From: a virus
Direction: 5' to 3' (one strand)
IMG/VR virus record: IMGVR_UViG_3300042691_032784
Span: 1 to 64,000 of that record
Length of the DNA: 64,000 bases
Part shown: piece after piece, positions 1-64,000 of the stretch
Layout of the letters: each line of letters opens with the position of its first letter
Numbering within the stretch: position 1 is the first letter of the stretch
Program-made: the position numbers and the translations under genes
Notes under the pieces: generated by a model
Told to the model about the DNA's origin: nothing
Database searches by the model: none
Seen by the model: the letters and a program-made list of their open reading frames with translations, nothing else

Positions 1-752
1 CATTAATTAATGTAGAACTTGAAGAATTAGATAAAGAAGTTAAAAAACTTAAAGTTACATTAAAAAGTATTAATGATTTTTTTGAAAATAATAGAGATAA
101 ATTAGTAGGTTGTGTAGACTACAACCTTCTTCTAAATGGGGAACATCAATATATTAAAACTCCATTAAATGCAACAGAAGAATATGCTAATATTAATTTA
201 ATAGCTTTAAGAGATACTACTAAATTAATTAATAATAAAGAAGCTAGACTTAAAGTTATTAAAGGTCAAAAATTACATATTAAAGTTTTCTTTTATATTA
301 TTAAAAGAATTAACGAATTAATAGTAGATGCATTAATATATAAAGGTTATCAATTAAGAGATGATTTTATAGGTACTATTAAAATTATTAATGCTAAAGA
401 TAAAAAGAAAAGACCTGATTGGAATAAAAGTCTTATTAATAAACAAAAATTAATAGAACAAGGTAAAATTCCTTATATGAAAGCTGATGCTGAAAAAGCA
501 TTAAAAGAAAATAAACCTTATAATGGAGTTCCTTGGCTTGTTTATCATAGTAGTGAAGATAGTCTTTGGTTTAATTGGAGTTATGGTTTAAGACCTGCTT
601 TAATTTTACCTAATATTAGAAATTATGTTTTTGTTCCTTTAAGAGGTACTACAGGAGCTGTTGCTAAATTACAAGAATTTAGAAAAAGTTTAAATAAAGA
701 TGCATTTAATGAAAGATTTAATAATCCTAATAAATTTAAAATATGCACGTAA
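1..752 (+). CDS. crAss-type IHF-like protein, 5'-truncated (the 477..752 ORF is only its C-terminus)
   Basis: Frame is open from nt 3 (LINVELEELDKE...) into the 477 ATG; contains the G-x-I-K-I...PDWNKS...LVYH...WFNW pattern; sits directly before the tail tubular gene as in crAss-like phages. Confidence 0.55.
   Translation, partial: LINVELEELDKEVKKLKVTLKSINDFFENNRDKLVGCVDYNLLLNGEHQYIKTPLNATEEYANINLIALRDTTKLINNKEARLKVIKGQKLHIKVFFYIIKRINELIVDALIYKGYQLRDDFIGTIKIINAKDKKKRPDWNKSLINKQKLIEQGKIPYMKADAEKALKENKPYNGVPWLVYHSSEDSLWFNWSYGLRPALILPNIRNYVFVPLRGTTGAVAKLQEFRKSLNKDAFNERFNNPNKFKICT
119..143 (+). repeat. Dispersed motif copy 1 (degenerate)
   Basis: ctacaaccttcttctaaatggggaa. Confidence 0.5.
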
Positions 753-1417
753 ATTATATAAGTACTAAACAATTAATTGGTAGAATTTTAAATGGTATTG
801 GATTAGAATCTACTAATTTTGTTGATAGTTTTCCTCAATGGATTGAAGATGCTATTAGTATTATAGGTATTCCTAAATATTATATACATAAACATTATGT
901 TATAAATATTAATCAACATAAAGGAAGTTTACCTTGTGATGTTGAAAGTATACATAGTTTATGGGTTGATACTAATTTAAATTCTTTTTCTAAAAGAAGT
1001 TGTTTAAAACATTTAACTATTAGAAATAACCCTCTTATAGGACATGAAATTAAATTACCTCAACATGAAAGTGTTTATGGTAATATAAATGGTAGATTTT
1101 TAGAAACATCATTTTATAACGGTAAGGTGTTATTAATATATAAAGGTATTCCATGTGATGATGAAGGATATCCTTTAGCTCCTAGTAATGCTGATTTTAT
1201 TCAAGCTTTTGAATATTATGTTATTATGAGATTAGCTTTAATAGGTTATAAACATCCTATATTAAATTATGAACAAGCATATCAATTATGGGAAAAACAT
1301 TATCCTAGAGCTGGAAATTCTATTAATTGGATGAGTTTACCTGAATATCAAGAATTTACTGAAATGTGGAATAATAGTATATTAGGAGACTTACAAAGTC
1401 TTAATTATATACATTAA
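743..1417 (+). CDS. Tail tubular/ring protein (P22 gp4-like, crAss type)
   Basis: 224 aa, WIEDA...I and Y-x-G-x-P-x-D-x-E-G-Y-P motifs; position before the large tail stabilization gene. Confidence 0.7.
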   Translation: MHVNYISTKQLIGRILNGIGLESTNFVDSFPQWIEDAISIIGIPKYYIHKHYVININQHKGSLPCDVESIHSLWVDTNLNSFSKRSCLKHLTIRNNPLIGHEIKLPQHESVYGNINGRFLETSFYNGKVLLIYKGIPCDDEGYPLAPSNADFIQAFEYYVIMRLALIGYKHPILNYEQAYQLWEKHYPRAGNSINWMSLPEYQEFTEMWNNSILGDLQSLNYIH

Positions 1418-1429
1418 CATAATAATAAT

Positions 1430-4400
1430 ATGGAACAATTTAAAGGTTTAAGTAGAGATACTACTAGAAGTAAAACTCCTGCAGGAATGTGGGAGTTTGC
1501 TCGTAATATATTATTAACAAAAGGATTTACTTCTGTATCTAATGAATATGGATTTATAGAACAAGTTGATATTCCTGGAGAAGTTATTGGAGTTATAAGT
1601 ACAAATGAAGAAACTGTTATATTAAGTATAGATGGTGATTTTTCTTGTATTGGGTACTTTAATAATGAAGAATTAATATATATTCCTGTAATAAGAAGTA
1701 TTTATCTTGGTTTTAAAATTAATCATCCTATTGAAGGAGTATTTTTTTATAATTTTAAACAAGAATTAATAATAGCTTTTTGTGATGGTGTAGCATTAGA
1801 TAGTAATACTCCTAAATTAATTAATCTTAATAATTTAGGTTTTGAAGTAGATGTTAATTATGAATTAGTTAATCCAGATGATATAAATTTATTAAATTTA
1901 TTTATTAATACAATAGAAGGTAATATAAGAATATCATATGGTACAAATAGTACTATTCCTATAGATATAGTTTATATTACTTTTTGTTATGTATTACCGG
2001 ATAATATATCTACTACTCCTTATTATCCTGTTCATCATATAGCTTATCCTACTTTTCAATGGAATGAAAAAAATAGAAGACCTGTAATTATTAATTTAAC
2101 TGAATTAGATAATAAATATGATCAACTTAAAATTGGATTAATTATTAATACTGATAATGGTTTAGTAGGATATGAAAGTTTTCCTATTAATTATAATAAT
2201 AGTCAATTAAATTATACTATATCTTCTTTAACTGATTTTACTATTACAACTTTAGATAATTTAATAGTACCTACTATATTTTATAATAGAGTTAAAACTA
2301 TGACTACTCAAAATAATCAATTAGTTATAGGTAATATAGCAATAGAAGAAGAAATAAAAATACAAAAATATGTAAATAGATTAGAACTTAAATTACAATA
2401 TATAATTGATGAAGAAGAAAAATTTACTCATCCCACTCTTTGTCCTGATGAAGTTTATGCTATTTATATACAACCTCAATGGTTAACTGGTGAATTTGGT
2501 AAAGCTTATCCTCTTATTGGTCCTGAACCTAATAATAATACTGAAAGAAATATATTAACTCAAACAGATTTAAATAATTTAGGTTTAAATGAATTAGATG
2601 CTAATGAATATAAAAAATTTCATATTATTAATTCAGGAGATTGGGTATTACCTCCACCTTTTATATCTAATGGAGATAGTTCTCAAGTAGCTCTTAAATG
2701 GGGTTTTTGGGAAAATGAAGAAGTTTATCCTAATATAGAAGATTTTAATAGTACAATTGATTATAATAATAATCCTTTAGGAGGAACAGATTTAAGAAAT
2801 ACTCCTATTAAATATTTTAGAGTTCCCGGATTAGATAATATTATTAAAAAAATACCTTGTCCTTTAGGACATACTCATAAAAATGATTTAAATAATTCTG
2901 TAACTTTTCAAGGTTATATTCCTAAATTTGGTGTATATTTAAATAATTTTAATACTGTTTTTCCTGAAAAAGTTAGAGAAAAAATGCAAGGATATAGATT
3001 ATTAATAGTTAAAAGAAAACAAGGAAATAGATTAGTAGAAGATATACCTTTTATACATCATGGAGAAACAAGAACTATGGATATAGATGGTACTAATCGT
3101 GAATTTATTCATGCTAATTATGATAATCCTCAAGCAGATGGAGGACAATCTTTAAGACATATTTATATTCAACATGGTTTTTCAAAATTATGGAGTTCTA
3201 CATTATCTTATTATAAAAATACAATATCTGCTAAAATTATTAAAGCTAATTATGGAATAACTCATACAAGAGTAAGGAGTGGAAATGATATAGAAATAGA
3301 ATTAGATGATAAAGGTACTTTTGAAAGTGTAAATTCTATTTCTAATTTTACCGGTTATTGTAAAATAAAAGAAACACAAAAATATGGAATTATTAAAGAT
3401 TTAATTTATGTTCCTGGTAATAATATTGCTGCTAAAACTCAATTTCTTGAAGAAGGTATATTTTTAAAAGCTAAAAATTATCTACAAACAGATGATGGGG
3501 GTTACACAGATTTACCTGATGAAAAATGGAATCCTTTATTAATTTATAGTCCTAATGGTCTTAGTTCAAGAATTGATAATATAGAATTATATAATAGTAC
3601 TACTAGATTATATGAAGATTTTGATATAACTGAATCAGATGGTTGTTATAAAAAAACATTATCTGTTACTTTATTAAATTTACAAAAAAATTTGTATAGT
3701 GGATTTAATCCAAAAGAATTTATATCTTTAGGAAGAGTTAATATTAATGAATCTAATAAAATATTATCAGATAATGGAGATATTTTTACTAATAATATTA
3801 TTAGGGTTCCTACTGGTATACTTTTAGGTACTTCTATATTTGGAAGAATAATATATAATGATTTATATATAAAAGGTATTTGGAATATTAATAATAATTC
3901 TAGTGTTTTTATAGAAAAAGATAGACCTTATAATCGAATTTATGAATTAGATGGAGATGGTAGTGAAAGTGGTTTAGTTAATACATTTGAATTTAATTTA
4001 AGTTTTTTTAATGAAGATGTTTTTAGAAGTTTAAATGATTTAATTGTTGCAATAGCTAATAATAGTTTAAAACCTTTTATTAATTATTTTCCTTTTAGAG
4101 TAGCAAGAACTCCTAAAATTCCTAATGAAAATTTACAAACTAATGTATTAAGAACTTTTAGAGCTAATGATTATTATGAAATGCTTAATGATAGAGGAGA
4201 AATTATAGCAATAAGAGGTACTAATAAACAATTATTTATTCAACAAAAATATAGTTTATTTGTAGCTACTCTAAAAGATAAACTTAATACAGATGGTACT
4301 AGTACTTATTTAGGAGAAGGAGATATATTTGATAGAACACCTGATGAAATTAAATTTAATACTAATAAAGGTTATATAGGATGTACTAATCAATTTGCTT

Positions 4401-5824
4401 GTATTATTTGTCCTAGTGGTTATGTAGTTGTAGATCAAATTAAAGGTAAAATATTTTTAATAGGTGATGAATATACTGAAATTAGTAAAGCTAATATGAT
4501 TAATTGGTTTGAAGCTAATTGGGATACTAAATTTTATTATATTTTAGATAGATTTAGTAAAAAACAAAGAGTTGATAATCCTTTTAATAGTATTGGTCAT
4601 TTAGTAGGTTATGATGAAGATAATAATAGATTATTATTTACTAAAAAATATTATGAATTTAAATTTCCTGAATTAGTAGAAAATGATGAAGAAGTAGGAC
4701 CTTTTACTTATACATTTGATGGAGAGTTTTATTATAATAAAACAAGTTTAGTTAATGGTATTCAAGTAAATGTAAATAATCAACCTTCAAATGGTAATAC
4801 TACTTCTTTAAATTATAGAGATATTAATAATGTTCAATTATTTAATGTATCTTGTATATTTGTAAATACTGTAACAGACCCTAATCATGTTTTAATAGGT
4901 ATTAATCGTTTTGCTACATTTGTTAATTATATATCTTATATAAATTTAAAATTAAGTGAAGCTAATTTAATAGAAGGTAAAGATTATTATTTAACTATTA
5001 GTAATAATGGAGTAGATACTCCTTATTTTATATTAACTATTTTTAATAACACTGTATTAGTTTCTAATGATAATAATGTTACTGGTTTTACTTTTAATTA
5101 TCCTGTTATTGAAATACCTTTTCCAAAAAGACTAATATATAATGATGAACGTTATTTTATTAATAAAAGTAAAACTTTATCTTTTCAATTAGATGATAAA
5201 GTATGGGTATGTGAACATGATTATTATCCTAATGCTTATTATTTTAATCAATTAGGTTTATTTAGTATTTATAATAACCCTACTTTTGAATTAGATGAAG
5301 AAGGAGCTGTAATTAATATTAATTTTAATTTTAGTAATTATATACATAATCAAAAATCTGTTAATAGAGGATTATTTTATAATAAAAATTATCAATCTTA
5401 TATTGATTTAATATTTAATGGAAGATTAGATTTAAGTAAATTATATCAAGCTGTAACTTGGGAAAGTGTTGTTTATACAATAGAACAAGCTAGATTATAT
5501 AATAATACTATTGATGCTATAATGATTTATAGTGATTATCAATGTAGTGGAGTTATTAATTTAGAACAATTTGTAAATTGTAGAAATGTAGAAGGTGTTT
5601 GGAATTTTAATGAATTTAGAGATGTTGTAATTAATTCTAATTTCCCCATAGTTGATAGTGTTGGAGACTTAGTTGAAAATAATGTAAATTTTAACAAAAG
5701 TTTTTTTGATAAGTCAAAATTTATTGGTACATTTGTAGTTATACGCCTAATTATGTTTAATAATAATACTAATGATGTATATATTAATCAAGTTAATGTA
5801 AAAAGTAGAATTTCTAAAAGATAA
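1430..5824 (+). CDS. Tail stabilization/muzzle protein (P22 gp10-like)
   Basis: 1464 aa, N-terminal KGLSRD...ARNI...SNEYG, beta-rich, C-terminal F-I-G-x-F-V-V-I-R-L; crAss synteny. Confidence 0.75.
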   Translation: MEQFKGLSRDTTRSKTPAGMWEFARNILLTKGFTSVSNEYGFIEQVDIPGEVIGVISTNEETVILSIDGDFSCIGYFNNEELIYIPVIRSIYLGFKINHPIEGVFFYNFKQELIIAFCDGVALDSNTPKLINLNNLGFEVDVNYELVNPDDINLLNLFINTIEGNIRISYGTNSTIPIDIVYITFCYVLPDNISTTPYYPVHHIAYPTFQWNEKNRRPVIINLTELDNKYDQLKIGLIINTDNGLVGYESFPINYNNSQLNYTISSLTDFTITTLDNLIVPTIFYNRVKTMTTQNNQLVIGNIAIEEEIKIQKYVNRLELKLQYIIDEEEKFTHPTLCPDEVYAIYIQPQWLTGEFGKAYPLIGPEPNNNTERNILTQTDLNNLGLNELDANEYKKFHIINSGDWVLPPPFISNGDSSQVALKWGFWENEEVYPNIEDFNSTIDYNNNPLGGTDLRNTPIKYFRVPGLDNIIKKIPCPLGHTHKNDLNNSVTFQGYIPKFGVYLNNFNTVFPEKVREKMQGYRLLIVKRKQGNRLVEDIPFIHHGETRTMDIDGTNREFIHANYDNPQADGGQSLRHIYIQHGFSKLWSSTLSYYKNTISAKIIKANYGITHTRVRSGNDIEIELDDKGTFESVNSISNFTGYCKIKETQKYGIIKDLIYVPGNNIAAKTQFLEEGIFLKAKNYLQTDDGGYTDLPDEKWNPLLIYSPNGLSSRIDNIELYNSTTRLYEDFDITESDGCYKKTLSVTLLNLQKNLYSGFNPKEFISLGRVNINESNKILSDNGDIFTNNIIRVPTGILLGTSIFGRIIYNDLYIKGIWNINNNSSVFIEKDRPYNRIYELDGDGSESGLVNTFEFNLSFFNEDVFRSLNDLIVAIANNSLKPFINYFPFRVARTPKIPNENLQTNVLRTFRANDYYEMLNDRGEIIAIRGTNKQLFIQQKYSLFVATLKDKLNTDGTSTYLGEGDIFDRTPDEIKFNTNKGYIGCTNQFACIICPSGYVVVDQIKGKIFLIGDEYTEISKANMINWFEANWDTKFYYILDRFSKKQRVDNPFNSIGHLVGYDEDNNRLLFTKKYYEFKFPELVENDEEVGPFTYTFDGEFYYNKTSLVNGIQVNVNNQPSNGNTTSLNYRDINNVQLFNVSCIFVNTVTDPNHVLIGINRFATFVNYISYINLKLSEANLIEGKDYYLTISNNGVDTPYFILTIFNNTVLVSNDNNVTGFTFNYPVIEIPFPKRLIYNDERYFINKSKTLSFQLDDKVWVCEHDYYPNAYYFNQLGLFSIYNNPTFELDEEGAVININFNFSNYIHNQKSVNRGLFYNKNYQSYIDLIFNGRLDLSKLYQAVTWESVVYTIEQARLYNNTIDAIMIYSDYQCSGVINLEQFVNCRNVEGVWNFNEFRDVVINSNFPIVDSVGDLVENNVNFNKSFFDKSKFIGTFVVIRLIMFNNNTNDVYINQVNVKSRISKR
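5641..5664 (-). repeat. Dispersed motif copy 2
   Basis: reverse complement ccaacactatcaactatggggaaa. Confidence 0.8.
5705..5735 (+). promoter_or_regulatory. Bacteroidota primary-sigma promoter inside the 3' end of the muzzle gene
   Basis: TTTG (5705-5708), 19 nt, TACATTTG (5728-5735); ~90 nt upstream of the 5828 start. Confidence 0.65.
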
Positions 5825-5827
5825 AAT

Positions 5828-8281
5828 ATGCAACAACCTGATAAAAATAAAAGTAAAATTAAACCAGTAACTAGAGGAGATAGTTTAGTTGTTTATAATA
5901 GTACAGTTAAATTTGAGAATAAACTTAAAGAATTAAAATATAAAAAAACTAGTTCTTTTAAATCAGATATTAATAATAATTCTCAATTATATGGTAATAT
6001 ATATTCTTTTAATAATAATGATATTAAAATAAATCCTAATTATGTTGATTTAGAAGAATTAAAAAAAAATATATATAAAGATAGTAAAGGAGATATTTAT
6101 TTAAAACCTACAGTACCTCGTAAAGGTACTACTAATTATGGTAATATTAATGTAAATAATAAACCTGTTTTAAAAAAAATAGATGATAATCGATATTTAA
6201 CTATTGAAGATTTAGCTTATATAGGTTATAATACTGATTTACCTAATATTATATTAGATAAAAGAATTAAGCCTCAAAAAATAGAAGGATATGATTTAAA
6301 TGATGGAAATAAAAGAGATGTTATAAGTTTTAGTAAATATGATAAACTAGCTGTTAAACCTTTTGATTTATTAACAGAAAAAGAAAAAGTTAAAAGAGTA
6401 GAAGAATATGGTACTGATGGAGTTCCTCAAAGTTATTTGAATAAAACTAAAAATAATACAAGTACAAATACAAATACTACTAATAAACCATATACTAATA
6501 AACCAACTGCTACATATAGTACTAAACCAACTGCTACATATAGTAAACCTAGAGAAAAAGTTGAAGCTATTAAACCTTTACCTAGTGCATCTATAAAGAC
6601 TGGTAGTAATACTTTATATTCTGATGTTAAGGTTATTCGTAAAGCTAGAACCCCTAAAGCTTATAAAGTAGAAACTAGTGGAGGTAGTAAATCTAACAAA
6701 TGGAGAACAACACAAACTGTTAGTACTCCTGATAATATAGGAGCTAATGATGGAGATACAAGAAAAATAGTTCCTCTTTTTGGTGATGGTGGTAAAATTA
6801 ATACAATAAATGTTATGAGAAAACCAAGATTAAATAGTAGAAAAAGATATATTTCTCCTGCTGTAATTGGTGCAGGAGTTAATGTAGGAATGGGATTAAT
6901 TCAAGGAGCATTACAAAGAGGTGCTCCTATTAAAGCTAGAAGTAATGCTTTAAATCAAATGTGGAAAGAAAAATCTGTTAGTGATGCTCAAAGTTTTGAT
7001 GATTATACTAAAAATATTGATGATGTTATTGATTATTATGCTGATGGTGGTAAACTTCCAACATTATCATCTATGGGGAAATATAACACAACAGGAGGTA
7101 AATTAAAACCTATTGCTGATGGAGTTGTTGAAGTACAAGGTAATAAACATGGAGAAAAAACTATTGATAATTCTTATGGAGTTACTTTACATAAAGGTAA
7201 TCAACCAATTGCTGAAGTAGAAGATAAAGAAGTTATGGTAGAACAACCTGATGGTGATATGGTTTTTAGTGCAAGATTAAAAGATGAAAAAGGTGTATCA
7301 TTTGCTAATAGAATGAAACAATTAGCTAAAAAACGTAATAAATTAGAAAAAGATTTAGATAAAAATTATGATACTAAATCTCGTAATAGTATTGAACGTA
7401 AATTAGCAGGTCTTAATATGGCTGAAGAAGTTCTTAAAATTAAACAAGAAGAAGTTAAATTTGAAGAAGGTCAAGCTGAATTAGATAAACTAGCTAATGG
7501 TGGTAAAATTCCTAAATATGCTAATGGTACTATGAATTTAGGAGATACAGATAATTATTTATCTAAAAATAATAAACAAATGTGGAAAGATATATTACCT
7601 ACTTTAGCTGATAATGCAGGTAATATGTTATTAACTCTTAATACTCCTAAATTAGCTAAACCTATTAGAAAAAGTGCAGTTAATTTAAATACTAACTATA
7701 ATATTAATCCTCAATTATCAGAAGTTAAAAATGAAATAAATGCTATTACAGATAATATTTATAAAAATACATCTAATAGTAATATAGCAAGAGCTAATAT
7801 ATCTTCTGCTAGATTAAGAGGTTTACAACAGACTAATAATATATTAGGACAAAAAGAAAATATTGAAAATCAATTAAAGAATCAAAATAAATTAAATAAA
7901 CAACAAGTAGAACATATTAATATTGATGCAGATAATAATAATAATATGTTAGAATTTACTAGAGCTAATGATATTCATAGTAGAATTTCTGCAAATTTAG
8001 CAGATATGAGTAGTGATTTTAAAGAAGGACAAACTAGAAGAGATTATAATGCATATTATGATGAATCTATGTTATTAGAATTACTTGATGACCCTACTGG
8101 TGTTAAAGCTAGACATCTTATGAATAATCCTTATTTAAAAGCTAAATATGGTAAATATTTTACAAAACCTAGTAATACTGTTAATCCTAGACGTAAAAGA
8201 ATAGATACTAATTTTAATAATAATAATACTGTTATTGGTACTACTTATTTACCTAGAAGAATTGATGCTAATTTTAATTAA
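5828..8281 (+). CDS. Virion cargo/ejection protein
   Basis: 817 aa; VEVQGNKHGE and AEVEDKEVM...MVFS motifs of crAss cargo proteins, hydrophobic Gly-rich segment (PAVIGAGVNVGMGLIQG), coiled coils. Confidence 0.6.
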   Translation: MQQPDKNKSKIKPVTRGDSLVVYNSTVKFENKLKELKYKKTSSFKSDINNNSQLYGNIYSFNNNDIKINPNYVDLEELKKNIYKDSKGDIYLKPTVPRKGTTNYGNINVNNKPVLKKIDDNRYLTIEDLAYIGYNTDLPNIILDKRIKPQKIEGYDLNDGNKRDVISFSKYDKLAVKPFDLLTEKEKVKRVEEYGTDGVPQSYLNKTKNNTSTNTNTTNKPYTNKPTATYSTKPTATYSKPREKVEAIKPLPSASIKTGSNTLYSDVKVIRKARTPKAYKVETSGGSKSNKWRTTQTVSTPDNIGANDGDTRKIVPLFGDGGKINTINVMRKPRLNSRKRYISPAVIGAGVNVGMGLIQGALQRGAPIKARSNALNQMWKEKSVSDAQSFDDYTKNIDDVIDYYADGGKLPTLSSMGKYNTTGGKLKPIADGVVEVQGNKHGEKTIDNSYGVTLHKGNQPIAEVEDKEVMVEQPDGDMVFSARLKDEKGVSFANRMKQLAKKRNKLEKDLDKNYDTKSRNSIERKLAGLNMAEEVLKIKQEEVKFEEGQAELDKLANGGKIPKYANGTMNLGDTDNYLSKNNKQMWKDILPTLADNAGNMLLTLNTPKLAKPIRKSAVNLNTNYNINPQLSEVKNEINAITDNIYKNTSNSNIARANISSARLRGLQQTNNILGQKENIENQLKNQNKLNKQQVEHINIDADNNNNMLEFTRANDIHSRISANLADMSSDFKEGQTRRDYNAYYDESMLLELLDDPTGVKARHLMNNPYLKAKYGKYFTKPSNTVNPRRKRIDTNFNNNNTVIGTTYLPRRIDANFN
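6500..6545 (+). repeat. 24-bp in-frame tandem repeat (KPTATYST)
   Basis: aaaccaactgctacatatagta(ct) x2. Confidence 0.85.
7058..7081 (+). repeat. Dispersed motif copy 3
   Basis: ccaacattatcatctatggggaaa. Confidence 0.8.
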
Positions 8282-8290
8282 TATATAATT

Positions 8291-11200
8291 ATGTTACAAC
8301 CTCAAAGAAGTAAATTATTAGGGGATTTATATTATGATAATACTCCTAGACCTTTTGTTCCTCCTCCAATAGAAGAACGTAAAGCATTTTTTAAACAAAA
8401 AGAAGATGATTATCTTTTTGCTAAAGATTCAAAAAATGAATTAGAAAATATATTAAAAACAATGCCATATTTAGAGTCCAATACGGACTCTAAATCTGTT
8501 TATGATGATATGATTAGAAAATCTAATAATGTATTATCTAAAATAAATGCAGATAATTATGAAGATAATGTATTAAATGTTAAACAGTTAGCTCATGATA
8601 TTTATAATAAATTTGGTGGTTATGAATTAGTAACAGAAGCACAACAAATGTCAGATTTAGATGCTCAAATAGATGAAGCTATTAAAGACCCTGAAAGAGC
8701 TAATTGGACTAAACAACAAAATAGATTAAATCATAAAGGAATAAGATTTAATGAAGATGGTACTATTACTAGACCTAAAGTAAGTGGAAGACCTATTATT
8801 AAAGATGTTAATGTACAAGAAAAATTGTTAAAATTAATGGATGATTGGAAAGCTGATGGTTATGTTGTTACAGACCCAACTACAGGTAAATTAATTGTTA
8901 ATAGAGAAATACCAGGATATTTAGGTTTTAAAAAAGGAGAAGTTGTTACAGAAGATGAATTAGCACAAGCAGGTATGGCTTATATGGAAGCTGATTTAGA
9001 AACTAAACAATATTTAGATGAATATGCTCAATTTAAAGCTTCTCAAATTCCTCCTACTGCTGAAAATCTTAATAGAATTTTAAGTCCTACTGTAAAAGAA
9101 GCAGTGTTTGGTAATAGTAATATTAGTGATGGAGAAATACAAGCTAAAATAGATAATGGTGAAATAAATCCTTCTGATTTTATTAATCAATATATTAAAC
9201 AAACTGAAAAAGTTAAAGCTTTAGAAGCTCCTGTTGCTAAATATGGTTATAGAAAAGAAGAACTTACTACATTAGAAGATAAGTTATTAATGGAAGCTTT
9301 AAAAACTAGTGCTTCTAATAATGCTGCTAAAACACAAGAAGAAAGTAATGTTGCAATTAGTGTTGAGCCTTTTAAAGTTAAACCTAATTATAATACTATT
9401 GATATTAATAATATTAATACTCAAAAGAAACAATTATCTGATGAAAGATTAAAAGTTCAAGCTGAAATAGCTTCTTATAATTTACAACTTAATGAAGGTA
9501 AAGGTATAAGTCCTCAACAGTTAGATTTAATGAATAAACAAGTAACTGAATTAGATAATAAAATTGCTGCTTTTGAAGAACAAGAAAGAATTATTAATAA
9601 ACAATTTGAAGATTTAGCTAAAAAATCTAATGTTGGATTAACTGAAACTTATAATAAATATTATAATGAATCTGTAAATGAAACTATTAAAACTAATAAA
9701 GAAATATTAAATAATGATAGAGATTCTTTAATAGATGTAACATCTTTATATAACAAAGAAAATAACACATTATTTAATAAAAAATTACCTGATGGAACTG
9801 GTAAAATGAGAAGTAGTTATGATAATGATATTATTATAAAAGATGGTAAATATTATTTAAGACCTTCTGAAATAGGTTATGATAAAGATTTATTAGATAT
9901 TTTAGAAGATTATGCTTTTAATTCTAGTGGTAATATTAATAATACTATAGTTAAAAGTTCTGCTAGTTTTTATGATACTCCTGAAGAAGAAGAATTTAAA
10001 TCTATGGCTGTACAAGCATATGCTAATAATGAATCTTCTACAAATTTTGGTGTTCCTAAATCTTTTTATAAAGATTATAAAAATAAATTATTATTTTCAG
10101 GTGCTTTATTAAATGCAGTAGATAAAGTTAAAAAACAACATGGTAGTATTGATGAAATAGGTGGTTTAAATGGTACTCAAGATATGAATTACTTTATGGT
10201 TGAAGGAGAAACTACTAAAAATACTTCTAAACAATATGTTAGTATGAGAAGTATACTTAACCAATCTTTTAAAAAGACACCTCAACAATATGAAGTTGAT
10301 GGTAGAAGTATAGCAGATATATTAGTTAATGATTATGGTTTACCTGATATTAGTGATAAATATATTGATTGGGATAAAACTTCTGCTGAATATTTAATTC
10401 AAAGAGATAGAGTTAATGGAACTCAATATGGATTAGATATTAAATTAACTAAAGAAGGTAAAGAAAAATTAGATAGTCTTTGGTTTACTAATGCTACAAT
10501 GGATAAAAATGCTAATAGTATTAAATTAATAGCAAATAATCCTACTAAAAATAAACCTGAAGAAGATGCTAAAATTAGAGATTTAATGTTTAGTTTATAT
10601 GCAGAAGTTGCCGATACTAGTACTTATTATAAAGAATCTCTTGCTAAAGATATGGGAGAACTTTATTTTAATACTAAACCTGAAGGAGAAAAATTAGATA
10701 ATTTAAATCTTTATGTATTACCTAATGGAGAAGAAGCTAAATTAAAAATTAATGAAGGTACTTCTAATGAAGAACAATTAAATATTAAAAGTATTGCTCG
10801 TTCTACTAGACAAAGTAATATTAGAAATGTTGATTATGAAGTTAGTAGATTTAGAAATAATACTAGGCAAATATTTGCAACTGATAATAAAGGTAATACT
10901 GGTTGGATTAGTGATACTGAAGTTGGTGTAGATAAAAATTATAATTCTGTTTATTTTAAAACTCCTTCTGATATTAAACAAGTATTAGGTGCTACATTAT
11001 TAGCTTCTGATTATAAAAAATATAAAACAGCAGATGCAGTTAATCCTTATGCTGATTATTTAGAATCTTTAAAAACTAATGGTTATACTCAAACTAGTAA
11101 TGCTAGTGTACAAAGAACTGATTATAATAGTTATTTAAATAATTTAAAAAATATTTACAATAATAATTCTTATAATATTAATATAACTAATACAACAGGT

Positions 11201-11596
11201 AATAAAGTTACTATAGAATCTAAAGTTCCGGCAGAAGATTTATATGATTTAAGAACTAAACATAAAAGTAAAGTTTCTAATTTTGTTTCTTATCCTTATG
11301 TACATAAAGATATTTCTACTTATGTAGATAAAATTCTTGAAGAAAATAATTTAATTGTAAGTGGTGGTTTTAGAGGAGAAGCTACTCATTTTGGTTTAAA
11401 AGAATCTGCTCAAAATAGTACACATAAATATGCACATGGAATTGATTTTAGAGCTGATAAAGAAGGAGAAGATTTTTATACTAGAGTGTCTACTAATCCT
11501 GATTTATTAAAACAATATGGCATTGCTAAAATTTATCGTCATGTTGTTGATGGAGTTCCTCATATACATACAGAATTTTATAATACCCAATTATAG
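8291..11596 (+). CDS. Virion cargo protein with C-terminal peptidase M15 (LAS/Hedgehog-fold Zn peptidase) domain
   Basis: 1101 aa; C-terminal SGGFR...S-T-H-K-Y-A-H-G-I-D-F...H-I-H fits the HxxxxxxD...HxH zinc motif; lies between cargo gene and RNAP. Confidence 0.7.
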   Translation: MLQPQRSKLLGDLYYDNTPRPFVPPPIEERKAFFKQKEDDYLFAKDSKNELENILKTMPYLESNTDSKSVYDDMIRKSNNVLSKINADNYEDNVLNVKQLAHDIYNKFGGYELVTEAQQMSDLDAQIDEAIKDPERANWTKQQNRLNHKGIRFNEDGTITRPKVSGRPIIKDVNVQEKLLKLMDDWKADGYVVTDPTTGKLIVNREIPGYLGFKKGEVVTEDELAQAGMAYMEADLETKQYLDEYAQFKASQIPPTAENLNRILSPTVKEAVFGNSNISDGEIQAKIDNGEINPSDFINQYIKQTEKVKALEAPVAKYGYRKEELTTLEDKLLMEALKTSASNNAAKTQEESNVAISVEPFKVKPNYNTIDINNINTQKKQLSDERLKVQAEIASYNLQLNEGKGISPQQLDLMNKQVTELDNKIAAFEEQERIINKQFEDLAKKSNVGLTETYNKYYNESVNETIKTNKEILNNDRDSLIDVTSLYNKENNTLFNKKLPDGTGKMRSSYDNDIIIKDGKYYLRPSEIGYDKDLLDILEDYAFNSSGNINNTIVKSSASFYDTPEEEEFKSMAVQAYANNESSTNFGVPKSFYKDYKNKLLFSGALLNAVDKVKKQHGSIDEIGGLNGTQDMNYFMVEGETTKNTSKQYVSMRSILNQSFKKTPQQYEVDGRSIADILVNDYGLPDISDKYIDWDKTSAEYLIQRDRVNGTQYGLDIKLTKEGKEKLDSLWFTNATMDKNANSIKLIANNPTKNKPEEDAKIRDLMFSLYAEVADTSTYYKESLAKDMGELYFNTKPEGEKLDNLNLYVLPNGEEAKLKINEGTSNEEQLNIKSIARSTRQSNIRNVDYEVSRFRNNTRQIFATDNKGNTGWISDTEVGVDKNYNSVYFKTPSDIKQVLGATLLASDYKKYKTADAVNPYADYLESLKTNGYTQTSNASVQRTDYNSYLNNLKNIYNNNSYNINITNTTGNKVTIESKVPAEDLYDLRTKHKSKVSNFVSYPYVHKDISTYVDKILEENNLIVSGGFRGEATHFGLKESAQNSTHKYAHGIDFRADKEGEDFYTRVSTNPDLLKQYGIAKIYRHVVDGVPHIHTEFYNTQL

Positions 11597-11626
11597 ATTA
11601 TATATAAATTTTATAAATAATAAATT

Positions 11627-14600
11627 ATGGATAATTTAAAAGAATCTACACCAAATACTGGTACAGATTTAACAAGTGATTTATTAGCTGAAATAACCTC
11701 AAAGAATTCTTTGGGGTTTTCTGCTGATAATAATAATGATACTGACCCTAAAAAGAAAACTAGTAAAGTAGAAACACCTACTGATAGTAAAACATTAGGT
11801 ATGCCTACTACTTCTTCTATAAGTTTATTAGATGGTATGTCAAGATTTGCACATCAAAGAGTAGAAGCGGGAGCAGAAAGAGATACTAAAGTTAATTTAG
11901 ATGAATTAGCTGGTTATCTTAATACTGATTTTATTAGTTCTCGAGAAGCTGCTTTTGGTGAACGTGCTAGAAATCAAAGTAATTGGGAACAAGCACGTAA
12001 TATGTTTGGTAGAATTGGTGCTAATGTATTACCTGAAGTTTTAAGTAATATAGTTAGTGCTTTTGACATTAATAGTTATTATGAAAATGAAAGCCAAATT
12101 AATAATACTGTTGTAGAGTATTTAAAATCTATACAAGATAATGTTAATAAAACATTACCTATATATAGAGAAAATCCGGATAAACCATTAGATATTGGAG
12201 ATGCTGCTTATTGGTTTGAATCAGGAGGTAATTTAGTTACTTCTGCTGTAGGATTTGTAGGAGCAGGTTACGTTACAGGTGGTGGAGTAGGTACTATTTT
12301 TAGTAAAGCTGGACAAGCAGCTAAATGGATAAATACATTAGGTAAAGCTACTAGATTAGGAGATAAAGGTATTAATACTGTTAGAGGTGCTACTACTTTA
12401 ACTAATGCCTTAATGTTAAATCAAGCAGAAAGTTTTGGAATAGGAGTAGATACTTATAATCAAGTTTATAATAATAAACTTACTGAATTAAGAGCAAATC
12501 CTGAAAATTCTAAATTAAGTGATGTTGAAATTGATACTCTTGCTAAACAAAAAGCTTCTGAAGCTGCTGCAAGTGCTATTAATTTTAATAGAATTAATAT
12601 TTTATTAAATCTTAGTAGTGCTAATTTATTCCTTAAAACTCCAATAGGAACTAGAGCTTTAATTGAAGCTCCTAGTAGATTAAAAACTTTAAAAGGTATT
12701 GGATTAGAAGGTTTACAAGAAGCTGCTGAAGAAAATATTAATATGATTGCTCAAAATCAAGCAGTAGAAGAAAATTATACATTTAAAGATGCATTAAATG
12801 ATGTTGGTAGTAGAGAAGGTCTTGAAAGTACTATATTAGGATTTATTGGTGGTGCGGGGCAAACGGCATTAACAAAAGCCGGTAAAATGTTACCTATTTA
12901 TAAAAATACGGCTTTCAGGAATGAATATAATAACGCCTATTCAAAGTTAATACAAGAGGGGTACTCTAGTGAGGAAGCGGATGCAAAAAGTCAGGAAATC
13001 GCTTTAAATAAGGTCAAGTCTAGTAGTAATCGTGTATCTGATAACTTTATAAGACAACAAAGGTATATATTACAACAACAACAAATAGAGGAAAATAATA
13101 ATTTAGGTAAAGTATCTAAAATTAATGATGTTACTTCTGTATTTTATAATGCACAAGAAGAAACTGAATTATATAATAATTTAGCTGATGCAGTTAAAGA
13201 AAAAGATACTATTAAAATTGAAACTTTACAAAATAGATTATTATATCATCAAGCATATAAAAATTTTGAACTTGGTACTACTGATAGTTTAATTGAATTA
13301 TATAATAGTTTAGGTAATTTATCTAAAGAAGAAGCAGAAGAAAAAGGTTTATATAATAGACAAGATGAAGGAACTGAAGATGATTATAGAACTAAAGCTA
13401 AAAATGCAGTTAAAACTATTGAACAATTAGAACGTATATATTTAGAAAGTAAAAAATATATAAATAGTAATGAAGTTTATGGTACTCAAGTAGAAAAATT
13501 AGATTTAGATACTAAAATTGAAAAAAGACAAAAAGAAGCATTAGCTGTTATTGAACAAGCTAAAGTTGATTTAAAAAATAAACCAGAATTTCTTCCTGGA
13601 GATACTTATTTAGTAGATGGTATTATTACTAGAGATAGTTTAAATAAAGTAACTCCTAGATTTAGACAAACTGGTGCATATAGAAAATTTAAAGATAAAG
13701 TTCTTTCATTAGGAATTTTACAAGATACTCATGCTAACGTTCAACAACATTTAGATAATATTACTCGTAAAGAATATCAAGATTTTTTAGCTAAAGTTTT
13801 TAAAGATATGAAAGAAGCTGAAGTTAATAAAAGAAAACAAAAAGATATTGATAATAAAAAGAAAGAAAGTAAAGATAAAATAAATAAAATTGTTAAAAAT
13901 ATTGAAAATAAAATAGATGTTTCCCCCGTAGAAAATAGTGTTGAGGTTGAAACTGATATTATAGGTAATGAAGTTGTAGAAGAAACAAATATACAAAATA
14001 ATGTTCCTGTTGTAGATATTCCTACTGAACAACAATCTACTATTGTAGAACCTATTAATAATAATCAATTAATTAATGATTTAAATATAACTGCTAATTT
14101 TCCTGTATTTAATGAACCTGAATTAGATAATAATTTACAAGCTATTAAAAATGCAGTAGAAAATCCTAATGAAGATGTAGATAAATTACATACTAATTTA
14201 ATTAATTTTACTAATAGTTTTAGTAATGCTTCCTTTAATCTCAAACAACAATATCCTCTATGGGGAAAAGATATTGATAGTACTATATCTGAACTTAATA
14301 GATTAATTAATATATTTAAAGATAAGATTAATTCTATTAATAATATTTCTTCTAATTTAAAACAAGATATTACAGGTTTTGTAGATGAATTATTTGAAGA
14401 TAATAATACTGATATTGAATCTGATGATAATCCTGATACAGTTCCTAATTTTGCAAAAACTCTTAAACAAGCTAAAGATTTATTTAATTTATTACAAAAA
14501 TTAAGTTCTGCTGGAGTAGATATTTATAATTTTAGAGAAGTTATAATTACTATGGAAAATGTAGTAGGAAAAGAAAATATAATTTCTGTTTTTAATAAAA

Positions 14601-17600
14601 TTAAAAATGTATATAATCTTGCATTAGAAACTAATATTGAAGGTTCATATGAAGAATTAATATTAGAAAAATATCAAAATAGAGGTTTATTAAATAGAGT
14701 TAAAAGATTATCTATGTTTAATATTCCTAAAGGTTTGTATAATTTTACTTTAGATAAAATTACTCAAGATAATTTAGAATTATTTAATACATTAGGTAAA
14801 TTACAAGGAATTAATGCAGAAACTTCTGGTTTTGTATTTAAAACTTATAATGAAACTGGTTCTAATCTTTTAGCTTATTTAAGTAAATTATATCAATTTG
14901 GTTTTACACCTAAACAAACTAATAATGGTGATTCTTATATTGAAGTTACTGAACAAGATATTAATAATTTACTTAATGATAAATTTGATAAAAGAATTTT
15001 AAGTCCTAAATTTTTAAATGTAGGAACTGAAATTACTTTTGTTCCTTTAAGTGAAGTAACTTTAGAAGATGGTACTATTTTAAGTAGAGCTAATACAACT
15101 ATAGATGATGCTCCTATTGGTATTAAAATTAATGATGAATTAATTGAAGGTTTATATTTGCATGATGTTAGTTGGATAAATGCTACTAGATTAAATAATA
15201 CTATTAAAGGTATAGAAGAAGACCAAAATAAATTACGTGCTTTACGTAAATATATATTAGAATCTGAAACTCCTATTAAAACTAAAATTATTAGTAGAAG
15301 TCCTGGTGTTCCTATTTTAGATTCTACTGCTCAATTAAAACCTGTTAATATTAATATGCCTGGTGTAGGTATTGTTATTTCTAAAAATGGTAAATTTTAT
15401 GATAGTAATGATACAGTAATACAAGCAGTTAATACAAAAGTTTTTGATGAAGGTAAAACTGGAATAGTTATTCCATTTGGTAAAAGTAAATTAGTACTAC
15501 CTGTTAAAAGAAATAAATTACAAGATGTTTATATTGATAGTATTATTTCTGCTTTAGAAACTTTTATAAAAGGTAAAAAGAATAATATTTCATCTGAAAT
15601 TGAAAAATTATTAGGTATTAATATATTAACTCAAAATGGTTTTGAAGAATATATTACTCAATTTATTCAAAATACTTATAGTACTAGTAAAAATTTTGAA
15701 GAATTTAAAGAATCATTAGAAACTGTTCCTGAAAGAGTAAATTTAATTAATTTTAGAAATGGAAATTTATATTATGGTTATGGTTTAAATGATAAATCTA
15801 ATTATATTAGTAAAAATAAATATGCTAATGTTAATGATTTTAATCAAGATATATTACACTTTAGACAACATTTAAAAGATACTTATTTTAATGTTAATTT
15901 AGATAATTTAAAATCTAATAAAAAAATAATATTAATTGAAAATAATGTAGTAACTTCTTATCAAGGAAATTATAATGATTTTGTATCTGAAAATTTATTA
16001 ACTTCTTATTTATCTTTTGAATTAGATAATGGAGAGCGTATTTATACTATTCAAAGTAAATTAAATTTTGATATTGATTCTACGGGATTTAATAGTATAG
16101 AAACTAATAAAAAAGAAGAGCAAATTAAATATGAAGAAAGTCAAAATACTGAAGTTGTTAAAGATATAAACACAAATCCAGGTATTCAAAAACTTCCTGA
16201 TGGTTCTACTTTTAATATAGATGAAATTGATTTTGATGCTAATCCTGATATAACAAATCAAGAAGAAATTAATTTTGATTATTTATTAGAATCTTCTAAT
16301 TTAATAAAAGGTGTTCCTATTAATATATATAATAATCTTATAGAATCTATTAGTAGTAGATTTTATACTGATGCTTTAGAAGAAAATCAAGAAGATAATA
16401 TATCTATTAAAAGTATTGAAAAAGAAGTTAACTTATTTATTCAAAGTTTAGAATTATTAAAAGATTCTTATAAAACTGCTTTTGAATTAGGTAGGGCTAT
16501 TAATTTAGAAGAAATTAATAATCAATTAGATGCTTTAATAAATAATAAAGAAAAAATTATTAAAGCTGTTAGAAAAAGAATAGCTAAAAAAGGAATGAAT
16601 TTAGCTACTATTTCTGATTTATCTGAAAATGATATTATTTTAACTAGAGAAGAATCAGATAAAAATAATTGGTTAGATATTGATTTTTATAAAGTTGACC
16701 CTAGAACTACACTAACTAAAGAAGTTAAAAACTTTTTAGAAGGTATTAAAGATTATAAAATAGTAAGAACTGAAAAAGGTGAAACTTATGTTCCTAAAAA
16801 GAATATACTTAATAATAATATAATTATTCCATTTGATAATATTTATATAACTCTTACTAAAATATTAGTAAAATCTAATGATAATATTATTAATTTAAAT
16901 TATGATACTGTTATTAAATTATTAAAAGAAGAATTATCAGTTAAACCTTATTTATTTGATGTTATTAATAAATTAGAAGAATCAGATAATCATTTTAAAA
17001 ATGCTTTTGTAACTAGTTTTAATAAACATCATAGTAATCATTTATATTTATCTGTTAATTATGATAATGTTAATAAAGAATATACTTTTATTCCTACTCC
17101 TGCTAGTTCTAAAAATATTAGTAATTTAGTATTATCTGAATGGCAAAATAATTTAAAATACAAAAATGTTTTTATTCAAGATGGTAATACTGTAAAAATT
17201 AATAAAGAATTTATTAAACAATTTGAAAAACAATATGAAGCTATTTTAAATAATCCTCAGTTAATTAATAGAACTAAAGATTGGTTAGAATCTATAGGTA
17301 TTGTTATTCCTGATATTGTTCAAAATAATTTTATGCTTTATGGTATGTATAGAGATGGACAATTACTTACTATGCATCAACATTTTGACTTATCTAATGG
17401 TATTTTTAAAAATATTAAAAATAGAATAGTTCAATTTGCTAATGATAATAAAGAAGTAAATCCAGAAGTAGAATATGATATAAATACTTTAAATGTATTT
17501 TCAGATAGTTCTATTACTGATTTAGCTAAAACAGTAGCTAAATATAGAAATGATTTATTTCAAGATAATTTTAAAAATGGTAATGGTGATACTGTTCATA

Positions 17601-20600
17601 GTTATGTTAATAATAAATATGCTATTGATAGATTTTTTAAATTAAAAGATGATAATTTATCATTACAATATTTATTAGATATACCTTATAGTGCTGGTTC
17701 TATTTGGTTTAATAATTTAATTAAAACTAATGATGAGGGTATTAGATATTTAAATAAAGAAGGTATTATGTATAAATATTTTAAATATTATACAGCTGAT
17801 AGTATTAAATATCAAAATAATAAATTAGGTAAAGTTATTGATACTTTATCTGAATCTCAATTAGAAGATTTTAAATTAGGTTTATTTTTAAATAGAGGAC
17901 TTAAAGTAGGTAAAGGTAATAATAAAATTCCTATAATGAAAGTTTTATATCCTACTATGTCTGATAAAAGTAATATTTTTATTTTTCAAGTACCTAGAGT
18001 AGAATATAAATTTCCTAATGGTAAGTTATCAGATAATGATAGACTAGATTTAGTTAAAATATTATTTTATCCTGAAATAGATAGAATTAAACAATATCAA
18101 CTTAAAAAAGGTAATTTTAATAATAAAGAATATAATAAAGGGGGTGGAAGATTTATTAGTTTTCCTCTTTTAAATGATATAAAAGAATTATGGAATGAAG
18201 ATGGTACTTTAAAAGAAGAAGTAGGAACTTTAGCTGAATATGATGTTATATTAACTAAACAATTAAGTAGAATATTATCTAATATTATTCAAGAAAAAAG
18301 ACAAGTTTGGAAAGATGCAGGTATTATTAAAACTAATAAAAAAGGTGAAGAATATCTTAAAATAGATAAAGATTATAAAAATGAATTTGGTAATAATGTA
18401 GATAGTATATTAAAAAATTATGTTATTAATACTACTATAGCTAATCTTAATTTTCAACAATTATTTATAGGTGACCCTGCTTTATTTACTAAAGATGCTA
18501 ATATTAAATCTGATTCAAGTTTAATAAATGAAGTTGGTCAAAATATAGCTAATTCTATTATTACTTCTGATAATCAAGGTAAACGTTTAGCTATGGATAA
18601 TGCAGGTAAAGTTTCTATTATTGCTGAAGAAAATGAAACTTTAAATTGGTTAGTTATAGATGATGTTAAAATGAAAAGTACTGCTAGTACTTATATCGAA
18701 TCTTTATTTAAAGGAACTAATGTTGTAGATAAATATAATTCTATTGATGCTTCTGATGCTCAAGAATATACTACTTTAGAAGAACATTTAAAAGTTATGT
18801 TTAAAGCAGGTAAAATTACTGAAGATAATATGAATAGAATATTAGATATTTATAATAAAACTGGTAAAGTTGAATTATCTGATAAAAATATGATATTACA
18901 GCCTATGAAACCTGTATATGGTAATAATTTTTTATATAATGATATAGATACTAGACTTTATGTTAAATCATCTTCTATTCCTTTAATAGCTGAATTGACA
19001 AAAGATACTGCATTAGATGGATTACGTTTATTAATGGAAGGTAGTAGTGGAACTAAAATTGATAGAGTTGCATTTGCTTCTGCTGTTAAAGTAGGTCAAC
19101 CTGCTAATATTCCACAAGTATTTACTGATAATGGTAATACTTTTAAACTTCCTAAAGATTGGAGAAAAGGATTGTTATTAGGTATTCCTAGAGAAGGTCA
19201 TGGTATACAACAAGAAGTTCCTTATGATGAAGATAAAAATGAAGTAAATGATGGAACTCAACAAAGTAAGTTATTGTTTAATAATATATTAGATGTTGAA
19301 GGTTTTATACATCCTGAAACAGGAGAATCTGTAAATGGTAGAACTTTATTAGAAAGTTATAATAATAATTATAAACAATTATTTTTTAATAAATATGATA
19401 AATTATTAAAAGATTTAGATTTTAATACTGAATCTGGACAAATTGGTAATTTATCTAAATTAAAAAATATATTAGTTGAAGAAGGATTAGCTAGAAATTA
19501 TAATATTAATGATATTAATAGTTTTTCTTTAGATGAATTAGCTTTGAATTTTTCTGTTCCTATTTGGTTAAATAATTCTGAAAATAAAATTAGTGCTTTA
19601 TTAAATTCTATTGTAGATAATAGAATTAGAAAAAGAAAAGTTAGAGGTAAATCATTTGTATTAGCCTCACAAGTAGGATTAGGAACTATTGATAGTATTA
19701 ATGAAAATAATATTATTAAACATCCTAATTGGGATGGTACTTTAAAAGCTAGTATGGAAAAAGATGGAACTATTACTTATGCAGAAGTTTTAGTACCTTT
19801 TAAATTTTGGAATAGTGAAGGTAATAGTTTAAAAATTCAAGATTTTATTAAAGATGGTGTTATTGATATTAATAAAATACCTGAACAATTATTAACTTCT
19901 TTTGGTTATCGTATTCCTACACAAGGTTTAAATAGTATGAGTACTATAAAAATTGTTGGATTTTTACCTGATTCTTATGAAGATATTGTAATAGCTCCTG
20001 CAGATTTTGTAATTCAAATGGGTTCTGATTTTGACGTAGATAAATTATATACTCATATGTATAAATCTACTTATAATGAAGATACTAAATCTTTAGAAAT
20101 TATTAGTAAAAAACATTTAAATAAAAAGAATACTATTAAAAATAGTATTGAAATTATTAATAAAAGACTTAAAGATTTACGAAATGAATTAGGTAGTAAA
20201 ACTGCTATTTTAGATAAAAATAAAGCTTTAAGATTAAATACAGCTGAAAATATTCAAAAAGAAATTGATATTTTACAAGTTAAAATATATGCTTTTGTAT
20301 CTCAACGTAATATATTTTTATCTAATAATTTATTGAATATGGATATAGAAAATTCTATATTAGAAAATAATATTTTAGATATTCATTTTTCTGTATTAAA
20401 TAATCCTGCTAAAGAAGTACAAAAAGCTAGAATTAATCCATTAGGTTTTGGTAATTTACCATCTTTAGTTAATAAAGTATCTAAAAATATTAATAAAACT
20501 ACTTTTAGTCCTTTTAATGATAACTACCAAAGTTATAAATATACAAATGCTAGGGCTGGTAAAAATGCAGTAGGTTTATTTTCATTAGATAGTGTTTTTA

Positions 20601-23600
20601 ATGCAGTATTACAATATATTGAAGGTAATGTTAATTTTTATAAAACTACTAAAGAAGGTATTGAAATTGATTATAATTTAAATATAGCAGGATATAATAA
20701 TGTTAATTTAAATAATCCTAATAGTAGTGTACCAGGAAAATATAAATCTGATGTTATTTCTGCTTTTCAATCAGCCGCATTAGATAATGAAAAAGAACAA
20801 TTATTAGGTAAATTAAATATAAATAGTAATACTTTTGATACTATTAGAGCTATGTCTTTAATGGGATTTGATGAAAATATTATTATTGCTTTTATAAATC
20901 AACCTATAATTATAGAGTATTTTAATAAAGCTATTGAAATTCCTAGTTTTAATGAAAATTTTAAAATATTATTAAAGAAAACTTCATTAGAAAAAATGTT
21001 TAATAATATTAAAGATGGAAATATAGATACTGAATATCAAAAAGCTGTATTATATTATTTTAATGATTTAAGTAATAAAGGTGCTATATTAAAACAAATA
21101 CAAAGTACTATTAATTCAGATAGTAGCGGTATTGGTAAAAATTTCTTTTATTCATTAACTAAAGGAGACCAAATTTTAACATTACCTAAATATGATAGTG
21201 ATATTAGAAATATTAGTAAATTAATTGGAGATTATTCTACTTCCCCTTTAGAAGATAGTGTTGATTACAAAGGTACTTATATTAAACCTAATAGTATTAG
21301 TGGTTTTGCTTCTACTTTTGGAGTATTAACTAATAATAAATTATGGAATAATTTTTATCTTTATAATAAAGGTAAAATTAGAGCTATATTTACAGCAATA
21401 ATAGAAAGTCAAAATGAAACTTATAATACTATTCAGAAACAAGCTGATGCACTTAATAGAGTTACTAATTCTTTTAAATCTTTCTTAAGTTCCAACACAT
21501 TCCATCTATGGGGAAAAGACACACAAACTGTAAATGATTTAAGATATAATTTATTATATGATACTGAAACTAATATGAGTTTAGGTTCTATAATTAATAA
21601 TTTAACTCAAAAAGATAAACCTTTTACTAATCCATTATTAGATAGATTACAAATAGGTAGAAATAATGTTACTAATACCTTTTTAGGTAGAATACCTACT
21701 GTTATTAATTATTATAATGCAGGAAGTATTGAAATGAATGAAGAAATTATTATTAATAGTATTATTGATATGTTAGTTAATAATACTTATTTAGGTGTAT
21801 ATAATAATAAAAATTATACTACTCGTAATTTAGCAGAAGATTTAATAGCTTATCAAATGATTACTAGTGGTATACAACAATCTAATAATTTTATTAAATT
21901 TATACCTATTGAGTATTTAAAAAATATAGGATATTATAATAATATGATTGCTAATTATCAATTATTTACTAATGAAGATTTTGTAAATAGTGTATCAGAA
22001 GCATTTTATACTCAATATATTCAACATAATCCTGATGAATTTTATAATGAAGAGATAGCTAAAAATTATGAAGTAGTTGATGGAAAATTATTTAGTAATG
22101 GTACTATTAAAAGACCTTTAGTAGTTTTATCTGGTTTAATGCCTAATAGTTATAGAATTTTTAAATATAATAAAGATATTAAAGATTTTGTTGAATTAGA
22201 CACTTTAGGATATAAAGGATTACAAGAGTATGATATGTGGTCTAGTTTCGCTGGTAAAAGTACTGTTTATATTCAACAAGTAAATAATAATATTGATGTA
22301 TTAAATAAATCTAATTTACCTGTATTTATTAATAATAAATTTAAAGAACCTAATACAGAATATATTCCGGATGAAAAAAATATTAATGATTTTCTTTCAT
22401 TAGATAGAGATACTGAACAAGATAATTCTCCTTTAGTATATAATACTAATACTTCTGATTTAAGTAAAAAATATTATTTAACTGATACATCTTTACCTAT
22501 TGCAGAAAAATATAAACATATTTTACGTAAAATTAGAAAAAATTCTGATAATACTATTTTATCTTATTTTGCAGGTAAAGTTTCTGAAATAATACCAGTA
22601 TTAAATGATATACCTTTATATGTAGATACTAATTTACAAGCTAAGGGTAGATTATATAAAAGTAAAGTATTTGGTGAACCTTATCAAATTAGAATTAATC
22701 CTAATAAGATAAAAACAGAAGAAGAATTACAAAGAGTTTTATTAGAAGAAATAGTTCATGCTATTACTGCTATGGAAGTTGATAAAGGTAACTCTACTTT
22801 TATTAAAAATTTAGAATTATTAAGACAAGATGCTATTAAATTTGCTAAATCTAAATATGGAGAAGGTATAATTGATATAGTTAATGATAAAGTAAAAACT
22901 AAAAAACCTTTAATTACTGGTACTGAAAGTAATATTATTTATAATTTAAGTAATTTACAAGAATTTATAGCAGCTTCTATAAATAATGTAGAATTTCAGA
23001 AGTTTTTAAATAGTATTAATGTTTCTGATAAAACTAAATCATTATGGAAAAGATTAATAGATGCTATTACATCATTATTAGAAAGTTTAGGAGTTAAAAA
23101 AGATAGTAATTTATCAGTAGCTTTACATGAAATTATTAATTTATTTGATAATGTAATAAAACCTACTATATATAGTAATTTTAATAAACCTAAATTTGTA
23201 AGAACTGTAGAGTATCTTAATAATAAATTTAATTTAGTTAATAATGAAGGTATTTTAATTCAAAAAGCTAATGCTGAACAAATTGTTAATTTTATTAATA
23301 ATAATATCGTAAATGTAATAGCAAAAGAACAAAATGGTACTGTTATAATTGAACCTAATAGATTAATTGATTATTCTTTTGATTCTAATTATGAAACTGA
23401 ATATGAAATTATTGAATCTACTCCTGTTAATTTTCCTTCTTATAAACAAGCATTAGAATTAAGAGTTAAAAAATTAAGAACTGCTATTAAAAAAGCAAAA
23501 GATGAAGATAATTTTGTTAGAGTAAGTCAATTAGACGAAGTCTATAAAAAAGATAAAGATTTATTAAGTCGTATTGATGATATTAATTTTTTAGGAGATA

Positions 23601-26600
23601 TTGCAGATAAAGGTGAACAAGATTTACAAGTAGTTAATGATATGTTAAAAAGACCTTTAACTTCTGAAGATATTGTTTATGCTAGAAGTATTATTAATTT
23701 TTGGAAAAATTCTAAAGAGTTATTATTTAATGATATTGCTAAAAAATCTAAAATATTAGTAGAAGCTTTTACTGATTTAGAAGTAGAAGCAGGATTTTTA
23801 GCTGATGAATTATTAAGAATTGAGAAAGAATTTTTACAAGAATTTGTTAAAAAATATATAGGTAAAGAAACTGATATAGATAAAATATTTGAAGATTATA
23901 AAGATATTAATTTTTTACAATCTAATTTTAGAGATATTAGTACTTATGATAATGAAATTTTAACTTCTATTTGGAGTGCTGTTAAACAAGCTAATATTAA
24001 TGCTCAAGATGAATTTAATCAAAAATTAGAAGGTTTTGATAAATTATTAGATAAAGTACTACCTATATTAAAATCTTTTGGTAATAAAGAATTATTTGAA
24101 GTTTTTAGACAAAAGAAAACTAATGGTAAGTTAACTGGACATTTAGTTAATCCTTATTCTAATTTATTTTATAAAGATAAAAATAAAGTTATTAGTAATT
24201 TAATTAAAGATAATAAATTTGAAAATTATATTAATTTAACTAATTTTATTAAAACTGTTGGAGAAAATACTAATTTAAGTTTAATTTTTCCTGCTAATGG
24301 TGAAATAACTGATGAGGTTATTAAAGCAAGAGAAGAATTAAAAAATAAATTAGGTCAAGGTGCTTATAATCTTTATATTAAAAAACAAGAAAAAAGATTA
24401 AAATCTTATCAAGAACATAAAGATGGTTATATTGAAGTATTATTAGATAGATATAATTTAAAAGATAGAGAAGATATTTTAAATAATGAAGAAGCTAAAA
24501 GAAAATATGAAAATTGGCAACTAGCTAATAGTCCATATGAATTAGAAAAACATTCATTTAATAAAATTAATAATAGATTAAGTAATTTTACTGATTTTCA
24601 ATCTCATAAATTTTATGAAATTATACCTATTAAAGAAGATAAAACAATTAATTATTTTGATAGTAATTTTGATATTATTAGTAATAATAATGATTTATAT
24701 GAATTTTATTCTTTTATTGAAAGTACTTTTGATGACCTTAGAAAGTTTGTTCCTGATGAACAACAAAAAGCTTTAGCTTATGGTGGTTTACCTTATATTG
24801 AAAAGACTTTAATAGAGATGTTTAATGAAAGAGGTATGCATTTAGGTTATAAACCTATTTATGATGCTTTTATTGAATCTATGCAAAGTTCATTTTCTGA
24901 TAATACTAATGCTGTTCTTGACCCTGTTACCGGACAACCTGAACAAGATATGAGAATACCTATTATTAAAGATAATTATCAATTTGTTAAAGATTATATT
25001 AATAAAAGAACTATTGAATATGTATCTATTAATAAAAAACAACCTAGTGTTGAATATATACAAGAATTTGAAGAAGATGCAGTTCATGAATACTCTCAAA
25101 AGAAATCTTTTGATTTAGGTAAAGTAGTTAAATCTTATACTGCTTTAGTATTAGCTCATAAACATAAAGCTAAAATTGAAGATAGTATTAAAATTGCTAA
25201 TACTGTAATAGATTCTTATAAAGAATCTTATTATAGACCTGATGGTATACCAATTACTAATAAAAGTGGTATTATTATGAAAAAACAAGAATCTGAATCT
25301 TTTCTTAAATTAAAAGAAGCTTTAGATAATTATACTAAAGCTAATATTTATAATGATATTAGAGAAGAAGAAGGTAAAGGTAAAAAGATATTAACACCTA
25401 CTGAAAAAGAAGAGAAGAAAGATTTAGAAAATAAATTAGAGCAATTACAAGAAGATTTAGCTAATAATGTTATAACACAAGAAGATTATGATACTACATT
25501 TAATTTAATTGTAGAACAATTAGCTAATCAAGGTAAAACTTTTATATATTCTAAAGCAGGTGATAATATGCTTAAATATTTACAACTTAAATTAATGGGT
25601 TGGAATGTATTAGGAGGTATTAGTAATATGGGATTTGGTTGGATTGCTAATTATATTGAAGCTGCTGATGGTAGATTATATAGTAAACGTAATTTAAACT
25701 ATGGTTATAAATTAGTGTTAAATAGTATTGGTAAAAATGTAAGTTTTAATTATAATACAGGATTATATAATTCTGAAACAGCCAATAAAATTAGAAGTGC
25801 TATGGATAAATGGGATGTATTAAAAGATGCTTCTAATGAATTATATACTAATACTACATCTAATAGTTTTAATAAAAGATTAAAATGGTTAGCTCCTTAT
25901 AATATGCAACAACGTACTGAATATATAAATCAAGCACCTTTATTAATTGCTTTAGCTAAAGAAACTAAAGTTAATACAATTAAAGGAGAAGTTAGTATTT
26001 GGGATGCTATGGATAATGATTTTAATTGGAATACTGCTGAATATGGAGAAGCTCCAACTGAAGTTATTACTAAATTAAGACTTAAATTAGATCAAATAAT
26101 TAAACGTAATCATGGTAATTATGACCCTTTATCTACTATTAATGCTAAAAGAACTTTTTTAGGTAGAGCAGGATTACAATTTAGAACTTGGATGTTAGAA
26201 GCTATTGCAGTTAGAGCTGAAAAAGAAAGATTTGATGATATATTAGGAATTACTGTAAAAGGTAGATATAGAAGTGTGGGTACTGTTTATAGTAATACTA
26301 ATATAGGTAAATTTGCTTTAGAATTTTTTAAAGGTCTAATAAATAAATATAGTTTTGGTTTATATAAAAATGGTAATTTTGAAGGATTAGTAGATGGAGA
26401 AAATATTAAAGAAGTTGATGCTGCTAATATGAGAAAAGTTATTACTGAAGTTAGTATGGCTATTAATTTATATATTTTATTACTTCTTGCAGCAGGATTA
26501 AAAGATGATGATGATGAAAATAATGCAGCATTAAATGTATTAATGAATCAAGGTATTAGATTAAGAACAGATTTATTATTATATGTTAATCCTATGGAAG

Positions 26601-26824
26601 CAAGAAATTTAATTAGAGATATTATTCCTGCTACTGCAATTATTAAAGATATTTGGGAATGGATTGAATCTGTTGGTACTTTAGTAATTGGAGAAGATGA
26701 AATTAAAGCTGGTGTACATAGTGGTAATAGTAAATTTGTTAAAGAAACTTTACAAATGTTACCATTTGGAACTAAAGCATATTCATTATATAATTCAAGT
26801 ACACAAGTATTTGAAAAACGATAA
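11627..26824 (+). CDS. Giant virion-packaged DNA-dependent RNA polymerase polyprotein
   Basis: 5065 aa; catalytic GSDFDVDKLY (DFDVD at 20027-20041), YRIPTQ, DAQEY, QPMKPVY, SAVKVG, AALDNEKE motifs of crAss-like virion RNAPs; zincin-like segment near 22.75 kb. Confidence 0.92.
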   Translation: MDNLKESTPNTGTDLTSDLLAEITSKNSLGFSADNNNDTDPKKKTSKVETPTDSKTLGMPTTSSISLLDGMSRFAHQRVEAGAERDTKVNLDELAGYLNTDFISSREAAFGERARNQSNWEQARNMFGRIGANVLPEVLSNIVSAFDINSYYENESQINNTVVEYLKSIQDNVNKTLPIYRENPDKPLDIGDAAYWFESGGNLVTSAVGFVGAGYVTGGGVGTIFSKAGQAAKWINTLGKATRLGDKGINTVRGATTLTNALMLNQAESFGIGVDTYNQVYNNKLTELRANPENSKLSDVEIDTLAKQKASEAAASAINFNRINILLNLSSANLFLKTPIGTRALIEAPSRLKTLKGIGLEGLQEAAEENINMIAQNQAVEENYTFKDALNDVGSREGLESTILGFIGGAGQTALTKAGKMLPIYKNTAFRNEYNNAYSKLIQEGYSSEEADAKSQEIALNKVKSSSNRVSDNFIRQQRYILQQQQIEENNNLGKVSKINDVTSVFYNAQEETELYNNLADAVKEKDTIKIETLQNRLLYHQAYKNFELGTTDSLIELYNSLGNLSKEEAEEKGLYNRQDEGTEDDYRTKAKNAVKTIEQLERIYLESKKYINSNEVYGTQVEKLDLDTKIEKRQKEALAVIEQAKVDLKNKPEFLPGDTYLVDGIITRDSLNKVTPRFRQTGAYRKFKDKVLSLGILQDTHANVQQHLDNITRKEYQDFLAKVFKDMKEAEVNKRKQKDIDNKKKESKDKINKIVKNIENKIDVSPVENSVEVETDIIGNEVVEETNIQNNVPVVDIPTEQQSTIVEPINNNQLINDLNITANFPVFNEPELDNNLQAIKNAVENPNEDVDKLHTNLINFTNSFSNASFNLKQQYPLWGKDIDSTISELNRLINIFKDKINSINNISSNLKQDITGFVDELFEDNNTDIESDDNPDTVPNFAKTLKQAKDLFNLLQKLSSAGVDIYNFREVIITMENVVGKENIISVFNKIKNVYNLALETNIEGSYEELILEKYQNRGLLNRVKRLSMFNIPKGLYNFTLDKITQDNLELFNTLGKLQGINAETSGFVFKTYNETGSNLLAYLSKLYQFGFTPKQTNNGDSYIEVTEQDINNLLNDKFDKRILSPKFLNVGTEITFVPLSEVTLEDGTILSRANTTIDDAPIGIKINDELIEGLYLHDVSWINATRLNNTIKGIEEDQNKLRALRKYILESETPIKTKIISRSPGVPILDSTAQLKPVNINMPGVGIVISKNGKFYDSNDTVIQAVNTKVFDEGKTGIVIPFGKSKLVLPVKRNKLQDVYIDSIISALETFIKGKKNNISSEIEKLLGINILTQNGFEEYITQFIQNTYSTSKNFEEFKESLETVPERVNLINFRNGNLYYGYGLNDKSNYISKNKYANVNDFNQDILHFRQHLKDTYFNVNLDNLKSNKKIILIENNVVTSYQGNYNDFVSENLLTSYLSFELDNGERIYTIQSKLNFDIDSTGFNSIETNKKEEQIKYEESQNTEVVKDINTNPGIQKLPDGSTFNIDEIDFDANPDITNQEEINFDYLLESSNLIKGVPINIYNNLIESISSRFYTDALEENQEDNISIKSIEKEVNLFIQSLELLKDSYKTAFELGRAINLEEINNQLDALINNKEKIIKAVRKRIAKKGMNLATISDLSENDIILTREESDKNNWLDIDFYKVDPRTTLTKEVKNFLEGIKDYKIVRTEKGETYVPKKNILNNNIIIPFDNIYITLTKILVKSNDNIINLNYDTVIKLLKEELSVKPYLFDVINKLEESDNHFKNAFVTSFNKHHSNHLYLSVNYDNVNKEYTFIPTPASSKNISNLVLSEWQNNLKYKNVFIQDGNTVKINKEFIKQFEKQYEAILNNPQLINRTKDWLESIGIVIPDIVQNNFMLYGMYRDGQLLTMHQHFDLSNGIFKNIKNRIVQFANDNKEVNPEVEYDINTLNVFSDSSITDLAKTVAKYRNDLFQDNFKNGNGDTVHSYVNNKYAIDRFFKLKDDNLSLQYLLDIPYSAGSIWFNNLIKTNDEGIRYLNKEGIMYKYFKYYTADSIKYQNNKLGKVIDTLSESQLEDFKLGLFLNRGLKVGKGNNKIPIMKVLYPTMSDKSNIFIFQVPRVEYKFPNGKLSDNDRLDLVKILFYPEIDRIKQYQLKKGNFNNKEYNKGGGRFISFPLLNDIKELWNEDGTLKEEVGTLAEYDVILTKQLSRILSNIIQEKRQVWKDAGIIKTNKKGEEYLKIDKDYKNEFGNNVDSILKNYVINTTIANLNFQQLFIGDPALFTKDANIKSDSSLINEVGQNIANSIITSDNQGKRLAMDNAGKVSIIAEENETLNWLVIDDVKMKSTASTYIESLFKGTNVVDKYNSIDASDAQEYTTLEEHLKVMFKAGKITEDNMNRILDIYNKTGKVELSDKNMILQPMKPVYGNNFLYNDIDTRLYVKSSSIPLIAELTKDTALDGLRLLMEGSSGTKIDRVAFASAVKVGQPANIPQVFTDNGNTFKLPKDWRKGLLLGIPREGHGIQQEVPYDEDKNEVNDGTQQSKLLFNNILDVEGFIHPETGESVNGRTLLESYNNNYKQLFFNKYDKLLKDLDFNTESGQIGNLSKLKNILVEEGLARNYNINDINSFSLDELALNFSVPIWLNNSENKISALLNSIVDNRIRKRKVRGKSFVLASQVGLGTIDSINENNIIKHPNWDGTLKASMEKDGTITYAEVLVPFKFWNSEGNSLKIQDFIKDGVIDINKIPEQLLTSFGYRIPTQGLNSMSTIKIVGFLPDSYEDIVIAPADFVIQMGSDFDVDKLYTHMYKSTYNEDTKSLEIISKKHLNKKNTIKNSIEIINKRLKDLRNELGSKTAILDKNKALRLNTAENIQKEIDILQVKIYAFVSQRNIFLSNNLLNMDIENSILENNILDIHFSVLNNPAKEVQKARINPLGFGNLPSLVNKVSKNINKTTFSPFNDNYQSYKYTNARAGKNAVGLFSLDSVFNAVLQYIEGNVNFYKTTKEGIEIDYNLNIAGYNNVNLNNPNSSVPGKYKSDVISAFQSAALDNEKEQLLGKLNINSNTFDTIRAMSLMGFDENIIIAFINQPIIIEYFNKAIEIPSFNENFKILLKKTSLEKMFNNIKDGNIDTEYQKAVLYYFNDLSNKGAILKQIQSTINSDSSGIGKNFFYSLTKGDQILTLPKYDSDIRNISKLIGDYSTSPLEDSVDYKGTYIKPNSISGFASTFGVLTNNKLWNNFYLYNKGKIRAIFTAIIESQNETYNTIQKQADALNRVTNSFKSFLSSNTFHLWGKDTQTVNDLRYNLLYDTETNMSLGSIINNLTQKDKPFTNPLLDRLQIGRNNVTNTFLGRIPTVINYYNAGSIEMNEEIIINSIIDMLVNNTYLGVYNNKNYTTRNLAEDLIAYQMITSGIQQSNNFIKFIPIEYLKNIGYYNNMIANYQLFTNEDFVNSVSEAFYTQYIQHNPDEFYNEEIAKNYEVVDGKLFSNGTIKRPLVVLSGLMPNSYRIFKYNKDIKDFVELDTLGYKGLQEYDMWSSFAGKSTVYIQQVNNNIDVLNKSNLPVFINNKFKEPNTEYIPDEKNINDFLSLDRDTEQDNSPLVYNTNTSDLSKKYYLTDTSLPIAEKYKHILRKIRKNSDNTILSYFAGKVSEIIPVLNDIPLYVDTNLQAKGRLYKSKVFGEPYQIRINPNKIKTEEELQRVLLEEIVHAITAMEVDKGNSTFIKNLELLRQDAIKFAKSKYGEGIIDIVNDKVKTKKPLITGTESNIIYNLSNLQEFIAASINNVEFQKFLNSINVSDKTKSLWKRLIDAITSLLESLGVKKDSNLSVALHEIINLFDNVIKPTIYSNFNKPKFVRTVEYLNNKFNLVNNEGILIQKANAEQIVNFINNNIVNVIAKEQNGTVIIEPNRLIDYSFDSNYETEYEIIESTPVNFPSYKQALELRVKKLRTAIKKAKDEDNFVRVSQLDEVYKKDKDLLSRIDDINFLGDIADKGEQDLQVVNDMLKRPLTSEDIVYARSIINFWKNSKELLFNDIAKKSKILVEAFTDLEVEAGFLADELLRIEKEFLQEFVKKYIGKETDIDKIFEDYKDINFLQSNFRDISTYDNEILTSIWSAVKQANINAQDEFNQKLEGFDKLLDKVLPILKSFGNKELFEVFRQKKTNGKLTGHLVNPYSNLFYKDKNKVISNLIKDNKFENYINLTNFIKTVGENTNLSLIFPANGEITDEVIKAREELKNKLGQGAYNLYIKKQEKRLKSYQEHKDGYIEVLLDRYNLKDREDILNNEEAKRKYENWQLANSPYELEKHSFNKINNRLSNFTDFQSHKFYEIIPIKEDKTINYFDSNFDIISNNNDLYEFYSFIESTFDDLRKFVPDEQQKALAYGGLPYIEKTLIEMFNERGMHLGYKPIYDAFIESMQSSFSDNTNAVLDPVTGQPEQDMRIPIIKDNYQFVKDYINKRTIEYVSINKKQPSVEYIQEFEEDAVHEYSQKKSFDLGKVVKSYTALVLAHKHKAKIEDSIKIANTVIDSYKESYYRPDGIPITNKSGIIMKKQESESFLKLKEALDNYTKANIYNDIREEEGKGKKILTPTEKEEKKDLENKLEQLQEDLANNVITQEDYDTTFNLIVEQLANQGKTFIYSKAGDNMLKYLQLKLMGWNVLGGISNMGFGWIANYIEAADGRLYSKRNLNYGYKLVLNSIGKNVSFNYNTGLYNSETANKIRSAMDKWDVLKDASNELYTNTTSNSFNKRLKWLAPYNMQQRTEYINQAPLLIALAKETKVNTIKGEVSIWDAMDNDFNWNTAEYGEAPTEVITKLRLKLDQIIKRNHGNYDPLSTINAKRTFLGRAGLQFRTWMLEAIAVRAEKERFDDILGITVKGRYRSVGTVYSNTNIGKFALEFFKGLINKYSFGLYKNGNFEGLVDGENIKEVDAANMRKVITEVSMAINLYILLLLAAGLKDDDDENNAALNVLMNQGIRLRTDLLLYVNPMEARNLIRDIIPATAIIKDIWEWIESVGTLVIGEDEIKAGVHSGNSKFVKETLQMLPFGTKAYSLYNSSTQVFEKR
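13920..13944 (-). repeat. Dispersed motif copy 4
   Basis: reverse complement tcaacactattttctacgggggaaa. Confidence 0.8.
14245..14268 (+). repeat. Dispersed motif copy 5
   Basis: acaacaatatcctctatggggaaa. Confidence 0.8.
21241..21263 (-). repeat. Dispersed motif copy 6
   Basis: reverse complement caacactatcttctaaaggggaa. Confidence 0.8.
21492..21516 (+). repeat. Dispersed motif copy 7
   Basis: ccaacacattccatctatggggaaa. Confidence 0.8.
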
Positions 26825-26859
26825 GAAGTACTAACTAGGTTTGCAAATTTTTTACTAAT

Positions 26860-26890
26860 AAAAGAGGCTCAATTAAGAGCCTCTTTTTTT
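26860..26890. terminator. Bidirectional intrinsic terminator between the convergent gene blocks
   Basis: aaaagaggctc-aattaa-gagcctctttttttt; A-tract on the left, T-tract on the right. Confidence 0.85.
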
Positions 26891-27246
26891 ATTTCTTCTA
26901 ATGATTGTAAATTAGTATTATTAGGATTTTCTTTAAATTTATTTAAACTAATATATAAATTTTGATTTTTAACTTTTAAATATAATTTACCATAAAATTT
27001 TACTTTAGGAGATTTATATCCTTCTCTAATTCTAACATAAGCATTACCACTAGAATCTACTGAAAAAACTTTATAGAATTTATTTTTAACAAAAATATAA
27101 TAAGTAGTTTCATAATTTACTTTAGTATATTTTTTTAATAATTCTTTAGATTTTACATTATGTGATAAAGCTCTATTATTAAAATATAAAATTATTATTA
27201 ATAATAACATTATAGCTATTATAATTATTAATATGTTATTACTCAT
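26869..27246 (-). CDS. Hypothetical protein with N-terminal membrane anchor
   Basis: ILIIIIAIMLLLIIILYF segment. Confidence 0.6.
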   Translation of the reverse strand: MSNNILIIIIAIMLLLIIILYFNNRALSHNVKSKELLKKYTKVNYETTYYIFVKNKFYKVFSVDSSGNAYVRIREGYKSPKVKFYGKLYLKVKNQNLYISLNKFKENPNNTNLQSLEEIKKEALN

Positions 27247-27252
27247 ATTAAA

Positions 27253-27810
27253 TTATTTAATAGATTTATAAATATTTTTTATTAATTCAAAATCTTCATT
27301 TGTTTTAGTTTTATCAATATTATAATTTTCTATAAAAAGTTTAGAATTAAAATAATCATTAATTATAGTTTTTAAAGATTTATCATCTAATTTAAAATCT
27401 ATTTTATGTTCAATACTTTCTGAACCAAATGCATCTTTAATTATATAAGATTTTGTTTCTTTATCGTATATTACCCAAAATGATTTAGGAGTTCCTTCAT
27501 TAAGATATTGAATAAATTTAGAAGGTTCTTGGTTAAAAGATTGTAATTTAACAATTAACCATTTAAATAATAAAGATTCATTAGAATTATTTTTTCTACA
27601 TTCATCTAAATTCTTATGATAAGTATTATAAGCATCATTAGCTTGCTTTTTTAAATTAGCATGAGTAATTCTTAATTCACTATATTCATTATGAAGAAAT
27701 TGGTACTCATCAGTTTTTTTATTTATCAAATTTTCTTTTTGATTATTTTTATAAGCTAATAATATAACTAATAAAGCTAATATTATTGTAACAATTATAA
27801 GTAAGTTCAT
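27253..27810 (-). CDS. Hypothetical membrane-anchored coiled-coil protein
   Basis: N-terminal hydrophobic helix followed by coiled coil. Confidence 0.6.
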   Translation of the reverse strand: MNLLIIVTIILALLVILLAYKNNQKENLINKKTDEYQFLHNEYSELRITHANLKKQANDAYNTYHKNLDECRKNNSNESLLFKWLIVKLQSFNQEPSKFIQYLNEGTPKSFWVIYDKETKSYIIKDAFGSESIEHKIDFKLDDKSLKTIINDYFNSKLFIENYNIDKTKTNEDFELIKNIYKSIK

Positions 27811-27814
27811 AGTA

Positions 27815-28354
27815 TTAATGTATTAAATATGATATAAAATTTTCTTTAGTTTTTAATGTAGGTAATATAATAAAATCATCTATAACTCTAATATAATAAT
27901 TTCTTATATTTAAAGTATTAGCATTTATAGGATTATTATTAACTTCATCTACTAATTCATTAGTAGAAGTTATAATAAGTGATTCAAAATAACTTTGAAT
28001 TTCATCAAAATCTTTAGTAATACTAATATTATCTAATTTATATAATATACTTAAATAAGTTATTAATAAAATAAGTTTTTTATTATCTAATTTATTTTGT
28101 ATATAATATTTTAATAATGTATTAATATTATGTTTACAATGATTTTGTATAATTTCTTTATTCCATGAAACAAATAATCTTTCTGATATTTTAGTAATTT
28201 TTTCATCTAAAGTATCAGGTAAAATATTTACTAAATGGTTTGCAACATCAACTATTTCTAAGGGGGAAAATTCATCAAGTAATTTTCTACCTTCAAATGT
28301 ACTAGAATCTTCAAGACTTCTAATAATAATATTAAGTCTCTCTTGTCTTTCCAT
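27815..28354 (-). CDS. Hypothetical protein
   Basis: 179 aa ORF abutting its neighbours. Confidence 0.6.
   Translation of the reverse strand: MERQERLNIIIRSLEDSSTFEGRKLLDEFSPLEIVDVANHLVNILPDTLDEKITKISERLFVSWNKEIIQNHCKHNINTLLKYYIQNKLDNKKLILLITYLSILYKLDNISITKDFDEIQSYFESLIITSTNELVDEVNNNPINANTLNIRNYYIRVIDDFIILPTLKTKENFISYLIH
28243..28269 (+). repeat. Dispersed motif copy 8
   Basis: caacatcaactatttctaagggggaaa. Confidence 0.75.
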
Positions 28355-29379
28355 TATAATTTTAATAATTGATTAAATACATCTTGTCTAATAGTAGCAT
28401 CTCCACTATTAAATGTATTTTTAAATTTAGCATCATTAGTACGATATTCTTTAACATTTTGAAAATAGCCAGTAATACCATTATACACTCCCCAAGCTGT
28501 ACCTACTATATTTTCTTGTCCTATACCTTCATGGTAATAAGTAAGTGCTTTATTTAATAGATTTTCCCCCTTAGAAGATAGTGTTTGTTTTGAATCTCTG
28601 ACTAAACCTAATGCAGTTTCAATAATATCATAAGCAGTATCATCATTAACTTGCTTTTTACCTAATATACCAAAAGCTTCTTGATAAGCTAATGTATTTT
28701 GGTCTACAATACCTAGTATTTTTTTACTAAGTTCTAATTTAGTTTTAGCATTTTTAGTATGCATAATACTAACTTTAGTTTTGTTACCTCTTGTAGCAGC
28801 AGTTAATGTATTATTACAAACTACTCTTATTGGAGTAAACATAACTTGAATACTACTAGTACCATCATGTGACATAGTTAATAATAAATATTTATCAATT
28901 AAATCTTTATTAATTACTAATTCTTCTGTTACTTTAGCAGTAATAAATATAATTTCTCCATTACCTAATGCTCCTACTGTTTCATAAGATGCAAATTTAC
29001 CAATAATACTATCCATAAAATCAAAAGCTTCATAATTTTGAATAATATTATATTTTGCTCCTACTATTCCTAAGTACTGATTAGTATCATTTCTAACAGT
29101 TATAAATTTATCAGGAACTATAAATTCTTGTTTATAAATATTAGAATCTTTAAGTTTAACTCTTGAAATAGTATTATACTTTTTAGCATCATCAAAAGAA
29201 ATATGTTTATTATCATGATAATAAATTTTTCTTTTTTCTACTTCAAAATCTAATCCTCCTAATTTAATAGCTTCTTCAGAAGTCATAGCATCTACAACTT
29301 TACCTAAGCCATGCCATGGTACTTCTTTTTTACTAGCAAAACTAGCTCTATTATTTATAATATTAAGATTGTGTGCCAT
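28354..29379 (-). CDS. DUF932 family phage/plasmid protein
   Basis: MAHNL...PWHGLG, Y-x-I-I-Q-N, SHDGTSS, TPIRVVCNNTL, GTAWGVYNG motifs. Confidence 0.9.
   Translation of the reverse strand: MAHNLNIINNRASFASKKEVPWHGLGKVVDAMTSEEAIKLGGLDFEVEKRKIYYHDNKHISFDDAKKYNTISRVKLKDSNIYKQEFIVPDKFITVRNDTNQYLGIVGAKYNIIQNYEAFDFMDSIIGKFASYETVGALGNGEIIFITAKVTEELVINKDLIDKYLLLTMSHDGTSSIQVMFTPIRVVCNNTLTAATRGNKTKVSIMHTKNAKTKLELSKKILGIVDQNTLAYQEAFGILGKKQVNDDTAYDIIETALGLVRDSKQTLSSKGENLLNKALTYYHEGIGQENIVGTAWGVYNGITGYFQNVKEYRTNDAKFKNTFNSGDATIRQDVFNQLLKL
28563..28587 (-). repeat. Dispersed motif copy 9
   Basis: reverse complement caaacactatcttctaagggggaaa. Confidence 0.8.
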
Positions 29380-29872
29380 TTTCTCCTATTTGTTTAATTA
29401 AAGTATCTATTTGACTATTAATATTTTCTTTTTTAGATTCTAATATAAGAAGTTCATCTTTTAATAATTTATTAAGTTCTTGTTTTAAATCATTAAAATC
29501 TATAGCAAAATCATAAAATTTATTTATAATAGTATTATTTCTTGAAATATAAATAATACAACCATTATATATTATAAAACTATCTGAATCAATATTAATT
29601 GAATCAATTTTATTTAAATTAATAATAGTTTTAAATTCTTCAGTATTATAAATAAGTTTATTAAAAAAATTAGTATATTTTTCATATACTTTTATATCTA
29701 TATTGCCTTGATTAATTAAATTAAAACCAAATAAAGTAAATTGTTTATATTTAAAAATAAAATGACATTCAAATATATTAAATCTAGATTCAATTAATCC
29801 ATCAATTCTATTATCTCTATTAATTTGATATAATCTAGTACCTATTTTACCTTCTATATAATTACTTTTCAT
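29363..29872 (-). CDS. Hypothetical protein
   Basis: 169 aa ORF in operon. Confidence 0.55.
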   Translation of the reverse strand: MKSNYIEGKIGTRLYQINRDNRIDGLIESRFNIFECHFIFKYKQFTLFGFNLINQGNIDIKVYEKYTNFFNKLIYNTEEFKTIINLNKIDSINIDSDSFIIYNGCIIYISRNNTIINKFYDFAIDFNDLKQELNKLLKDELLILESKKENINSQIDTLIKQIGENGTQS

Positions 29873-30029
29873 TTTCTTTAATTTGTTTTAAAATAACTTT
29901 CCATCTAGTAATACAACTTTGAACATTATCACAATATTCTTCAAATTCTTCTTTACTAGTATAAGGTTCTGCTTTATCAATTGATGCTTCTAATTGACCA
30001 ATAACTTGTTTAACTTGTGTTTCTGTCAT
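29862..30029 (-). CDS. Small hypothetical protein (55 aa, not in ORF track)
   Basis: MTETQVKQVIGQLEASIDKAEPYTSKEEFEEYCDNVQSCITRWKVILKQIKENEK; fills the gap in the operon. Confidence 0.6.
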   Translation of the reverse strand: MTETQVKQVIGQLEASIDKAEPYTSKEEFEEYCDNVQSCITRWKVILKQIKENEK

Positions 30030-30043
30030 ATTTACTTTATTTT

Positions 30044-30322
30044 TTACGTATCAATCTTTAACTTAATAACAACAATACTATCAATAATATAATGTCTTAA
30101 TTTAATCTTAGTACCAAATAAATGATTATACATAAATTCTAGTCTTTTATTAATCTTATGAAGTAAATGATGCATACCACTACTAGTATTACTATGGTCT
30201 ACTACAAGAATTTCATGACTTTGATGTAATAAATCAATAGCAGTATCTACTTGCCTAGTAGTATTACCTACTACTCTACCTTCTCTAATAAGATGTTTAG
30301 TTTCTTCTAATAAATTAAGCAT
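30044..30322 (-). CDS. Hypothetical protein
   Basis: 92 aa ORF, GRVVGNTTRQVD segment. Confidence 0.6.
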   Translation of the reverse strand: MLNLLEETKHLIREGRVVGNTTRQVDTAIDLLHQSHEILVVDHSNTSSGMHHLLHKINKRLEFMYNHLFGTKIKLRHYIIDSIVVIKLKIDT

Positions 30323-31268
30323 TAATAATTTTCTCTTTAATTAATATTTTTTTTATTTTTTCAATTAAATCTTCAATATTACCATTATTATCAATAGTAT
30401 AATCAAATTCAGCATTATCTAATGCTGTTTCAGATTCGTGTTCTTTAATTAACCAATGTTCATCAGCATAAGTTTTTAAAGGATATTCTCCAGTATCTTT
30501 ATGTATTTGATGAAATAATTCTTTAAGTGTTAATTTATCTCCTAAATAATCATATAAAGGTTCTTTAAATCTATTAACTCTAATATTAATACCTCCTCTA
30601 CTTTTAACAGCTTCAAGTTCATTAGGAAATCTCATATCTGTAATAATCCAATTAGATTCTGATATTTCTGAAATTCTTTTTACAGAATTATTAGACATAT
30701 TCATTATATCTAAAGCTCTCCAAGTATTATTATATTCACTAAATAAACTATTAACCCAAATATTAGGATGTATAATATCTCTACCACAATTAGTACCTAA
30801 TAATTGTAGTAATAATCTAGGAGTTAATACTTTTGAAACAATCTGATAACCATTTAATTTAAGATTTTTAAAAAAATCAGAAGATTCATATCCTAATAAA
30901 GCTTCTTTTGATGAATATATTTTACCTATTCTACCTTCATTATTATTATTAGATAATTTATAATGAATTATATACCATATTCTCCATTGTTCTCCAAGTT
31001 CTTTATTCTTAAAATCATGGTCTTCTAATTGTTCTCTAGTACAACTTATAAGAATACATACCATATCTTTAAGAGTATCAGCAAACTTTTTAATTTCATA
31101 ATCAGATTCATTTAATATACTAGTTATAGCATTATTATTTTTATCAAAATGAAATTTCCACATATTACAATGCACTTTATCTGATTTATTAAGAATAGTA
31201 AGAAATTGTATAATCTTACCAACAGTATCTTTACCACTTCCTATTTTACCACTAATTCCTATTATCAT
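30315..31268 (-). CDS. Deoxynucleoside monophosphate kinase
   Basis: GISGKIGSGKDT P-loop, KFADTLK, TPRLLLQLLGT, ITDMRFPNE, HESETALD. Confidence 0.9.
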   Translation of the reverse strand: MIIGISGKIGSGKDTVGKIIQFLTILNKSDKVHCNMWKFHFDKNNNAITSILNESDYEIKKFADTLKDMVCILISCTREQLEDHDFKNKELGEQWRIWYIIHYKLSNNNNEGRIGKIYSSKEALLGYESSDFFKNLKLNGYQIVSKVLTPRLLLQLLGTNCGRDIIHPNIWVNSLFSEYNNTWRALDIMNMSNNSVKRISEISESNWIITDMRFPNELEAVKSRGGINIRVNRFKEPLYDYLGDKLTLKELFHQIHKDTGEYPLKTYADEHWLIKEHESETALDNAEFDYTIDNNGNIEDLIEKIKKILIKEKIINA

Positions 31269-31435
31269 ACTATTTCAGTTTTAGTTATTTTAAGTTCGTC
31301 AATATACATTTTTTCTACTTTAGTTCCTATTTTTTTTGTTATACTTTTTAGTATTAAACTATCAGTAACACTAGGTTCTTTATTATCTTCAGATGTAATT
31401 ACAACTTCTATTTCTAATTCTATTTTTATTTTCAT
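31265..31435 (-). CDS. Small hypothetical protein (56 aa, not in ORF track)
   Basis: MKIKIELEIEVVITSED...; ATGA overlap with the kinase start. Confidence 0.6.
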   Translation of the reverse strand: MKIKIELEIEVVITSEDNKEPSVTDSLILKSITKKIGTKVEKMYIDELKITKTEIV

Positions 31436-31440
31436 AATAA

Positions 31441-31785
31441 TTAATATTTTAAATTATTATAAATAATATTTCTATTAGTTTGATTATCAATATCAGTATA
31501 AGCTTCTTCTCTACTGTAAATATAAGCATATTCTATATTAAATTCTATAATTTCAATTAAATCTTTAATTTTAATTAGTATTCTATTAATAAATTTAGAA
31601 TGAGCATATTCTAATAAGAAATATATATTATTTTTATCAGATTCAATATCTAGTGGTTCAATTTTATATAATTCTTTATGTAGTGGTTCAATTTTATATA
31701 ATTCTTTATGTAGTTGTTGAGATAATAGTTGAAGTACTAATTCAAATTTATCCTCATCTTGAACTTGTATTTTAAGTTTTAACAT
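31441..31785 (-). CDS. Hypothetical protein
   Basis: 114 aa with duplicated LHKELYKIEP. Confidence 0.55.
   Translation of the reverse strand: MLKLKIQVQDEDKFELVLQLLSQQLHKELYKIEPLHKELYKIEPLDIESDKNNIYFLLEYAHSKFINRILIKIKDLIEIIEFNIEYAYIYSREEAYTDIDNQTNRNIIYNNLKY
31651..31714. repeat. Perfect 30-bp tandem duplication
   Basis: tagtggttcaattttatataattctttatg x2 plus tagt. Confidence 0.9.
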
Positions 31786-31789
31786 TTTT

Positions 31790-32044
31790 TTATTTTTTAC
31801 TATTATTTAATTTCTTTTTAAAATCTTGAATTATTTTAATTAATTCATCAGATGAACAAAATTCTATACTATATCCATCAGTTTCTTTATCTAAATCTTC
31901 ATCAATAACAGATATTTTAAATGTAGAAGTTTCTGTACTATCTTGTCTTAGTTCTAATAATCTACCATAAACAGAATAAAGAACAACAAGACCAACAGAA
32001 TAGATATGTATATTTTCATCTTTTGTATCTTGTTGTATCTTCAT
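31790..32044 (-). CDS. Hypothetical protein
   Basis: 84 aa ORF in operon. Confidence 0.55.
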   Translation of the reverse strand: MKIQQDTKDENIHIYSVGLVVLYSVYGRLLELRQDSTETSTFKISVIDEDLDKETDGYSIEFCSSDELIKIIQDFKKKLNNSKK

Positions 32045-32060
32045 ATTTTTATTTAATTAA

Positions 32061-33101
32061 TTAATCAATTAAAGCACGTTGTTGAATAAATCCTTTAAAG
32101 TTTCTACACCAACCCCTTTCACTATATATACCTCCATTTAAAGGTCTTCCATGTAAATAACTATTATATTCATATTCAGTCATAACTCTAGCAACATGTT
32201 CAAAAGGACTCCAATGACCTGATTTACTTAAAACTTCATAAAGTTCTAAATCTTTTTCATAATTAATTTCAGGATTATCTCCTAATGTTTGATATGAAAG
32301 TCTAGCACATCTTGCTACAGAAATTTTACATACTATTTCTGTTATAGATATATCTAATTTTGTTGATATACTAGCTATTTTACCCATATCAAAATTATCT
32401 CCATAAGGAATATGCCATTCTCCTTCTTTAAGTTTTCTAGGAGTTGATTCTTGTATAGCATCATAAATTGCTTCTGCTAAAAACATCATATGAATATCAG
32501 CTTGTCCTTTATTATGTTTTAATCTAAAAAGAGTATTAGTTTGATTTACTTCATAAGCATTTTCTAATAAAGAATCTCGTTTTCTTTTAACTAACATATC
32601 TTCTAAACTTTTCCAACTTTTAGTAGTATATGTTTCTCCTTCAGCAATGTATTCATATTGAGGACATCTAAGATTAAAAAAGTTTTCCCATTCAGTTCCT
32701 GATACAAGTACTTTATGATACATAAAAGGTTCAAGTAATCTATTACATAATTGTTTAGTTACATTACCAACATGATTCATATTTTCTGCAACTTGTATTG
32801 CAATATTTCTAGCTTCTAACCACTGTAATCTATGTTCGGATATTTGTTCTTCATCAGTAAAATAATTACTACCTTGCATACCTTTATGATCAATTTGCCA
32901 AGCATAAGGAATGAAAGGATTTTCTTGTACATTCTTAACCATTTTATTAAATGGTATAGCTCTACTACTTGCACTATTTTTACTCAATATCCTATGAGTA
33001 TTAAATTCAGCAAGTATATATCTAGGCATTACAACTTCTAAAGTTGTTAATCTATGACCTTGTGGACTTAATGAATCTGCCACTATTTTTGCTTGTATCA
33101 T
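32061..33101 (-). CDS. thyX: Flavin-dependent thymidylate synthase (ThyX/Thy1 family)
   Basis: AEFNTHR...NSASSRAIP, KQLCNRLLEPF, SVARCARLSY, HWSPFEH. Confidence 0.85.
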   Translation of the reverse strand: MIQAKIVADSLSPQGHRLTTLEVVMPRYILAEFNTHRILSKNSASSRAIPFNKMVKNVQENPFIPYAWQIDHKGMQGSNYFTDEEQISEHRLQWLEARNIAIQVAENMNHVGNVTKQLCNRLLEPFMYHKVLVSGTEWENFFNLRCPQYEYIAEGETYTTKSWKSLEDMLVKRKRDSLLENAYEVNQTNTLFRLKHNKGQADIHMMFLAEAIYDAIQESTPRKLKEGEWHIPYGDNFDMGKIASISTKLDISITEIVCKISVARCARLSYQTLGDNPEINYEKDLELYEVLSKSGHWSPFEHVARVMTEYEYNSYLHGRPLNGGIYSERGWCRNFKGFIQQRALID

Positions 33102-33104
33102 TAT

Positions 33105-33776
33105 TTAATTAAAAGTTTTAATTTGTTTAATTTCTTCTGTTATATATTTATTATCTATATAACTTAATAATTCTTGTAAATCATTACTATAAAATCCTCC
33201 ACAAGAATCTATTACTTCTTCTTCAATAAATGTATCTTCAATAAATGTATCTTTAGATAATTCTTCTTTATTTTTAAATAAATATAATTTTTTATATTTT
33301 TTAAAATTAACTAATTCAAATCTATATACATTTCCAGCTAAATAATTATTCCAATTAGTAATTAAATTATTAGCATAATATTTAGCAATTTCTTCATCTG
33401 ATAAATCTTTTAATTCATCATTATGTTTTCGTTGTAAATCAAAATCAAAATCATTTTTATCAACTAATATAAATCCTGTTGAACTTACATCAAATTTATC
33501 ACCTTGATGAGATAATGATAATAAAATCCCACTATGTATATAAGCATATACAGTAAATATATAATAATTATTTAATTTATAATTTTCATAATTATTATAT
33601 AAATAATTATATATATCAATAGGTTTATAGCCTTCTATTTCTACATAAAAATTAGGATGGTCATAAACTAAAAATATATCACTATTTCCCCAATCTCTAG
33701 GACTTTCAGAATTATCATCAGTATAAATTCTTAATTCTTTATTAAATTTTAAAGAATATTTAGCTATTAGATTCAT
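33105..33776 (-). CDS. Hypothetical phage protein
   Basis: SPRDW, YIHSG, YLAGNVY, DSCGGFY segments look like a conserved family; function not recognised. Confidence 0.6.
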   Translation of the reverse strand: MNLIAKYSLKFNKELRIYTDDNSESPRDWGNSDIFLVYDHPNFYVEIEGYKPIDIYNYLYNNYENYKLNNYYIFTVYAYIHSGILLSLSHQGDKFDVSSTGFILVDKNDFDFDLQRKHNDELKDLSDEEIAKYYANNLITNWNNYLAGNVYRFELVNFKKYKKLYLFKNKEELSKDTFIEDTFIEEEVIDSCGGFYSNDLQELLSYIDNKYITEEIKQIKTFN

Positions 33777-34296
33777 TAATGAATTGTTTTAAATTAGCCG
33801 GAGAATAATTAATTGATTTAAGAACTTTATTATCTTTATCTCTATAAGTAATAAATTTACCTTTTATTTCTTTAGCTGTACATTCTATACTTTCTTTTTG
33901 GTATTTTACACAAGTATCTAAAGCTTCTTCTTTACTATTAGATACTTTACTCATATTACTTCTATGTACTTCTTCAAAAGCATCATCAAAAATATTAGTA
34001 AAACCATGTTCAATAATAGCACCTGATAGTACATATTGTAAATCACATAAAGCATCAAGCTGTTCTACTACATTATATTGATTTTTATCAGGATTATAAG
34101 CTTTATGATAATCATAACATAAATCTGCAAAATGATCAGATAATCCACTAGCTTCAGCATATTCTTTTAATTCTTCAAATATTAATTCAATACGAAGTTT
34201 ATTTCTATCTTCAGGAATATTAATAATACTTTCATGTACAGGTTGTTCAAATAAAGTCATAAATTCTTTAACTTTATTAATATAACTAATAACCAT
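33760..34296 (-). CDS. MazG-like nucleoside triphosphate pyrophosphohydrolase (DR2231-type dUTPase)
   Basis: LIFEELKEY, DALCDLQYV, FEEVHRSNMSK, KVLKS; likely start MVISY at 34296. Confidence 0.85.
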   Translation of the reverse strand: MVISYINKVKEFMTLFEQPVHESIINIPEDRNKLRIELIFEELKEYAEASGLSDHFADLCYDYHKAYNPDKNQYNVVEQLDALCDLQYVLSGAIIEHGFTNIFDDAFEEVHRSNMSKVSNSKEEALDTCVKYQKESIECTAKEIKGKFITYRDKDNKVLKSINYSPANLKQFINESNS

Positions 34297-34297
34297 A

Positions 34298-34879
34298 TTA
34301 TTTATTTTTATCAAATGAAACTTTAACTCCTTCTTTTTGTTTTTTAATAGGAGCACTAACAACACAATCTTGTCCTAATTCAGTCCATTCTAAACTAGGC
34401 ATTCTATCAATAACTTTAGTAGCAGTAGGAATTCTTAAATCATTATTATTAGGAATTAATAATTTTAATTCATCTTCTCTATCTTTAATTAATTGTTTAA
34501 CTTTTTCTTGTATATCATACAATTCATTAAGATATATATCATTACATTCCCTAAAATCATAATAAGTATATGTAGCGGCTACAGATAAACTAGCTCCAAA
34601 CATTTTAACAGTTTTAACATTACCTGAAAGATTTTTTCTAACTTCAGATATTATAATATCTTTAGCATCATCATTCTTACTAACAACTTCTACTAATTTT
34701 TCCATTCTTTTCATTGCTAAATGAAATTGAATAGGATTTATATAACCTTCTCTTAATTTATCTACTAATGCATCTGCAACTGCTATATGGTCTGCATTAT
34801 AAACATTAAGAAATTTAGTAAGTCCTTGACTTACATTATCATCATCGATAATTTCTTCATTGTCAATATTTTCTGACAT
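34298..34879 (-). CDS. Hypothetical protein
   Basis: 193 aa ORF, YDFRECND segment. Confidence 0.65.
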   Translation of the reverse strand: MSENIDNEEIIDDDNVSQGLTKFLNVYNADHIAVADALVDKLREGYINPIQFHLAMKRMEKLVEVVSKNDDAKDIIISEVRKNLSGNVKTVKMFGASLSVAATYTYYDFRECNDIYLNELYDIQEKVKQLIKDREDELKLLIPNNNDLRIPTATKVIDRMPSLEWTELGQDCVVSAPIKKQKEGVKVSFDKNK

Positions 34880-35000
34880 AATTTTTGAATTTAAAATTGA
34901 TTTTAAGCGTGTGTATTAAATCAAAATATAAAAGTAATATATTTGTATTACTTATGTTAGATAATTAAATCTTAATAAGCTGTATGCGTGTAGTGGCATT

Positions 35001-35861
35001 TTAAAAGATATATCTTATTGTATTCCAAGCAATTAAAGAATTATGAACTTTAATAAATTCATTAATAGCATCTCTTTTAATATTAACTTCATATCTTATA
35101 TTAGTACCACCATATTGTGAAACTTTAGTTTCTTGTAAATTAGGAACCCATAGCAAGTTTTCCCCTTTAATATTTTTTTCTAAATTATAATAATGTTTAG
35201 CTTCATTATGAGTAAGAAATATAACTTCACATTTAACTTTATGTTTATATTCTTCTTTAACATAAATATCTAATAACATAAATAATTCAGCATAATGTTT
35301 TATCCAATTATTAAATAAAATAACAGGACTAAAATTAACATGAACATCATATCCTGATTCAATAAAATCATTAATAGCTTTAATTCTATCAAGAATTTTA
35401 GCTGATTTAGGTTCAACTATATTAGCAATAAGTTGAGGCATTAAACTAAATCTAATTCTAATTTTATTATTAGGATTAAAAGTAAGAAGTTTTTTAGGAA
35501 CTATTTTAGTAGCAAGTGTAGCTTTAGCTCTAGGATGTTGTTTAAAAAAAGTAAAAATTTTATACCAATCATGATGAGGTAAATGTAATGCAAAATCTTC
35601 ATTACAACTTATATCATAAGTTATATATTTTTCATCAGTTTGATTAGGTTTAATAATTTTAGTTTTTTTAGAATGTTTATCTATTGCTAATAATATATCA
35701 TTAACATTATTATATAAAGTAACTCCTTTAGGAGTATTACGTTTCATATAACAATATGAACATTCTAATAAACAACCAGTGGCAAAAGAAGGACTAATAA
35801 AATCACTACTTCTACCACTAGGTTTAATAGTTAATATTTTAAGATTATTATAAATTATCAT
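35001..35861 (-). CDS. splB: Spore photoproduct lyase family radical SAM protein
   Basis: GCLLECSYCY (CxxxCxxC), YDISCNED, ATK, RIRFSLMP, VHVNFSPVI, SQYGG..IRY. Confidence 0.85.
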   Translation of the reverse strand: MIIYNNLKILTIKPSGRSSDFISPSFATGCLLECSYCYMKRNTPKGVTLYNNVNDILLAIDKHSKKTKIIKPNQTDEKYITYDISCNEDFALHLPHHDWYKIFTFFKQHPRAKATLATKIVPKKLLTFNPNNKIRIRFSLMPQLIANIVEPKSAKILDRIKAINDFIESGYDVHVNFSPVILFNNWIKHYAELFMLLDIYVKEEYKHKVKCEVIFLTHNEAKHYYNLEKNIKGENLLWVPNLQETKVSQYGGTNIRYEVNIKRDAINEFIKVHNSLIAWNTIRYIF

Positions 35862-36057
35862 CTTTTATAATAGGAATATTAAAATCTATTTTAATATCAA
35901 TACTTAAATTATTATAACTAGGACTTTTAAGTTTATTTAATCCTTCATCAATTTTTTGTAATAATAAATTTCTAATAGAATCTAAATTTTCTATTGCTTT
36001 TTTTTTATTATTTTTATCAGTTATTATAAATCCTGAATCTAATTTTTGTATAAACAT
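35848..36057 (-). CDS. Hypothetical protein
   Basis: 69 aa ORF overlapping the splB start. Confidence 0.55.
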   Translation of the reverse strand: MFIQKLDSGFIITDKNNKKKAIENLDSIRNLLLQKIDEGLNKLKSPSYNNLSIDIKIDFNIPIIKDDNL

Positions 36058-36072
36058 ATTTATTTAATTAAT

Positions 36073-37155
36073 TTAAAAGATTAATTCATCTGAAGTATCA
36101 TTTAATGTAATACCTAATTTATTTAATATAATATCAAAATCTTTTTTAGCTTCTTCACTATAACAATGTTTATTTCTAAATTTAATTAGTAATTCTTTAA
36201 TACCAAATTTAGAAGCTATAAAGTTTTTAATACCATTAATTGCTTTTTGAAAAAAACTTTGTTGTTTAAAATGTTCTTTCATACTTTGATTAGTAATAAG
36301 AACTTCTTTAATTTCATTAGTTTCTTTATCTACTACTTTTGCAATAAACTCTATATTTTCTCCTACTGCTCTAGCTTTAATAGAAGGATAATAAGTACTA
36401 GGAATATGACTTACGTATCTATAATCATCATAATTTTGGTCTACAAAATTAATTTCAGCTTGTGCTTCATTAATTTTAGAACTATGATAACTAACTTCAA
36501 AACTTCCAGGTACTTTTCTATCTCTATCTAGTTTAAGTCTAGCAGGTGGAAAGTTATAAGATTTTTTAATATTTTTAAGATTACATACAAATAATTTACC
36601 TGAATAAATATTACCTACTGGTTTATCTACTATATCTCCATGATATTCATTTGAATATATAATATCTTTCTTTTTAATTAAGTTATTATTAAAATAATCA
36701 AAATCAGATTTAGGTATAGTAAAACCAAGATAAAAATTAGTATTTGATTCAAAAGGTTTAAATTCTAAAGCTAATGTAGTACCTAATATAGCTTGTTCTT
36801 GCCAAATAGGTTTTATTATATGATTATTAGCTTTAAGTTCAATAGGATAATTAAGACGTAAAAATATAAGAAAAGCCATTTTAAGTCCTTCTCCGTGTTG
36901 TCCTATTGAATTTTCTTTATCTTCTTTTTGTGATTCTCCTATTTTAAGAAAAGAAAAATTATCAGGTTTAAAATCATTTTTAAGAGTAATACTAATATAT
37001 TCAATATTATTGACAATAGCAGAAATACCTATTTGTTGAGTAAAATTACCATAATCAATAAAGTTTTGATATATTTCTCTAAGAGCTTCTTGAATACCCC
37101 AATCTTTAAGATAATTTTCTCCTATACCATAATTTATAGTAATATTATTATTCAT
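36073..37155 (-). CDS. GHKL-type ATPase domain protein
   Basis: WGIQEALREIYQNFID (N box), GESQK, IGQHGEGLK (G2 box). Confidence 0.75.
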   Translation of the reverse strand: MNNNITINYGIGENYLKDWGIQEALREIYQNFIDYGNFTQQIGISAIVNNIEYISITLKNDFKPDNFSFLKIGESQKEDKENSIGQHGEGLKMAFLIFLRLNYPIELKANNHIIKPIWQEQAILGTTLALEFKPFESNTNFYLGFTIPKSDFDYFNNNLIKKKDIIYSNEYHGDIVDKPVGNIYSGKLFVCNLKNIKKSYNFPPARLKLDRDRKVPGSFEVSYHSSKINEAQAEINFVDQNYDDYRYVSHIPSTYYPSIKARAVGENIEFIAKVVDKETNEIKEVLITNQSMKEHFKQQSFFQKAINGIKNFIASKFGIKELLIKFRNKHCYSEEAKKDFDIILNKLGITLNDTSDELIF

Positions 37156-38476
37156 AGTCTCTTACAATATTATCAATTACATGAAAAGGTATCATATCTT
37201 CAGTATATTCATAAAATGTACAAGTAAGCATTTTATTAATAAATAAATGTTTTTGAAATAAAACTAAAGATTTAAAATTATTATCTCCTTTAGGATTTAC
37301 TTGAAATTCTTTACCTTGTTTAGTTCTACAAACAAATAAACCTAAATCAGGATTTTTATCTTGAGGAATAATATCAATAATTTTAAATTCTTCATCTATA
37401 ACTCTTTTAAGTTTTACCATATCCATAGGACGTTTACCAAATTGATAAAATCCTTCAGGATTTCTTAAAATAGAACCCTCATAACCATCTTTAATATAAT
37501 TATCAGTAAGTGTTTGAACTGTAGCATCACTTTTAATTTTATAAGTAGTTACAACATCTATTGAATTAGTAAAATCTTTTTCTTTAATTTGATTTATAAT
37601 ATCTTTAAGAATTGTAAATCTTGAAATATTATTAAGATTTTTAACACCTAAATCAAATGCAATAAATTGAACTCTATTTGTATCTAAATTAGGAGCTTTA
37701 ACAGCAGAAGATATAGTTTGTAATTTTTCTCCATGAATATATAATTCACCATCGAAAAATATATCATCTAATTCAAGTCCATAACCTTTAAGATTTTCAT
37801 CTATTAAAGTTTTGTTACCAACCAACACAACTTCTAAGTGGGGAAGATTATATCTCTTACCTTCTTTACTAAGTATTTGTACTTTATTATTAATAAAACT
37901 AATAGTACATCTAACTCCATTAATTTTAGGTTGTATTAAACAAGGAAATTTAATAATAATTGCTCCTTTTTCTTTAGGTTCATAAGGATTAAGTAAATAA
38001 AAATATTTTCTATCATCCCATAATTTACCATTAGGGTCAATCCAATCTTTTTTACTACGATAATATTGTTGAGCTTTCATAGGTTTAAGATTACCAAGAG
38101 CATCAGTATTATCAATAGGTAAATGTTTTTTTAAATATTCCCCCATAGAAATTGTGTTGGTTGTAGAAGATAATCCAAAATCCTCATTTTCTTTAAGATA
38201 ATTATTATATCCAATATCTTCTAAACTTTTATAACCTAAATCTTTTTTACGTCTATAAAGACTTTCTACTTCTAAAGTAGCTTGTGTTAAAGGAGATGTT
38301 TCATTAGATTTTCCAATGTTTTTTCCTTTAATATTATTTCTAGTAGTTTCTACTATTTTTCCTTCTAATTCTCCTGCTTTAAGTATAATTTGTATACCTT
38401 GTATATTTTTATTAACTTCTGCTGACCATTGAAGTACTTTACCTTTACTATCTTTTTTATATAAAATTTCTGTCAT
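37148..38476 (-). CDS. ATP-dependent DNA ligase
   Basis: QPKINGVR (motif I), DGELY, FIAFD, YEGSILR, KLK. Confidence 0.9.
   Translation of the reverse strand: MTEILYKKDSKGKVLQWSAEVNKNIQGIQIILKAGELEGKIVETTRNNIKGKNIGKSNETSPLTQATLEVESLYRRKKDLGYKSLEDIGYNNYLKENEDFGLSSTTNTISMGEYLKKHLPIDNTDALGNLKPMKAQQYYRSKKDWIDPNGKLWDDRKYFYLLNPYEPKEKGAIIIKFPCLIQPKINGVRCTISFINNKVQILSKEGKRYNLPHLEVVLVGNKTLIDENLKGYGLELDDIFFDGELYIHGEKLQTISSAVKAPNLDTNRVQFIAFDLGVKNLNNISRFTILKDIINQIKEKDFTNSIDVVTTYKIKSDATVQTLTDNYIKDGYEGSILRNPEGFYQFGKRPMDMVKLKRVIDEEFKIIDIIPQDKNPDLGLFVCRTKQGKEFQVNPKGDNNFKSLVLFQKHLFINKMLTCTFYEYTEDMIPFHVIDNIVRDYE
37822..37845 (+). repeat. Dispersed motif copy 10
   Basis: ccaacacaacttctaagtggggaa. Confidence 0.75.
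38138..38160 (-). repeat. Dispersed motif copy 11
   Basis: reverse complement ccaacacaatttctatgggggaa. Confidence 0.8.
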
Positions 38477-38486
38477 AATTAAGCAT

Positions 38487-38510
38487 AAAAAAGGGAGTAT
38501 AAAACTCCCT
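38487..38510 (-). terminator. Intrinsic terminator
   Basis: agggagt/actccct stem, T-tract on the minus strand. Confidence 0.7.
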
Positions 38511-38733
38511 ATATTAATATTTTAAAATGTCTTTTAAACCAACTATTATAATTAATAATATTATCTTTAATTAATACTTTACCACTATTAAATAAAATAG
38601 TTAAAGTATTATTTAATTCAATTCTATTAATTATATCAACTTCTTCAAATTGAAAACTAGTATCTTTGTTGGTTCCATTTACATTTTTTCTAAATTGAAC
38701 TACATTTCCTTCATAAAATACTGTATTTTTCAT
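38509..38733 (-). CDS. Hypothetical protein
   Basis: 74 aa ORF. Confidence 0.55.
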   Translation of the reverse strand: MKNTVFYEGNVVQFRKNVNGTNKDTSFQFEEVDIINRIELNNTLTILFNSGKVLIKDNIINYNSWFKRHFKILI

Positions 38734-38750
38734 AGTATTATAATTTATAT

Positions 38751-39278
38751 TTAATTTTCTGTTACTATTTTTAATAATAATCCAAAATTACTACCTACTT
38801 TTCTTATTGCAGTTTTCCAACTAATATCTGCTGTAGGAGCTGTGTTAACTAAAGACATAATATTCTTTTGTTGTTCTAATGTTTTACTATAATCTCTAAA
38901 TCTTTCAGGTCTATTATTTTTTATATCTACTCTTCTTTGAGGAAATTTATATACAATTTCATCAGTAGCAGTATAATTTCTTAAATCACCACAATAATAA
39001 ACAACTTTAACTTCTTCTCTTAATTGAATAATATTATTATCTTTAAGAAATTGAAGTACTTTTTCTGTTAATTTTTCTTGTTGTTTAATTTTTATAGTTT
39101 CTTCTTCATTAGATTTAACTAATACTATTTGTACTGTAGCTGGAATTTCAATAAGTCTTTCAGTAGTAGGTTTAAGTTTAGTTTTATATTTTCTTAAAAC
39201 TACTACATTAGTTTGTTGTATAAATTTATTTTGCTTTTCATTAAAAGCATTAATTTTATTTACTATTTCGTTAGCCAT
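38751..39278 (-). CDS. Hypothetical protein
   Basis: 175 aa ORF overlapping the primase end. Confidence 0.6.
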   Translation of the reverse strand: MANEIVNKINAFNEKQNKFIQQTNVVVLRKYKTKLKPTTERLIEIPATVQIVLVKSNEEETIKIKQQEKLTEKVLQFLKDNNIIQLREEVKVVYYCGDLRNYTATDEIVYKFPQRRVDIKNNRPERFRDYSKTLEQQKNIMSLVNTAPTADISWKTAIRKVGSNFGLLLKIVTEN

Positions 39279-40393
39279 GATAATAATCGTTTGTTTTCAT
39301 TAGTAATATAATCTAAAATATGTTCATGAGTATTATATATAGTTTTAATTAAATTTACAGTTTTTTCATGACCAAATGTTTCTCTAAATTCACTAAAATC
39401 TTTTACACCAAAATCAGGTTGATTAAATCTACCTCTAGTAAACATTAAAGGATAACAATTATGTATTCTTTTATATTTACGTGCTAATATAATTCCTGCT
39501 TTATCATAATCAAAATTAGTAATTACAATATCAGCAAGTGATTTTAATTTAAACATAAGGTCTTTAGAAATTACAAAAGTTTCTGAAGGTACACAAATAG
39601 CAGTTATTCCATACATTTTATAACATAATACATCTTTATAAGATTTAGTTATTATAATAATTCTACTTGCTTTAAGTAAATGTACTCCTTGAACAAAAGA
39701 ATAATTAGTTATAAATTTTTTAGTTTTATCTTTAGTTAATGGTATATATATTTTCCATAATATAATACCATTAATTTTACCACCATAATATGCAAATGCT
39801 GGATTATAAGAGTTATAAGTATAAATTTGAGTTAAATATCCTTCTTTATTTTCTATGTGTAATTCTAATACTGGAATTACTTTACCTAATTTTAAAGTTT
39901 CTAAATCAATTCCATATCTTTTTTGCCAATAATTAGCATCATATTTATTAAATACACGAGGTACTACTTTGAATACTTTTAATTCTCTAGTAGTTAAATG
40001 TTGTTGATAAAGGTTATTAAATTTTTTTCTTTCTTCATCAGTAGCATATTTATGTATCTTAAAATCATAAGCTATTTTATTAAGCAATAATTTAAATCCT
40101 TGAGAAGTTTTAATATTAATTTTAGTAAAATAACTAGCAACATCAAAACAATCTCCTTTAAAAGAACCATTCCAATCTCTTACTCTAAGTTTACCACTAT
40201 CTGAGTAATAATAATTGCAAGTAGGATTAACATCAGGATTAGATTCACTTCTAAATTTAGATAAAAAGGAACTGCCTTGTAAAGTTTTATCATTAACAGG
40301 AACATTAAGATAAAATTCCATTATTTCCTCTTGACTTACCCTATCTAATATATAAGGTTTTGTTAATTCAGGTAATACTTTTAAATTTAACAT
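39263..40393 (-). CDS. DNA primase (crAss type)
   Basis: S-x-F-R...PTC...GDCFD N-terminus, TOPRIM-like ITKSYKDV, FDYDKAG, KDFSE. Confidence 0.85.
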   Translation of the reverse strand: MLNLKVLPELTKPYILDRVSQEEIMEFYLNVPVNDKTLQGSSFLSKFRSESNPDVNPTCNYYYSDSGKLRVRDWNGSFKGDCFDVASYFTKINIKTSQGFKLLLNKIAYDFKIHKYATDEERKKFNNLYQQHLTTRELKVFKVVPRVFNKYDANYWQKRYGIDLETLKLGKVIPVLELHIENKEGYLTQIYTYNSYNPAFAYYGGKINGIILWKIYIPLTKDKTKKFITNYSFVQGVHLLKASRIIIITKSYKDVLCYKMYGITAICVPSETFVISKDLMFKLKSLADIVITNFDYDKAGIILARKYKRIHNCYPLMFTRGRFNQPDFGVKDFSEFRETFGHEKTVNLIKTIYNTHEHILDYITNENKRLLSWLTK

Positions 40394-40400
40394 AATTAAT

Positions 40401-40430
40401 AAAAAAAGCAGGTTATTTCTAACCTGCTTT
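40401..40430 (-). terminator. Intrinsic terminator
   Basis: aaagcaggtta-tttc-taacctgcttt with A7 tract on the + strand. Confidence 0.8.
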
Positions 40431-40454
40431 ATTACTACTATTATTATTTAAATT

Positions 40455-41165
40455 TTATACATCAGGTAAATCATCTGCAAAATTAGAACTAAATGAACTT
40501 TCAGATGGATATCCAGCATCATGTGCACTTCCTGCTTGTCCTGCTTTAGGTTTAGATTTAGGTTCTAAAATATCATAAGTTGTATTAATTCTAAGTTCAC
40601 AAGGTCTATAATTTTCACCTTGTTTAGCTTGTTGAATAAAATTAGGATATTTAGGAAGTTGAACTCTAGTATTCCAAAAAGTAACTTTAAGATAAAGTTC
40701 TTTAGAAGCATAAGTTTTACGAGGTTTATCATCTTTAGTATAAACAATACTATTAAAAGCTTTACTTACATTATCATAAAATTCAGAAAAACTTTTACCG
40801 GACATAGCACCATCAGGTAATTTATCAGCTCCAATAGTTTCATCCCAAATATGTTTAATTCTTCCTATTAAAGCAGATTGAAGGTCTTGTGCACTATCAG
40901 AAGTCATATCAATAGGATATTCCCAATGTTGTAATTGTCTACCTTCTTTATCTTTAAATAAAAATCCAAGAGCAGGTACTTTTTCAGTTACATCATTTCT
41001 AGTAACTTCTTTTTCAGGTTCAAAAGATACTTTAACTAGAAAAGCAGTAGGAAACTCATATTTATAAGGAAAAATAGAAGTAGCAACTTGAAGTTGTCTA
41101 GCAGTTTGAATTGGAACAGCATTAGTTCCTTGAGTATCTTTATTAATACTTAAATTTAATTCCAT
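40455..41165 (-). CDS. Putative single-stranded DNA-binding protein
   Basis: Flexible Gly/Ser tail ending DDLPDV; next to primase. Confidence 0.5.
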   Translation of the reverse strand: MELNLSINKDTQGTNAVPIQTARQLQVATSIFPYKYEFPTAFLVKVSFEPEKEVTRNDVTEKVPALGFLFKDKEGRQLQHWEYPIDMTSDSAQDLQSALIGRIKHIWDETIGADKLPDGAMSGKSFSEFYDNVSKAFNSIVYTKDDKPRKTYASKELYLKVTFWNTRVQLPKYPNFIQQAKQGENYRPCELRINTTYDILEPKSKPKAGQAGSAHDAGYPSESSFSSNFADDLPDV

Positions 41166-41213
41166 TGTAATAATAATTAGGAAAGGTTTAATAAATAGCT
41201 ATTATATTAAATC

Positions 41214-41244
41214 AAAAAAAAGCGTCTACAATAGCAGACGCTTT
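41214..41244 (-). terminator. Intrinsic terminator
   Basis: aaagcgtct...agacgcttt stem with A8 tract on the + strand. Confidence 0.8.
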
Positions 41245-41265
41245 ATTAGTATTATCTAGAAGATA

Positions 41266-41913
41266 TTATACTTCTTCTTCTTCTTCTAAATCTTCTAAAT
41301 CTTCTTCTTCAAAATCTTCTGCTTCTCCAACAGAATGAGATTGTGAATTATTTTCATTATTTTCTTCACCTTCTACTTTAGCTTTTACAGCTCTTTTTTT
41401 AGCAGGTTTAGATTCTTTGAAAATTAATTCATAAGCAACTGTTTCACACATAACAGTTTCTCCGGCTTCATTTTTTAATTCAGTTTCAAGAGATACAGGA
41501 ATACCTTCACCTAAAGTAAAATATTCAACAGAATCTGATTTTCCTGATAAAATATTCCATGCACCGGCAGCAGTAAGTTTAAATAAAGAACTTCCTTCAG
41601 AAGCAGGTCTAGTTAAAGCACCAAAACCTGTATTTTCTTTATAAACAACTCTTCCTCTACCATCACGAACTTCTTTACCATTTTCGTCTAATTGTGGTTC
41701 TCCTTTTAAACCTTTTGCAAGATATACAGATACTTTTCTTGTTTCTGGGTCTTCAGTAGTTAAAACTACAATAGAATCATTTTCACGAATATCTAATTTT
41801 TGTTGAACTTTAGGAGTTAAACGAAATTCTCCTTTAGTAGTTACCGCCATAACTACTTCATGATTAAAAGTTTTTGCTTCTTTTTTACCTGTAATGTTTT
41901 TAAATACTAACAT
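41266..41913 (-). CDS. Hypothetical protein with acidic C-terminal tail
   Basis: 215 aa ending EDFEEEDLEDLEEEEEV. Confidence 0.7.
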   Translation of the reverse strand: MLVFKNITGKKEAKTFNHEVVMAVTTKGEFRLTPKVQQKLDIRENDSIVVLTTEDPETRKVSVYLAKGLKGEPQLDENGKEVRDGRGRVVYKENTGFGALTRPASEGSSLFKLTAAGAWNILSGKSDSVEYFTLGEGIPVSLETELKNEAGETVMCETVAYELIFKESKPAKKRAVKAKVEGEENNENNSQSHSVGEAEDFEEEDLEDLEEEEEV

Positions 41914-41939
41914 AATACTTTATTTAATAAATTTTGTTG

Positions 41940-42875
41940 TTAATTTTTTACTCTTTCTTGTAGAGTAGCATCAATAGTATAAGGAGTATTATATTCATCG
42001 GCAAGTTCAGAAATAGACATCATACCTAATAGTATATCATCTGCTATTTCTCTTGCTCCAATATTAAATGCTCTAGCATCTAACATTCTAGCAGGATGAT
42101 TAATCCAATTATCTTTATCTAAAAATCCTGCTGTTCTAGCATCTGAAATTTTATATTCAGCATATATTACTAAATCTTCATAACTACCATCAATTTGTTT
42201 TACTTTTCTTTTAAATTGATATTTAGTTATTCTATCTATAGATACATCACCTTTTATATGTAATTCTTGTGGAGCATCTTTAGTAGTAAATGTGCCTAAA
42301 ATAACAGGTACTTGTTTATCTACATTATTAACTTTAATTGTTCTAGTAACTACTACTAATTTATCTTCTACTTTTTTAGCTTTAGCATACTCAAACATAG
42401 GTTCATAATCATAGATTTTAGTAAACATAATTTTATTCCTTAAAATAAGACCTCTAATAATATGAGTACCCATAGAAGGTCTACCATTAATAGGATATAT
42501 ATTAGCAATACTAGCCATAAAAGGTAAATTATATTGATTACCTGTAATAATTGCTAAAATAACATCATTTGCATTTTTTAAAGGACTAAGTTTACTTTTA
42601 ATTATAACATTAGCTATCTGAGTCATATCATTAATATGACGTGCAGTATCTCTAATAAGAGCAAAGTTTTGAGTTTTGTTAGAATCATTACTAAAAGAAA
42701 GAGTAGGTATATTATTAGATTTTGCTATTAATTCTTCTTCCATCCCTGAAAGTTCAGCTTCAATAACTTCATCATCATTAATAATATCACTACTCTCTAC
42801 TTTTTCAGTGATAACCTTTCCTTGATTATCTTGTGTTTCTACATTTTCAACTTTCTCGTTGTTTTCGTTTATCAT
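41940..42875 (-). CDS. RecT/Bet-like single-strand annealing protein
   Basis: AIITG...IANIYPINGRPS, DARTAG...NWINHPARMLDARA...D-x-L-L-G. Confidence 0.7.
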   Translation of the reverse strand: MINENNEKVENVETQDNQGKVITEKVESSDIINDDEVIEAELSGMEEELIAKSNNIPTLSFSNDSNKTQNFALIRDTARHINDMTQIANVIIKSKLSPLKNANDVILAIITGNQYNLPFMASIANIYPINGRPSMGTHIIRGLILRNKIMFTKIYDYEPMFEYAKAKKVEDKLVVVTRTIKVNNVDKQVPVILGTFTTKDAPQELHIKGDVSIDRITKYQFKRKVKQIDGSYEDLVIYAEYKISDARTAGFLDKDNWINHPARMLDARAFNIGAREIADDILLGMMSISELADEYNTPYTIDATLQERVKN

Positions 42876-42946
42876 AATCTCTATTAAGAGTTTTAGTACT
42901 TTCGATTAAATATACTCGAATTGCCTTGTACTTGTTAAATGTGATA

Positions 42947-42977
42947 CAAATATAAGTCAATTATACGAGTTTACAAA
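42947..42977 (-). promoter_or_regulatory. Bacteroidota primary-sigma promoter
   Basis: Minus strand TTTG, 19 nt, TATATTTG, upstream of the RecT-like gene. Confidence 0.8.
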
Positions 42978-43028
42978 ATAAATAGTAATTTATTTTACTA
43001 AATTTTTATAATTTTTTTCATCAATTTT

Positions 43029-44054
43029 TTAAGTATTACTTTCCGGCTCAATTTCAAAGAATTTTCCTCTTTCAAGGGCATTTTCAAACCAAACACTACC
43101 TACATTACTAAATCTATTTTTTAATAAAAGAAGATGTACTAATTTACTTGTTTTAAATCTTTTTCTACCATATTCAAGAATACCTAATAATTCAGGTTGA
43201 TGAATAACAGTAACAATATCACAAGCATTATATAATTGAGCTTGTGCATATACATCTGATTTTATAGGAAAATGACCTTGAACATTTTTAATTCTTTCAA
43301 GTTTTTCTATTTCATTATTTAATTGACCTATAAATAATACTAAATATCCTTTCTTTTTAAGATGTATAGCAAGTGAAGCTAAACCAAACATAGTATCTAT
43401 AATAGAATTTCCTTCTTTTCCTACTACTAAAAGTGTATGGTCAAGAGCAACAACAACTTTAGGAAAAAGAGGTTTAGTTCCATTTTCAATTTCTAATGCA
43501 TATTTATCTTGATAAAATTTAATAGCTACTTTAATATTTTCAATAATACCTGATAATGTTGTAGGTTCATCAAAATAATAATGGTCATCTTTATCATCTT
43601 CTGTTAAAATATCTTTAATAGTTTGAAACTCAAAATCATTAACTCTATTATATTTTCCTGTTTCTTTATTAATTTCAGAACTAAGTAAATATAAATGTGA
43701 TTTTTCTACTTTAGAACTAATACCTCTAATTACTTCATCAGAAGGTATCATTTCCCAAGTATTATGAACTATTACAAGAGGTTCTTCAAAATTACCATTA
43801 ATTTTAGGATTTTTAAAATCTTCTAATAACATATTTAAAAATGAAGATTTTCCATGACCTGAAAGACCATTAATAGATACTACTTGTTTAAATCTAAAAT
43901 ATTTACCAATAGCTGTATTTAATTTACCAAAACGAGTTCTTAAACCAAGTTGTTTACCACTTCTTTCTAATTCTATAGTTTTAAGTGCTTCTTCATTAAT
44001 ATCTTTTTTAGTTTTTAATGTAGGTACATATAAATCTTTAGCTTTAGAAGTCAT
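43029..44054 (-). CDS. DnaB-like (SF4) replicative helicase, motor domain only
   Basis: GLSGHGKS Walker A, VALDH, GQLN, LLKNRF. Confidence 0.85.
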   Translation of the reverse strand: MTSKAKDLYVPTLKTKKDINEEALKTIELERSGKQLGLRTRFGKLNTAIGKYFRFKQVVSINGLSGHGKSSFLNMLLEDFKNPKINGNFEEPLVIVHNTWEMIPSDEVIRGISSKVEKSHLYLLSSEINKETGKYNRVNDFEFQTIKDILTEDDKDDHYYFDEPTTLSGIIENIKVAIKFYQDKYALEIENGTKPLFPKVVVALDHTLLVVGKEGNSIIDTMFGLASLAIHLKKKGYLVLFIGQLNNEIEKLERIKNVQGHFPIKSDVYAQAQLYNACDIVTVIHQPELLGILEYGRKRFKTSKLVHLLLLKNRFSNVGSVWFENALERGKFFEIEPESNT

Positions 44055-44601
44055 GGTCTATTTTAAGTAATGTAGTTTCTTTAATTTTACCTTCTAATCT
44101 TTTTGGTCTAATTATTAACCAATATTTACTTTTAAGAAATTTTTCAATTCCTATATTAAGGATATTATTTTCTTTTGCATATTGTATATCTTTAATTACT
44201 TCTAAATGTTCTAATATAGAACTTTGAATATAAGTATCATATAAATTAGCAAAAATATTTCTATCCATAGCAGTAAGAGGTATATCCATTCCATCTTTAT
44301 TATAATGTGTAGGATATACACTAAAAATTTGCTCACAAGCTTCATGTTTATTAATAAATATAGAAAGAAATTTAGTACTTAAAGTAATTTTATCTTCTTT
44401 AGATTTAATTAATAAACCTTTTTTAATTAAATCATCTGTATAATATTGACCAATCATAGTACCATCATCACTAGGAAATTTTTCTTTATATTTTCTAATT
44501 AAATCAGGTCTATTTTTATATATAAGATAAAGTAATAAAAATTGAGCTTGAGTAATATCATGTTCTATTAAAAAAGATACATAAGAATCTTCTACTATCA
44601 T
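44044..44601 (-). CDS. Hypothetical replication-associated protein (possible initiator/helicase loader)
   Basis: Winged-helix-like N-terminus (LIKKGLL), F-x-V-Y-P motif; coupled to DnaB-like gene. Confidence 0.45.
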   Translation of the reverse strand: MIVEDSYVSFLIEHDITQAQFLLLYLIYKNRPDLIRKYKEKFPSDDGTMIGQYYTDDLIKKGLLIKSKEDKITLSTKFLSIFINKHEACEQIFSVYPTHYNKDGMDIPLTAMDRNIFANLYDTYIQSSILEHLEVIKDIQYAKENNILNIGIEKFLKSKYWLIIRPKRLEGKIKETTLLKIDHDF

Positions 44602-44604
44602 CTT

Positions 44605-46014
44605 TTATAAGTCATTAGTTGTAAATTCTATATTAGCAGGTGGTATATATGAAATATCTTCAATAGAATTTACCCAAACAATTTCATGTTTAGAATTTTC
44701 TTGTCTTTTTCTTAACCACTTTTCATCTTGAGTTCCTACTACATATAAATTAACAAGTAATACTGGAACATCTCCAAAAATATTATGTTCTTTTCTTCCT
44801 GTTCTACCTCTACGTTGTTTATATTGAGTAGGATTTTGAGTACCACTAGTAGTTAATCCAAATCTTAAATCTTCAATATCTAAACCTCTATCAAGAGATT
44901 TAGCAGTACATAAAACTCTAGCAGTACCTTTTTTAATACTATTAATAGCTAGAGTTTTTAATCTTACTTTACCAAGTTTAATAAGTTTACCTGTTTTTTC
45001 AGATGTAACTACTTTAGTTTGTATTTTACTATGGTAAATAACAGTAGGATGATTATTAGTATTTAATATATCTCCTAACTTATCAGCAAATTCAGCTGAT
45101 TCAGAAAATACAATAGTTTTAACTTTATTAAATTTATTAATAAGTTCTAATGAAGCTGTATATTTACTTTCTACTTGATTAAGAAGTTCTTTTCTAAACC
45201 TAATAGCATTCATTACACTTCTTGCATAACCTATAATATGATTAGGATTCCAAAGATTATTAAGTTCTTCGTGTTGAGGTATAGATAGATTTAAATCTTG
45301 TTTCCAACCTTTTTTTAAAGCAAATGATAATGCCCAACTTGCACCTGCAAAATATCTTTTATTATTATCATAACCACCAGATATTATTTTTTGTGCTAAA
45401 TCAAGTTTATTTTCTAATCTAGGAAGATAATCATTTATTTTTGCTGTATATATATCATACTTCTCTTGTTCTTTTTCTGTTAGAGTTAATCCATAATTAT
45501 ATTCAACAAAATCTGCAATAAATCCTTTTTCTTTAGCTTCTTCAACATCTATAGTATCAATAATATTATAATAATTAAGAATAGGTTTAAAATTCTTATC
45601 ATCACAAGATGCGGTTAATCCTATAAACATTTTAGGTTTTACTAAAGTTTTATTAATAACTTTAATTCGTTCAGGAGAAGAAAATTCATGTAATTCATCA
45701 ATAATTAAAACATCTACTTCATATATTTGATTTTCAAGTAATAATTGTTGTACTGTTTTAACTAAGATTCTTTCATAAATATATTTAGGAAAAGTTTCTT
45801 TAAGTTTTTCTTCCCATTGTTTAACTAATGCACTTCCTGGAACTAATACTAAATAACTATGTTTTTTAATAGTTTCTAGTTGTTTAATACAAAGAGAAGC
45901 AGTAAATGTTTTACCAACACCTGTAGCATAATTAAATATACCATTACAGTTATTATTAAACCATTTATCTTTACCTTCTAGTTGTCTCTGTAATTTATCT
46001 TCATTTATTTGCAT
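44605..46014 (-). CDS. Superfamily 2 helicase
   Basis: ATGVGKT, IIDELH, GLTAS, LDRGLD, QRRGRTGR. Confidence 0.9.
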   Translation of the reverse strand: MQINEDKLQRQLEGKDKWFNNNCNGIFNYATGVGKTFTASLCIKQLETIKKHSYLVLVPGSALVKQWEEKLKETFPKYIYERILVKTVQQLLLENQIYEVDVLIIDELHEFSSPERIKVINKTLVKPKMFIGLTASCDDKNFKPILNYYNIIDTIDVEEAKEKGFIADFVEYNYGLTLTEKEQEKYDIYTAKINDYLPRLENKLDLAQKIISGGYDNNKRYFAGASWALSFALKKGWKQDLNLSIPQHEELNNLWNPNHIIGYARSVMNAIRFRKELLNQVESKYTASLELINKFNKVKTIVFSESAEFADKLGDILNTNNHPTVIYHSKIQTKVVTSEKTGKLIKLGKVRLKTLAINSIKKGTARVLCTAKSLDRGLDIEDLRFGLTTSGTQNPTQYKQRRGRTGRKEHNIFGDVPVLLVNLYVVGTQDEKWLRKRQENSKHEIVWVNSIEDISYIPPANIEFTTNDL

Positions 46015-46493
46015 AATTGAAGTCTACTTGCAATTTCTAAATCACCGTCATTTAATTCTGCAATAATAGCAGTTCTATCATTTAAAGATTTTAAATATAA
46101 ATCTTTAACAGTTCTAGGAATATTAATATCTTTTGCATATTTAGGTTTTAATATAACAATATCACCTATATTTACATAAGTTTTTAATTCTCCTGTTCCT
46201 TTATTTACAAATTCTAAAAATAAAGGAGGGTCAAAACCATAAATTAGATTAGGATTTTTTTTATCTAATTCTACAATATCTTGTAAAGTTTTAAGATGAG
46301 AATAATCTTCTTCTATATTATTTACAAGTTTTACAGTAACACCTTTTTTAAGTTTTACATGAATTAAATCTTTATTAGGAATAGGATTATATTTAGTTCC
46401 AACACTATTATCTATGGGGGAAACTTTTTTACCTGTATTACCTGATAAAGGTTTAAATTTAAGTTCTTTATTATCTTCCATTATTTTAGCCAA
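46005..46493 (-). CDS. Hypothetical protein
   Basis: 162 aa ORF overlapping both neighbours. Confidence 0.55.
   Translation of the reverse strand: MAKIMEDNKELKFKPLSGNTGKKVSPIDNSVGTKYNPIPNKDLIHVKLKKGVTVKLVNNIEEDYSHLKTLQDIVELDKKNPNLIYGFDPPLFLEFVNKGTGELKTYVNIGDIVILKPKYAKDINIPRTVKDLYLKSLNDRTAIIAELNDGDLEIASRLQLCK
46399..46423 (+). repeat. Dispersed motif copy 12
   Basis: ccaacactattatctatgggggaaa. Confidence 0.8.
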
Positions 46494-48811
46494 TAAGGTT
46501 TTGTTTCTAATTCTACTTTAATTTTTACATTATTAAGGTATCTATTAGCTACTTCTTCAAGTACTATTTTAATTACTTGTGGTAAATTATCTAATTTTTC
46601 CCCCTTAGAAAAAGGATGATTGATTTGATTACCTAATGAATTAAATAATATATATTCATCTGAATATCCATCTAATTCTTTAGTTATCCTAATAACAAAT
46701 TCATCATGTACCCAAGCTAGTTGATTAGCATCTATTTTATTTTTAATAAAATATTTATTTAATACAACAGCAGCTTCTTTAAGAAATGTAGCTTGTGTTC
46801 CTTGAATACGTTTATTACGAGCGGCAGATAAAGCTTCAGATATTTCAATAAAATTATCTTTTTCATTAATTTCTTTTTTAAGAAGTTTAATTAATGAAGG
46901 AAACCAAGCTCTAGCATTAGTTCTTGAGTCAAATATTACAAAACCATTCTTTTTAGCAAAAGCAGATGCTTCTTTAACCATTTTAATAGTATTAGGAATT
47001 TCTGATTCAATAGTTTGTATTACAATTTTACCTTCTTCAGTTGGTATATTTAAAGTATTACCTGCTTTTTTAGGATACATACCATAAATAACTCCAAATG
47101 TCATTGGTTTAAAAGCATTACGAATATCTCCAAGACTTTTAGTAACTAAATATTCTTTAGTTAATCTTACATACTCACGATATTGGTCTTTTAATTTATC
47201 AGTAACTCCTTTACTATTAACTGTAAAAAATTCTAATAATTTTTTAGCTCTATAATAATAAATATTTCTCCAACAATTAGTAGCCATATGACTATGCATA
47301 TCTTGTTCAGATAATTCAATAAGTCTAAAATCTTGAGCATGAGAAGCCATAACAATTAATTCTGCTCCACTATAATCAGCAGTAACTAAACTATATTTTT
47401 CTGCATCAACAGTAAAACAATTTCTATATTCATTACTACGTGGAATATTTTGAGCATTATATTTATCAGGTTCATTATCTCCACCTCCGGATTGATATCT
47501 ACCAGTAACTGCTTCACATTGTCTAAAAATAGTATGAATTTTATTAGTAACAGGATTAATTTTATTTATAAAATTTTCTCCATAAGTACTTAAAGATTTT
47601 TCTAATTTACTATGTTTAATAAGTAATTTTATAAAGTCCTTCATTAAACAATCAGGTTTTAAAATTAAATATCTTTGTAATAAATCAGCTTTAATACTAT
47701 AAGCATCTACTTTACCAATAAGTTTACCTTTATTATCAAATTGTGGAATAGCAAAAGTTTCATCAGGTTTAATCATAGGTTCTTGTAAAGCAGCAAATAT
47801 ATGAACTATATCTTTTTTAGATTTATAATTTATATTTCCTGTTTCAACAGTAAGTTTCTTTTTAAGACCAGAAAAACTTTTAGAAGTCATTGGGTCACCA
47901 AATAAATCTTTTTGATTTACAGTACCATCAGAATTAATAAAAGAATCTAATTCAGAAGGTTTTCTTTCTTTATTAAATTTTTGACCTCCTAAAGATACTT
48001 TAATATCTATTTTAAAATCATTATTAAAATTAATTTTAAATTCTTTAAGTTTACGAACTTCATTATCTAGTTCTACTTTAATATTAAATAATTCTTGTTT
48101 TTCTTTTATTATTCTTTTTCTCCATAATTCAGTATCAAATACAAAACCTTCTAATTCTGCTTTTGCAATGATATTAATTAATGGAAATTCAATACCATAA
48201 ATTAAAAAAGGAACTTGATATTTTTTAATTAATTTTTGTTGTACTTTTCTAACATCAAATAAATCAACTAAATCTCCTTTAAGATAATATAAATGTGATG
48301 CAGTTATTTTAAATTTTGTAATATCAGCACCAATAAATTCATCTCTAGTAGTTTTTAATATAACTTTATTTAAATGTCTTTTAACAACTTCAGAATAACT
48401 AAAATTATAACCAAGTCCCATAAATAATCTTTGGTCTGCAATCATAGTATCATACAATTTTGTAAATAAAATATTATATTGTACTTTTACTATTTTAATA
48501 TCATATTTAAGATTATGACCTAGTAATATTGTATTGTATTTAATAAGATTATTAAATATATATTCAATATTAATAGTCCAATCAAACATAATTTGCTTTG
48601 ATTTAGTACCAAAACCATATAAGATAGGAGTTAATAAATATGCATCAAGACCATTAGCTTCAATATCAAAAGCTAAAATTTTTCTTTTACTAAAGTATTG
48701 ATAATATATATTTTTACCTTCATTTTCATCTAAAATTATAATATCGGGAAAAATAGATTTATTAATACTTTTAGTATAATATTCTTTATTATTAGTTACA
48801 AAGTATATCAT
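46481..48811 (-). CDS. polA: Family A DNA polymerase with 3'-5' exonuclease domain
   Basis: FDIEANGL, HNLKYD, YDTM; TGRYQS, DYSGAEL (A), RNAFKPMTFGVIYG (B), IQGT, VHDE (C). Confidence 0.93.
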   Translation of the reverse strand: MIYFVTNNKEYYTKSINKSIFPDIIILDENEGKNIYYQYFSKRKILAFDIEANGLDAYLLTPILYGFGTKSKQIMFDWTINIEYIFNNLIKYNTILLGHNLKYDIKIVKVQYNILFTKLYDTMIADQRLFMGLGYNFSYSEVVKRHLNKVILKTTRDEFIGADITKFKITASHLYYLKGDLVDLFDVRKVQQKLIKKYQVPFLIYGIEFPLINIIAKAELEGFVFDTELWRKRIIKEKQELFNIKVELDNEVRKLKEFKINFNNDFKIDIKVSLGGQKFNKERKPSELDSFINSDGTVNQKDLFGDPMTSKSFSGLKKKLTVETGNINYKSKKDIVHIFAALQEPMIKPDETFAIPQFDNKGKLIGKVDAYSIKADLLQRYLILKPDCLMKDFIKLLIKHSKLEKSLSTYGENFINKINPVTNKIHTIFRQCEAVTGRYQSGGGDNEPDKYNAQNIPRSNEYRNCFTVDAEKYSLVTADYSGAELIVMASHAQDFRLIELSEQDMHSHMATNCWRNIYYYRAKKLLEFFTVNSKGVTDKLKDQYREYVRLTKEYLVTKSLGDIRNAFKPMTFGVIYGMYPKKAGNTLNIPTEEGKIVIQTIESEIPNTIKMVKEASAFAKKNGFVIFDSRTNARAWFPSLIKLLKKEINEKDNFIEISEALSAARNKRIQGTQATFLKEAAVVLNKYFIKNKIDANQLAWVHDEFVIRITKELDGYSDEYILFNSLGNQINHPFSKGEKLDNLPQVIKIVLEEVANRYLNNVKIKVELETKPYWLK
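46597..46622 (-). repeat. Dispersed motif copy 13 (left half degenerate)
   Basis: reverse complement caatcatcctttttctaagggggaaa. Confidence 0.65.
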
Positions 48812-48813
48812 AA

Positions 48814-49116
48814 TTAAAATACATCAAAGTTAGTATCTCCTTTTTCAAGTTTATTAAATGCTCCTATAACAGAAGTTTTTAATAAATCCCAATATTTTAA
48901 TGAAGGATGTTCATAATGGTAATAATTAATAATATTATTAATATTTAGATTTTTAGATTCTAAATAACTAATATAATATTTAATACAAGTTTCTATATTA
49001 GAACTTTCAATTTTAAGTAATAATTCTTTATTACCTAATGCTTGTAATAGATATAATCTACATTCTTTAAAAGTATTACTATTTTTTGCTATTGCTTGTA
49101 TTAAAGCATTATGCAT
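48814..49116 (-). CDS. Hypothetical protein
   Basis: 100 aa ORF. Confidence 0.55.
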   Translation of the reverse strand: MHNALIQAIAKNSNTFKECRLYLLQALGNKELLLKIESSNIETCIKYYISYLESKNLNINNIINYYHYEHPSLKYWDLLKTSVIGAFNKLEKGDTNFDVF

Positions 49117-50458
49117 AAATAATATTAAGTTTAGAAGTTCTAGAAAGAGCTACATAAATAAGTTTACGTCTTTCACTAGCAGTTCTATTTTTTAATAAAT
49201 CACTAAGTAATATAGATACATTTTCATAAGTACTTCCTTGAGATTTATGTACAGTTATTGCATAACCGTAGTCTAAATCTTTACTAGCAACTAAAGAACC
49301 ATGTTCATCAATAATATCTTCAAAAAGACAAATAGGGTCTTTAAAATCATAAAATTGTTTCCATCTTCTTTGAGTTTTACCAATATTAAGTCTAATATTA
49401 TATTCTTTAATAAAATCTTCATAACTATCTGGATGTAAAATAAATACAGGTAAAGAACAATCTTTAAATTCTACTGAATATCCTTTTAATTTTACTCCTA
49501 AAATAACATTATCGATAATTCTTACTTGAGATACAATATAATCTGCTGAATTTTCAATTATAGGAATATAATAAGGAGCTACTTTAATCTCTTTAGTAAT
49601 AGATTTATAACCCATTAAAATATCACCTACTTCAATTAATTCATTTGATTGAATAATTTTACCTCTAATATATCTGTTTAAAACTTTAACAGTTTTATTA
49701 GTCCAAGCAATAGTTTTAACAATATCAGGATTTTGATTATATTCTGCATCATAATATTTTTCTACAGTAGCATCATAAAATTCAGCTTTTTCTAATCTTT
49801 TAAATCCTTCATTTTCATTAATATCTATTTTAATATCTGTAAGATATTGCATAATATTATCTGTTTCATCTCGTACATCATTTCTAGCAATCTCAATTAA
49901 TTTTTGATTAGGATTACTATTAGATTGTCTAACAATAGTTTCTAAATTAACTATATTAGTTAATAAGAATACTTTACTTATTTTTTCGTTTACAGGAGGT
50001 AATTGATATTTATCTCCCATAAATATTACTTTTACTTTATGTTTAACAGCTTTTTCATATATTAAATCAATAATAGCACTATTAAGCATAGATGCTTCAT
50101 CTATTACTAATATTTGATAATATTGAATTGTTTCTTCAGCTAGTTGCATAAAGATTGGTTTATTAGGATTGAAATCTTCTATTTCAACATTAGGTCTTAA
50201 TCCTAATAATTTTTGAATCGTCTCAGCAGGACGATTAGTAGACTTAGCTATAACTTTTTTAGCTTTATGAGTAGGGGCAGAAACTACAACTTTTTTATGT
50301 TTAAGATTTTGTAATATAATATTCATTACAGTAGTTTTACCTGTTCCAGCATAACCACTTAATGTAATAAAATAATCATCTTCTCTTTTAAAAATTCTAT
50401 TTTCTGCCCAACTTTTAATAGTATTAGCCGCTACTTCTTGGTCTGGGGTTAATATCAT
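49109..50458 (-). CDS. Dda/RecD-like SF1B helicase
   Basis: GYAGTGKT, APTHKA, IDEASM, GDKYQLPPV, YAITVHKSQGST, YVALSR. Confidence 0.92.
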   Translation of the reverse strand: MILTPDQEVAANTIKSWAENRIFKREDDYFITLSGYAGTGKTTVMNIILQNLKHKKVVVSAPTHKAKKVIAKSTNRPAETIQKLLGLRPNVEIEDFNPNKPIFMQLAEETIQYYQILVIDEASMLNSAIIDLIYEKAVKHKVKVIFMGDKYQLPPVNEKISKVFLLTNIVNLETIVRQSNSNPNQKLIEIARNDVRDETDNIMQYLTDIKIDINENEGFKRLEKAEFYDATVEKYYDAEYNQNPDIVKTIAWTNKTVKVLNRYIRGKIIQSNELIEVGDILMGYKSITKEIKVAPYYIPIIENSADYIVSQVRIIDNVILGVKLKGYSVEFKDCSLPVFILHPDSYEDFIKEYNIRLNIGKTQRRWKQFYDFKDPICLFEDIIDEHGSLVASKDLDYGYAITVHKSQGSTYENVSILLSDLLKNRTASERRKLIYVALSRTSKLNIIYA

Positions 50459-50459
50459 A

Positions 50460-51128
50460 TTAATATATATCTTGAATTTCTCCTTTTATCCAAGATTGAA
50501 ATTTAACATCAGTTAATAACATAATTAAAACAACATCTGTTGTTGCTTCTACATCCTGCATAGCATCATGAGCATTATATTTATCACTTAATTTAGTTTT
50601 AAAGTAATATTCATATAATGCTTCTAGTTTAGGAAATTTATAAGTTCCTGGATAACTAGGATTAGGAAGTTTAACAATATTAGTATTATATTTCATAGTG
50701 CAAAAAGCTCTACAATTTTTTTTAGCAAGAGGTGTAATACCAAGTCTTAATAATTCAGATGCCATAACATTTCTATCAAATTGAATATTATGAGCAATAA
50801 TAAAATCTACAGAATTAGTATAACCTTGAAACATAAAAGCTACATCAATAATATTTTTACCTTCTTCAAAAGCTTTATCAAAAGATATATTATGTACTTT
50901 AAATGCTTCTTTATCTTGTTTTAATTCTTTATTTTCTCTAATAGGTAATATTAGATGATTAAAAGTATGAATTACTTTAGGATTAAAATCATTAACTGTT
51001 TCGTCAATTTCAATAATTTTACCTGCAAGTTGTAAAACATGAGGATAATTATTTAAATCATCTTCTGCTTTTGAATAATGTTTTGGTTTACCGTTTGTTT
51101 CAGTATCAAAAATAAGTATTTTTTTCAT
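50460..51128 (-). CDS. DEDDh 3'-5' exonuclease (DnaQ-like)
   Basis: FDTETNG, AHNIQFD, AHDAMQD. Confidence 0.9.
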   Translation of the reverse strand: MKKILIFDTETNGKPKHYSKAEDDLNNYPHVLQLAGKIIEIDETVNDFNPKVIHTFNHLILPIRENKELKQDKEAFKVHNISFDKAFEEGKNIIDVAFMFQGYTNSVDFIIAHNIQFDRNVMASELLRLGITPLAKKNCRAFCTMKYNTNIVKLPNPSYPGTYKFPKLEALYEYYFKTKLSDKYNAHDAMQDVEATTDVVLIMLLTDVKFQSWIKGEIQDIY

Positions 51129-51132
51129 AGTA

Positions 51133-51300
51133 TTATTTGTTTTTTAATCGTTTAGTTAAATAACATACAACACAAATAATACCTGTTTTAGAATAAGTAG
51201 TATTAATAACTTTAACATAAGTTTCTTCGTTATTAAGACTATTTAATTCATTTTCTACTTCATTTGGAATGCCTGTAATTACTTTAAATTTACCTTCCAT
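51133..51300 (-). CDS. Small hypothetical protein (55 aa, not in ORF track)
   Basis: MEGKFKVITGIPNEVENELNSLNNEETYVKVINTTYSKTGIICVVCYLTKRLKNK. Confidence 0.55.
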   Translation of the reverse strand: MEGKFKVITGIPNEVENELNSLNNEETYVKVINTTYSKTGIICVVCYLTKRLKNK

Positions 51301-51337
51301 TTGTTTTATTTTATTTTGGATTAAAATTAAGTTAGTT

Positions 51338-51592
51338 TTAATTAGATTTATAACAAGTAAATTCTTTAGGAATTTTATTAATATTAGTAGTAATATGAGT
51401 CATTGGTTCAGCAATGTCTTTACATTCATTTTTACCTACAAAATATGTAGTATGTACAATTTGTCCTTTATCATTAGTAGATTGCCAAGTTACTGGGTCT
51501 GTAACTAATATACAATCACAAGGATTATAATCAGGACAATCATGAGAACAACTTATAGTAATTAAACTTAATAATACAAATACTTTTTTCAT
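51338..51592 (-). CDS. Small Cys-rich lipoprotein
   Basis: MKK, hydrophobic stretch, lipobox TISC; additional Cys residues. Confidence 0.7.
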   Translation of the reverse strand: MKKVFVLLSLITISCSHDCPDYNPCDCILVTDPVTWQSTNDKGQIVHTTYFVGKNECKDIAEPMTHITTNINKIPKEFTCYKSN

Positions 51593-51888
51593 CTTTTTTT
51601 CTTTTTTTTAATTACTCTTTTAATTGGTTTAGAACTTAATTTTTGTTGTTTTAATTTTTCAACTAATTTATTAAATTCCTCAACATATTTAACTTGTTTA
51701 AAAATTAATCTAGTTTTATAAGCATATTCTGCTTTTAAATCATTAAGATAATCTGAATTAATTTCTGTTCTAGTTATTTTTTCTATTTGAGTTTTTAAAT
51801 AACCAATAGACATATCTTTAATAGGATATTCTCTATTAAATACTTGAGGGTAATTTTCATGTTCTAATTTAATTTTATCTAAACTCAT
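51589..51888 (-). CDS. Hypothetical protein
   Basis: 99 aa, basic C-terminus. Confidence 0.55.
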   Translation of the reverse strand: MSLDKIKLEHENYPQVFNREYPIKDMSIGYLKTQIEKITRTEINSDYLNDLKAEYAYKTRLIFKQVKYVEEFNKLVEKLKQQKLSSKPIKRVIKKKKKR

Positions 51889-51900
51889 AGTACTATTATA

Positions 51901-52242
51901 TTAATTAGTTTCTTGTTCAATAAAAGTTAATAATACAAAATCTTCTTTTACAATAGTAAAAAGTATATTATATTTAACTTTTTCTTTAGGACGATTAAGA
52001 GAATCTTTTAATTGAAGAACTAATGGTATTTTATTTTCAATATCATTAGTATTTTTATAGAAATAAATTAATCTAGGATTTTCATGTTTACTAAAGTAAC
52101 CTTCTCTAATAGTAAAATTTTCAGATTCTTTATTTAATCTGTTTAATAATTTACTACGATGAGCATCTTTATAATAACTATGATTTTTAGCTAAAATTTC
52201 TCCTTGTTCTACTAAATATTTAATTATTAGAGGATTCTTCAT
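51901..52242 (-). CDS. Hypothetical protein
   Basis: 113 aa ORF. Confidence 0.55.
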   Translation of the reverse strand: MKNPLIIKYLVEQGEILAKNHSYYKDAHRSKLLNRLNKESENFTIREGYFSKHENPRLIYFYKNTNDIENKIPLVLQLKDSLNRPKEKVKYNILFTIVKEDFVLLTFIEQETN

Positions 52243-52540
52243 AATTGATAATACCTATAATATAATCAGATTTAATAGTTTTAAGATTTTCATAACCTTC
52301 TACCGGTAAATCAAAACGGTCTACACTATTAAACTGATAAATAATAATAGTATCAACTGTATAAACAGAACTATGTGATTTAATAACTTTACCTATTCTA
52401 AGAAATTTTTCTTTTTTAAGTTTATCAATAGTTTCTTGTGGTAATCTAACACCTCCTTGTGTTTCTTGAACTTGTACAGGTTCTTCTTCTATTAATAAGA
52501 AGCTTGGTTTTAATGAAATTTGTTCTAATTTTAATGACAT
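52220..52540 (-). CDS. groES: GroES-like co-chaperonin
   Basis: LKPSFLLIE...ETQGGVRLP mobile loop, GKVIK, C-terminal IKSDYIIGII. Confidence 0.65.
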   Translation of the reverse strand: MSLKLEQISLKPSFLLIEEEPVQVQETQGGVRLPQETIDKLKKEKFLRIGKVIKSHSSVYTVDTIIIYQFNSVDRFDLPVEGYENLKTIKSDYIIGIINYEESSNN

Positions 52541-52780
52541 AATTTATATTACTTTTTGATTTAACAATAACAGTTTTACACACTAGATTTTCTTTTAGTG
52601 TAACTTATAATCCTCTAATACATTTAGTTGTATTATCTATTTCTAGCATTATTATAAGAAATTGTTTCAACTTTTATTTATACACGTTTAAGTCACTATT
52701 AATTGGCATCACAATAGGCGTGAATTATAATAGTTAATCATCAGATTGTTTTCGTGTTTGATTATAAGAATCTTTTAAAT

Positions 52781-53044
52781 TTATTTTACTTTTATACTTT
52801 CTAAATAAGTACCAATAGTATAAAATAATACTTCTAATGATTCATCTGTTAATCCAATACAAGTATTAATTATATCATCTTTTACAAAAGTATCTGCACA
52901 TTTTATATCTAAATTTTCATATTTAGTTAAAGGTCTTTTAATTATAATTAAATTACCTTTAGGTTTTTTAATTACAATAACTTCTCTTTTTCTCTTAAAT
53001 TTACTAATAACTCCATTAGGATGGGTAGTTGTATTTATTTTCAT
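52781..53044 (-). CDS. Hypothetical protein
   Basis: 87 aa ORF. Confidence 0.55.
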   Translation of the reverse strand: MKINTTTHPNGVISKFKRKREVIVIKKPKGNLIIIKRPLTKYENLDIKCADTFVKDDIINTCIGLTDESLEVLFYTIGTYLESIKVK

Positions 53045-53066
53045 AAATTATGATTTATTAATTATA

Positions 53067-53354
53067 TTAAATTGCTATTTTTAAAGCTAATTCAAATTCT
53101 TCTTTAGATTGAATAAGTGTATTAGACAATGATTTTCTTGTATTCCAATTAGCAGTTATAGAAAGAAATATACCATATTTATCATCTCTATTAAATACTA
53201 ATTGTCTATAATCTTTACCTAATTTACCATAACTTCTTGATTCTACAACCCAATGTTTATTATTATAAACACCATATTGACCATCATCTTTTATTTTATA
53301 ATAACCTAAAGAATCTAAATATTCTTCAGTTAAATATGTATTATCTATATTCAT
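53067..53354 (-). CDS. Hypothetical protein
   Basis: 95 aa, LTEEYLDSLGY start typical of small phage ORFs. Confidence 0.6.
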   Translation of the reverse strand: MNIDNTYLTEEYLDSLGYYKIKDDGQYGVYNNKHWVVESRSYGKLGKDYRQLVFNRDDKYGIFLSITANWNTRKSLSNTLIQSKEEFELALKIAI

Positions 53355-53363
53355 ATTTATTAA

Positions 53364-53762
53364 TTATAATTTATTAGTTATAATTAAAGCATCAGTTAAT
53401 ATCATAGAATTATTTGCACTATAATGCAAAGGAAGAATATTATATATTTTATATCCTTTATTTGTTAATTCAATAATTTTATCTTGAATTGTAATAAATC
53501 TAGGAATAGATATAGAATAATGATGTAATTCTTTTTCTTGATTGTTAATATTTACTGGATTATCTAAAAAATTAGATTGTAAAACTTCAATTAGTTTTAT
53601 AACTGATTCATTATCTAATTCAATATAAGATTCACTAGCTTGAATAAGTAGTGATTTACCTCGTATTTTTTCCCCGTAGAAGGAATGTAGTGTTATGTTT
53701 GAACCAACTGATATTTTTTCTTTATCAGTAATTCCATAAAATTTAGCTAATTGTGTACTCAT
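53364..53762 (-). CDS. Hypothetical protein
   Basis: 132 aa ORF. Confidence 0.55.
   Translation of the reverse strand: MSTQLAKFYGITDKEKISVGSNITLHSFYGEKIRGKSLLIQASESYIELDNESVIKLIEVLQSNFLDNPVNINNQEKELHHYSISIPRFITIQDKIIELTNKGYKIYNILPLHYSANNSMILTDALIITNKL
53669..53690 (-). repeat. Dispersed motif copy 14
   Basis: reverse complement ctacattccttctacggggaaa. Confidence 0.7.
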
Positions 53763-53798
53763 AGTATTATAATTATTAGTTAATATTTATTTTAAGTT

Positions 53799-53822
53799 CC
53801 AACACTATTTCTAAGTGGGAAA
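53799..53822 (+). repeat. Dispersed motif copy 15 (intergenic)
   Basis: ccaacactatttctaagtgggaaa. Confidence 0.75.
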
Positions 53823-53924
53823 TATTCATAATTTTATATTTTAGATAAAATTATAAGACTTTAAATTAAGCGATTTAAGACATTCATTTTTAAACTAATA
53901 TTATAATATTATATAGGTACTAAA

Positions 53925-54270
53925 ATGCAAAGCCGGTAAGCTATGTGGCTGTACCGGCAAATTGCATCTTAAAAACAAACGAAATCAGACATAACCAAAA
54001 GTAATATATTGTATTATCATTAAAATCTTTAGCACCATCTCAATTTGTATCTCTCCCAATTTTAGATTTATTAATTCTAAAAGATACTCTTATTAATGGT
54101 CTAGCTGGTAACTCCTCACACGTCAACAGTTTATATAACTACGGGATCATGTAGTTATTAGACTTATGTTCACTCTCAAATACCATATCAAGTGCTGTGT
54201 GGATAATCTTATACATAAATTAGTTTATATGCTTTCGAATTATCTTTATTAAGGTCATAGGTTTAACCTG
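53925..54270. ncRNA. Candidate structured non-coding RNA or leader
   Basis: atgcaa-gccggta.../...taccggc-ttgcat hairpin (53925-53967) plus gtatct/agatac and ataactac/gtagttat stems; no substantial ORF. Confidence 0.4.
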
Positions 54271-54276
54271 TATTTA

Positions 54277-54477
54277 TTATTCTTTTATTTTAAATTGCCA
54301 ATTTTGAGAATCAGCTAATTTTGAAGCATTTTTAGCTTCATTAATAGCATTTTCTCTTTCTTTACTACTTAAATCACTTATTTTAGTATAAGTAATTGAT
54401 GTTGTAATTGCTGGTGCAGTATTACCTGTTTTACTACAAGTTGGAATTACTACTACGAATTTAAGTTTTTTCTTCAT
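54277..54477 (-). CDS. Hypothetical protein
   Basis: 66 aa ORF. Confidence 0.55.
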   Translation of the reverse strand: MKKKLKFVVVIPTCSKTGNTAPAITTSITYTKISDLSSKERENAINEAKNASKLADSQNWQFKIKE

Positions 54478-54543
54478 TTTGTTGTTTTAATTTATTAATA
54501 ATATGTTTTAAGAACAATATTTTTTATTTATTAGGTTTTTATA

Positions 54544-54693
54544 TTAATGTTTTACTACTCGTTTAATACGAGTATAATTATCAGGATTATAACAATGTAA
54601 AATACATAAACTTCTAATACAACTTTGTTGTATACTATTAGTAGAATATACTAATTGTCCTACTGCAATTCTAGGTCTTTTACTTTTAGACAT
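54544..54693 (-). CDS. Small hypothetical protein (49 aa, not in ORF track)
   Basis: MSKSKRPRIAVGQLVYSTNSIQQSCIRSLCILHCYNPDNYTRIKRVVKH, starts right after the upstream stop. Confidence 0.45.
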   Translation of the reverse strand: MSKSKRPRIAVGQLVYSTNSIQQSCIRSLCILHCYNPDNYTRIKRVVKH

Positions 54694-54694
54694 A

Positions 54695-55069
54695 TTATAT
54701 TTGTTTAGTTAAACAATTAATAATATATAAAGCAAATTGATTTTGAATAGATTTAGCTTTATCTGCTCTAAGATTGTGACCATCTGTACCAGTTAAATTA
54801 CCCCAACCACGTAAAATAATTAATACTTTACTACCTGATTTAATTAAACTACCTTCAACAGATAAATCAGGAAAATATTGTTGTACTTTAAGATTATTAT
54901 TAATAGCATGAAGTACTTCTTTTTTAGTTTCATTAGAAAGATATATACCATTAGTATCATCTTCTTCACTGAATTGAAATGCCATTTCATTATCTTTAGT
55001 TAGAACAGTATCATCTAATACTAAATCTTGTTTTAATGGGAATTTGTAATACATTTTAAATGCTTCCAT
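54695..55069 (-). CDS. Hypothetical protein
   Basis: 124 aa, RGWGNLTG segment. Confidence 0.65.
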   Translation of the reverse strand: MEAFKMYYKFPLKQDLVLDDTVLTKDNEMAFQFSEEDDTNGIYLSNETKKEVLHAINNNLKVQQYFPDLSVEGSLIKSGSKVLIILRGWGNLTGTDGHNLRADKAKSIQNQFALYIINCLTKQI

Positions 55070-55095
55070 GATTATGTTAGTTTTCGTTATTAATT

Positions 55096-55272
55096 AGAAG
55101 GTCTATTTTACCTTCTCGCACAATGCTATAAAATTATAGCTACTTACATTAATATTAGCATTATGGTTTAGCTAATAAAGTATTGCTACTTGTAAGGCAA
55201 TTATCTACTTAACGACTTATAGTAAAATAATTGCTGCCACTTCTATTACTCGTTTCCGGCATAAAGTAATAG
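55096..55272. ncRNA. Candidate multi-hairpin RNA element
   Basis: Five consecutive stems in under 200 nt (see findings). Confidence 0.45.
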
Positions 55273-55290
55273 ATTTATTAACTCCAGTAG

Positions 55291-55665
55291 CTATGAGTCT
55301 ACTGTGTTTAATGTTTTAATATAATTCTTTAATATTTTATCAAATCTACTTAATGTTTTAGTACATTTTCGTAGACAATAATATTTAATAAGAGAATCAG
55401 TAATATGTTTATATGTTTTTTCTAAATCATCAAACATACTAGGAATGTTTTTAACTCTTTGAAGTTCTTCTTCAGGAACTTTAGAATATTTATTATAAAT
55501 AAAACTACTTTCACTAAGAAATAATTTTGCTTCATCAATACTAGAAGTAGCATAAACATTTCTAATTTTATCTGTAACTTTATAATAATTATCTTTAAGT
55601 TCTATAGTAAAATTATTAGATTCTAATAATTCTATTAATTTAAGACCTGATATATGAGTAATCAT
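55291..55665 (-). CDS. Hypothetical protein
   Basis: 124 aa ORF. Confidence 0.55.
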   Translation of the reverse strand: MITHISGLKLIELLESNNFTIELKDNYYKVTDKIRNVYATSSIDEAKLFLSESSFIYNKYSKVPEEELQRVKNIPSMFDDLEKTYKHITDSLIKYYCLRKCTKTLSRFDKILKNYIKTLNTVDS

Positions 55666-55671
55666 AATAAT

Positions 55672-56094
55672 TTAATTTAGTGTTGGATAATTATCTATTA
55701 AAGTTAAAGGTTTAATGTATTTACCTGCATATACTATATTTATAGGATGAAGTTTATCTGTAGTATAAATATATTTATAATAAATACCTTTAGCTAAAAT
55801 AATATCATCTGGTACTATTGAAAATTCATCAGTAATACATTGAGGTATAATAGGTTTATTATTATCAATATATAAACTTGTATATTCATAATATAAATTC
55901 TTATAATTAGAATCAAATTTAGAAGAATTAGATAATTTAAAAATTATAATTTTAATAGTATCTGATTTAATAGTATCTGATTTAATACTATTAATATTTT
56001 TTTCTTCTAATATAGGAGCTTTTTTAATATTGTAATAAAATACAATAAATGATGTTATCATCAATACTATTAATATGATTATGATTGTTTGCAT
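55672..56094 (-). CDS. Hypothetical membrane-anchored protein
   Basis: N-terminal TM helix; 15-bp duplication (IKSDT x2). Confidence 0.55.
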   Translation of the reverse strand: MQTIIIILIVLMITSFIVFYYNIKKAPILEEKNINSIKSDTIKSDTIKIIIFKLSNSSKFDSNYKNLYYEYTSLYIDNNKPIIPQCITDEFSIVPDDIILAKGIYYKYIYTTDKLHPINIVYAGKYIKPLTLIDNYPTLN

Positions 56095-56098
56095 TTGT

Positions 56099-56374
56099 TT
56101 AAGGATTAAAAGTTATAATTGATTCATATCTTATTATTCCATCTATTTCATATCTTTTTGATATTTTAAAAGGTATATTAAAATCTTTAGCATCAAATAA
56201 GTTATGTATTAATTCTTTAGCTTTATTATGTGGTAATATAATAGATTTAAAGTTTATATCATTACCTGCTATAAAATTAATAAGTGGAAGGTCTGATGTA
56301 ATGTCTACTTCATATACTTGGTCAGTAGATATTGATAGTTTTGTGTAAAGTTTGTCTGATTTATTTAAGTACAT
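56099..56374 (-). CDS. Hypothetical protein
   Basis: 91 aa ORF. Confidence 0.5.
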   Translation of the reverse strand: MYLNKSDKLYTKLSISTDQVYEVDITSDLPLINFIAGNDINFKSIILPHNKAKELIHNLFDAKDFNIPFKISKRYEIDGIIRYESIITFNP

Positions 56375-56392
56375 GATTAAGTTAATTTGTAC

Positions 56393-56820
56393 TGTTAGTA
56401 TTATGTTTTGTGGTGTAGGTAAGTGGTTGATATTGAGTTAATAAGGGTTTAGGTGGTTTTTTGGGATTAATAGAATGAGTTAATGTATTATTAGAGTGAT
56501 TAATATGGTTATTATTGGGTTTATGAGTGTGTGTAGGATTAGAGTTATGGTTGTTAGGATTAGGGAGATTTTGGTGTGAATTAGTAGGTAGATGAGTAGA
56601 TGAATTATTATATGTTGTTATTACTATGAGTTATGGCAACTTAAGTAATTATATAAATAACGGTACATATAACTCAGGGTCTACGTGCTTATGCCTATGT
56701 CTTCTTTTACTCTTACAATCAACTCTAACACTACAACCCCATCTACTCCAACACCTAATCTCCCCTCTCCATTTTAACCAATAACTAATCAATCAACAGT
56801 ACTATGCCCATAATAAATCA
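56393..56820. other. Non-coding skew-switch region / long imperfect inverted repeat
   Basis: No C on + strand 56393-56623; no G on + strand 56700-56798; nested complementary blocks around ~56650. Confidence 0.7.
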
Positions 56821-56929
56821 AATTACCTAGTTAGTAATTTAATAATCAATCAATAGTAATATAACCACAATATTCTACTGCCCAAACAATAGAATTTAAT
56901 CAATCTTTAGTAATATATCAAACTTAATA

Positions 56930-57379
56930 TTATGTAGGCTTATTAGCCTTTAAATTATCAGGATAATTACTATTATCTTCTTTTTTAATAAACATATCAC
57001 CATGACCTTTAAAAGATTCTTCCTCAGTAACAGGTCTAGTTCTTAAATCACTTAATGGTCTATTCATATCATGATTACGTTTATCTTTTTTATCTTGTAA
57101 TATTTTATTCATAACATCAGCAAAATCTTTAATATCTTTTATTGCTTTATTTAGTTTAGTATAATACATAATAATATTATGTAAACATACTGCACCTAAT
57201 GTTAAATTAACAACATTAAGAATAATTAAAGCAATTAAAGCATAAAGTCTTGCTAAAGTGGTTCTAACATTAACATCATCAAGAGTGATAATATTAAATG
57301 TGTGTGTTAGAATTAATACTTCGAATAGTAATACTAATAATAGTATTGAATAGAATGGAATAAGTTTATGAATTTTCAT
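56930..57379 (-). CDS. Hypothetical membrane protein (2 TM helices)
   Basis: Two hydrophobic segments in the N-terminal half. Confidence 0.6.
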   Translation of the reverse strand: MKIHKLIPFYSILLLVLLFEVLILTHTFNIITLDDVNVRTTLARLYALIALIILNVVNLTLGAVCLHNIIMYYTKLNKAIKDIKDFADVMNKILQDKKDKRNHDMNRPLSDLRTRPVTEEESFKGHGDMFIKKEDNSNYPDNLKANKPT

Positions 57380-57436
57380 TTTGATTATGTTTTAAATTAT
57401 TTGTTTTATTAATACTTCGTTTACTTTTACAACCAG

Positions 57437-57470
57437 AAGCATACTCGCCACATATGTAGCGAATATGCTT
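57437..57470 (-). other. Long RNA hairpin downstream of the 57502 gene
   Basis: Minus strand aagcatattcgctaca-ta-tgtggcgagtatgctt; both DNA mismatches become G-U pairs. Confidence 0.65.
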
Positions 57471-57501
57471 GATTGTTATAGCCCGTACCTATTGTATGAG
57501 C

Positions 57502-58134
57502 TTATTTTTTGTTACCTTTTCCGGCAGGTTTACCAAAAGCTTCTGTTTCTACTTCATCTTCTTCTTCAGCTTCAGAAGTATAACCTGCAAAAGGATTAGG
57601 TTGAGCAACAGGTTGAGCAACAGGTTGAGCAACGGCACCAAAAGAACTAATACCCATAGATGCTAAAAAGCCTTTACCAATGGTATTAGCAATAGCTAAA
57701 CGAGTTAGTTCCATATCAGTCAATGGAATATCCATAAAACCTTCAATACGTTGTCCGTCTTGTTGATAAGCAACTCTATCACCAATCTTTACTTTACCAC
57801 TCAATTCATGAGTAGTAGTAGTAATAGCAGGATGTTTTTCATCGATAATATAAGTATCGCCTGCTTTATGATAAGAGATTTCAGTAGTTGCAATAGCACC
57901 TCTACAAGCATGTAATTCAGCTGTAAATTGAGGGTCTTCAACACTCACAACACCAATAGCTCTACCGCTGTTTTGAAGAGAGATAAGAGCTTGTTGAGGA
58001 TTAACAACAATATCCGGATGTCTAGTAACCATACCATTAGTAACTTGGTCAACTGCAAAAATAACAACAGGACGTTTAACTTTAGTGTTCATAGGAATGA
58101 TACGAACTCCATTAATTCTAAATTGTGTTTTCAT
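57502..58134 (-). CDS. Hypothetical protein, first gene of the leftward block
   Basis: Likely start MKTQFR at 58134; AQPV repeats (12-bp unit) and acidic tail; higher GC than neighbours. Confidence 0.7.
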   Translation of the reverse strand: MKTQFRINGVRIIPMNTKVKRPVVIFAVDQVTNGMVTRHPDIVVNPQQALISLQNSGRAIGVVSVEDPQFTAELHACRGAIATTEISYHKAGDTYIIDEKHPAITTTTHELSGKVKIGDRVAYQQDGQRIEGFMDIPLTDMELTRLAIANTIGKGFLASMGISSFGAVAQPVAQPVAQPNPFAGYTSEAEEEDEVETEAFGKPAGKGNKK

Positions 58135-58179
58135 AATAAAATATATAAATAAATAATAAAAGATTTTAGTAGCCACAAG

Positions 58180-58990
58180 GACTACTACAGAACGTGGTTA
58201 ATGCTTAAACAAACAAGCAAAGCTATGTGTTAACACAAAATCTAAGCGAGTATTATTAATTTAAGCATTATGCTTTGTAGAGATTTAAGCAAAGTAGTAC
58301 GGGTACTTCAAAACCTCCAAAACTTAGTAGGGGTCTTTATTAGGGTGGGTTCACGTATACGGGGTTAACTATATATTCCTATTAATCCACATACAACTCC
58401 TCCTCCAACAATCAACTCCATCAAACTAACCTCCTCCTAAACCAACATCACCAAATCTAACCAAACTAATCCTACCAAAACCTCATCAACTTAACCAAAT
58501 AAAACCTTTATCAACATTACAAACTTTTACAACTCTACCATCACTACTAAAAAAAGTTATATTAGTGAGTTACTATACAGCATTAACATATTAACTACTA
58601 TTACCATTATCACCACTATTAAAAATTTTGTTAATATTATGTTAAAATATTATTAATTATTTGTATATTACATTTTATTTATTATATTAAGATTATATAA
58701 TACTAATTATTAATCAATAAAACAAATATATATATATAATTTAACAAAAATTTAACAATTAAATATAGTCGATTTAAGAGATTTTTCCCCTTAAATGATA
58801 ATGTTGTTGTCGAGTAAAAAATTATTAAATAGACGGTCTGAAAATGCCTATATATCAATTATTATTCATATATTTGTAATTGAATATAAAGTATTTTTAT
58901 ATAAGGTATTAATAATACTGGTTATATTGTTAATATAACTTTTTTTAGTAAAGATACTATTAGTAATAATGAACAACAAAATAATAATGA
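58180..58990. promoter_or_regulatory. Divergent control region / candidate replication origin
   Basis: Strand switch; G-runs at 58.30-58.36 kb; G-free tract 58365-58555; TGTTAA/TTAACA repeats flanking an AT-rich core; TATATTTG -7 boxes at 58723-58730 (-) and 58869-58876 (+). Confidence 0.55.
58784..58806 (-). repeat. Dispersed motif copy 16 (intergenic)
   Basis: reverse complement caacattatcatttaaggggaaa. Confidence 0.75.
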
Positions 58991-58991
58991 T

Positions 58992-59510
58992 ATGAAAGAA
59001 ACAATTAATCCTATTAATGTTAAAGTTCCTCAAGAACTTATTAACTATCGTCTTCAAGCTAAATCTATATTAGCTTTTTGTACTAATCAAGCTTATGCTA
59101 ATAATCAAAAATTTTCATATAGTATTGAATTTAAAAAAGGAGAACAAGCTATCACTTATGATAATGTAAATTATATTAAACATTATTATACTTTTAGTTT
59201 AATACTTCTTAATAAAAATACAAGTATTATTGGTCAAAGAATTGAATTATATGTAACACACTACCCAATTTCTATGGGGGAAAATAGTATTACTTTAGAA
59301 AAATTAGCATATAAAGATTTCTTTACTAATGCTATTGCTTCTCTTATTAATAATACTTATGCTATGTATATAAATTCTTTACAAAAAGATTTAGTTAAAC
59401 CAGAAGATGTAACTTCTGAAGATGCTGAAAGAGAAGCTGCTATTATTAAAAATAGAATTGAATCAGGTATTACTGAAGAAGAAAAACCAAAACTTATTAT
59501 AACTAAATAA
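58992..59510 (+). CDS. Hypothetical protein
   Basis: 172 aa, first gene of the rightward block. Confidence 0.65.
   Translation: MKETINPINVKVPQELINYRLQAKSILAFCTNQAYANNQKFSYSIEFKKGEQAITYDNVNYIKHYYTFSLILLNKNTSIIGQRIELYVTHYPISMGENSITLEKLAYKDFFTNAIASLINNTYAMYINSLQKDLVKPEDVTSEDAEREAAIIKNRIESGITEEEKPKLIITK
59259..59283 (+). repeat. Dispersed motif copy 17
   Basis: cactacccaatttctatgggggaaa. Confidence 0.7.
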
Positions 59511-59516
59511 ATTATT

Positions 59517-59969
59517 ATGGCTTTAGATAATACTATGATAGAAATCTTTACTACTGTTAAGAAAGAAGTAGAAGAAAAATTTGGTATAGTTTTATCAGTA
59601 GAAGAAATTCATTCTGTTTGGCATACACAAGTTGAAGCTTTTAAATATGCTATTATTAAAGGTTTAACTATTAATTTTTTTAGATTTGGTAAATTTGTTG
59701 ATGTTAAACGTAAAGAAACTGCTAAAGAATCTACTAAATTTGTTTCTAGTTTATCTGTTTTTAAAGAATTATATCCTGAATTAGATGAAGTAACTCTTAG
59801 AAAACAATATGCTATTATTAAAGCTAAACAAAAAGCTGAATTTTTAAAAAGTAAAACTAGAGTACAAGGTATGAGTGTTAATGAAGTTTTAGATACTCCA
59901 AATAAAGGTACATATAATCCATTATTTTTTAAAGTTATTAATAAAAAAATAATTAAACCAAATGAATAG
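59517..59969 (+). CDS. HU/IHF-like DNA-binding protein
   Basis: Two N-terminal helices then KGLTINFFRFGKF, resembling the G-x-x-V-x-x-x-x-F-G-x-F signature. Confidence 0.55.
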   Translation: MALDNTMIEIFTTVKKEVEEKFGIVLSVEEIHSVWHTQVEAFKYAIIKGLTINFFRFGKFVDVKRKETAKESTKFVSSLSVFKELYPELDEVTLRKQYAIIKAKQKAEFLKSKTRVQGMSVNEVLDTPNKGTYNPLFFKVINKKIIKPNE

Positions 59970-60663
59970 AGATAATAGTAATAGTATATTTAGTATTAAT
60001 GAAAGAGGTTTATTAGAAATTAACAAACCTGAAGCTAGAGAAGTACCTGAATATAAAGCTCTTATTGCTAGAGATAAAGGTTCAGAAGGTGATGCTGATG
60101 GAAAAAAGAAGTTAAAAGCTTTTTTAGAGTTATTATATATTTATTTAATTTTAGACCCTAGAAGTATGTATTATAATTTTTCTATTCAAGAAAGAAGAGA
60201 AAAAGCTGTTAAACATTGTGGTCTTAAATCAGGAACTAAAGCTGAATGGAAAGAAGATGATTTAATTAGACAAGCAATGATTAGATATGAAATGGATTTA
60301 AAATTAGATTCTACTGCTAATGCTTATCTTGCTGCTGAAAAAAATCTACATAATACTGCTGAAAGTATTCATGATATTCAAAATAGTTTAGCTGATTTAA
60401 AAAGACAAACTAAAAATTTTATTAATAAATTATCTATTCAAGGAGAAGGAGGATTAGGAGATGTAGAAAGAATTAATAATATTACTCAAGTTAATGCTTT
60501 ATTGAATGAAATGATTAAAATTCAATTAGATACTAATAAAATTATTAAAGAACTTCCTAACATGGATGAAATCAAAAACAAATTATATGCTTCTTATGCA
60601 GAAACAGGAGGAAGTAAAAAATTAGTTATTGGTAATCGTGAATTAGGTAATAGAGAATTATAA
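59962..60663 (+). CDS. Conserved crAss-like protein of the terminase block
   Basis: LIARDK...A-x-x-E-L-x-Y-I-Y...DPRS-x-Y pattern; coiled-coil C-terminus. Confidence 0.6.
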   Translation: MNRDNSNSIFSINERGLLEINKPEAREVPEYKALIARDKGSEGDADGKKKLKAFLELLYIYLILDPRSMYYNFSIQERREKAVKHCGLKSGTKAEWKEDDLIRQAMIRYEMDLKLDSTANAYLAAEKNLHNTAESIHDIQNSLADLKRQTKNFINKLSIQGEGGLGDVERINNITQVNALLNEMIKIQLDTNKIIKELPNMDEIKNKLYASYAETGGSKKLVIGNRELGNREL

Positions 60664-60666
60664 AAT

Positions 60667-61014
60667 ATGGTACCATTAATTTTAATGCCTGTTAAAGTTA
60701 TAAATAATATAACTAATAAGTTTAATGGAGATATAGTTATTAAAGCTATTTCATTAAATATTGCTGTTATTAAAAGTATTTCAGAAGATGAAGATAGTGG
60801 TCATGCTAATATTGAACTGTATAATAATATGTCTGACGTAGAAAATCCTAATATTAAAACTGCTATTCCTTTTATTACTTTTATTAATCATTTAAATAAT
60901 ATGCAATTAGTAGATTTTACTTTTTATAATTATTGTATGTCTTATAGTGATGCTGTAGATGATTATATTAAAAAAGGAATAGAACTTAGTAAACAACAAG
61001 ACCTTAATAAATAA
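60667..61014 (+). CDS. Hypothetical protein
   Basis: 115 aa ORF. Confidence 0.55.
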   Translation: MVPLILMPVKVINNITNKFNGDIVIKAISLNIAVIKSISEDEDSGHANIELYNNMSDVENPNIKTAIPFITFINHLNNMQLVDFTFYNYCMSYSDAVDDYIKKGIELSKQQDLNK

Positions 61015-61018
61015 TAAA

Positions 61019-61954
61019 ATGGAAAATATATTATTTAATGAAGCAGAACATAAATATTATGATACAGAAGGAAAAATATATACTTCTGTAACTACTCTTA
61101 TAGGTCAATATACTAATACTTTTGATGAAGATTTTTGGGCTATTTATACTGCTTTAAAAGAAAAGAATTTTAAAGTTAAACCTCAACCTGAAGTTAGACA
61201 AATTTATGTAAATAATGTTTTATTTAAATCTGATGATTTAATTAGAGATGCTAGATTTAAAAATTGGTATGATGAAATTAAAGCTAGATGGAAAAGTATT
61301 AATTTTGAAGCTTGTGAAAGAGGAAATAATACTCATAATGAATTAGAATTAGGTATTAATCAAAGTAAAGGAGATTTGTTTGGTTTAACCAACAACAACA
61401 TATCTTCTAAGGGGGATAAAGTTTTAGCTACACAACATGATTTAGATAATACTATTATTAAATCTAAATATCCTGAAGTTTATATTAGACTTTCTGGATA
61501 TATTAATAATGGTTTTTCTATATTTGCTGAAAAGAAAGTTTTTCTTAAAGAATTTTTATTAGCAGGTATGATTGATGTTCCTTTAGTTAAAAATAAACAT
61601 TTTTGTATTCTTGATTGGAAAACTAATAAAGATGAACTTAAAACTAAAGCTGGATATTATAAAAAGTCTAAAATTGGAAATACTTGGGTTAAAACAGATA
61701 TATTTGTTGAAACAGGAGAATGTTTTAAGTTTCCTCTTAATCATCTTGAAGCTAGTAAATTTAATATTTATTCATTACAACTTAGTACTTATGCTTATAT
61801 TCTTGAACAATGGGGATATATATTAGTTAATAATGGACTTGAAATAATACATTTTCCTTTAGGTTCTTCACCTAAATTAATTAAAATTCCTTATTTAAAA
61901 AGAGAAGTAGAAATTATGTTAAATCACCATAAACAAAATATATTATGCAATTAG
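61019..61954 (+). CDS. PD-(D/E)XK family nuclease
   Basis: HKY...SVTTLI, RGNNTH, AGMID...ILDWKTNK, YSLQLSTY. Confidence 0.85.
   Translation: MENILFNEAEHKYYDTEGKIYTSVTTLIGQYTNTFDEDFWAIYTALKEKNFKVKPQPEVRQIYVNNVLFKSDDLIRDARFKNWYDEIKARWKSINFEACERGNNTHNELELGINQSKGDLFGLTNNNISSKGDKVLATQHDLDNTIIKSKYPEVYIRLSGYINNGFSIFAEKKVFLKEFLLAGMIDVPLVKNKHFCILDWKTNKDELKTKAGYYKKSKIGNTWVKTDIFVETGECFKFPLNHLEASKFNIYSLQLSTYAYILEQWGYILVNNGLEIIHFPLGSSPKLIKIPYLKREVEIMLNHHKQNILCN
61396..61418 (+). repeat. Dispersed motif copy 18
   Basis: caacatatcttctaagggggata. Confidence 0.7.
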
Positions 61955-62409
61955 GTTTATTTATAACACTAGATAATACATTAATTACTACTAGAAGTGG
62001 TAGAACTCATGCATTACATAGTGAAGATTGGAAATTTATTTCTGAAACTATTTATGCTATAAAAGATTATTATGATAAAGGTTATAAAATTTTTATTATT
62101 TGTAATCAATTTCAAATATCTCAAGGATTTACTCCTAAACTTGCTTTTGTTAAAAAATTAGAAGATATTATTGAAACTATTGAAAAAGATTTAAAACTTA
62201 AAAAAAATTCTATATCTTACGATTATAATATTGAAGAAGGTTTATATAGAACTTTACCTAATCCTGGTATTATTTATGAACTAGCAACTGATTTTGAAAT
62301 AGATGTAGTTAATTCTATTTTAATAGGAAGTTGTTATGCTGATAAACATACAGCTATTAATTCAGGAATAAAAAATTATATAACTGTTACTGATTTAGTT
62401 TATAATTAA
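61945..62409 (+). CDS. HAD-family polynucleotide 3'-phosphatase-like protein with degenerate active site
   Basis: LDNTLITTRSG, ICNQ, PNPG, IG...D fit HAD subclass IIIA, but catalytic residues are substituted. Confidence 0.7.
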   Translation: MQLGLFITLDNTLITTRSGRTHALHSEDWKFISETIYAIKDYYDKGYKIFIICNQFQISQGFTPKLAFVKKLEDIIETIEKDLKLKKNSISYDYNIEEGLYRTLPNPGIIYELATDFEIDVVNSILIGSCYADKHTAINSGIKNYITVTDLVYN

Positions 62410-62419
62410 ATAAAATTAT

Positions 62420-64000
62420 ATGAGAGCAATTACTTCACAAGCTTTTAATATTGTTAATTCTTTATCTGAGGAGACTATTAATAATTTAAGAACTCCTAAT
62501 AATATTCATGTATATAGAACTCCATATAAAGAAGTTCCTTTACAGGCTATTAATGTAGATACTGATAAGCTTACTATGTTTAATGCAGAAGATATTGCTT
62601 TTGTTAATACTTCTGGTTTTACAGAAACAGGTAGGAATTTTATTAAAACAGGTAAATATACTAATGCTCATCCTAAATTTGATAAAAGAGAATATAATGC
62701 ATTTTGGGATAGAGAAGAAGACCGTTGTAAAAATGGTATGAGTTTGCCTGGAAAATTAATGAAACGTGAAGATGGTACTCTATGTTTACAAAAAGTTCAT
62801 ATTACAGGTGAACATTATGGTTATCTTAATTTTGCTGAAATAAAACGTTCTAAAGAATTTGAAGTTAAAAAAGGAGCTCTTTATGGACCTGGTAGTGAAT
62901 TACTTAATTCTACACATAATGGTGGTCATACTAAATCTTTTAGTTTACCTTCTTTTTGGGATGGAGATTATTACTTTTTTAAAGCTATTGAACTATGCAG
63001 ACAAATTGGTAAACATTTAGTTGTTGGTAAAGCTCGTCGTAAAGGATATTCTTATAAAAATGGTTGGCTTGTTGCTAATTTAGCTAATTTTATTAGAAGA
63101 AGTACTTCTGTTGTAGGTGCTTATGATGCTGCATCTTTATTTGATGATGGTACTATGGTTAAAGTAATGAATTACCTTAACTTTATTAATAAACATACTG
63201 ATTGGAGTAAAGGTAGATTAGCTAATACATTAGAACATATAGAAATTGGATTTAGATATAAAGGAGATGAAGCTAAATATGGTTTCTTATCTAATATATA
63301 TACTGCTGTTCTTAAAACTAATCCAGGTGGAATGAGAGGTAAAGATGCTGATTTACTTCTATTAGAAGAAGCAGGTAAATGTCCTAATCTTTCTGCTGTA
63401 TTAGATGCAACTCTTAAAACTCTTACTGACGGTGCTTTTATTACAGGTCTTATGATTATATTTGGTACAGGTGGTGGTGAAGATAATTTATGGCAAGGTT
63501 TTGAAGATTTATTCTATGAATGTTATGCTAGAAATTTTGTAATGTTTAATAATGTTTGGGATGATGAAATGGAAGGAACAGGATGTGGATTTTTTCATGC
63601 TTCTTATATGAATAAACCTGGACTTATTGATAAACACGGTAATAGTGATATTGCTGGTAGTTTAGCTTTTGATGATTTTGAAAAAAGTTTATTAAAAAAT
63701 AGTCCTGCTAAACTTAATGCTCATGAAATGGAAGAACCTAGAAAACCTAGTGAAGCATTTAGTCGCTCTGTAAATAATATATTTCCTGCTAAAGAAATTA
63801 ATGAACAATTAAGAAGATGTTTACATGAACCTTCTTTACAAGGTATTGGAAGACAAGGTTTCTTTTTACAAAAAGAAGGAAATAAAATAGCATTTATAGA
63901 TAATAATAATGCTAATGCTTATGAAAAACAATTTATTTATCCTGAATTAAATAATTATCCTCTTAGACAAGAAGATAATGATTTAAGAGGTTGTTGGGTA
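62420..64000 (+). CDS. terL: Terminase large subunit (3'-truncated; absent from ORF track)
   Basis: ATG at 62420; FWDREEDRC, ITGEHYGYLNF, FWDGDY, KARRKGYSY (Walker A), LLLLEEAGK (Walker B), FGTGG. Confidence 0.92.
   Translation, partial: MRAITSQAFNIVNSLSEETINNLRTPNNIHVYRTPYKEVPLQAINVDTDKLTMFNAEDIAFVNTSGFTETGRNFIKTGKYTNAHPKFDKREYNAFWDREEDRCKNGMSLPGKLMKREDGTLCLQKVHITGEHYGYLNFAEIKRSKEFEVKKGALYGPGSELLNSTHNGGHTKSFSLPSFWDGDYYFFKAIELCRQIGKHLVVGKARRKGYSYKNGWLVANLANFIRRSTSVVGAYDAASLFDDGTMVKVMNYLNFINKHTDWSKGRLANTLEHIEIGFRYKGDEAKYGFLSNIYTAVLKTNPGGMRGKDADLLLLEEAGKCPNLSAVLDATLKTLTDGAFITGLMIIFGTGGGEDNLWQGFEDLFYECYARNFVMFNNVWDDEMEGTGCGFFHASYMNKPGLIDKHGNSDIAGSLAFDDFEKSLLKNSPAKLNAHEMEEPRKPSEAFSRSVNNIFPAKEINEQLRRCLHEPSLQGIGRQGFFLQKEGNKIAFIDNNNANAYEKQFIYPELNNYPLRQEDNDLRGCWV

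Follow-up and report, generated by a model that had tools for sequence, protein, structure and literature searches.

The 81,083-bp genome of the crAss-like phage recorded as IMGVR_UViG_3300042691_032784 (G000) carries 23 copies, 12 on the plus strand and 11 on the minus strand, of an asymmetric word of about 24 bp that is under selection at the DNA level and is evenly spaced along each strand. Within the clade of G000 the copies usually form pairs, close relatives retain them at orthologous codons, and their sequence changes from lineage to lineage. These observations support the view that the word reflects a sequence-specific recognition system with a putative reader protein, and point to an undescribed DNA-handling signal. 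The best explanation that we can offer, which is tentative and may well prove wrong, is that each copy is a programmed strand-specific nick or entry site of a phage replication or recombination enzyme.

Eighteen of the copies lie in the window, the 64,000-nt stretch of DNA that was analysed (positions 1 to 64,000 of the record), and all 18 were confirmed at the places and on the strands listed in the initial annotation. The strict pattern CAACA-N5-7-TCTA-N1-3-GGGG has 11 matches, equivalent to nine distinct sites among the 18, and none in 100 dinucleotide shuffles; the remaining nine copies are degenerate versions of it (e.g., with AAACA, TTTA or GGG). With a threshold placed above the level of a shuffled genome, a position matrix run on the whole genome recovers all 18 and adds five beyond the window (65180−, 67201+, 71454−, 71736+, and 80949−). 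A loose pattern yields 22 sites, compared with a mean of 0.95 (maximum 4) in 200 simulated Markov-3 genomes and a mean of 4.55 (maximum 8) in 100 codon-preserving shuffles, the latter being a check proposed in the initial annotation. G4/C4 runs number 47 against a shuffle mean of 23 (maximum 32), and the motif accounts for 17 of the 38 in the window, in keeping with an earlier estimate of about half. Site alignments place the information of the motif within about 26 bp, beyond which similarity ends. GGGG and purines are preceded by a pyrimidine tract poor in G (3.6% at −25 to −1 in G000), and in the G000 clade an upstream box, CAACA or CGAAT, sits one helical turn away. The exact word is nearly absent from the rest of IMG/VR (12 single matches), and a literature search found no description of it, as had been supposed.

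Sites are named here by the start positions of the initial annotation (e.g., 21241−), from which some of the ranges given below differ by a few nucleotides. The copy at 121..145 (+) has its partner in 80949−, about 270 bp off across the start of the record. Those at 5640..5664 (−; antisense, C-terminus of a 1464-aa muzzle-like gene) and 7058..7082 (+; sense, an 817-aa gene) keep their positions in the relatives G001, G002, and G003. Two pairs, four sites in all, lie inside the 15.2-kb ORF of the 5065-aa virion RNA polymerase (RNAP): 13920..13944 (−; antisense, aa 767) with 14245..14269 (+; sense, aa 879), and 21239..21263 (−; antisense, aa 3207) with 21493..21517 (+; sense, aa 3295). A convergent pair is formed by 28243..28269 (+), antisense in a 179-aa gene, and 28563..28587 (−), sense at aa 270 of the DUF932/TIGR03299 gene. 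Another falls within the ATP-dependent DNA ligase gene, with 37822..37847 (+) antisense and 38137..38161 (−) sense; the latter position is missing from G001. Further along are 46399..46423 (+), antisense in a 162-aa gene, and 46597..46621 (−), sense at aa 736 in the C-terminus of the DNA polymerase, a position kept in G001 and G002. The copy at 53668..53694 (−), within a 132-aa ORF, is paired with the intergenic 53799..53824 (+), which has GGG only. In the non-coding divergence region, 58783..58807 (−) points into the leftward (replication) gene block and forms a divergent pair with 59259..59283 (+) in the first gene of the rightward block. An unpaired copy (GGGGGAT) is found at 61394..61418 (+) in a PD-(D/E)XK exonuclease-like gene.

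As initially annotated, 16 of the 18 copies are inside ORFs, the exceptions being 53799 (intergenic) and 58784 (a doubtful 51-aa ORF only). Across the genome, 10 of the 23 sites are antisense to local genes. Occurrence in any reading frame needs some qualification: the first G is most often at codon position 3 (eight sense copies, against two at position 2 and three at position 1), and GGG-GAA/AAA is often translated as Gly-Glu/Lys in sense copies.

The pairing and even spacing of the sites are highly non-random. Nine opposite-strand neighbours in G000 are less than 500 bp apart, against 1.5 under the null, and clusters of sites recur every ~7 kb with a spacing CV of 0.29 (null 0.90) and a largest gap between sites of 9.3 kb. 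Each strand carries about one word per ~7 kb, usually in close inverted pairs. The regular 7-kb repeat of clusters and the pairing are found in both G000 and G001. Pair distances range from 19 nt, as for two opposite-strand sites in G003, to 2 kb.

Each of G001–G003, at 30–75% protein identity, has its own variant of the word: TCTATT/GGGGAA in G001, CTAAA/GGCAAA in G002, and CGAAT-N9-10-CTAY/GGGCAAG in G003. Prototype crAssphage (BK010471.1; 31 sites) has CCATCCTCYAC/GGGG and the cultured crAss002 (MN917146.1; 30 sites) has CTCCTYTAY/GGGGGAA, both with a core of pyrimidine tract, TAY, and G-run. CTA-N-GG(G/C)-AA is common to the variants. Such lineage-by-lineage variation is the pattern expected if a reader protein and its sites were evolving together. 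The gut phages and the G000 clade (environmental, about 81–83 kb, 24–28% GC) share the core and an even spacing per strand; for crAssphage and crAss002 the per-strand CV is 0.31–0.43, where the null is close to 0.9. Unlike the gut phages, in which the sites are interleaved and mostly unpaired, the G000 clade adds the upstream box and keeps the series of the two strands in phase as close pairs.

Positions of mapped sites are kept in 18/20, 5/19, and 4/17 cases in three relatives, and turnover proceeds with divergence to 1/14, 0/5, and 0/5, the last two being the comparisons of G000 with gut phages. Since positions turn over yet the spacing on each strand stays even, it is the density of sites along each strand that selection maintains. 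The initial annotation had placed the constraint on the DNA and not the protein, and had proposed looking for conserved sites in related genomes; orthologous sites do persist while the encoded peptides differ. Together with the shuffle results and the lineage-specific words, this supports a constraint on the DNA. In a ~5%-diverged strain, compared over one short stretch (21001–21611) that covers two sites in all, both changes inside 21241− shift it toward the consensus, and both changes in 21492+ fall in the spacer.

G000 and crAssphage also share a set of genes, namely those for a DUF932/TIGR03299 protein, an ATP-dependent ligase, RecT, SNF2, a RecD2/Dda-like helicase, and a PD-(D/E)XK exonuclease. 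None of the six was detected by tblastn in phi14:2 or crAss001, which have no sites and three sites, respectively, and are both counted as lacking the word. The signal thus appears to follow the replication and recombination module rather than the virion RNAP, in a comparison of about eight genomes from two to three lineages that is confounded by descent. A further genome, G005, has the word TACCGGGA 13 times (0.94 expected), but these copies are unpaired, and G005 is therefore not counted as a carrier of the system.

We infer that the reader is a phage protein, that it belongs to this module, and that its act is a nick. A sequence-specific enzyme encoded by the phage would recognise the word and act on one strand at each site, most likely through a single-strand cut where the pyrimidine tract (..TCTAY) meets the G-run. 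Interruptions would occur about every 7 kb on each strand, leaving a free 3′-OH end or a swivel. Strand-displacement and recombination-dependent replication could start or resume from such ends, with the phage ligase closing the interruptions. Points that count for the nick are the DNA-level constraint, the co-varying words, the gene module, the density per strand, the strain changes toward the consensus, and the likeness to known nick motifs.

Phage nick motifs, in the part of the source available, are short, asymmetric, located inside genes, and at similar positions among relatives, with a proposed co-evolution of enzyme and site (PMC3517423). Within that same material they are the only described phage motifs that combine all these traits. 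The phiKMV-group consensus given there, CGACxxxxxCCTA/CTCCGG (PMC3517423), has the same layout of box, spacer, CTA, and GC-rich end as CAACA-N6-TCTA-N-GGGGAAA. The motifs of T5/BF23, phiKMV-like, and tf/LUZ24-like phages (TACT/RTGMC) are reported to be short, asymmetric, dispersed, and intragenic, as is the G000 word. Similar positions among relatives and lineage-specific variants are found here as well. The described systems nevertheless have every site on one strand, according to the same part of the source (PMC3517423), whereas those of G000, known from sequence alone, lie on both strands (12 + and 11 −), evenly and mostly as inverted pairs. This difference weakens the case for a nick. The 19-nt spacing in G003 weakens it too, since nicks at two such opposite-strand sites would leave only a 19-bp overlap to hold the duplex together. 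We know of no report of even spacing in the described nick systems. A further weakness is that no nickase-like gene was recognised in G000, where searches of 50-odd ORFs with PHROGs, Pfam, and NCBIfam returned no nickase, HUH, recombinase, or extra polymerase. By presence and absence alone, candidates for the reader are a 360-aa phrog_6077 protein (36073..37155), found in G001–G003 and not in G005, and the DUF932/TIGR03299 protein. Neither has a match in PDB sequence and profile searches, and an Atlas search matched both only to other families without an assigned function. In the accessible portions of the literature naming DUF932, no function was found.

The run of G followed by purines also resembles a start site of RNA or primer synthesis, which likewise weakens the nick reading. 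A phage primase or other polymerase might recognise the ~24-bp site and begin a purine-rich primer where pyrimidine tract and G-run meet, so that the lagging or displaced strand would be primed about every 7 kb on either strand, with paired sites serving as two-way origins. We consider this a candidate, albeit a rather unlikely one. Even spacing per strand in every genome with the signal would fit a need to limit exposed single strands, and with a G-poor pyrimidine tract ahead of GGGG and purines, primers made in either direction would be rich in purines. There is also a DnaG-like primase. Back-to-back pairs are found in the divergence region of G000–G003, and crAssphage has them in the non-coding DNA immediately upstream of its two RepL initiator genes; G000–G003 and G005 lack RepL (PF05732). 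On the other hand, the primase of phi14:2, a phage without the word, is homologous over its full length (25% identity, 363 aa). The primase alignment revealed no obvious specificity domain. Alignments of 20–25 sites per genome contain no hairpin or internal inverted repeat, and a search for inverted repeats within 150 nt gave AT-rich noise only, none of it tied to the sites. AT and GC skew at 4-fold sites, taken 0.3–3.5 kb to the left and right of each pair in G000–G003, showed no consistent change and no periodic leading/lagging signal of many origins, in a test of little power, as G+C at 4-fold sites is too rare. Precedents for site-specific priming are ssiA and ssiB of RSF1010, on opposite strands, and the Rep/ori primase system of ColE2. 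Their sites are asymmetric, about 30–40 nt long, served by a dedicated replicon-specific primase, and occur once per replicon, one per strand at the origin, with the ssi sites forming hairpins; G000, by comparison, has 23 copies without a hairpin.

Promoters of a phage RNA polymerase have a similar layout. T7-group promoters are asymmetric and about 23 bp long, with a lineage-specific upstream region, TA-rich DNA before +1, and GGG then purines. T7-like promoters acting in both directions, with a box near −14, a TA-rich melting region, and GGG at +1, would account for an asymmetric ~24-bp site in which the upstream box varies while the core of CTA/GGG plus purine is conserved across lineages. 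They would also fit the divergent pair located at the one point in G000–G003 where the two gene blocks part, with each member facing its own block. T7-type promoters are, however, co-oriented with the genes that they drive and lie upstream of them, and ordinary promoters are distinctly unlikely here because about half of the sites are antisense (10/23 in G000, and 15 antisense to 15 sense in crAss002) and two pairs are inside the 15-kb ORF. Sense copies lie 111 to 1216 nt ahead of the next start codon, without clustering near starts. The T7-like RNAP profile PF00940 has no match in G000, as it has none in the control genomes. Moreover, phi14:2 and crAss001 possess the virion RNAP but lack the word, and for the early starts of phi14:2 no common motif is reported in the available part of that study (10.1101/2020.03.07.982082). 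The same observations make loading of the virion RNAP, one of the functions first suggested, a poor fit. Of the functions first suggested, replication and recombination signals or programmed nicks agree best with the data. Sites like parS/matS look unlikely, as these are symmetric and clustered, in contrast to the asymmetric word of G000 with its even distribution along each strand.

It is very unlikely that the word is a polar signal for a translocating helicase-nuclease or DNA motor, comparable to Chi or KOPS, which marks self DNA and limits degradation from breaks. Occurrence in both orientations at an even density, with no gap above 9.3 kb, is the coverage that two-way protection needs, and a RecD2/Dda-like helicase, a RecB-like PD-(D/E)XK nuclease, and RecT co-occur with the word. 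Chi and KOPS, though, are 5–8 nt long and skewed with replication direction, whereas the word is bipartite, ~24 bp, and equally frequent and interleaved on both strands. Nor was a complex of the RecBCD or AddAB type recognised. Uptake sequences (USS), like the word, are over-represented, occur within genes with a preference for certain frames, and are spaced more regularly than by chance. Chi, KOPS, and USS/DUS are cellular words of 5–12 nt, while the G000 word is about 24 bp, phage-specific, and different between related phages. A protein that binds each site and bridges pairs, and so arranges the genome inside the capsid or the replication compartment, appears equally improbable. The pairing and 7-kb repeat in G000 and G001 would suit such architectural or packaging sites, but crAssphage and crAss002 are mostly unpaired, and pair distances from 19 nt to 2 kb imply no fixed geometry. 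Finally, the copies are inverted repeats 0.1–0.5 kb apart, as might be the ends of invertible segments or small mobile (MITE-like) elements. This seems exceedingly improbable: ORFs cross the pairs, the enclosed protein segments align in the same orientation in four genomes (G000–G003), similarity does not extend past the motif, the exact word is scarcely found elsewhere in IMG/VR, and among the joints listed none is a strand switch at a pair.

If the strand-specific nick or a primer site is the correct reading, many Crassvirales, from the freshwater/soil-type clade to gut crAssphage, might begin replication at strand-specific entry points that form a grid over the whole genome, every 6–7 kb per strand, arranged as two-way paired units in the G000 clade and read by a putative enzyme of the module, with the conserved DUF932/TIGR03299 protein as one candidate. 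We regard this larger scheme as doubtful. Were it true, it would amount to phage replication with many starts, driven by strand displacement or recombination, for which no counterpart is described. The most abundant virus of the human gut is a crAss-like phage, and a word kept by selection at even density through essential genes offers a direct handle on a step of their life cycle. The signal spans lineages at least as far apart as 32–35% capsid-protein identity, and the G000 clade demonstrates that it is not limited to gut Intestiviridae. The bipartite form and tight pairing in this clade constrain models, and the sequence has been altered in place at conserved codons. With its 30 sites, the cultured crAss002 already makes bench tests of the signal possible. 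The words could also serve as cheap lineage markers for crAss-like phages in metagenomes.

Ten sequencing runs were matched; five hold fewer than half of the sampled words, and one of the runs, X10, has a very small share. The words TGAATTAG and AGATTTAG, which are over-represented too, reflect codons in the sense frame, with 33 of the 37 copies of TGAATTAG in one frame.

All 18 copies of the bipartite motif of about 24 bp, CAACA-N5-7-TCTA-N1-3-GGGG(G)AAA (hereafter the word), that the initial annotation had listed in the phage under study (G000) are present at their places. The strict pattern matched 9 of the 18 and nothing in 100 shuffles, while the other copies are degenerate; a position matrix recovered the 18 and five more past the window, giving 23 sites genome-wide. 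A loose pattern returned 22 matches, compared with a mean of 0.95 and a maximum of four in Markov-3 genomes. In the codon-preserving shuffles suggested in that annotation, which keep each protein and its codon usage, the mean rose only to 4.55 and the maximum to eight. The original observation is confirmed and is stronger than was claimed. The information in the word spans ~26 bp (box CAACA, spacer, TCTA, 1–3 bases, GGGG(G), AAA), and site alignments showed no conservation outside this span. The 25 bases ahead of the G-run are C-rich and G-poor (3.6% G).

G000 is a distant crAss-like phage. The final 69 bases of the 81,152 bp record repeat its first 69, which leaves a genome of 81,083 bp with a G+C content of ~24%. 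A rightward gene block (58992..26824) spans the start of the record, and a leftward block occupies 26869..58176. The portal and major head proteins match PHROG families, the capsid protein shares 32–36% identity with Crassvirales capsid proteins, and 1430..5824 has a weak match to the crAss muzzle domain. A single ORF of 5065 aa (11627..26824, + strand) carries the crAss-type RNA polymerase (RNAP) motif DFDVD at residue 2801 and matches the giant-virion-protein family phrog_16227; its homologues in relatives are 5234–5332 aa long. In phi14:2, the RNAP has 2180 aa, and its gene is flanked by others that encode an RNAP-associated protein and a large virion protein (10.1101/2020.03.07.982082).

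The 23 sites are divided almost equally between the strands (12 on +, 11 on −), and strand alternates at 20 of 23 steps between sites (P ~0.001). Opposite-strand neighbours less than 500 bp apart occur nine times, against 1.5 under the null (at least nine in 0/20,000 trials). The sites form 12 clusters separated by 2.4–9.6 kb, with a coefficient of variation (CV) of 0.29 compared with 0.90 for random points (0/20,000). Eight pairs are oriented (−,+) and three (+,−), the latter all in replication genes, and the lone unpaired site is 61396+. Of the 23 sites, ten run antisense to the local gene; the 15.2-kb RNAP ORF encloses two pairs.

The exact G000 word is nearly missing from IMG/VR (12 single matches). 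Protein searches found relatives of 79–89 kb, and each of the four complete genomes compared has its own over-represented word, built as in G000: TCTATT-GGGGAA in G001, CTAAA-GGCAAA in G002, CGAAT-N9-10-CTAY-GGGCAAG in G003, and the weaker TACCGGGA in G005. G001 (8, P 0.0004), G003 (7, P 0.0006), and G002 (5, P 0.03) have more close opposite-strand pairs than expected by chance. In G003 some pairs are separated by just 19, 43, and 52 nt, so pair members need no fixed distance. Sites were mapped through protein alignments and counted as kept if in the same orientation and within 150 nt (mostly within 10). By this measure, G000 sites are kept at the same codon at 18/20 mappable places in G001, 5/19 in G002, 4/17 in G003, and 1/14 in G005. 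Where sites are kept, the word itself has changed in situ and the encoded peptide with it (for example LSSMGK, TTSIGE, GFPKGK, PSTTGK). The more distant G005 (IMGVR_UViG_3300031953_000003) has 13 copies of its word against 0.94 expected and one close pair, which is no excess. Since it is unpaired and shares almost no positions with G000, its word may represent a system that has diverged or is decaying.

Gut crAss-like phages carry related words. The prototype crAssphage (BK010471.1) has 31 sites of CCATCCTC(T/C)AC-GGGG, 13 on + and 18 on −, with per-strand spacing CVs of 0.43 and 0.31 against null values of 0.90 and 0.93 (first percentiles 0.52 and 0.58). Just upstream of both its RepL initiator genes, in non-coding DNA, lies a back-to-back word pair (28080–28180 and 95748–95872); RepL was not found in G000's clade. 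Cultured crAss002 (MN917146.1) has 30 sites of CTCCTYTAY-GGGGGAA, 16 on + and 14 on −, with CVs of 0.40 and 0.39. There are no sites in phi14:2 and three in crAss001. None of five mappable G000 positions is common to crAssphage or crAss002. Site positions thus turn over as phages diverge, while the core word and its density per strand stay. The G000 signal belongs to a crAss-wide family, of which it represents a new form, bipartite and tightly paired. At abstract level, no description of the word was found in the literature on crAss-like promoters, crAssphage words as text, or crAssphage motifs; passages compared came from 10.1101/2020.03.07.982082, 10.1101/2022.12.01.518664, and PMC3517423.

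A virion RNAP is found in all the compared phages, including phi14:2 and crAss001, which were counted as lacking the word. By tblastn, six genes are common to G000 and crAssphage and absent from phi14:2 and crAss001, namely DUF932/TIGR03299, ATP-dependent ligase, RecT, SNF2, a RecD2/Dda-like helicase, and a PD-(D/E)XK exonuclease. As these six follow the word's presence and the virion RNAP does not, the signal tracks the type of replication/recombination module, in a comparison of few lineages for which shared descent is a confounder. The G000 gene annotation revealed no nickase, recombinase, or second polymerase. The DUF932/TIGR03299 "phage/plasmid-like" protein (28354–29379, − strand) is among the best-conserved replication-module proteins of the clade (52–75% identity). 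It shares 34% identity with crAssphage gp33 and has many invariant polar residues; no solved relative was found. Together with a 360-aa phrog_6077 protein (36073..37155), it is a candidate reader of the word.

The analysis narrows the options for the signal's function. The word is poorly explained by ordinary promoters, by mobile elements, or by invertible segments, and what is left over is a strand-specific act that both strands require at even density. Among described systems, the nearest are localised nick motifs in T5, phiKMV-like, and tf-like phages. These motifs lie inside genes at positions kept among relatives and vary as though enzyme and site co-evolve (PMC3517423). The word shares these properties, and the phiKMV motif CGACxxxxxCCTA/CTCCGG has the same layout. 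Those motifs, however, lie on one strand only, whereas the crAss-like word is on both. On the strength of this likeness we rank first, tentatively, that the sites might be where the replication/recombination machinery makes programmed nicks or enters the DNA. Site-specific priming is ranked second and is rather doubtful. In a low-powered look for multiple origins, AT and GC skew at 4-fold sites flanking the pairs in G000–G003 did not shift in a consistent way, G and C being scarce at such sites. Strain variation was readable at only two sites: in one, the two changes bring it nearer the consensus; in the other, the two are confined to the spacer.

Near the point where the gene blocks diverge, non-coding DNA contains all of the genome's longest stretches devoid of one base (231 nt lacking C at 56393–56623, and 99 and 191 nt lacking G at 56700–56798 and 58365–58555). 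They adjoin a G-run cluster (58330–58364), and the area may serve as an origin, for packaging, or as a leader. Another over-represented word, TGAATTAG, occurs genome-wide in 37 copies against 9.1 expected, with enrichment in G001 and phi14:2 as well. It was rejected as a DNA signal because it is an ordinary codon word that reads Glu-Leu in the sense frame, 33 of the 37 copies sharing one frame. The phage also encodes a spore photoproduct lyase homologue (35001–35861, − strand; PF20903, E 1e-22), whose only orthologue found is in G001 (73% identity). All or part of 21001–31000 was detected in ten public runs from ten studies, labelled as fungus, freshwater, and bioreactor metagenomes; in five of these runs, half or more of the sampled words are present.

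Follow-up and report, generated by a model that had tools for sequence, protein, structure and literature searches.

The genome considered here, IMGVR_UViG_3300042691_032784 (G000), is that of a lake-water relative of crAssphage; the record is 81,152 bp long with a 69-bp end overlap, and is circular or terminally repeated. The window, i.e., the whole 64,000-nt stretch analyzed from its first position onwards, includes one giant 5,065-aa ORF (11627-26824) with DFDVD at residue 2801, which is the crAss-type two-barrel enzyme (vRNAP) and the only RNA polymerase recognized in G000. Dispersed along the genome are copies of an asymmetric word of 25-30 nt with the consensus CAACAC-TAT-nn-TCTA-w-GGGG(G)AAA; reading 5' to 3', it comprises a lineage-variable 5' box (CAACAC in G000), a pyrimidine tract ending in TCTA, and the G-start GGGG(G)AAA. 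A literature search found no published description of such a word. The motif was recovered from G4/C4 runs, and a profile HMM built from 17 seeds was run with nhmmer against the whole 81,152-bp record. This yielded 23 copies at or above 8.7 bits (12 on the + strand and 11 on the - strand), 18 of them in the window, the number that an earlier note had given from the sequence alone. That note had also envisaged that a sensitive scan might dissolve the pattern in scattered extra copies; in this profile search of the whole record the score falls from 8.7 bits for the weakest copy to only 3.5 bits for the next match, and hence no scattered weak copies dilute the pattern. The window copies, together with one partner copy outside it, are as follows (orthologous copies are those in the freshwater relatives G001, G002 and G003):

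About 116-146, + strand: sense in ORF 3-752; 12.5-15 bits; orthologous G001 copy at most 4 nt away.
80939-80974, - strand: outside the window, partner of 116-146(+), 258 nt from it across the genome junction; only 8.7-11 bits.
5640-5671, - strand: antisense in ORF 1430-5824; left arm of a wide divergent pair; 16-17.6 bits; orthologous copies in G001, G002 and G003.
7051-7084, + strand: sense in ORF 5828-8281; right arm of the same pair, 1412 nt from 5640-5671(-); 18-19 bits; orthologous copies in G001 and G002, and in G003 a variant at the corresponding place.
13917-13953, - strand: antisense within the giant vRNAP ORF; 24 bits; orthologous copy in G001.
14236-14272, + strand: sense in the giant vRNAP ORF, L-W-G-K frame; divergent pair with the preceding copy, 319 nt; 21 bits; orthologous copies in G001 and G002.
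21239-21273, - strand: antisense in the giant vRNAP ORF; 20-21 bits; orthologous copy in G001.
21485-21519, + strand: sense in the giant vRNAP ORF; divergent pair, 246 nt; 16.5-17 bits; orthologous copy in G001.
28239-28273, + strand: antisense in ORF 27815-28354; left arm of a convergent pair spanning a gene junction; 20-21 bits; orthologous copy in G001.
28560-28595, - strand: sense in the DUF932 gene 28354-29379; convergent pair, 321 nt; 26-27 bits; orthologous copies in G001 and G003, the G002 counterpart having decayed.
37814-37847, + strand: antisense in the ligase gene 37148-38476; 15-18.5 bits; orthologous copy in G001.
38134-38171, - strand: sense in the ligase gene; convergent pair, 322 nt; 21.5-22 bits; the orthologous G001 place is without a copy.
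46391-46426, + strand: antisense in ORF 46005-46493; 24 bits; orthologous copies in G001 (29 nt off) and G002.
46594-46618, - strand: sense, close to the C-terminal end of the DNA polymerase A gene (46481-48811); forms a convergent pair with the preceding copy, 198 nt, spanning the gene junction; 16-19 bits; orthologous copies in G001 and G002.
53665-53697, - strand: sense in the small ORF 53364-53762; 14.7-17.5 bits.
53792-53825, + strand: non-coding (no covering ORF of at least 60 aa), the core being just GGG; forms a divergent pair, 127 nt; 12.5-15.8 bits.
58781-58816, - strand: non-coding, where two gene arms diverge, pointing into the minus arm; 16.7-17.7 bits.
59250-59285, + strand: sense in ORF 58992-59510, the plus arm's first gene; divergent pair, 469 nt; 20-21 bits; orthologous copy in G001.
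61385-61420, + strand: unpaired, sense in the exonuclease gene 61019-61954; 18.7-20 bits; the orthologous G001 place holds only a decayed copy (5.0 bits).

As the earlier note had described, 16 of the 18 window copies form opposite-strand pairs, which are centered at 6.4, 14.1, 21.4, 28.4, 38.0, 46.5, 53.7 and 59.0 kb. Their centre-to-centre arm distances are, in that order, 1412, 319, 246, 321, 322, 198, 127 and 469 nt, in keeping with the proposed ~130-480 bp and, for the first pair, 1.4 kb. The G-ends point outward in the pairs at 6, 14, 21, 54 and 59 kb and inward in those at 28, 38 and 46 kb, just as had been reported, and two pairs (four copies) do lie inside the polymerase ORF. The pattern also continues past the window, with further pairs at 65.2/67.2 kb and 71.4/71.7 kb, and the (-) partner that had been predicted just upstream of nt 119 is the copy found across the genome junction.

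Altogether, G000 has 11 opposite-strand pairs within 2.1 kb, 9 of which lie within 600 nt; the latter, tight neighbor pairs compare with an expectation of 1.81, and none of 100,000 random placements reached this number. The strand alternates at 20 of 23 steps (12.0 expected, P=0.001) and the gaps between the 12 cluster centers have a coefficient of variation (CV) of 0.294 against a null of 0.895 (P=1.5e-5), so that the suspicion of non-random spacing and orientation is upheld by the placement test. This evenness holds for each strand separately: the gap CV is 0.30 on the + strand (P=6e-5) and 0.19 on the - strand (0/100,000 placements), with a null of ~0.89. Copies on one strand are ~7 kb apart (range 5-10 kb) and the maximum same-strand gap is 9.6 kb. 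One asymmetric cis-element of 25-30 nt forms a lattice over the whole genome, of which the pairs are part.

By their geometry, ~30-nt inverted repeats around 0.1-2-kb segments could also bound invertible segments or small mobile elements, or pair as the two arms of long-range RNA stems. However, the arms within a pair are no more alike than arms from different pairs (identity 0.495 vs 0.498, P=0.55), both G-out and G-in layouts occur, single copies exist, and no recombinase or transposase was recognized among the scanned ORFs. Moreover, the inter-arm segments are conserved coding sequence found at the same place and in the same orientation in G001, the closest relative, and at the same place in relatives. 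We therefore regard this explanation as barely credible.

With respect to genes, 21 of the 23 copies are intragenic; 12 are sense, nine antisense and two non-coding, and the sense copies use at least three reading frames. Promoters or terminators bounding ~7-kb mRNA units for a phage polymerase might be invoked, as the word has a promoter-like anatomy, sense copies run along both gene arms in 5-10-kb steps, and the gene starts 46493 and 28354 have sense copies ~100 and 200 nt upstream, respectively. Against such gene-expression signals, which we consider highly improbable, stand the antisense and intragenic copies, in contrast to the sense placement upstream of genes of T7-type promoters, and the four copies within the single 15-kb vRNAP ORF, which would lead to truncated messages. 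A search with PF00940 (T7-type RNA polymerase) gave no match in G000, the control genomes being equally silent. RNA contigs from four runs of three studies are confined to 54.0-58.3 kb. None of them starts at a copy, although contigs cannot define ends; across the gene 57502-58176, for instance, they stop at 58142-58307, which leaves ~480 nt to the copy 58781(-). The middle and late promoters of crAss-like phages are, in the accessible part of the phi14:2 preprint, sigma-70-like elements with a tripartite, -35/-10-like structure in sense orientation, with 120 of 137 matches intergenic; by that description, the contiguous 25-nt, mostly intragenic, two-strand word is set apart from them.

The three freshwater relatives G001, G002 and G003 (81-83 kb) have the same layout, with strand splits similar to that of G000, but each carries its own consensus around the common core YTCTA-n-GG(G/C). 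In G001, 18 of the 23 G000 copies have a counterpart within 29 nt, 17 of them within 9 nt, despite only 35-78% identity of the proteins flanking the shared sites; the sites are old and constrained. Over these 18 sites the 3' box is the best conserved part (identity 0.82), ahead of the flanks (0.70) and the 5' box (0.53), which fits a trans factor that co-evolves with the word. G002 and G003 share just 5/22 and 2/24 positions with G000, yet retain per-strand CVs of 0.24-0.41 and 6-7 tight pairs; over all four freshwater genomes the per-strand CV is 0.17-0.41 against a null of ~0.89 (each P<=0.004). The non-orthologous G002 sites lie 1216 nt from same-strand G000 sites, as opposed to 1868 nt by chance (P=0.023). 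As G002 and G003 have moved their sites and still kept even spacing and pairing, selection acts on spacing rather than position, and maintains it even though individual sites are lost and replaced.

Placement is thus set by per-strand spacing and not by gene structure, as the earlier note had held. Its broader proposal of a physical process survives in part: a strand-reading DNA process fits better than gene-specific regulation, because the spacing rule ignores genes and outlives site turnover. What finds no support is the tie between inward-pointing pairs and the replication block, since convergent pairs of G002 and G003 also occur in the vRNAP gene and the structural arm; the G002 pair near the 28.4-kb place is divergent. 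The unlike partners of the pairs, the sense and antisense copies in several frames, and the concerted change between lineages together indicate a strand-specific cis-signal, with a co-evolving phage factor as its probable reader. Given that all copies of a genome have changed in concert between lineages, we infer from these sequence comparisons that the reader would be a single sequence-specific, phage-encoded factor.

One such process would be polar signaling to a DNA-tracking enzyme, either Chi-like (helicase-nuclease) or KOPS-like (translocase), with a correctly oriented copy within ~10 kb of any break in either direction. Such coverage needs both orientations and even per-strand spacing with a capped maximum gap, as seen here (9.6 kb in G000, 9.6-15.5 kb over the four freshwater genomes), and the G-rich core resembles Chi sequences, which are G-rich. 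Nevertheless, we hold this to be very unlikely: Chi and KOPS words measure 5-8 nt, are dictated by a host enzyme and are co-oriented with replication, whereas the 25-30 nt of the word include a lineage-specific box and its numbers are equal on the two strands, and polar signals give no reason for opposite-strand copies to adjoin.

A related word is present in the prototype gut crAssphage (BK010471.1), with 32 copies on 97 kb that lie on both strands, in and between genes. Its core reads YCTC(T/C)ACGGGG, as compared to TTCTA(C/T/A)GGGG in the freshwater clade; its 5' part differs (TCCATCC) and its copies are denser. The per-strand CVs are 0.31 and 0.50, but pairing is weak, with six tight pairs (12/32 copies) against 2.9 expected (P=0.054) and many copies unpaired; pairing is the general rule among the freshwater genomes. 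Two of the six tight pairs are directly upstream of the two repL genes, and one coincides with a predicted origin (PMC10983915), a coincidence noticed post hoc with origins that are OriFinder predictions.

These observations bear on whether the copies are bound by a DNA-bridging or DNA-coating protein with an architectural or segregation role, with a symmetric oligomer on inverted half-sites serving as a domain barrier, nucleating condensation or packaging, or acting in plasmid-type partition. Inverted pairs suit a two-fold symmetric binder, the back-to-back G003 pairs 30-39 nt apart look like large palindromic operators, even spacing fits domain organization, and a dedicated binding protein would account for the concerted drift of the word. 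On the other hand, arm distances range from ~30 nt to 2 kb in both relative orientations and single copies are common, making this reading quite unlikely in our view. A fixed-geometry loop is likewise argued against by the arm distances and the many unpaired crAssphage copies. That each crAssphage strand is evenly spaced despite few pairs points to a reading of strands rather than duplex binding.

The word is absent from the phages phi14:2 and FpV4. Proteins confined to the word-bearing genomes are DUF932, a ligase and a RecT-like protein; the ATP-dependent ligase occurs in 5/5 motif-bearing genomes and not in FpV4 or phi14:2, although this pattern rests on only two motif-less genomes. The ligase is relevant to the main rival explanation, that the copies are site-specific nick sites at which a phage nickase cuts one strand per copy in mature or replicating DNA, with the ligase resealing the nicks after entry. 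In the accessible text of PMC3517423 and PMC11780129, nick motifs occupy similar positions in relatives, in and outside coding sequence, co-evolution of motif and enzyme is proposed, and the phiKMV consensus is a bipartite 19-nt word with a CCTA/C step. The nicks described there are, however, all on one strand and unevenly spread, as opposed to the even 12 + and 11 - copies of G000. Here, both strands would be cut, unlike in T5, the phiKMV-like phages or tf/Rembedalsseter, and at the head-to-head G003 copies 6292+/6328-, ~35 nt apart, nicking would come near a double-strand break. As no nickase-like gene was recognized among the scanned ORFs either, we consider nick sites rather doubtful.

The reading that we favor, tentatively and as a possibility, is that synthesis of a primer or RNA begins at the copies, on each strand. 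Each copy would signal the start of nucleic-acid synthesis on its own strand, the product being a primer or else a short RNA, from the phage primase or from the virion RNA polymerase, an enzyme that uses single-stranded DNA templates, so that no part of either strand would be more than ~10 kb from a defined start. A single local duplex opening would expose both strands, hence the adjoining of opposite-strand copies, and a pair could then act as a bidirectional initiation zone, a role open to divergent and convergent pairs alike. T7/T3/SP6 promoters combine a specificity box that varies with a TA step and a G-rich start; the corresponding parts of the word, its start being rich in G and purines, similarly resemble an initiation site. 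A link to replication is suggested by the divergent pair located where the two G000 gene arms part and by the crAssphage pairs upstream of repL. The crAss-type vRNAP uses single-stranded DNA as its template, with start signals yet to be defined, as far as the available part of the phi14:2 preprint goes; promoter motifs of phage two-barrel RNA polymerases were found at a 15-nt minimum search width, according to the accessible portion of the P23-45 preprint.

Several observations argue against start sites. No RNA or DNA molecule was seen to start at a copy. The RNA contigs do not begin at copies, a weak hint given the nature of contig ends, and GC skew at third codon positions does not flip consistently from pair to pair as it would around origins. 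Primase recognition sites are 3-5 nt long and the word-less phi14:2 and FpV4 also have primases. Single copies lack hairpin potential (mean z -0.62 on the motif strand and +0.16 on the complement versus shuffles, over 23 copies with RNA energy parameters), unlike N4 vRNAP promoters and classical ssi signals, which are hairpins. Finally, we know of no precedent for a lattice of ~12 initiation zones on 81 kb.

Extending the start-site reading, some crAss-like phages, including the prototype crAssphage, might copy or process their genomes in defined multi-kilobase units: a phage enzyme would recognize the word on each strand, the new strand would begin there, both strands would be made or restarted from a fixed ~7-kb lattice of starts, and the ligase would join the pieces. 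We deem this version unlikely; its candidate readers would be the ssDNA-dependent virion RNA polymerase or the primase, possibly with one of the DUF932, ligase and RecT-like proteins. If true, it would be a replication mode undescribed for any virus.

The crAss-like phages are among the most abundant viruses known, and their replication, early transcription and DNA handling are largely open. A long word under selection at regular intervals on both strands, overriding codon choice in essential genes and drifting in concert with its presumed reader, points to an undescribed core step of the life cycle or of DNA handling. The ~23 known coordinates are the exact places where such a process would show, and the lineage-specific versions of the word offer a route to the reader protein by co-variation. 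The freshwater clade is informative, as its paired word suggests that both strands are served by one local event.

Comparison with known systems reveals partial likenesses to several of them. T7/T3/SP6 promoters and two-barrel promoter motifs resemble the word in being contiguous and asymmetric and ~23-30 nt long, with an upstream box that varies between lineages, a TA step that is conserved, and a start at G. The G000 copies differ in being mostly intragenic and about half antisense, with no RNA contig start at a copy, bearing in mind the limits of contig ends. The uptake sequences (USS/DUS) of Pasteurellaceae and Neisseriaceae are ~30-nt extended words with a short core, found evenly in ORFs in both orientations, with some inverted pairs; the G000 word is likewise extended, in ORFs, in both orientations and evener than chance. 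However, USS/DUS belong to bacterial chromosomes and the uptake machinery reads duplex DNA with orientation irrelevant, whereas in G000, the genome of a lytic-type phage, even spacing is maintained on each strand separately. The ssiA/ssiB sites of RSF1010 (IncQ) and the mitochondrial LSP/HSP provide one oriented start per strand, close together and inverted, for two-direction initiation. The G000 pairs similarly constitute one oriented signal per strand, close together and inverted, but those systems have one such unit per replicon, and ssi sites are hairpins, in contrast to ~12 units per G000 genome without hairpin potential. Lastly, the localized nick motifs of T5, phiKMV-like phages and tf/Rembedalsseter, whose function is still open in the accessible text of PMC3517423 and PMC11780129, are there also dispersed, asymmetric, position-conserved words in and outside genes with a proposed motif/enzyme co-evolution. 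They are, by the same accounts, 9-19 nt long, on a single strand and uneven, whereas the G000 word is 25-30 nt long, equally frequent on both strands, evenly spaced and paired.

Starting from rare G4/C4 runs in the AT-rich window (G+C ~23%), we recovered an asymmetric word, CAACAC-TAT-nn-TCTA-w-GGGG(G)AAA, which consists of a variable 5' box (CAACAC) and a 3' box (TCTA and the G-run) and carries information only at about -28 to +4 relative to the end of the G-run. A profile built on 17 seeds was run over the full 81,152-bp record, of which the window forms the first 64 kb and the ends of which overlap by 69 bp, and returned 23 copies with scores of 8.7 bits or more. Because nothing below these copies scores above 3.5 bits, leaving no match between the two values in the whole record, the many scattered weak copies that might have dissolved the pattern reported in the earlier note are absent. 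Twelve copies are in sense orientation and nine in antisense orientation, with the other two in non-coding DNA. The sense copies encode S-(M/K/T)-G-E/K in eight cases, L-W-G-K in two and other frames in two, and all nine antisense copies encode (F/S)-S/F-P-(I/L/V)-(D/E).... Since genes for unrelated proteins contain the same DNA word, in either orientation and in several frames, it can only be a nucleic-acid signal over coding sequence: the word is a DNA-level signal overlying genes and not a peptide motif.

The earlier note had described 18 copies in the window, 16 of them forming eight opposite-strand pairs at quasi-regular intervals. This count and the orientations hold, and the (-) partner predicted for the copy at nt 117 lies across the junction at 80939-80974, as a weak copy. 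Beyond the window, further pairs are seen at 65.2/67.2 kb and 71.4/71.7 kb, and the copy at 61393 (+) is unpaired. The record has nine tight (<=600 nt) opposite-strand pairs versus 1.81 expected under random placement, a number reached in none of 100,000 placements, and the gaps between cluster centres have a CV of 0.294 versus 0.895 (P=1.5e-5); taken strand by strand, the gap CV is 0.30 and 0.19. The pairing and even spacing as a whole are therefore confirmed and strengthened.

Copies arranged in this way could be read as mobile or invertible elements, which we regard as extremely improbable: the two arms of a pair resemble each other no more than do arms of different pairs (identity 0.495 within versus 0.498 between pairs, P=0.55), the DNA between them is coding sequence conserved in relatives, arm distances vary between about 30 nt and 2 kb, and divergent (G-end outward) and convergent (inward) pairs both occur, at 8:3, 8:2, 6:4 and 6:4 in the four freshwater genomes compared below. 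The same observations argue against invertons, long-range RNA stems and fixed-geometry loops, and hairpin potential is absent in single copies. That the copies are binding sites of an architectural binder is unlikely, and that they form a polar signal for a tracking enzyme is quite unlikely. The link that the earlier note drew between inward pairs and the replication block (28, 38 and 46 kb) does not generalize, as convergent pairs are found in the virion RNA polymerase (vRNAP) gene of two of the relatives (G002 and G003).

A blastn search with a 7.9 kb query found no close relative in the named phage collection, and relatives were retrieved from IMG/VR via the DNA polymerase. They fall into three tiers with genomes of 81-83 kb, typified by G001, G002 and G003, whose polymerases are respectively 70%, 55% and 44-45% identical to that of the present genome (G000). 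Judged by the vRNAP region, the closest relatives in culture are the FpV4-like phages of Flavobacterium psychrophilum (27% identity), a relatedness that hints at a freshwater Bacteroidota host. G001 has 23 copies laid out as in G000: of the 23 G000 copies, 18 have a G001 counterpart no more than 29 nt from the mapped position (no more than 9 nt for 17 of them), two fall on places lacking a copy and three are unmappable, and the proteins around these sites are only 35-78% identical. The G000 word itself was not found in G002 or G003; a variant is present at some orthologous places, and these variants are those genomes' own genome-wide words, namely ...TTCTAAAGGCAAA with 22 copies in G002 and ...CGAATAAAC-TCTCTCTAYGGGCAAG with 24 copies in G003. 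In all four freshwater genomes the spacing per strand is significantly even (CV 0.17-0.41, P<=0.004 in every case), and each has 6-9 tight opposite-strand pairs versus about 1.8 expected. The lattice persists even though only 5 of 22 sites in G002 (5 unmappable) and 2 of 24 in G003 (15 unmappable) are orthologous to G000 sites. Those G002 sites that are not orthologous are closer to G000 sites on the same strand than by chance (1216 nt versus 1868 nt, P=0.023), and the phase of the lattice is not kept between G003 and G000 (1909 nt versus 1872 nt by chance, P=0.54). Site replacement is illustrated by 28560(-), which is present in G000, G001 and G003 and has decayed in G002, where a new (-) site is found about 230 nt away.

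At the 18 sites orthologous between G000 and G001, the identity is 0.82 in the 3' box, 0.70 in the flanks and 0.53 in the 5' box, the last falling below the flanks because all copies shifted together; for the whole motif the difference from the flanks is not significant (0.72 versus 0.695, P=0.26). Such concerted change at many separate loci implies that the putative reader of the word is one trans-acting factor, the specificity of which drifts between lineages, and the lineage specificity of the word suggests that this reader is probably phage-encoded.

The genes of the window lie on the + strand until 26.8 kb, on the - strand across 27-58 kb and again on the + strand after 59 kb. A 5,065-aa ORF (11627-26824) matches a 4,401-position virion-protein PHROG and has DFDVD at residue 2801; the catalytic signature of the crAss-type vRNAP is DFDxD, with I or V at the fourth position, according to the phi14:2 preprint. 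The adjoining ORF shows a weak match to the Crassvirus muzzle C-terminal domain. G000 itself encodes a primase, a DnaB-like helicase, a DNA polymerase A, a ligase, a RecT-like protein and an exonuclease. No nickase, recombinase, initiator or extra polymerase was recovered when about 55 ORFs were scanned against PHROGs and Pfam, and the T7-type RNA polymerase profile PF00940 gave no match in a search whose controls were silent too. Using tblastn, we found a DUF932 protein (E=2e-49), the ligase, the RecT-like protein and one helicase to be common to G000-G003 and the prototype gut phage crAssphage and not detected in FpV4 or phi14:2, and the primase, a Dda-like helicase and the exonuclease to be present in both word-bearing and word-less groups. 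Three of the proteins detected only in the word-bearing genomes are encoded in the window as follows:

28354-29379, DUF932 protein
37148-38476, ATP-dependent ligase
41940-42875, RecT-like protein

These three are candidate partners of the signal, a lead from a tiny sample of 5 word-bearing versus 2 word-less genomes. The DUF932 protein has no PDB relative by sequence, retrieved only DUF932 clusters from the protein atlas and gave an unusable single-sequence fold (pLDDT 33). Elsewhere in the window, the ORF at 35001-35861 has a clear Pfam match to spore-photoproduct lyase (radical SAM; E=1e-22) and was detected by tblastn in G001 and not in G002 or G003. ARAGORN found no tRNA genes in the window (1-64000); many gut crAss-like phages, e.g., DAC15, carry tRNA arrays.

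In crAssphage (BK010471.1) we identified 32 copies of YCTC(T/C)A-n-GGGG, lying inside a longer TCCATCCTC(T/C)ACGGGG(GG/A)GT word, the 3' half of which matches the freshwater 3' box. The 18 copies on the - strand (CV 0.31, reached in 0 of 100,000 placements) and the 14 on the + strand (CV 0.50, P=0.005) are evenly spaced but weakly paired (6 tight pairs versus 2.86 expected, P=0.054), and per-strand spacing is therefore the property shared with crAssphage, close pairing being a speciality of the freshwater clade. Three of the six tight crAssphage pairs are intergenic, and two of these are divergent pairs directly upstream of the two annotated repL genes (28077-28180 and 95745-95872); one of them falls at the origin that PMC10983915 predicts upstream of repL. 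The word is absent from the whole genomes of phi14:2 and FpV4-1.1 and from DAC15 over its first 50 kb. In phi14:2 and FpV4, no further dispersed word emerged from an enrichment scan in which this word comes first in crAssphage and within the top five in G000 and G003; an enriched phi14:2 word, CCTTCTTCTA, has no common flanks and was set aside as a coding artefact. An exact form of the G000 word with 16 specified bases gave 15 single matches among viral contigs, about the chance expectation by a rough estimate, all in unrelated contigs and none with further copies. Separately, a naive detector of k-mers recurring as proximal inverted pairs, which is too noisy for other phages, showed the near-palindromic TAGCTAA/TTAGCTA to be enriched in G000-G003 as nearby inverted occurrences; this may be a regulatory or terminator word in its own right.

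Taken together, the word is a strand-specific cis-signal, whose regular distance on each strand is maintained by selection. We tentatively propose that the copies are putative start sites for primer or RNA synthesis, which would group into bidirectional initiation zones. The point in G000 at which the two gene arms diverge is occupied by a divergent pair, and the crAss-type vRNAP uses single-stranded templates, according to the phi14:2 preprint. No consistent flip of third-position GC skew is seen between pairs, the trends being opposite in the two arms and different among genomes, which counts against a simple multi-origin model. That the copies are mRNA promoters or terminators is very unlikely. 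RNA contigs from four metatranscriptome runs of three studies cover 54.03-54.31, 55.1-55.3, 56.46-56.92 and 57.4-58.3 kb, a small-gene region, and do not begin at copies, though contigs cannot define ends; outside these intervals the 44-64-kb stretch is almost devoid of contigs, which therefore do not bear on transcripts at most copies. The crAss-like promoters published in the phi14:2 preprint are sigma-70-like and mostly intergenic. This region also shows the following features:

52657-52761, - strand, sub-threshold RAGATH-34 RNA match (31.6 bits versus a gathering score of 60.7, E=0.13), probably chance
53925-53972, GC-rich imperfect palindrome (…GCAAAGCCGGTA…TACCGGCAAATTGC…) in non-coding DNA, with the copy at 53798 (+) on one side and the abundant RNA on the other, which may be a terminator
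54032-54313, very abundant, discrete RNA from a non-coding stretch (contigs 158-276 nt long, identity 100%, depth 49-142), seen in four runs of three studies with one end always at 54032-54038, and without Rfam or tRNA match
56457-56917, RNA-contig stretch from the same runs
57415-58307, RNA-contig stretch from the same runs, spanning the first gene of the minus arm (57502-58176)

A literature search that stopped short of the supplementary phi14:2 promoter lists and the crAssphage preprint tables turned up no publication describing the word or a lattice of this kind. No known family of signals agrees with the word in its defining features. USS/DUS are likewise written through genes, evenly spaced and present in both orientations, but are bacterial and orientation-blind. 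Paired ssi signals and the mitochondrial LSP/HSP promoters provide one start per strand, as here, but once per replicon. T7-type promoters share the anatomy of the word, the placement of which departs from their rules. The reading of the copies as nick sites, which we consider rather doubtful, draws on phage nick motifs; in PMC3517423 and PMC11780129, these occur on one strand only and are short and unevenly spread, unlike the word, but resemble it in their conserved positions, their tolerance of coding sequence and the proposed co-evolution of motif and enzyme.
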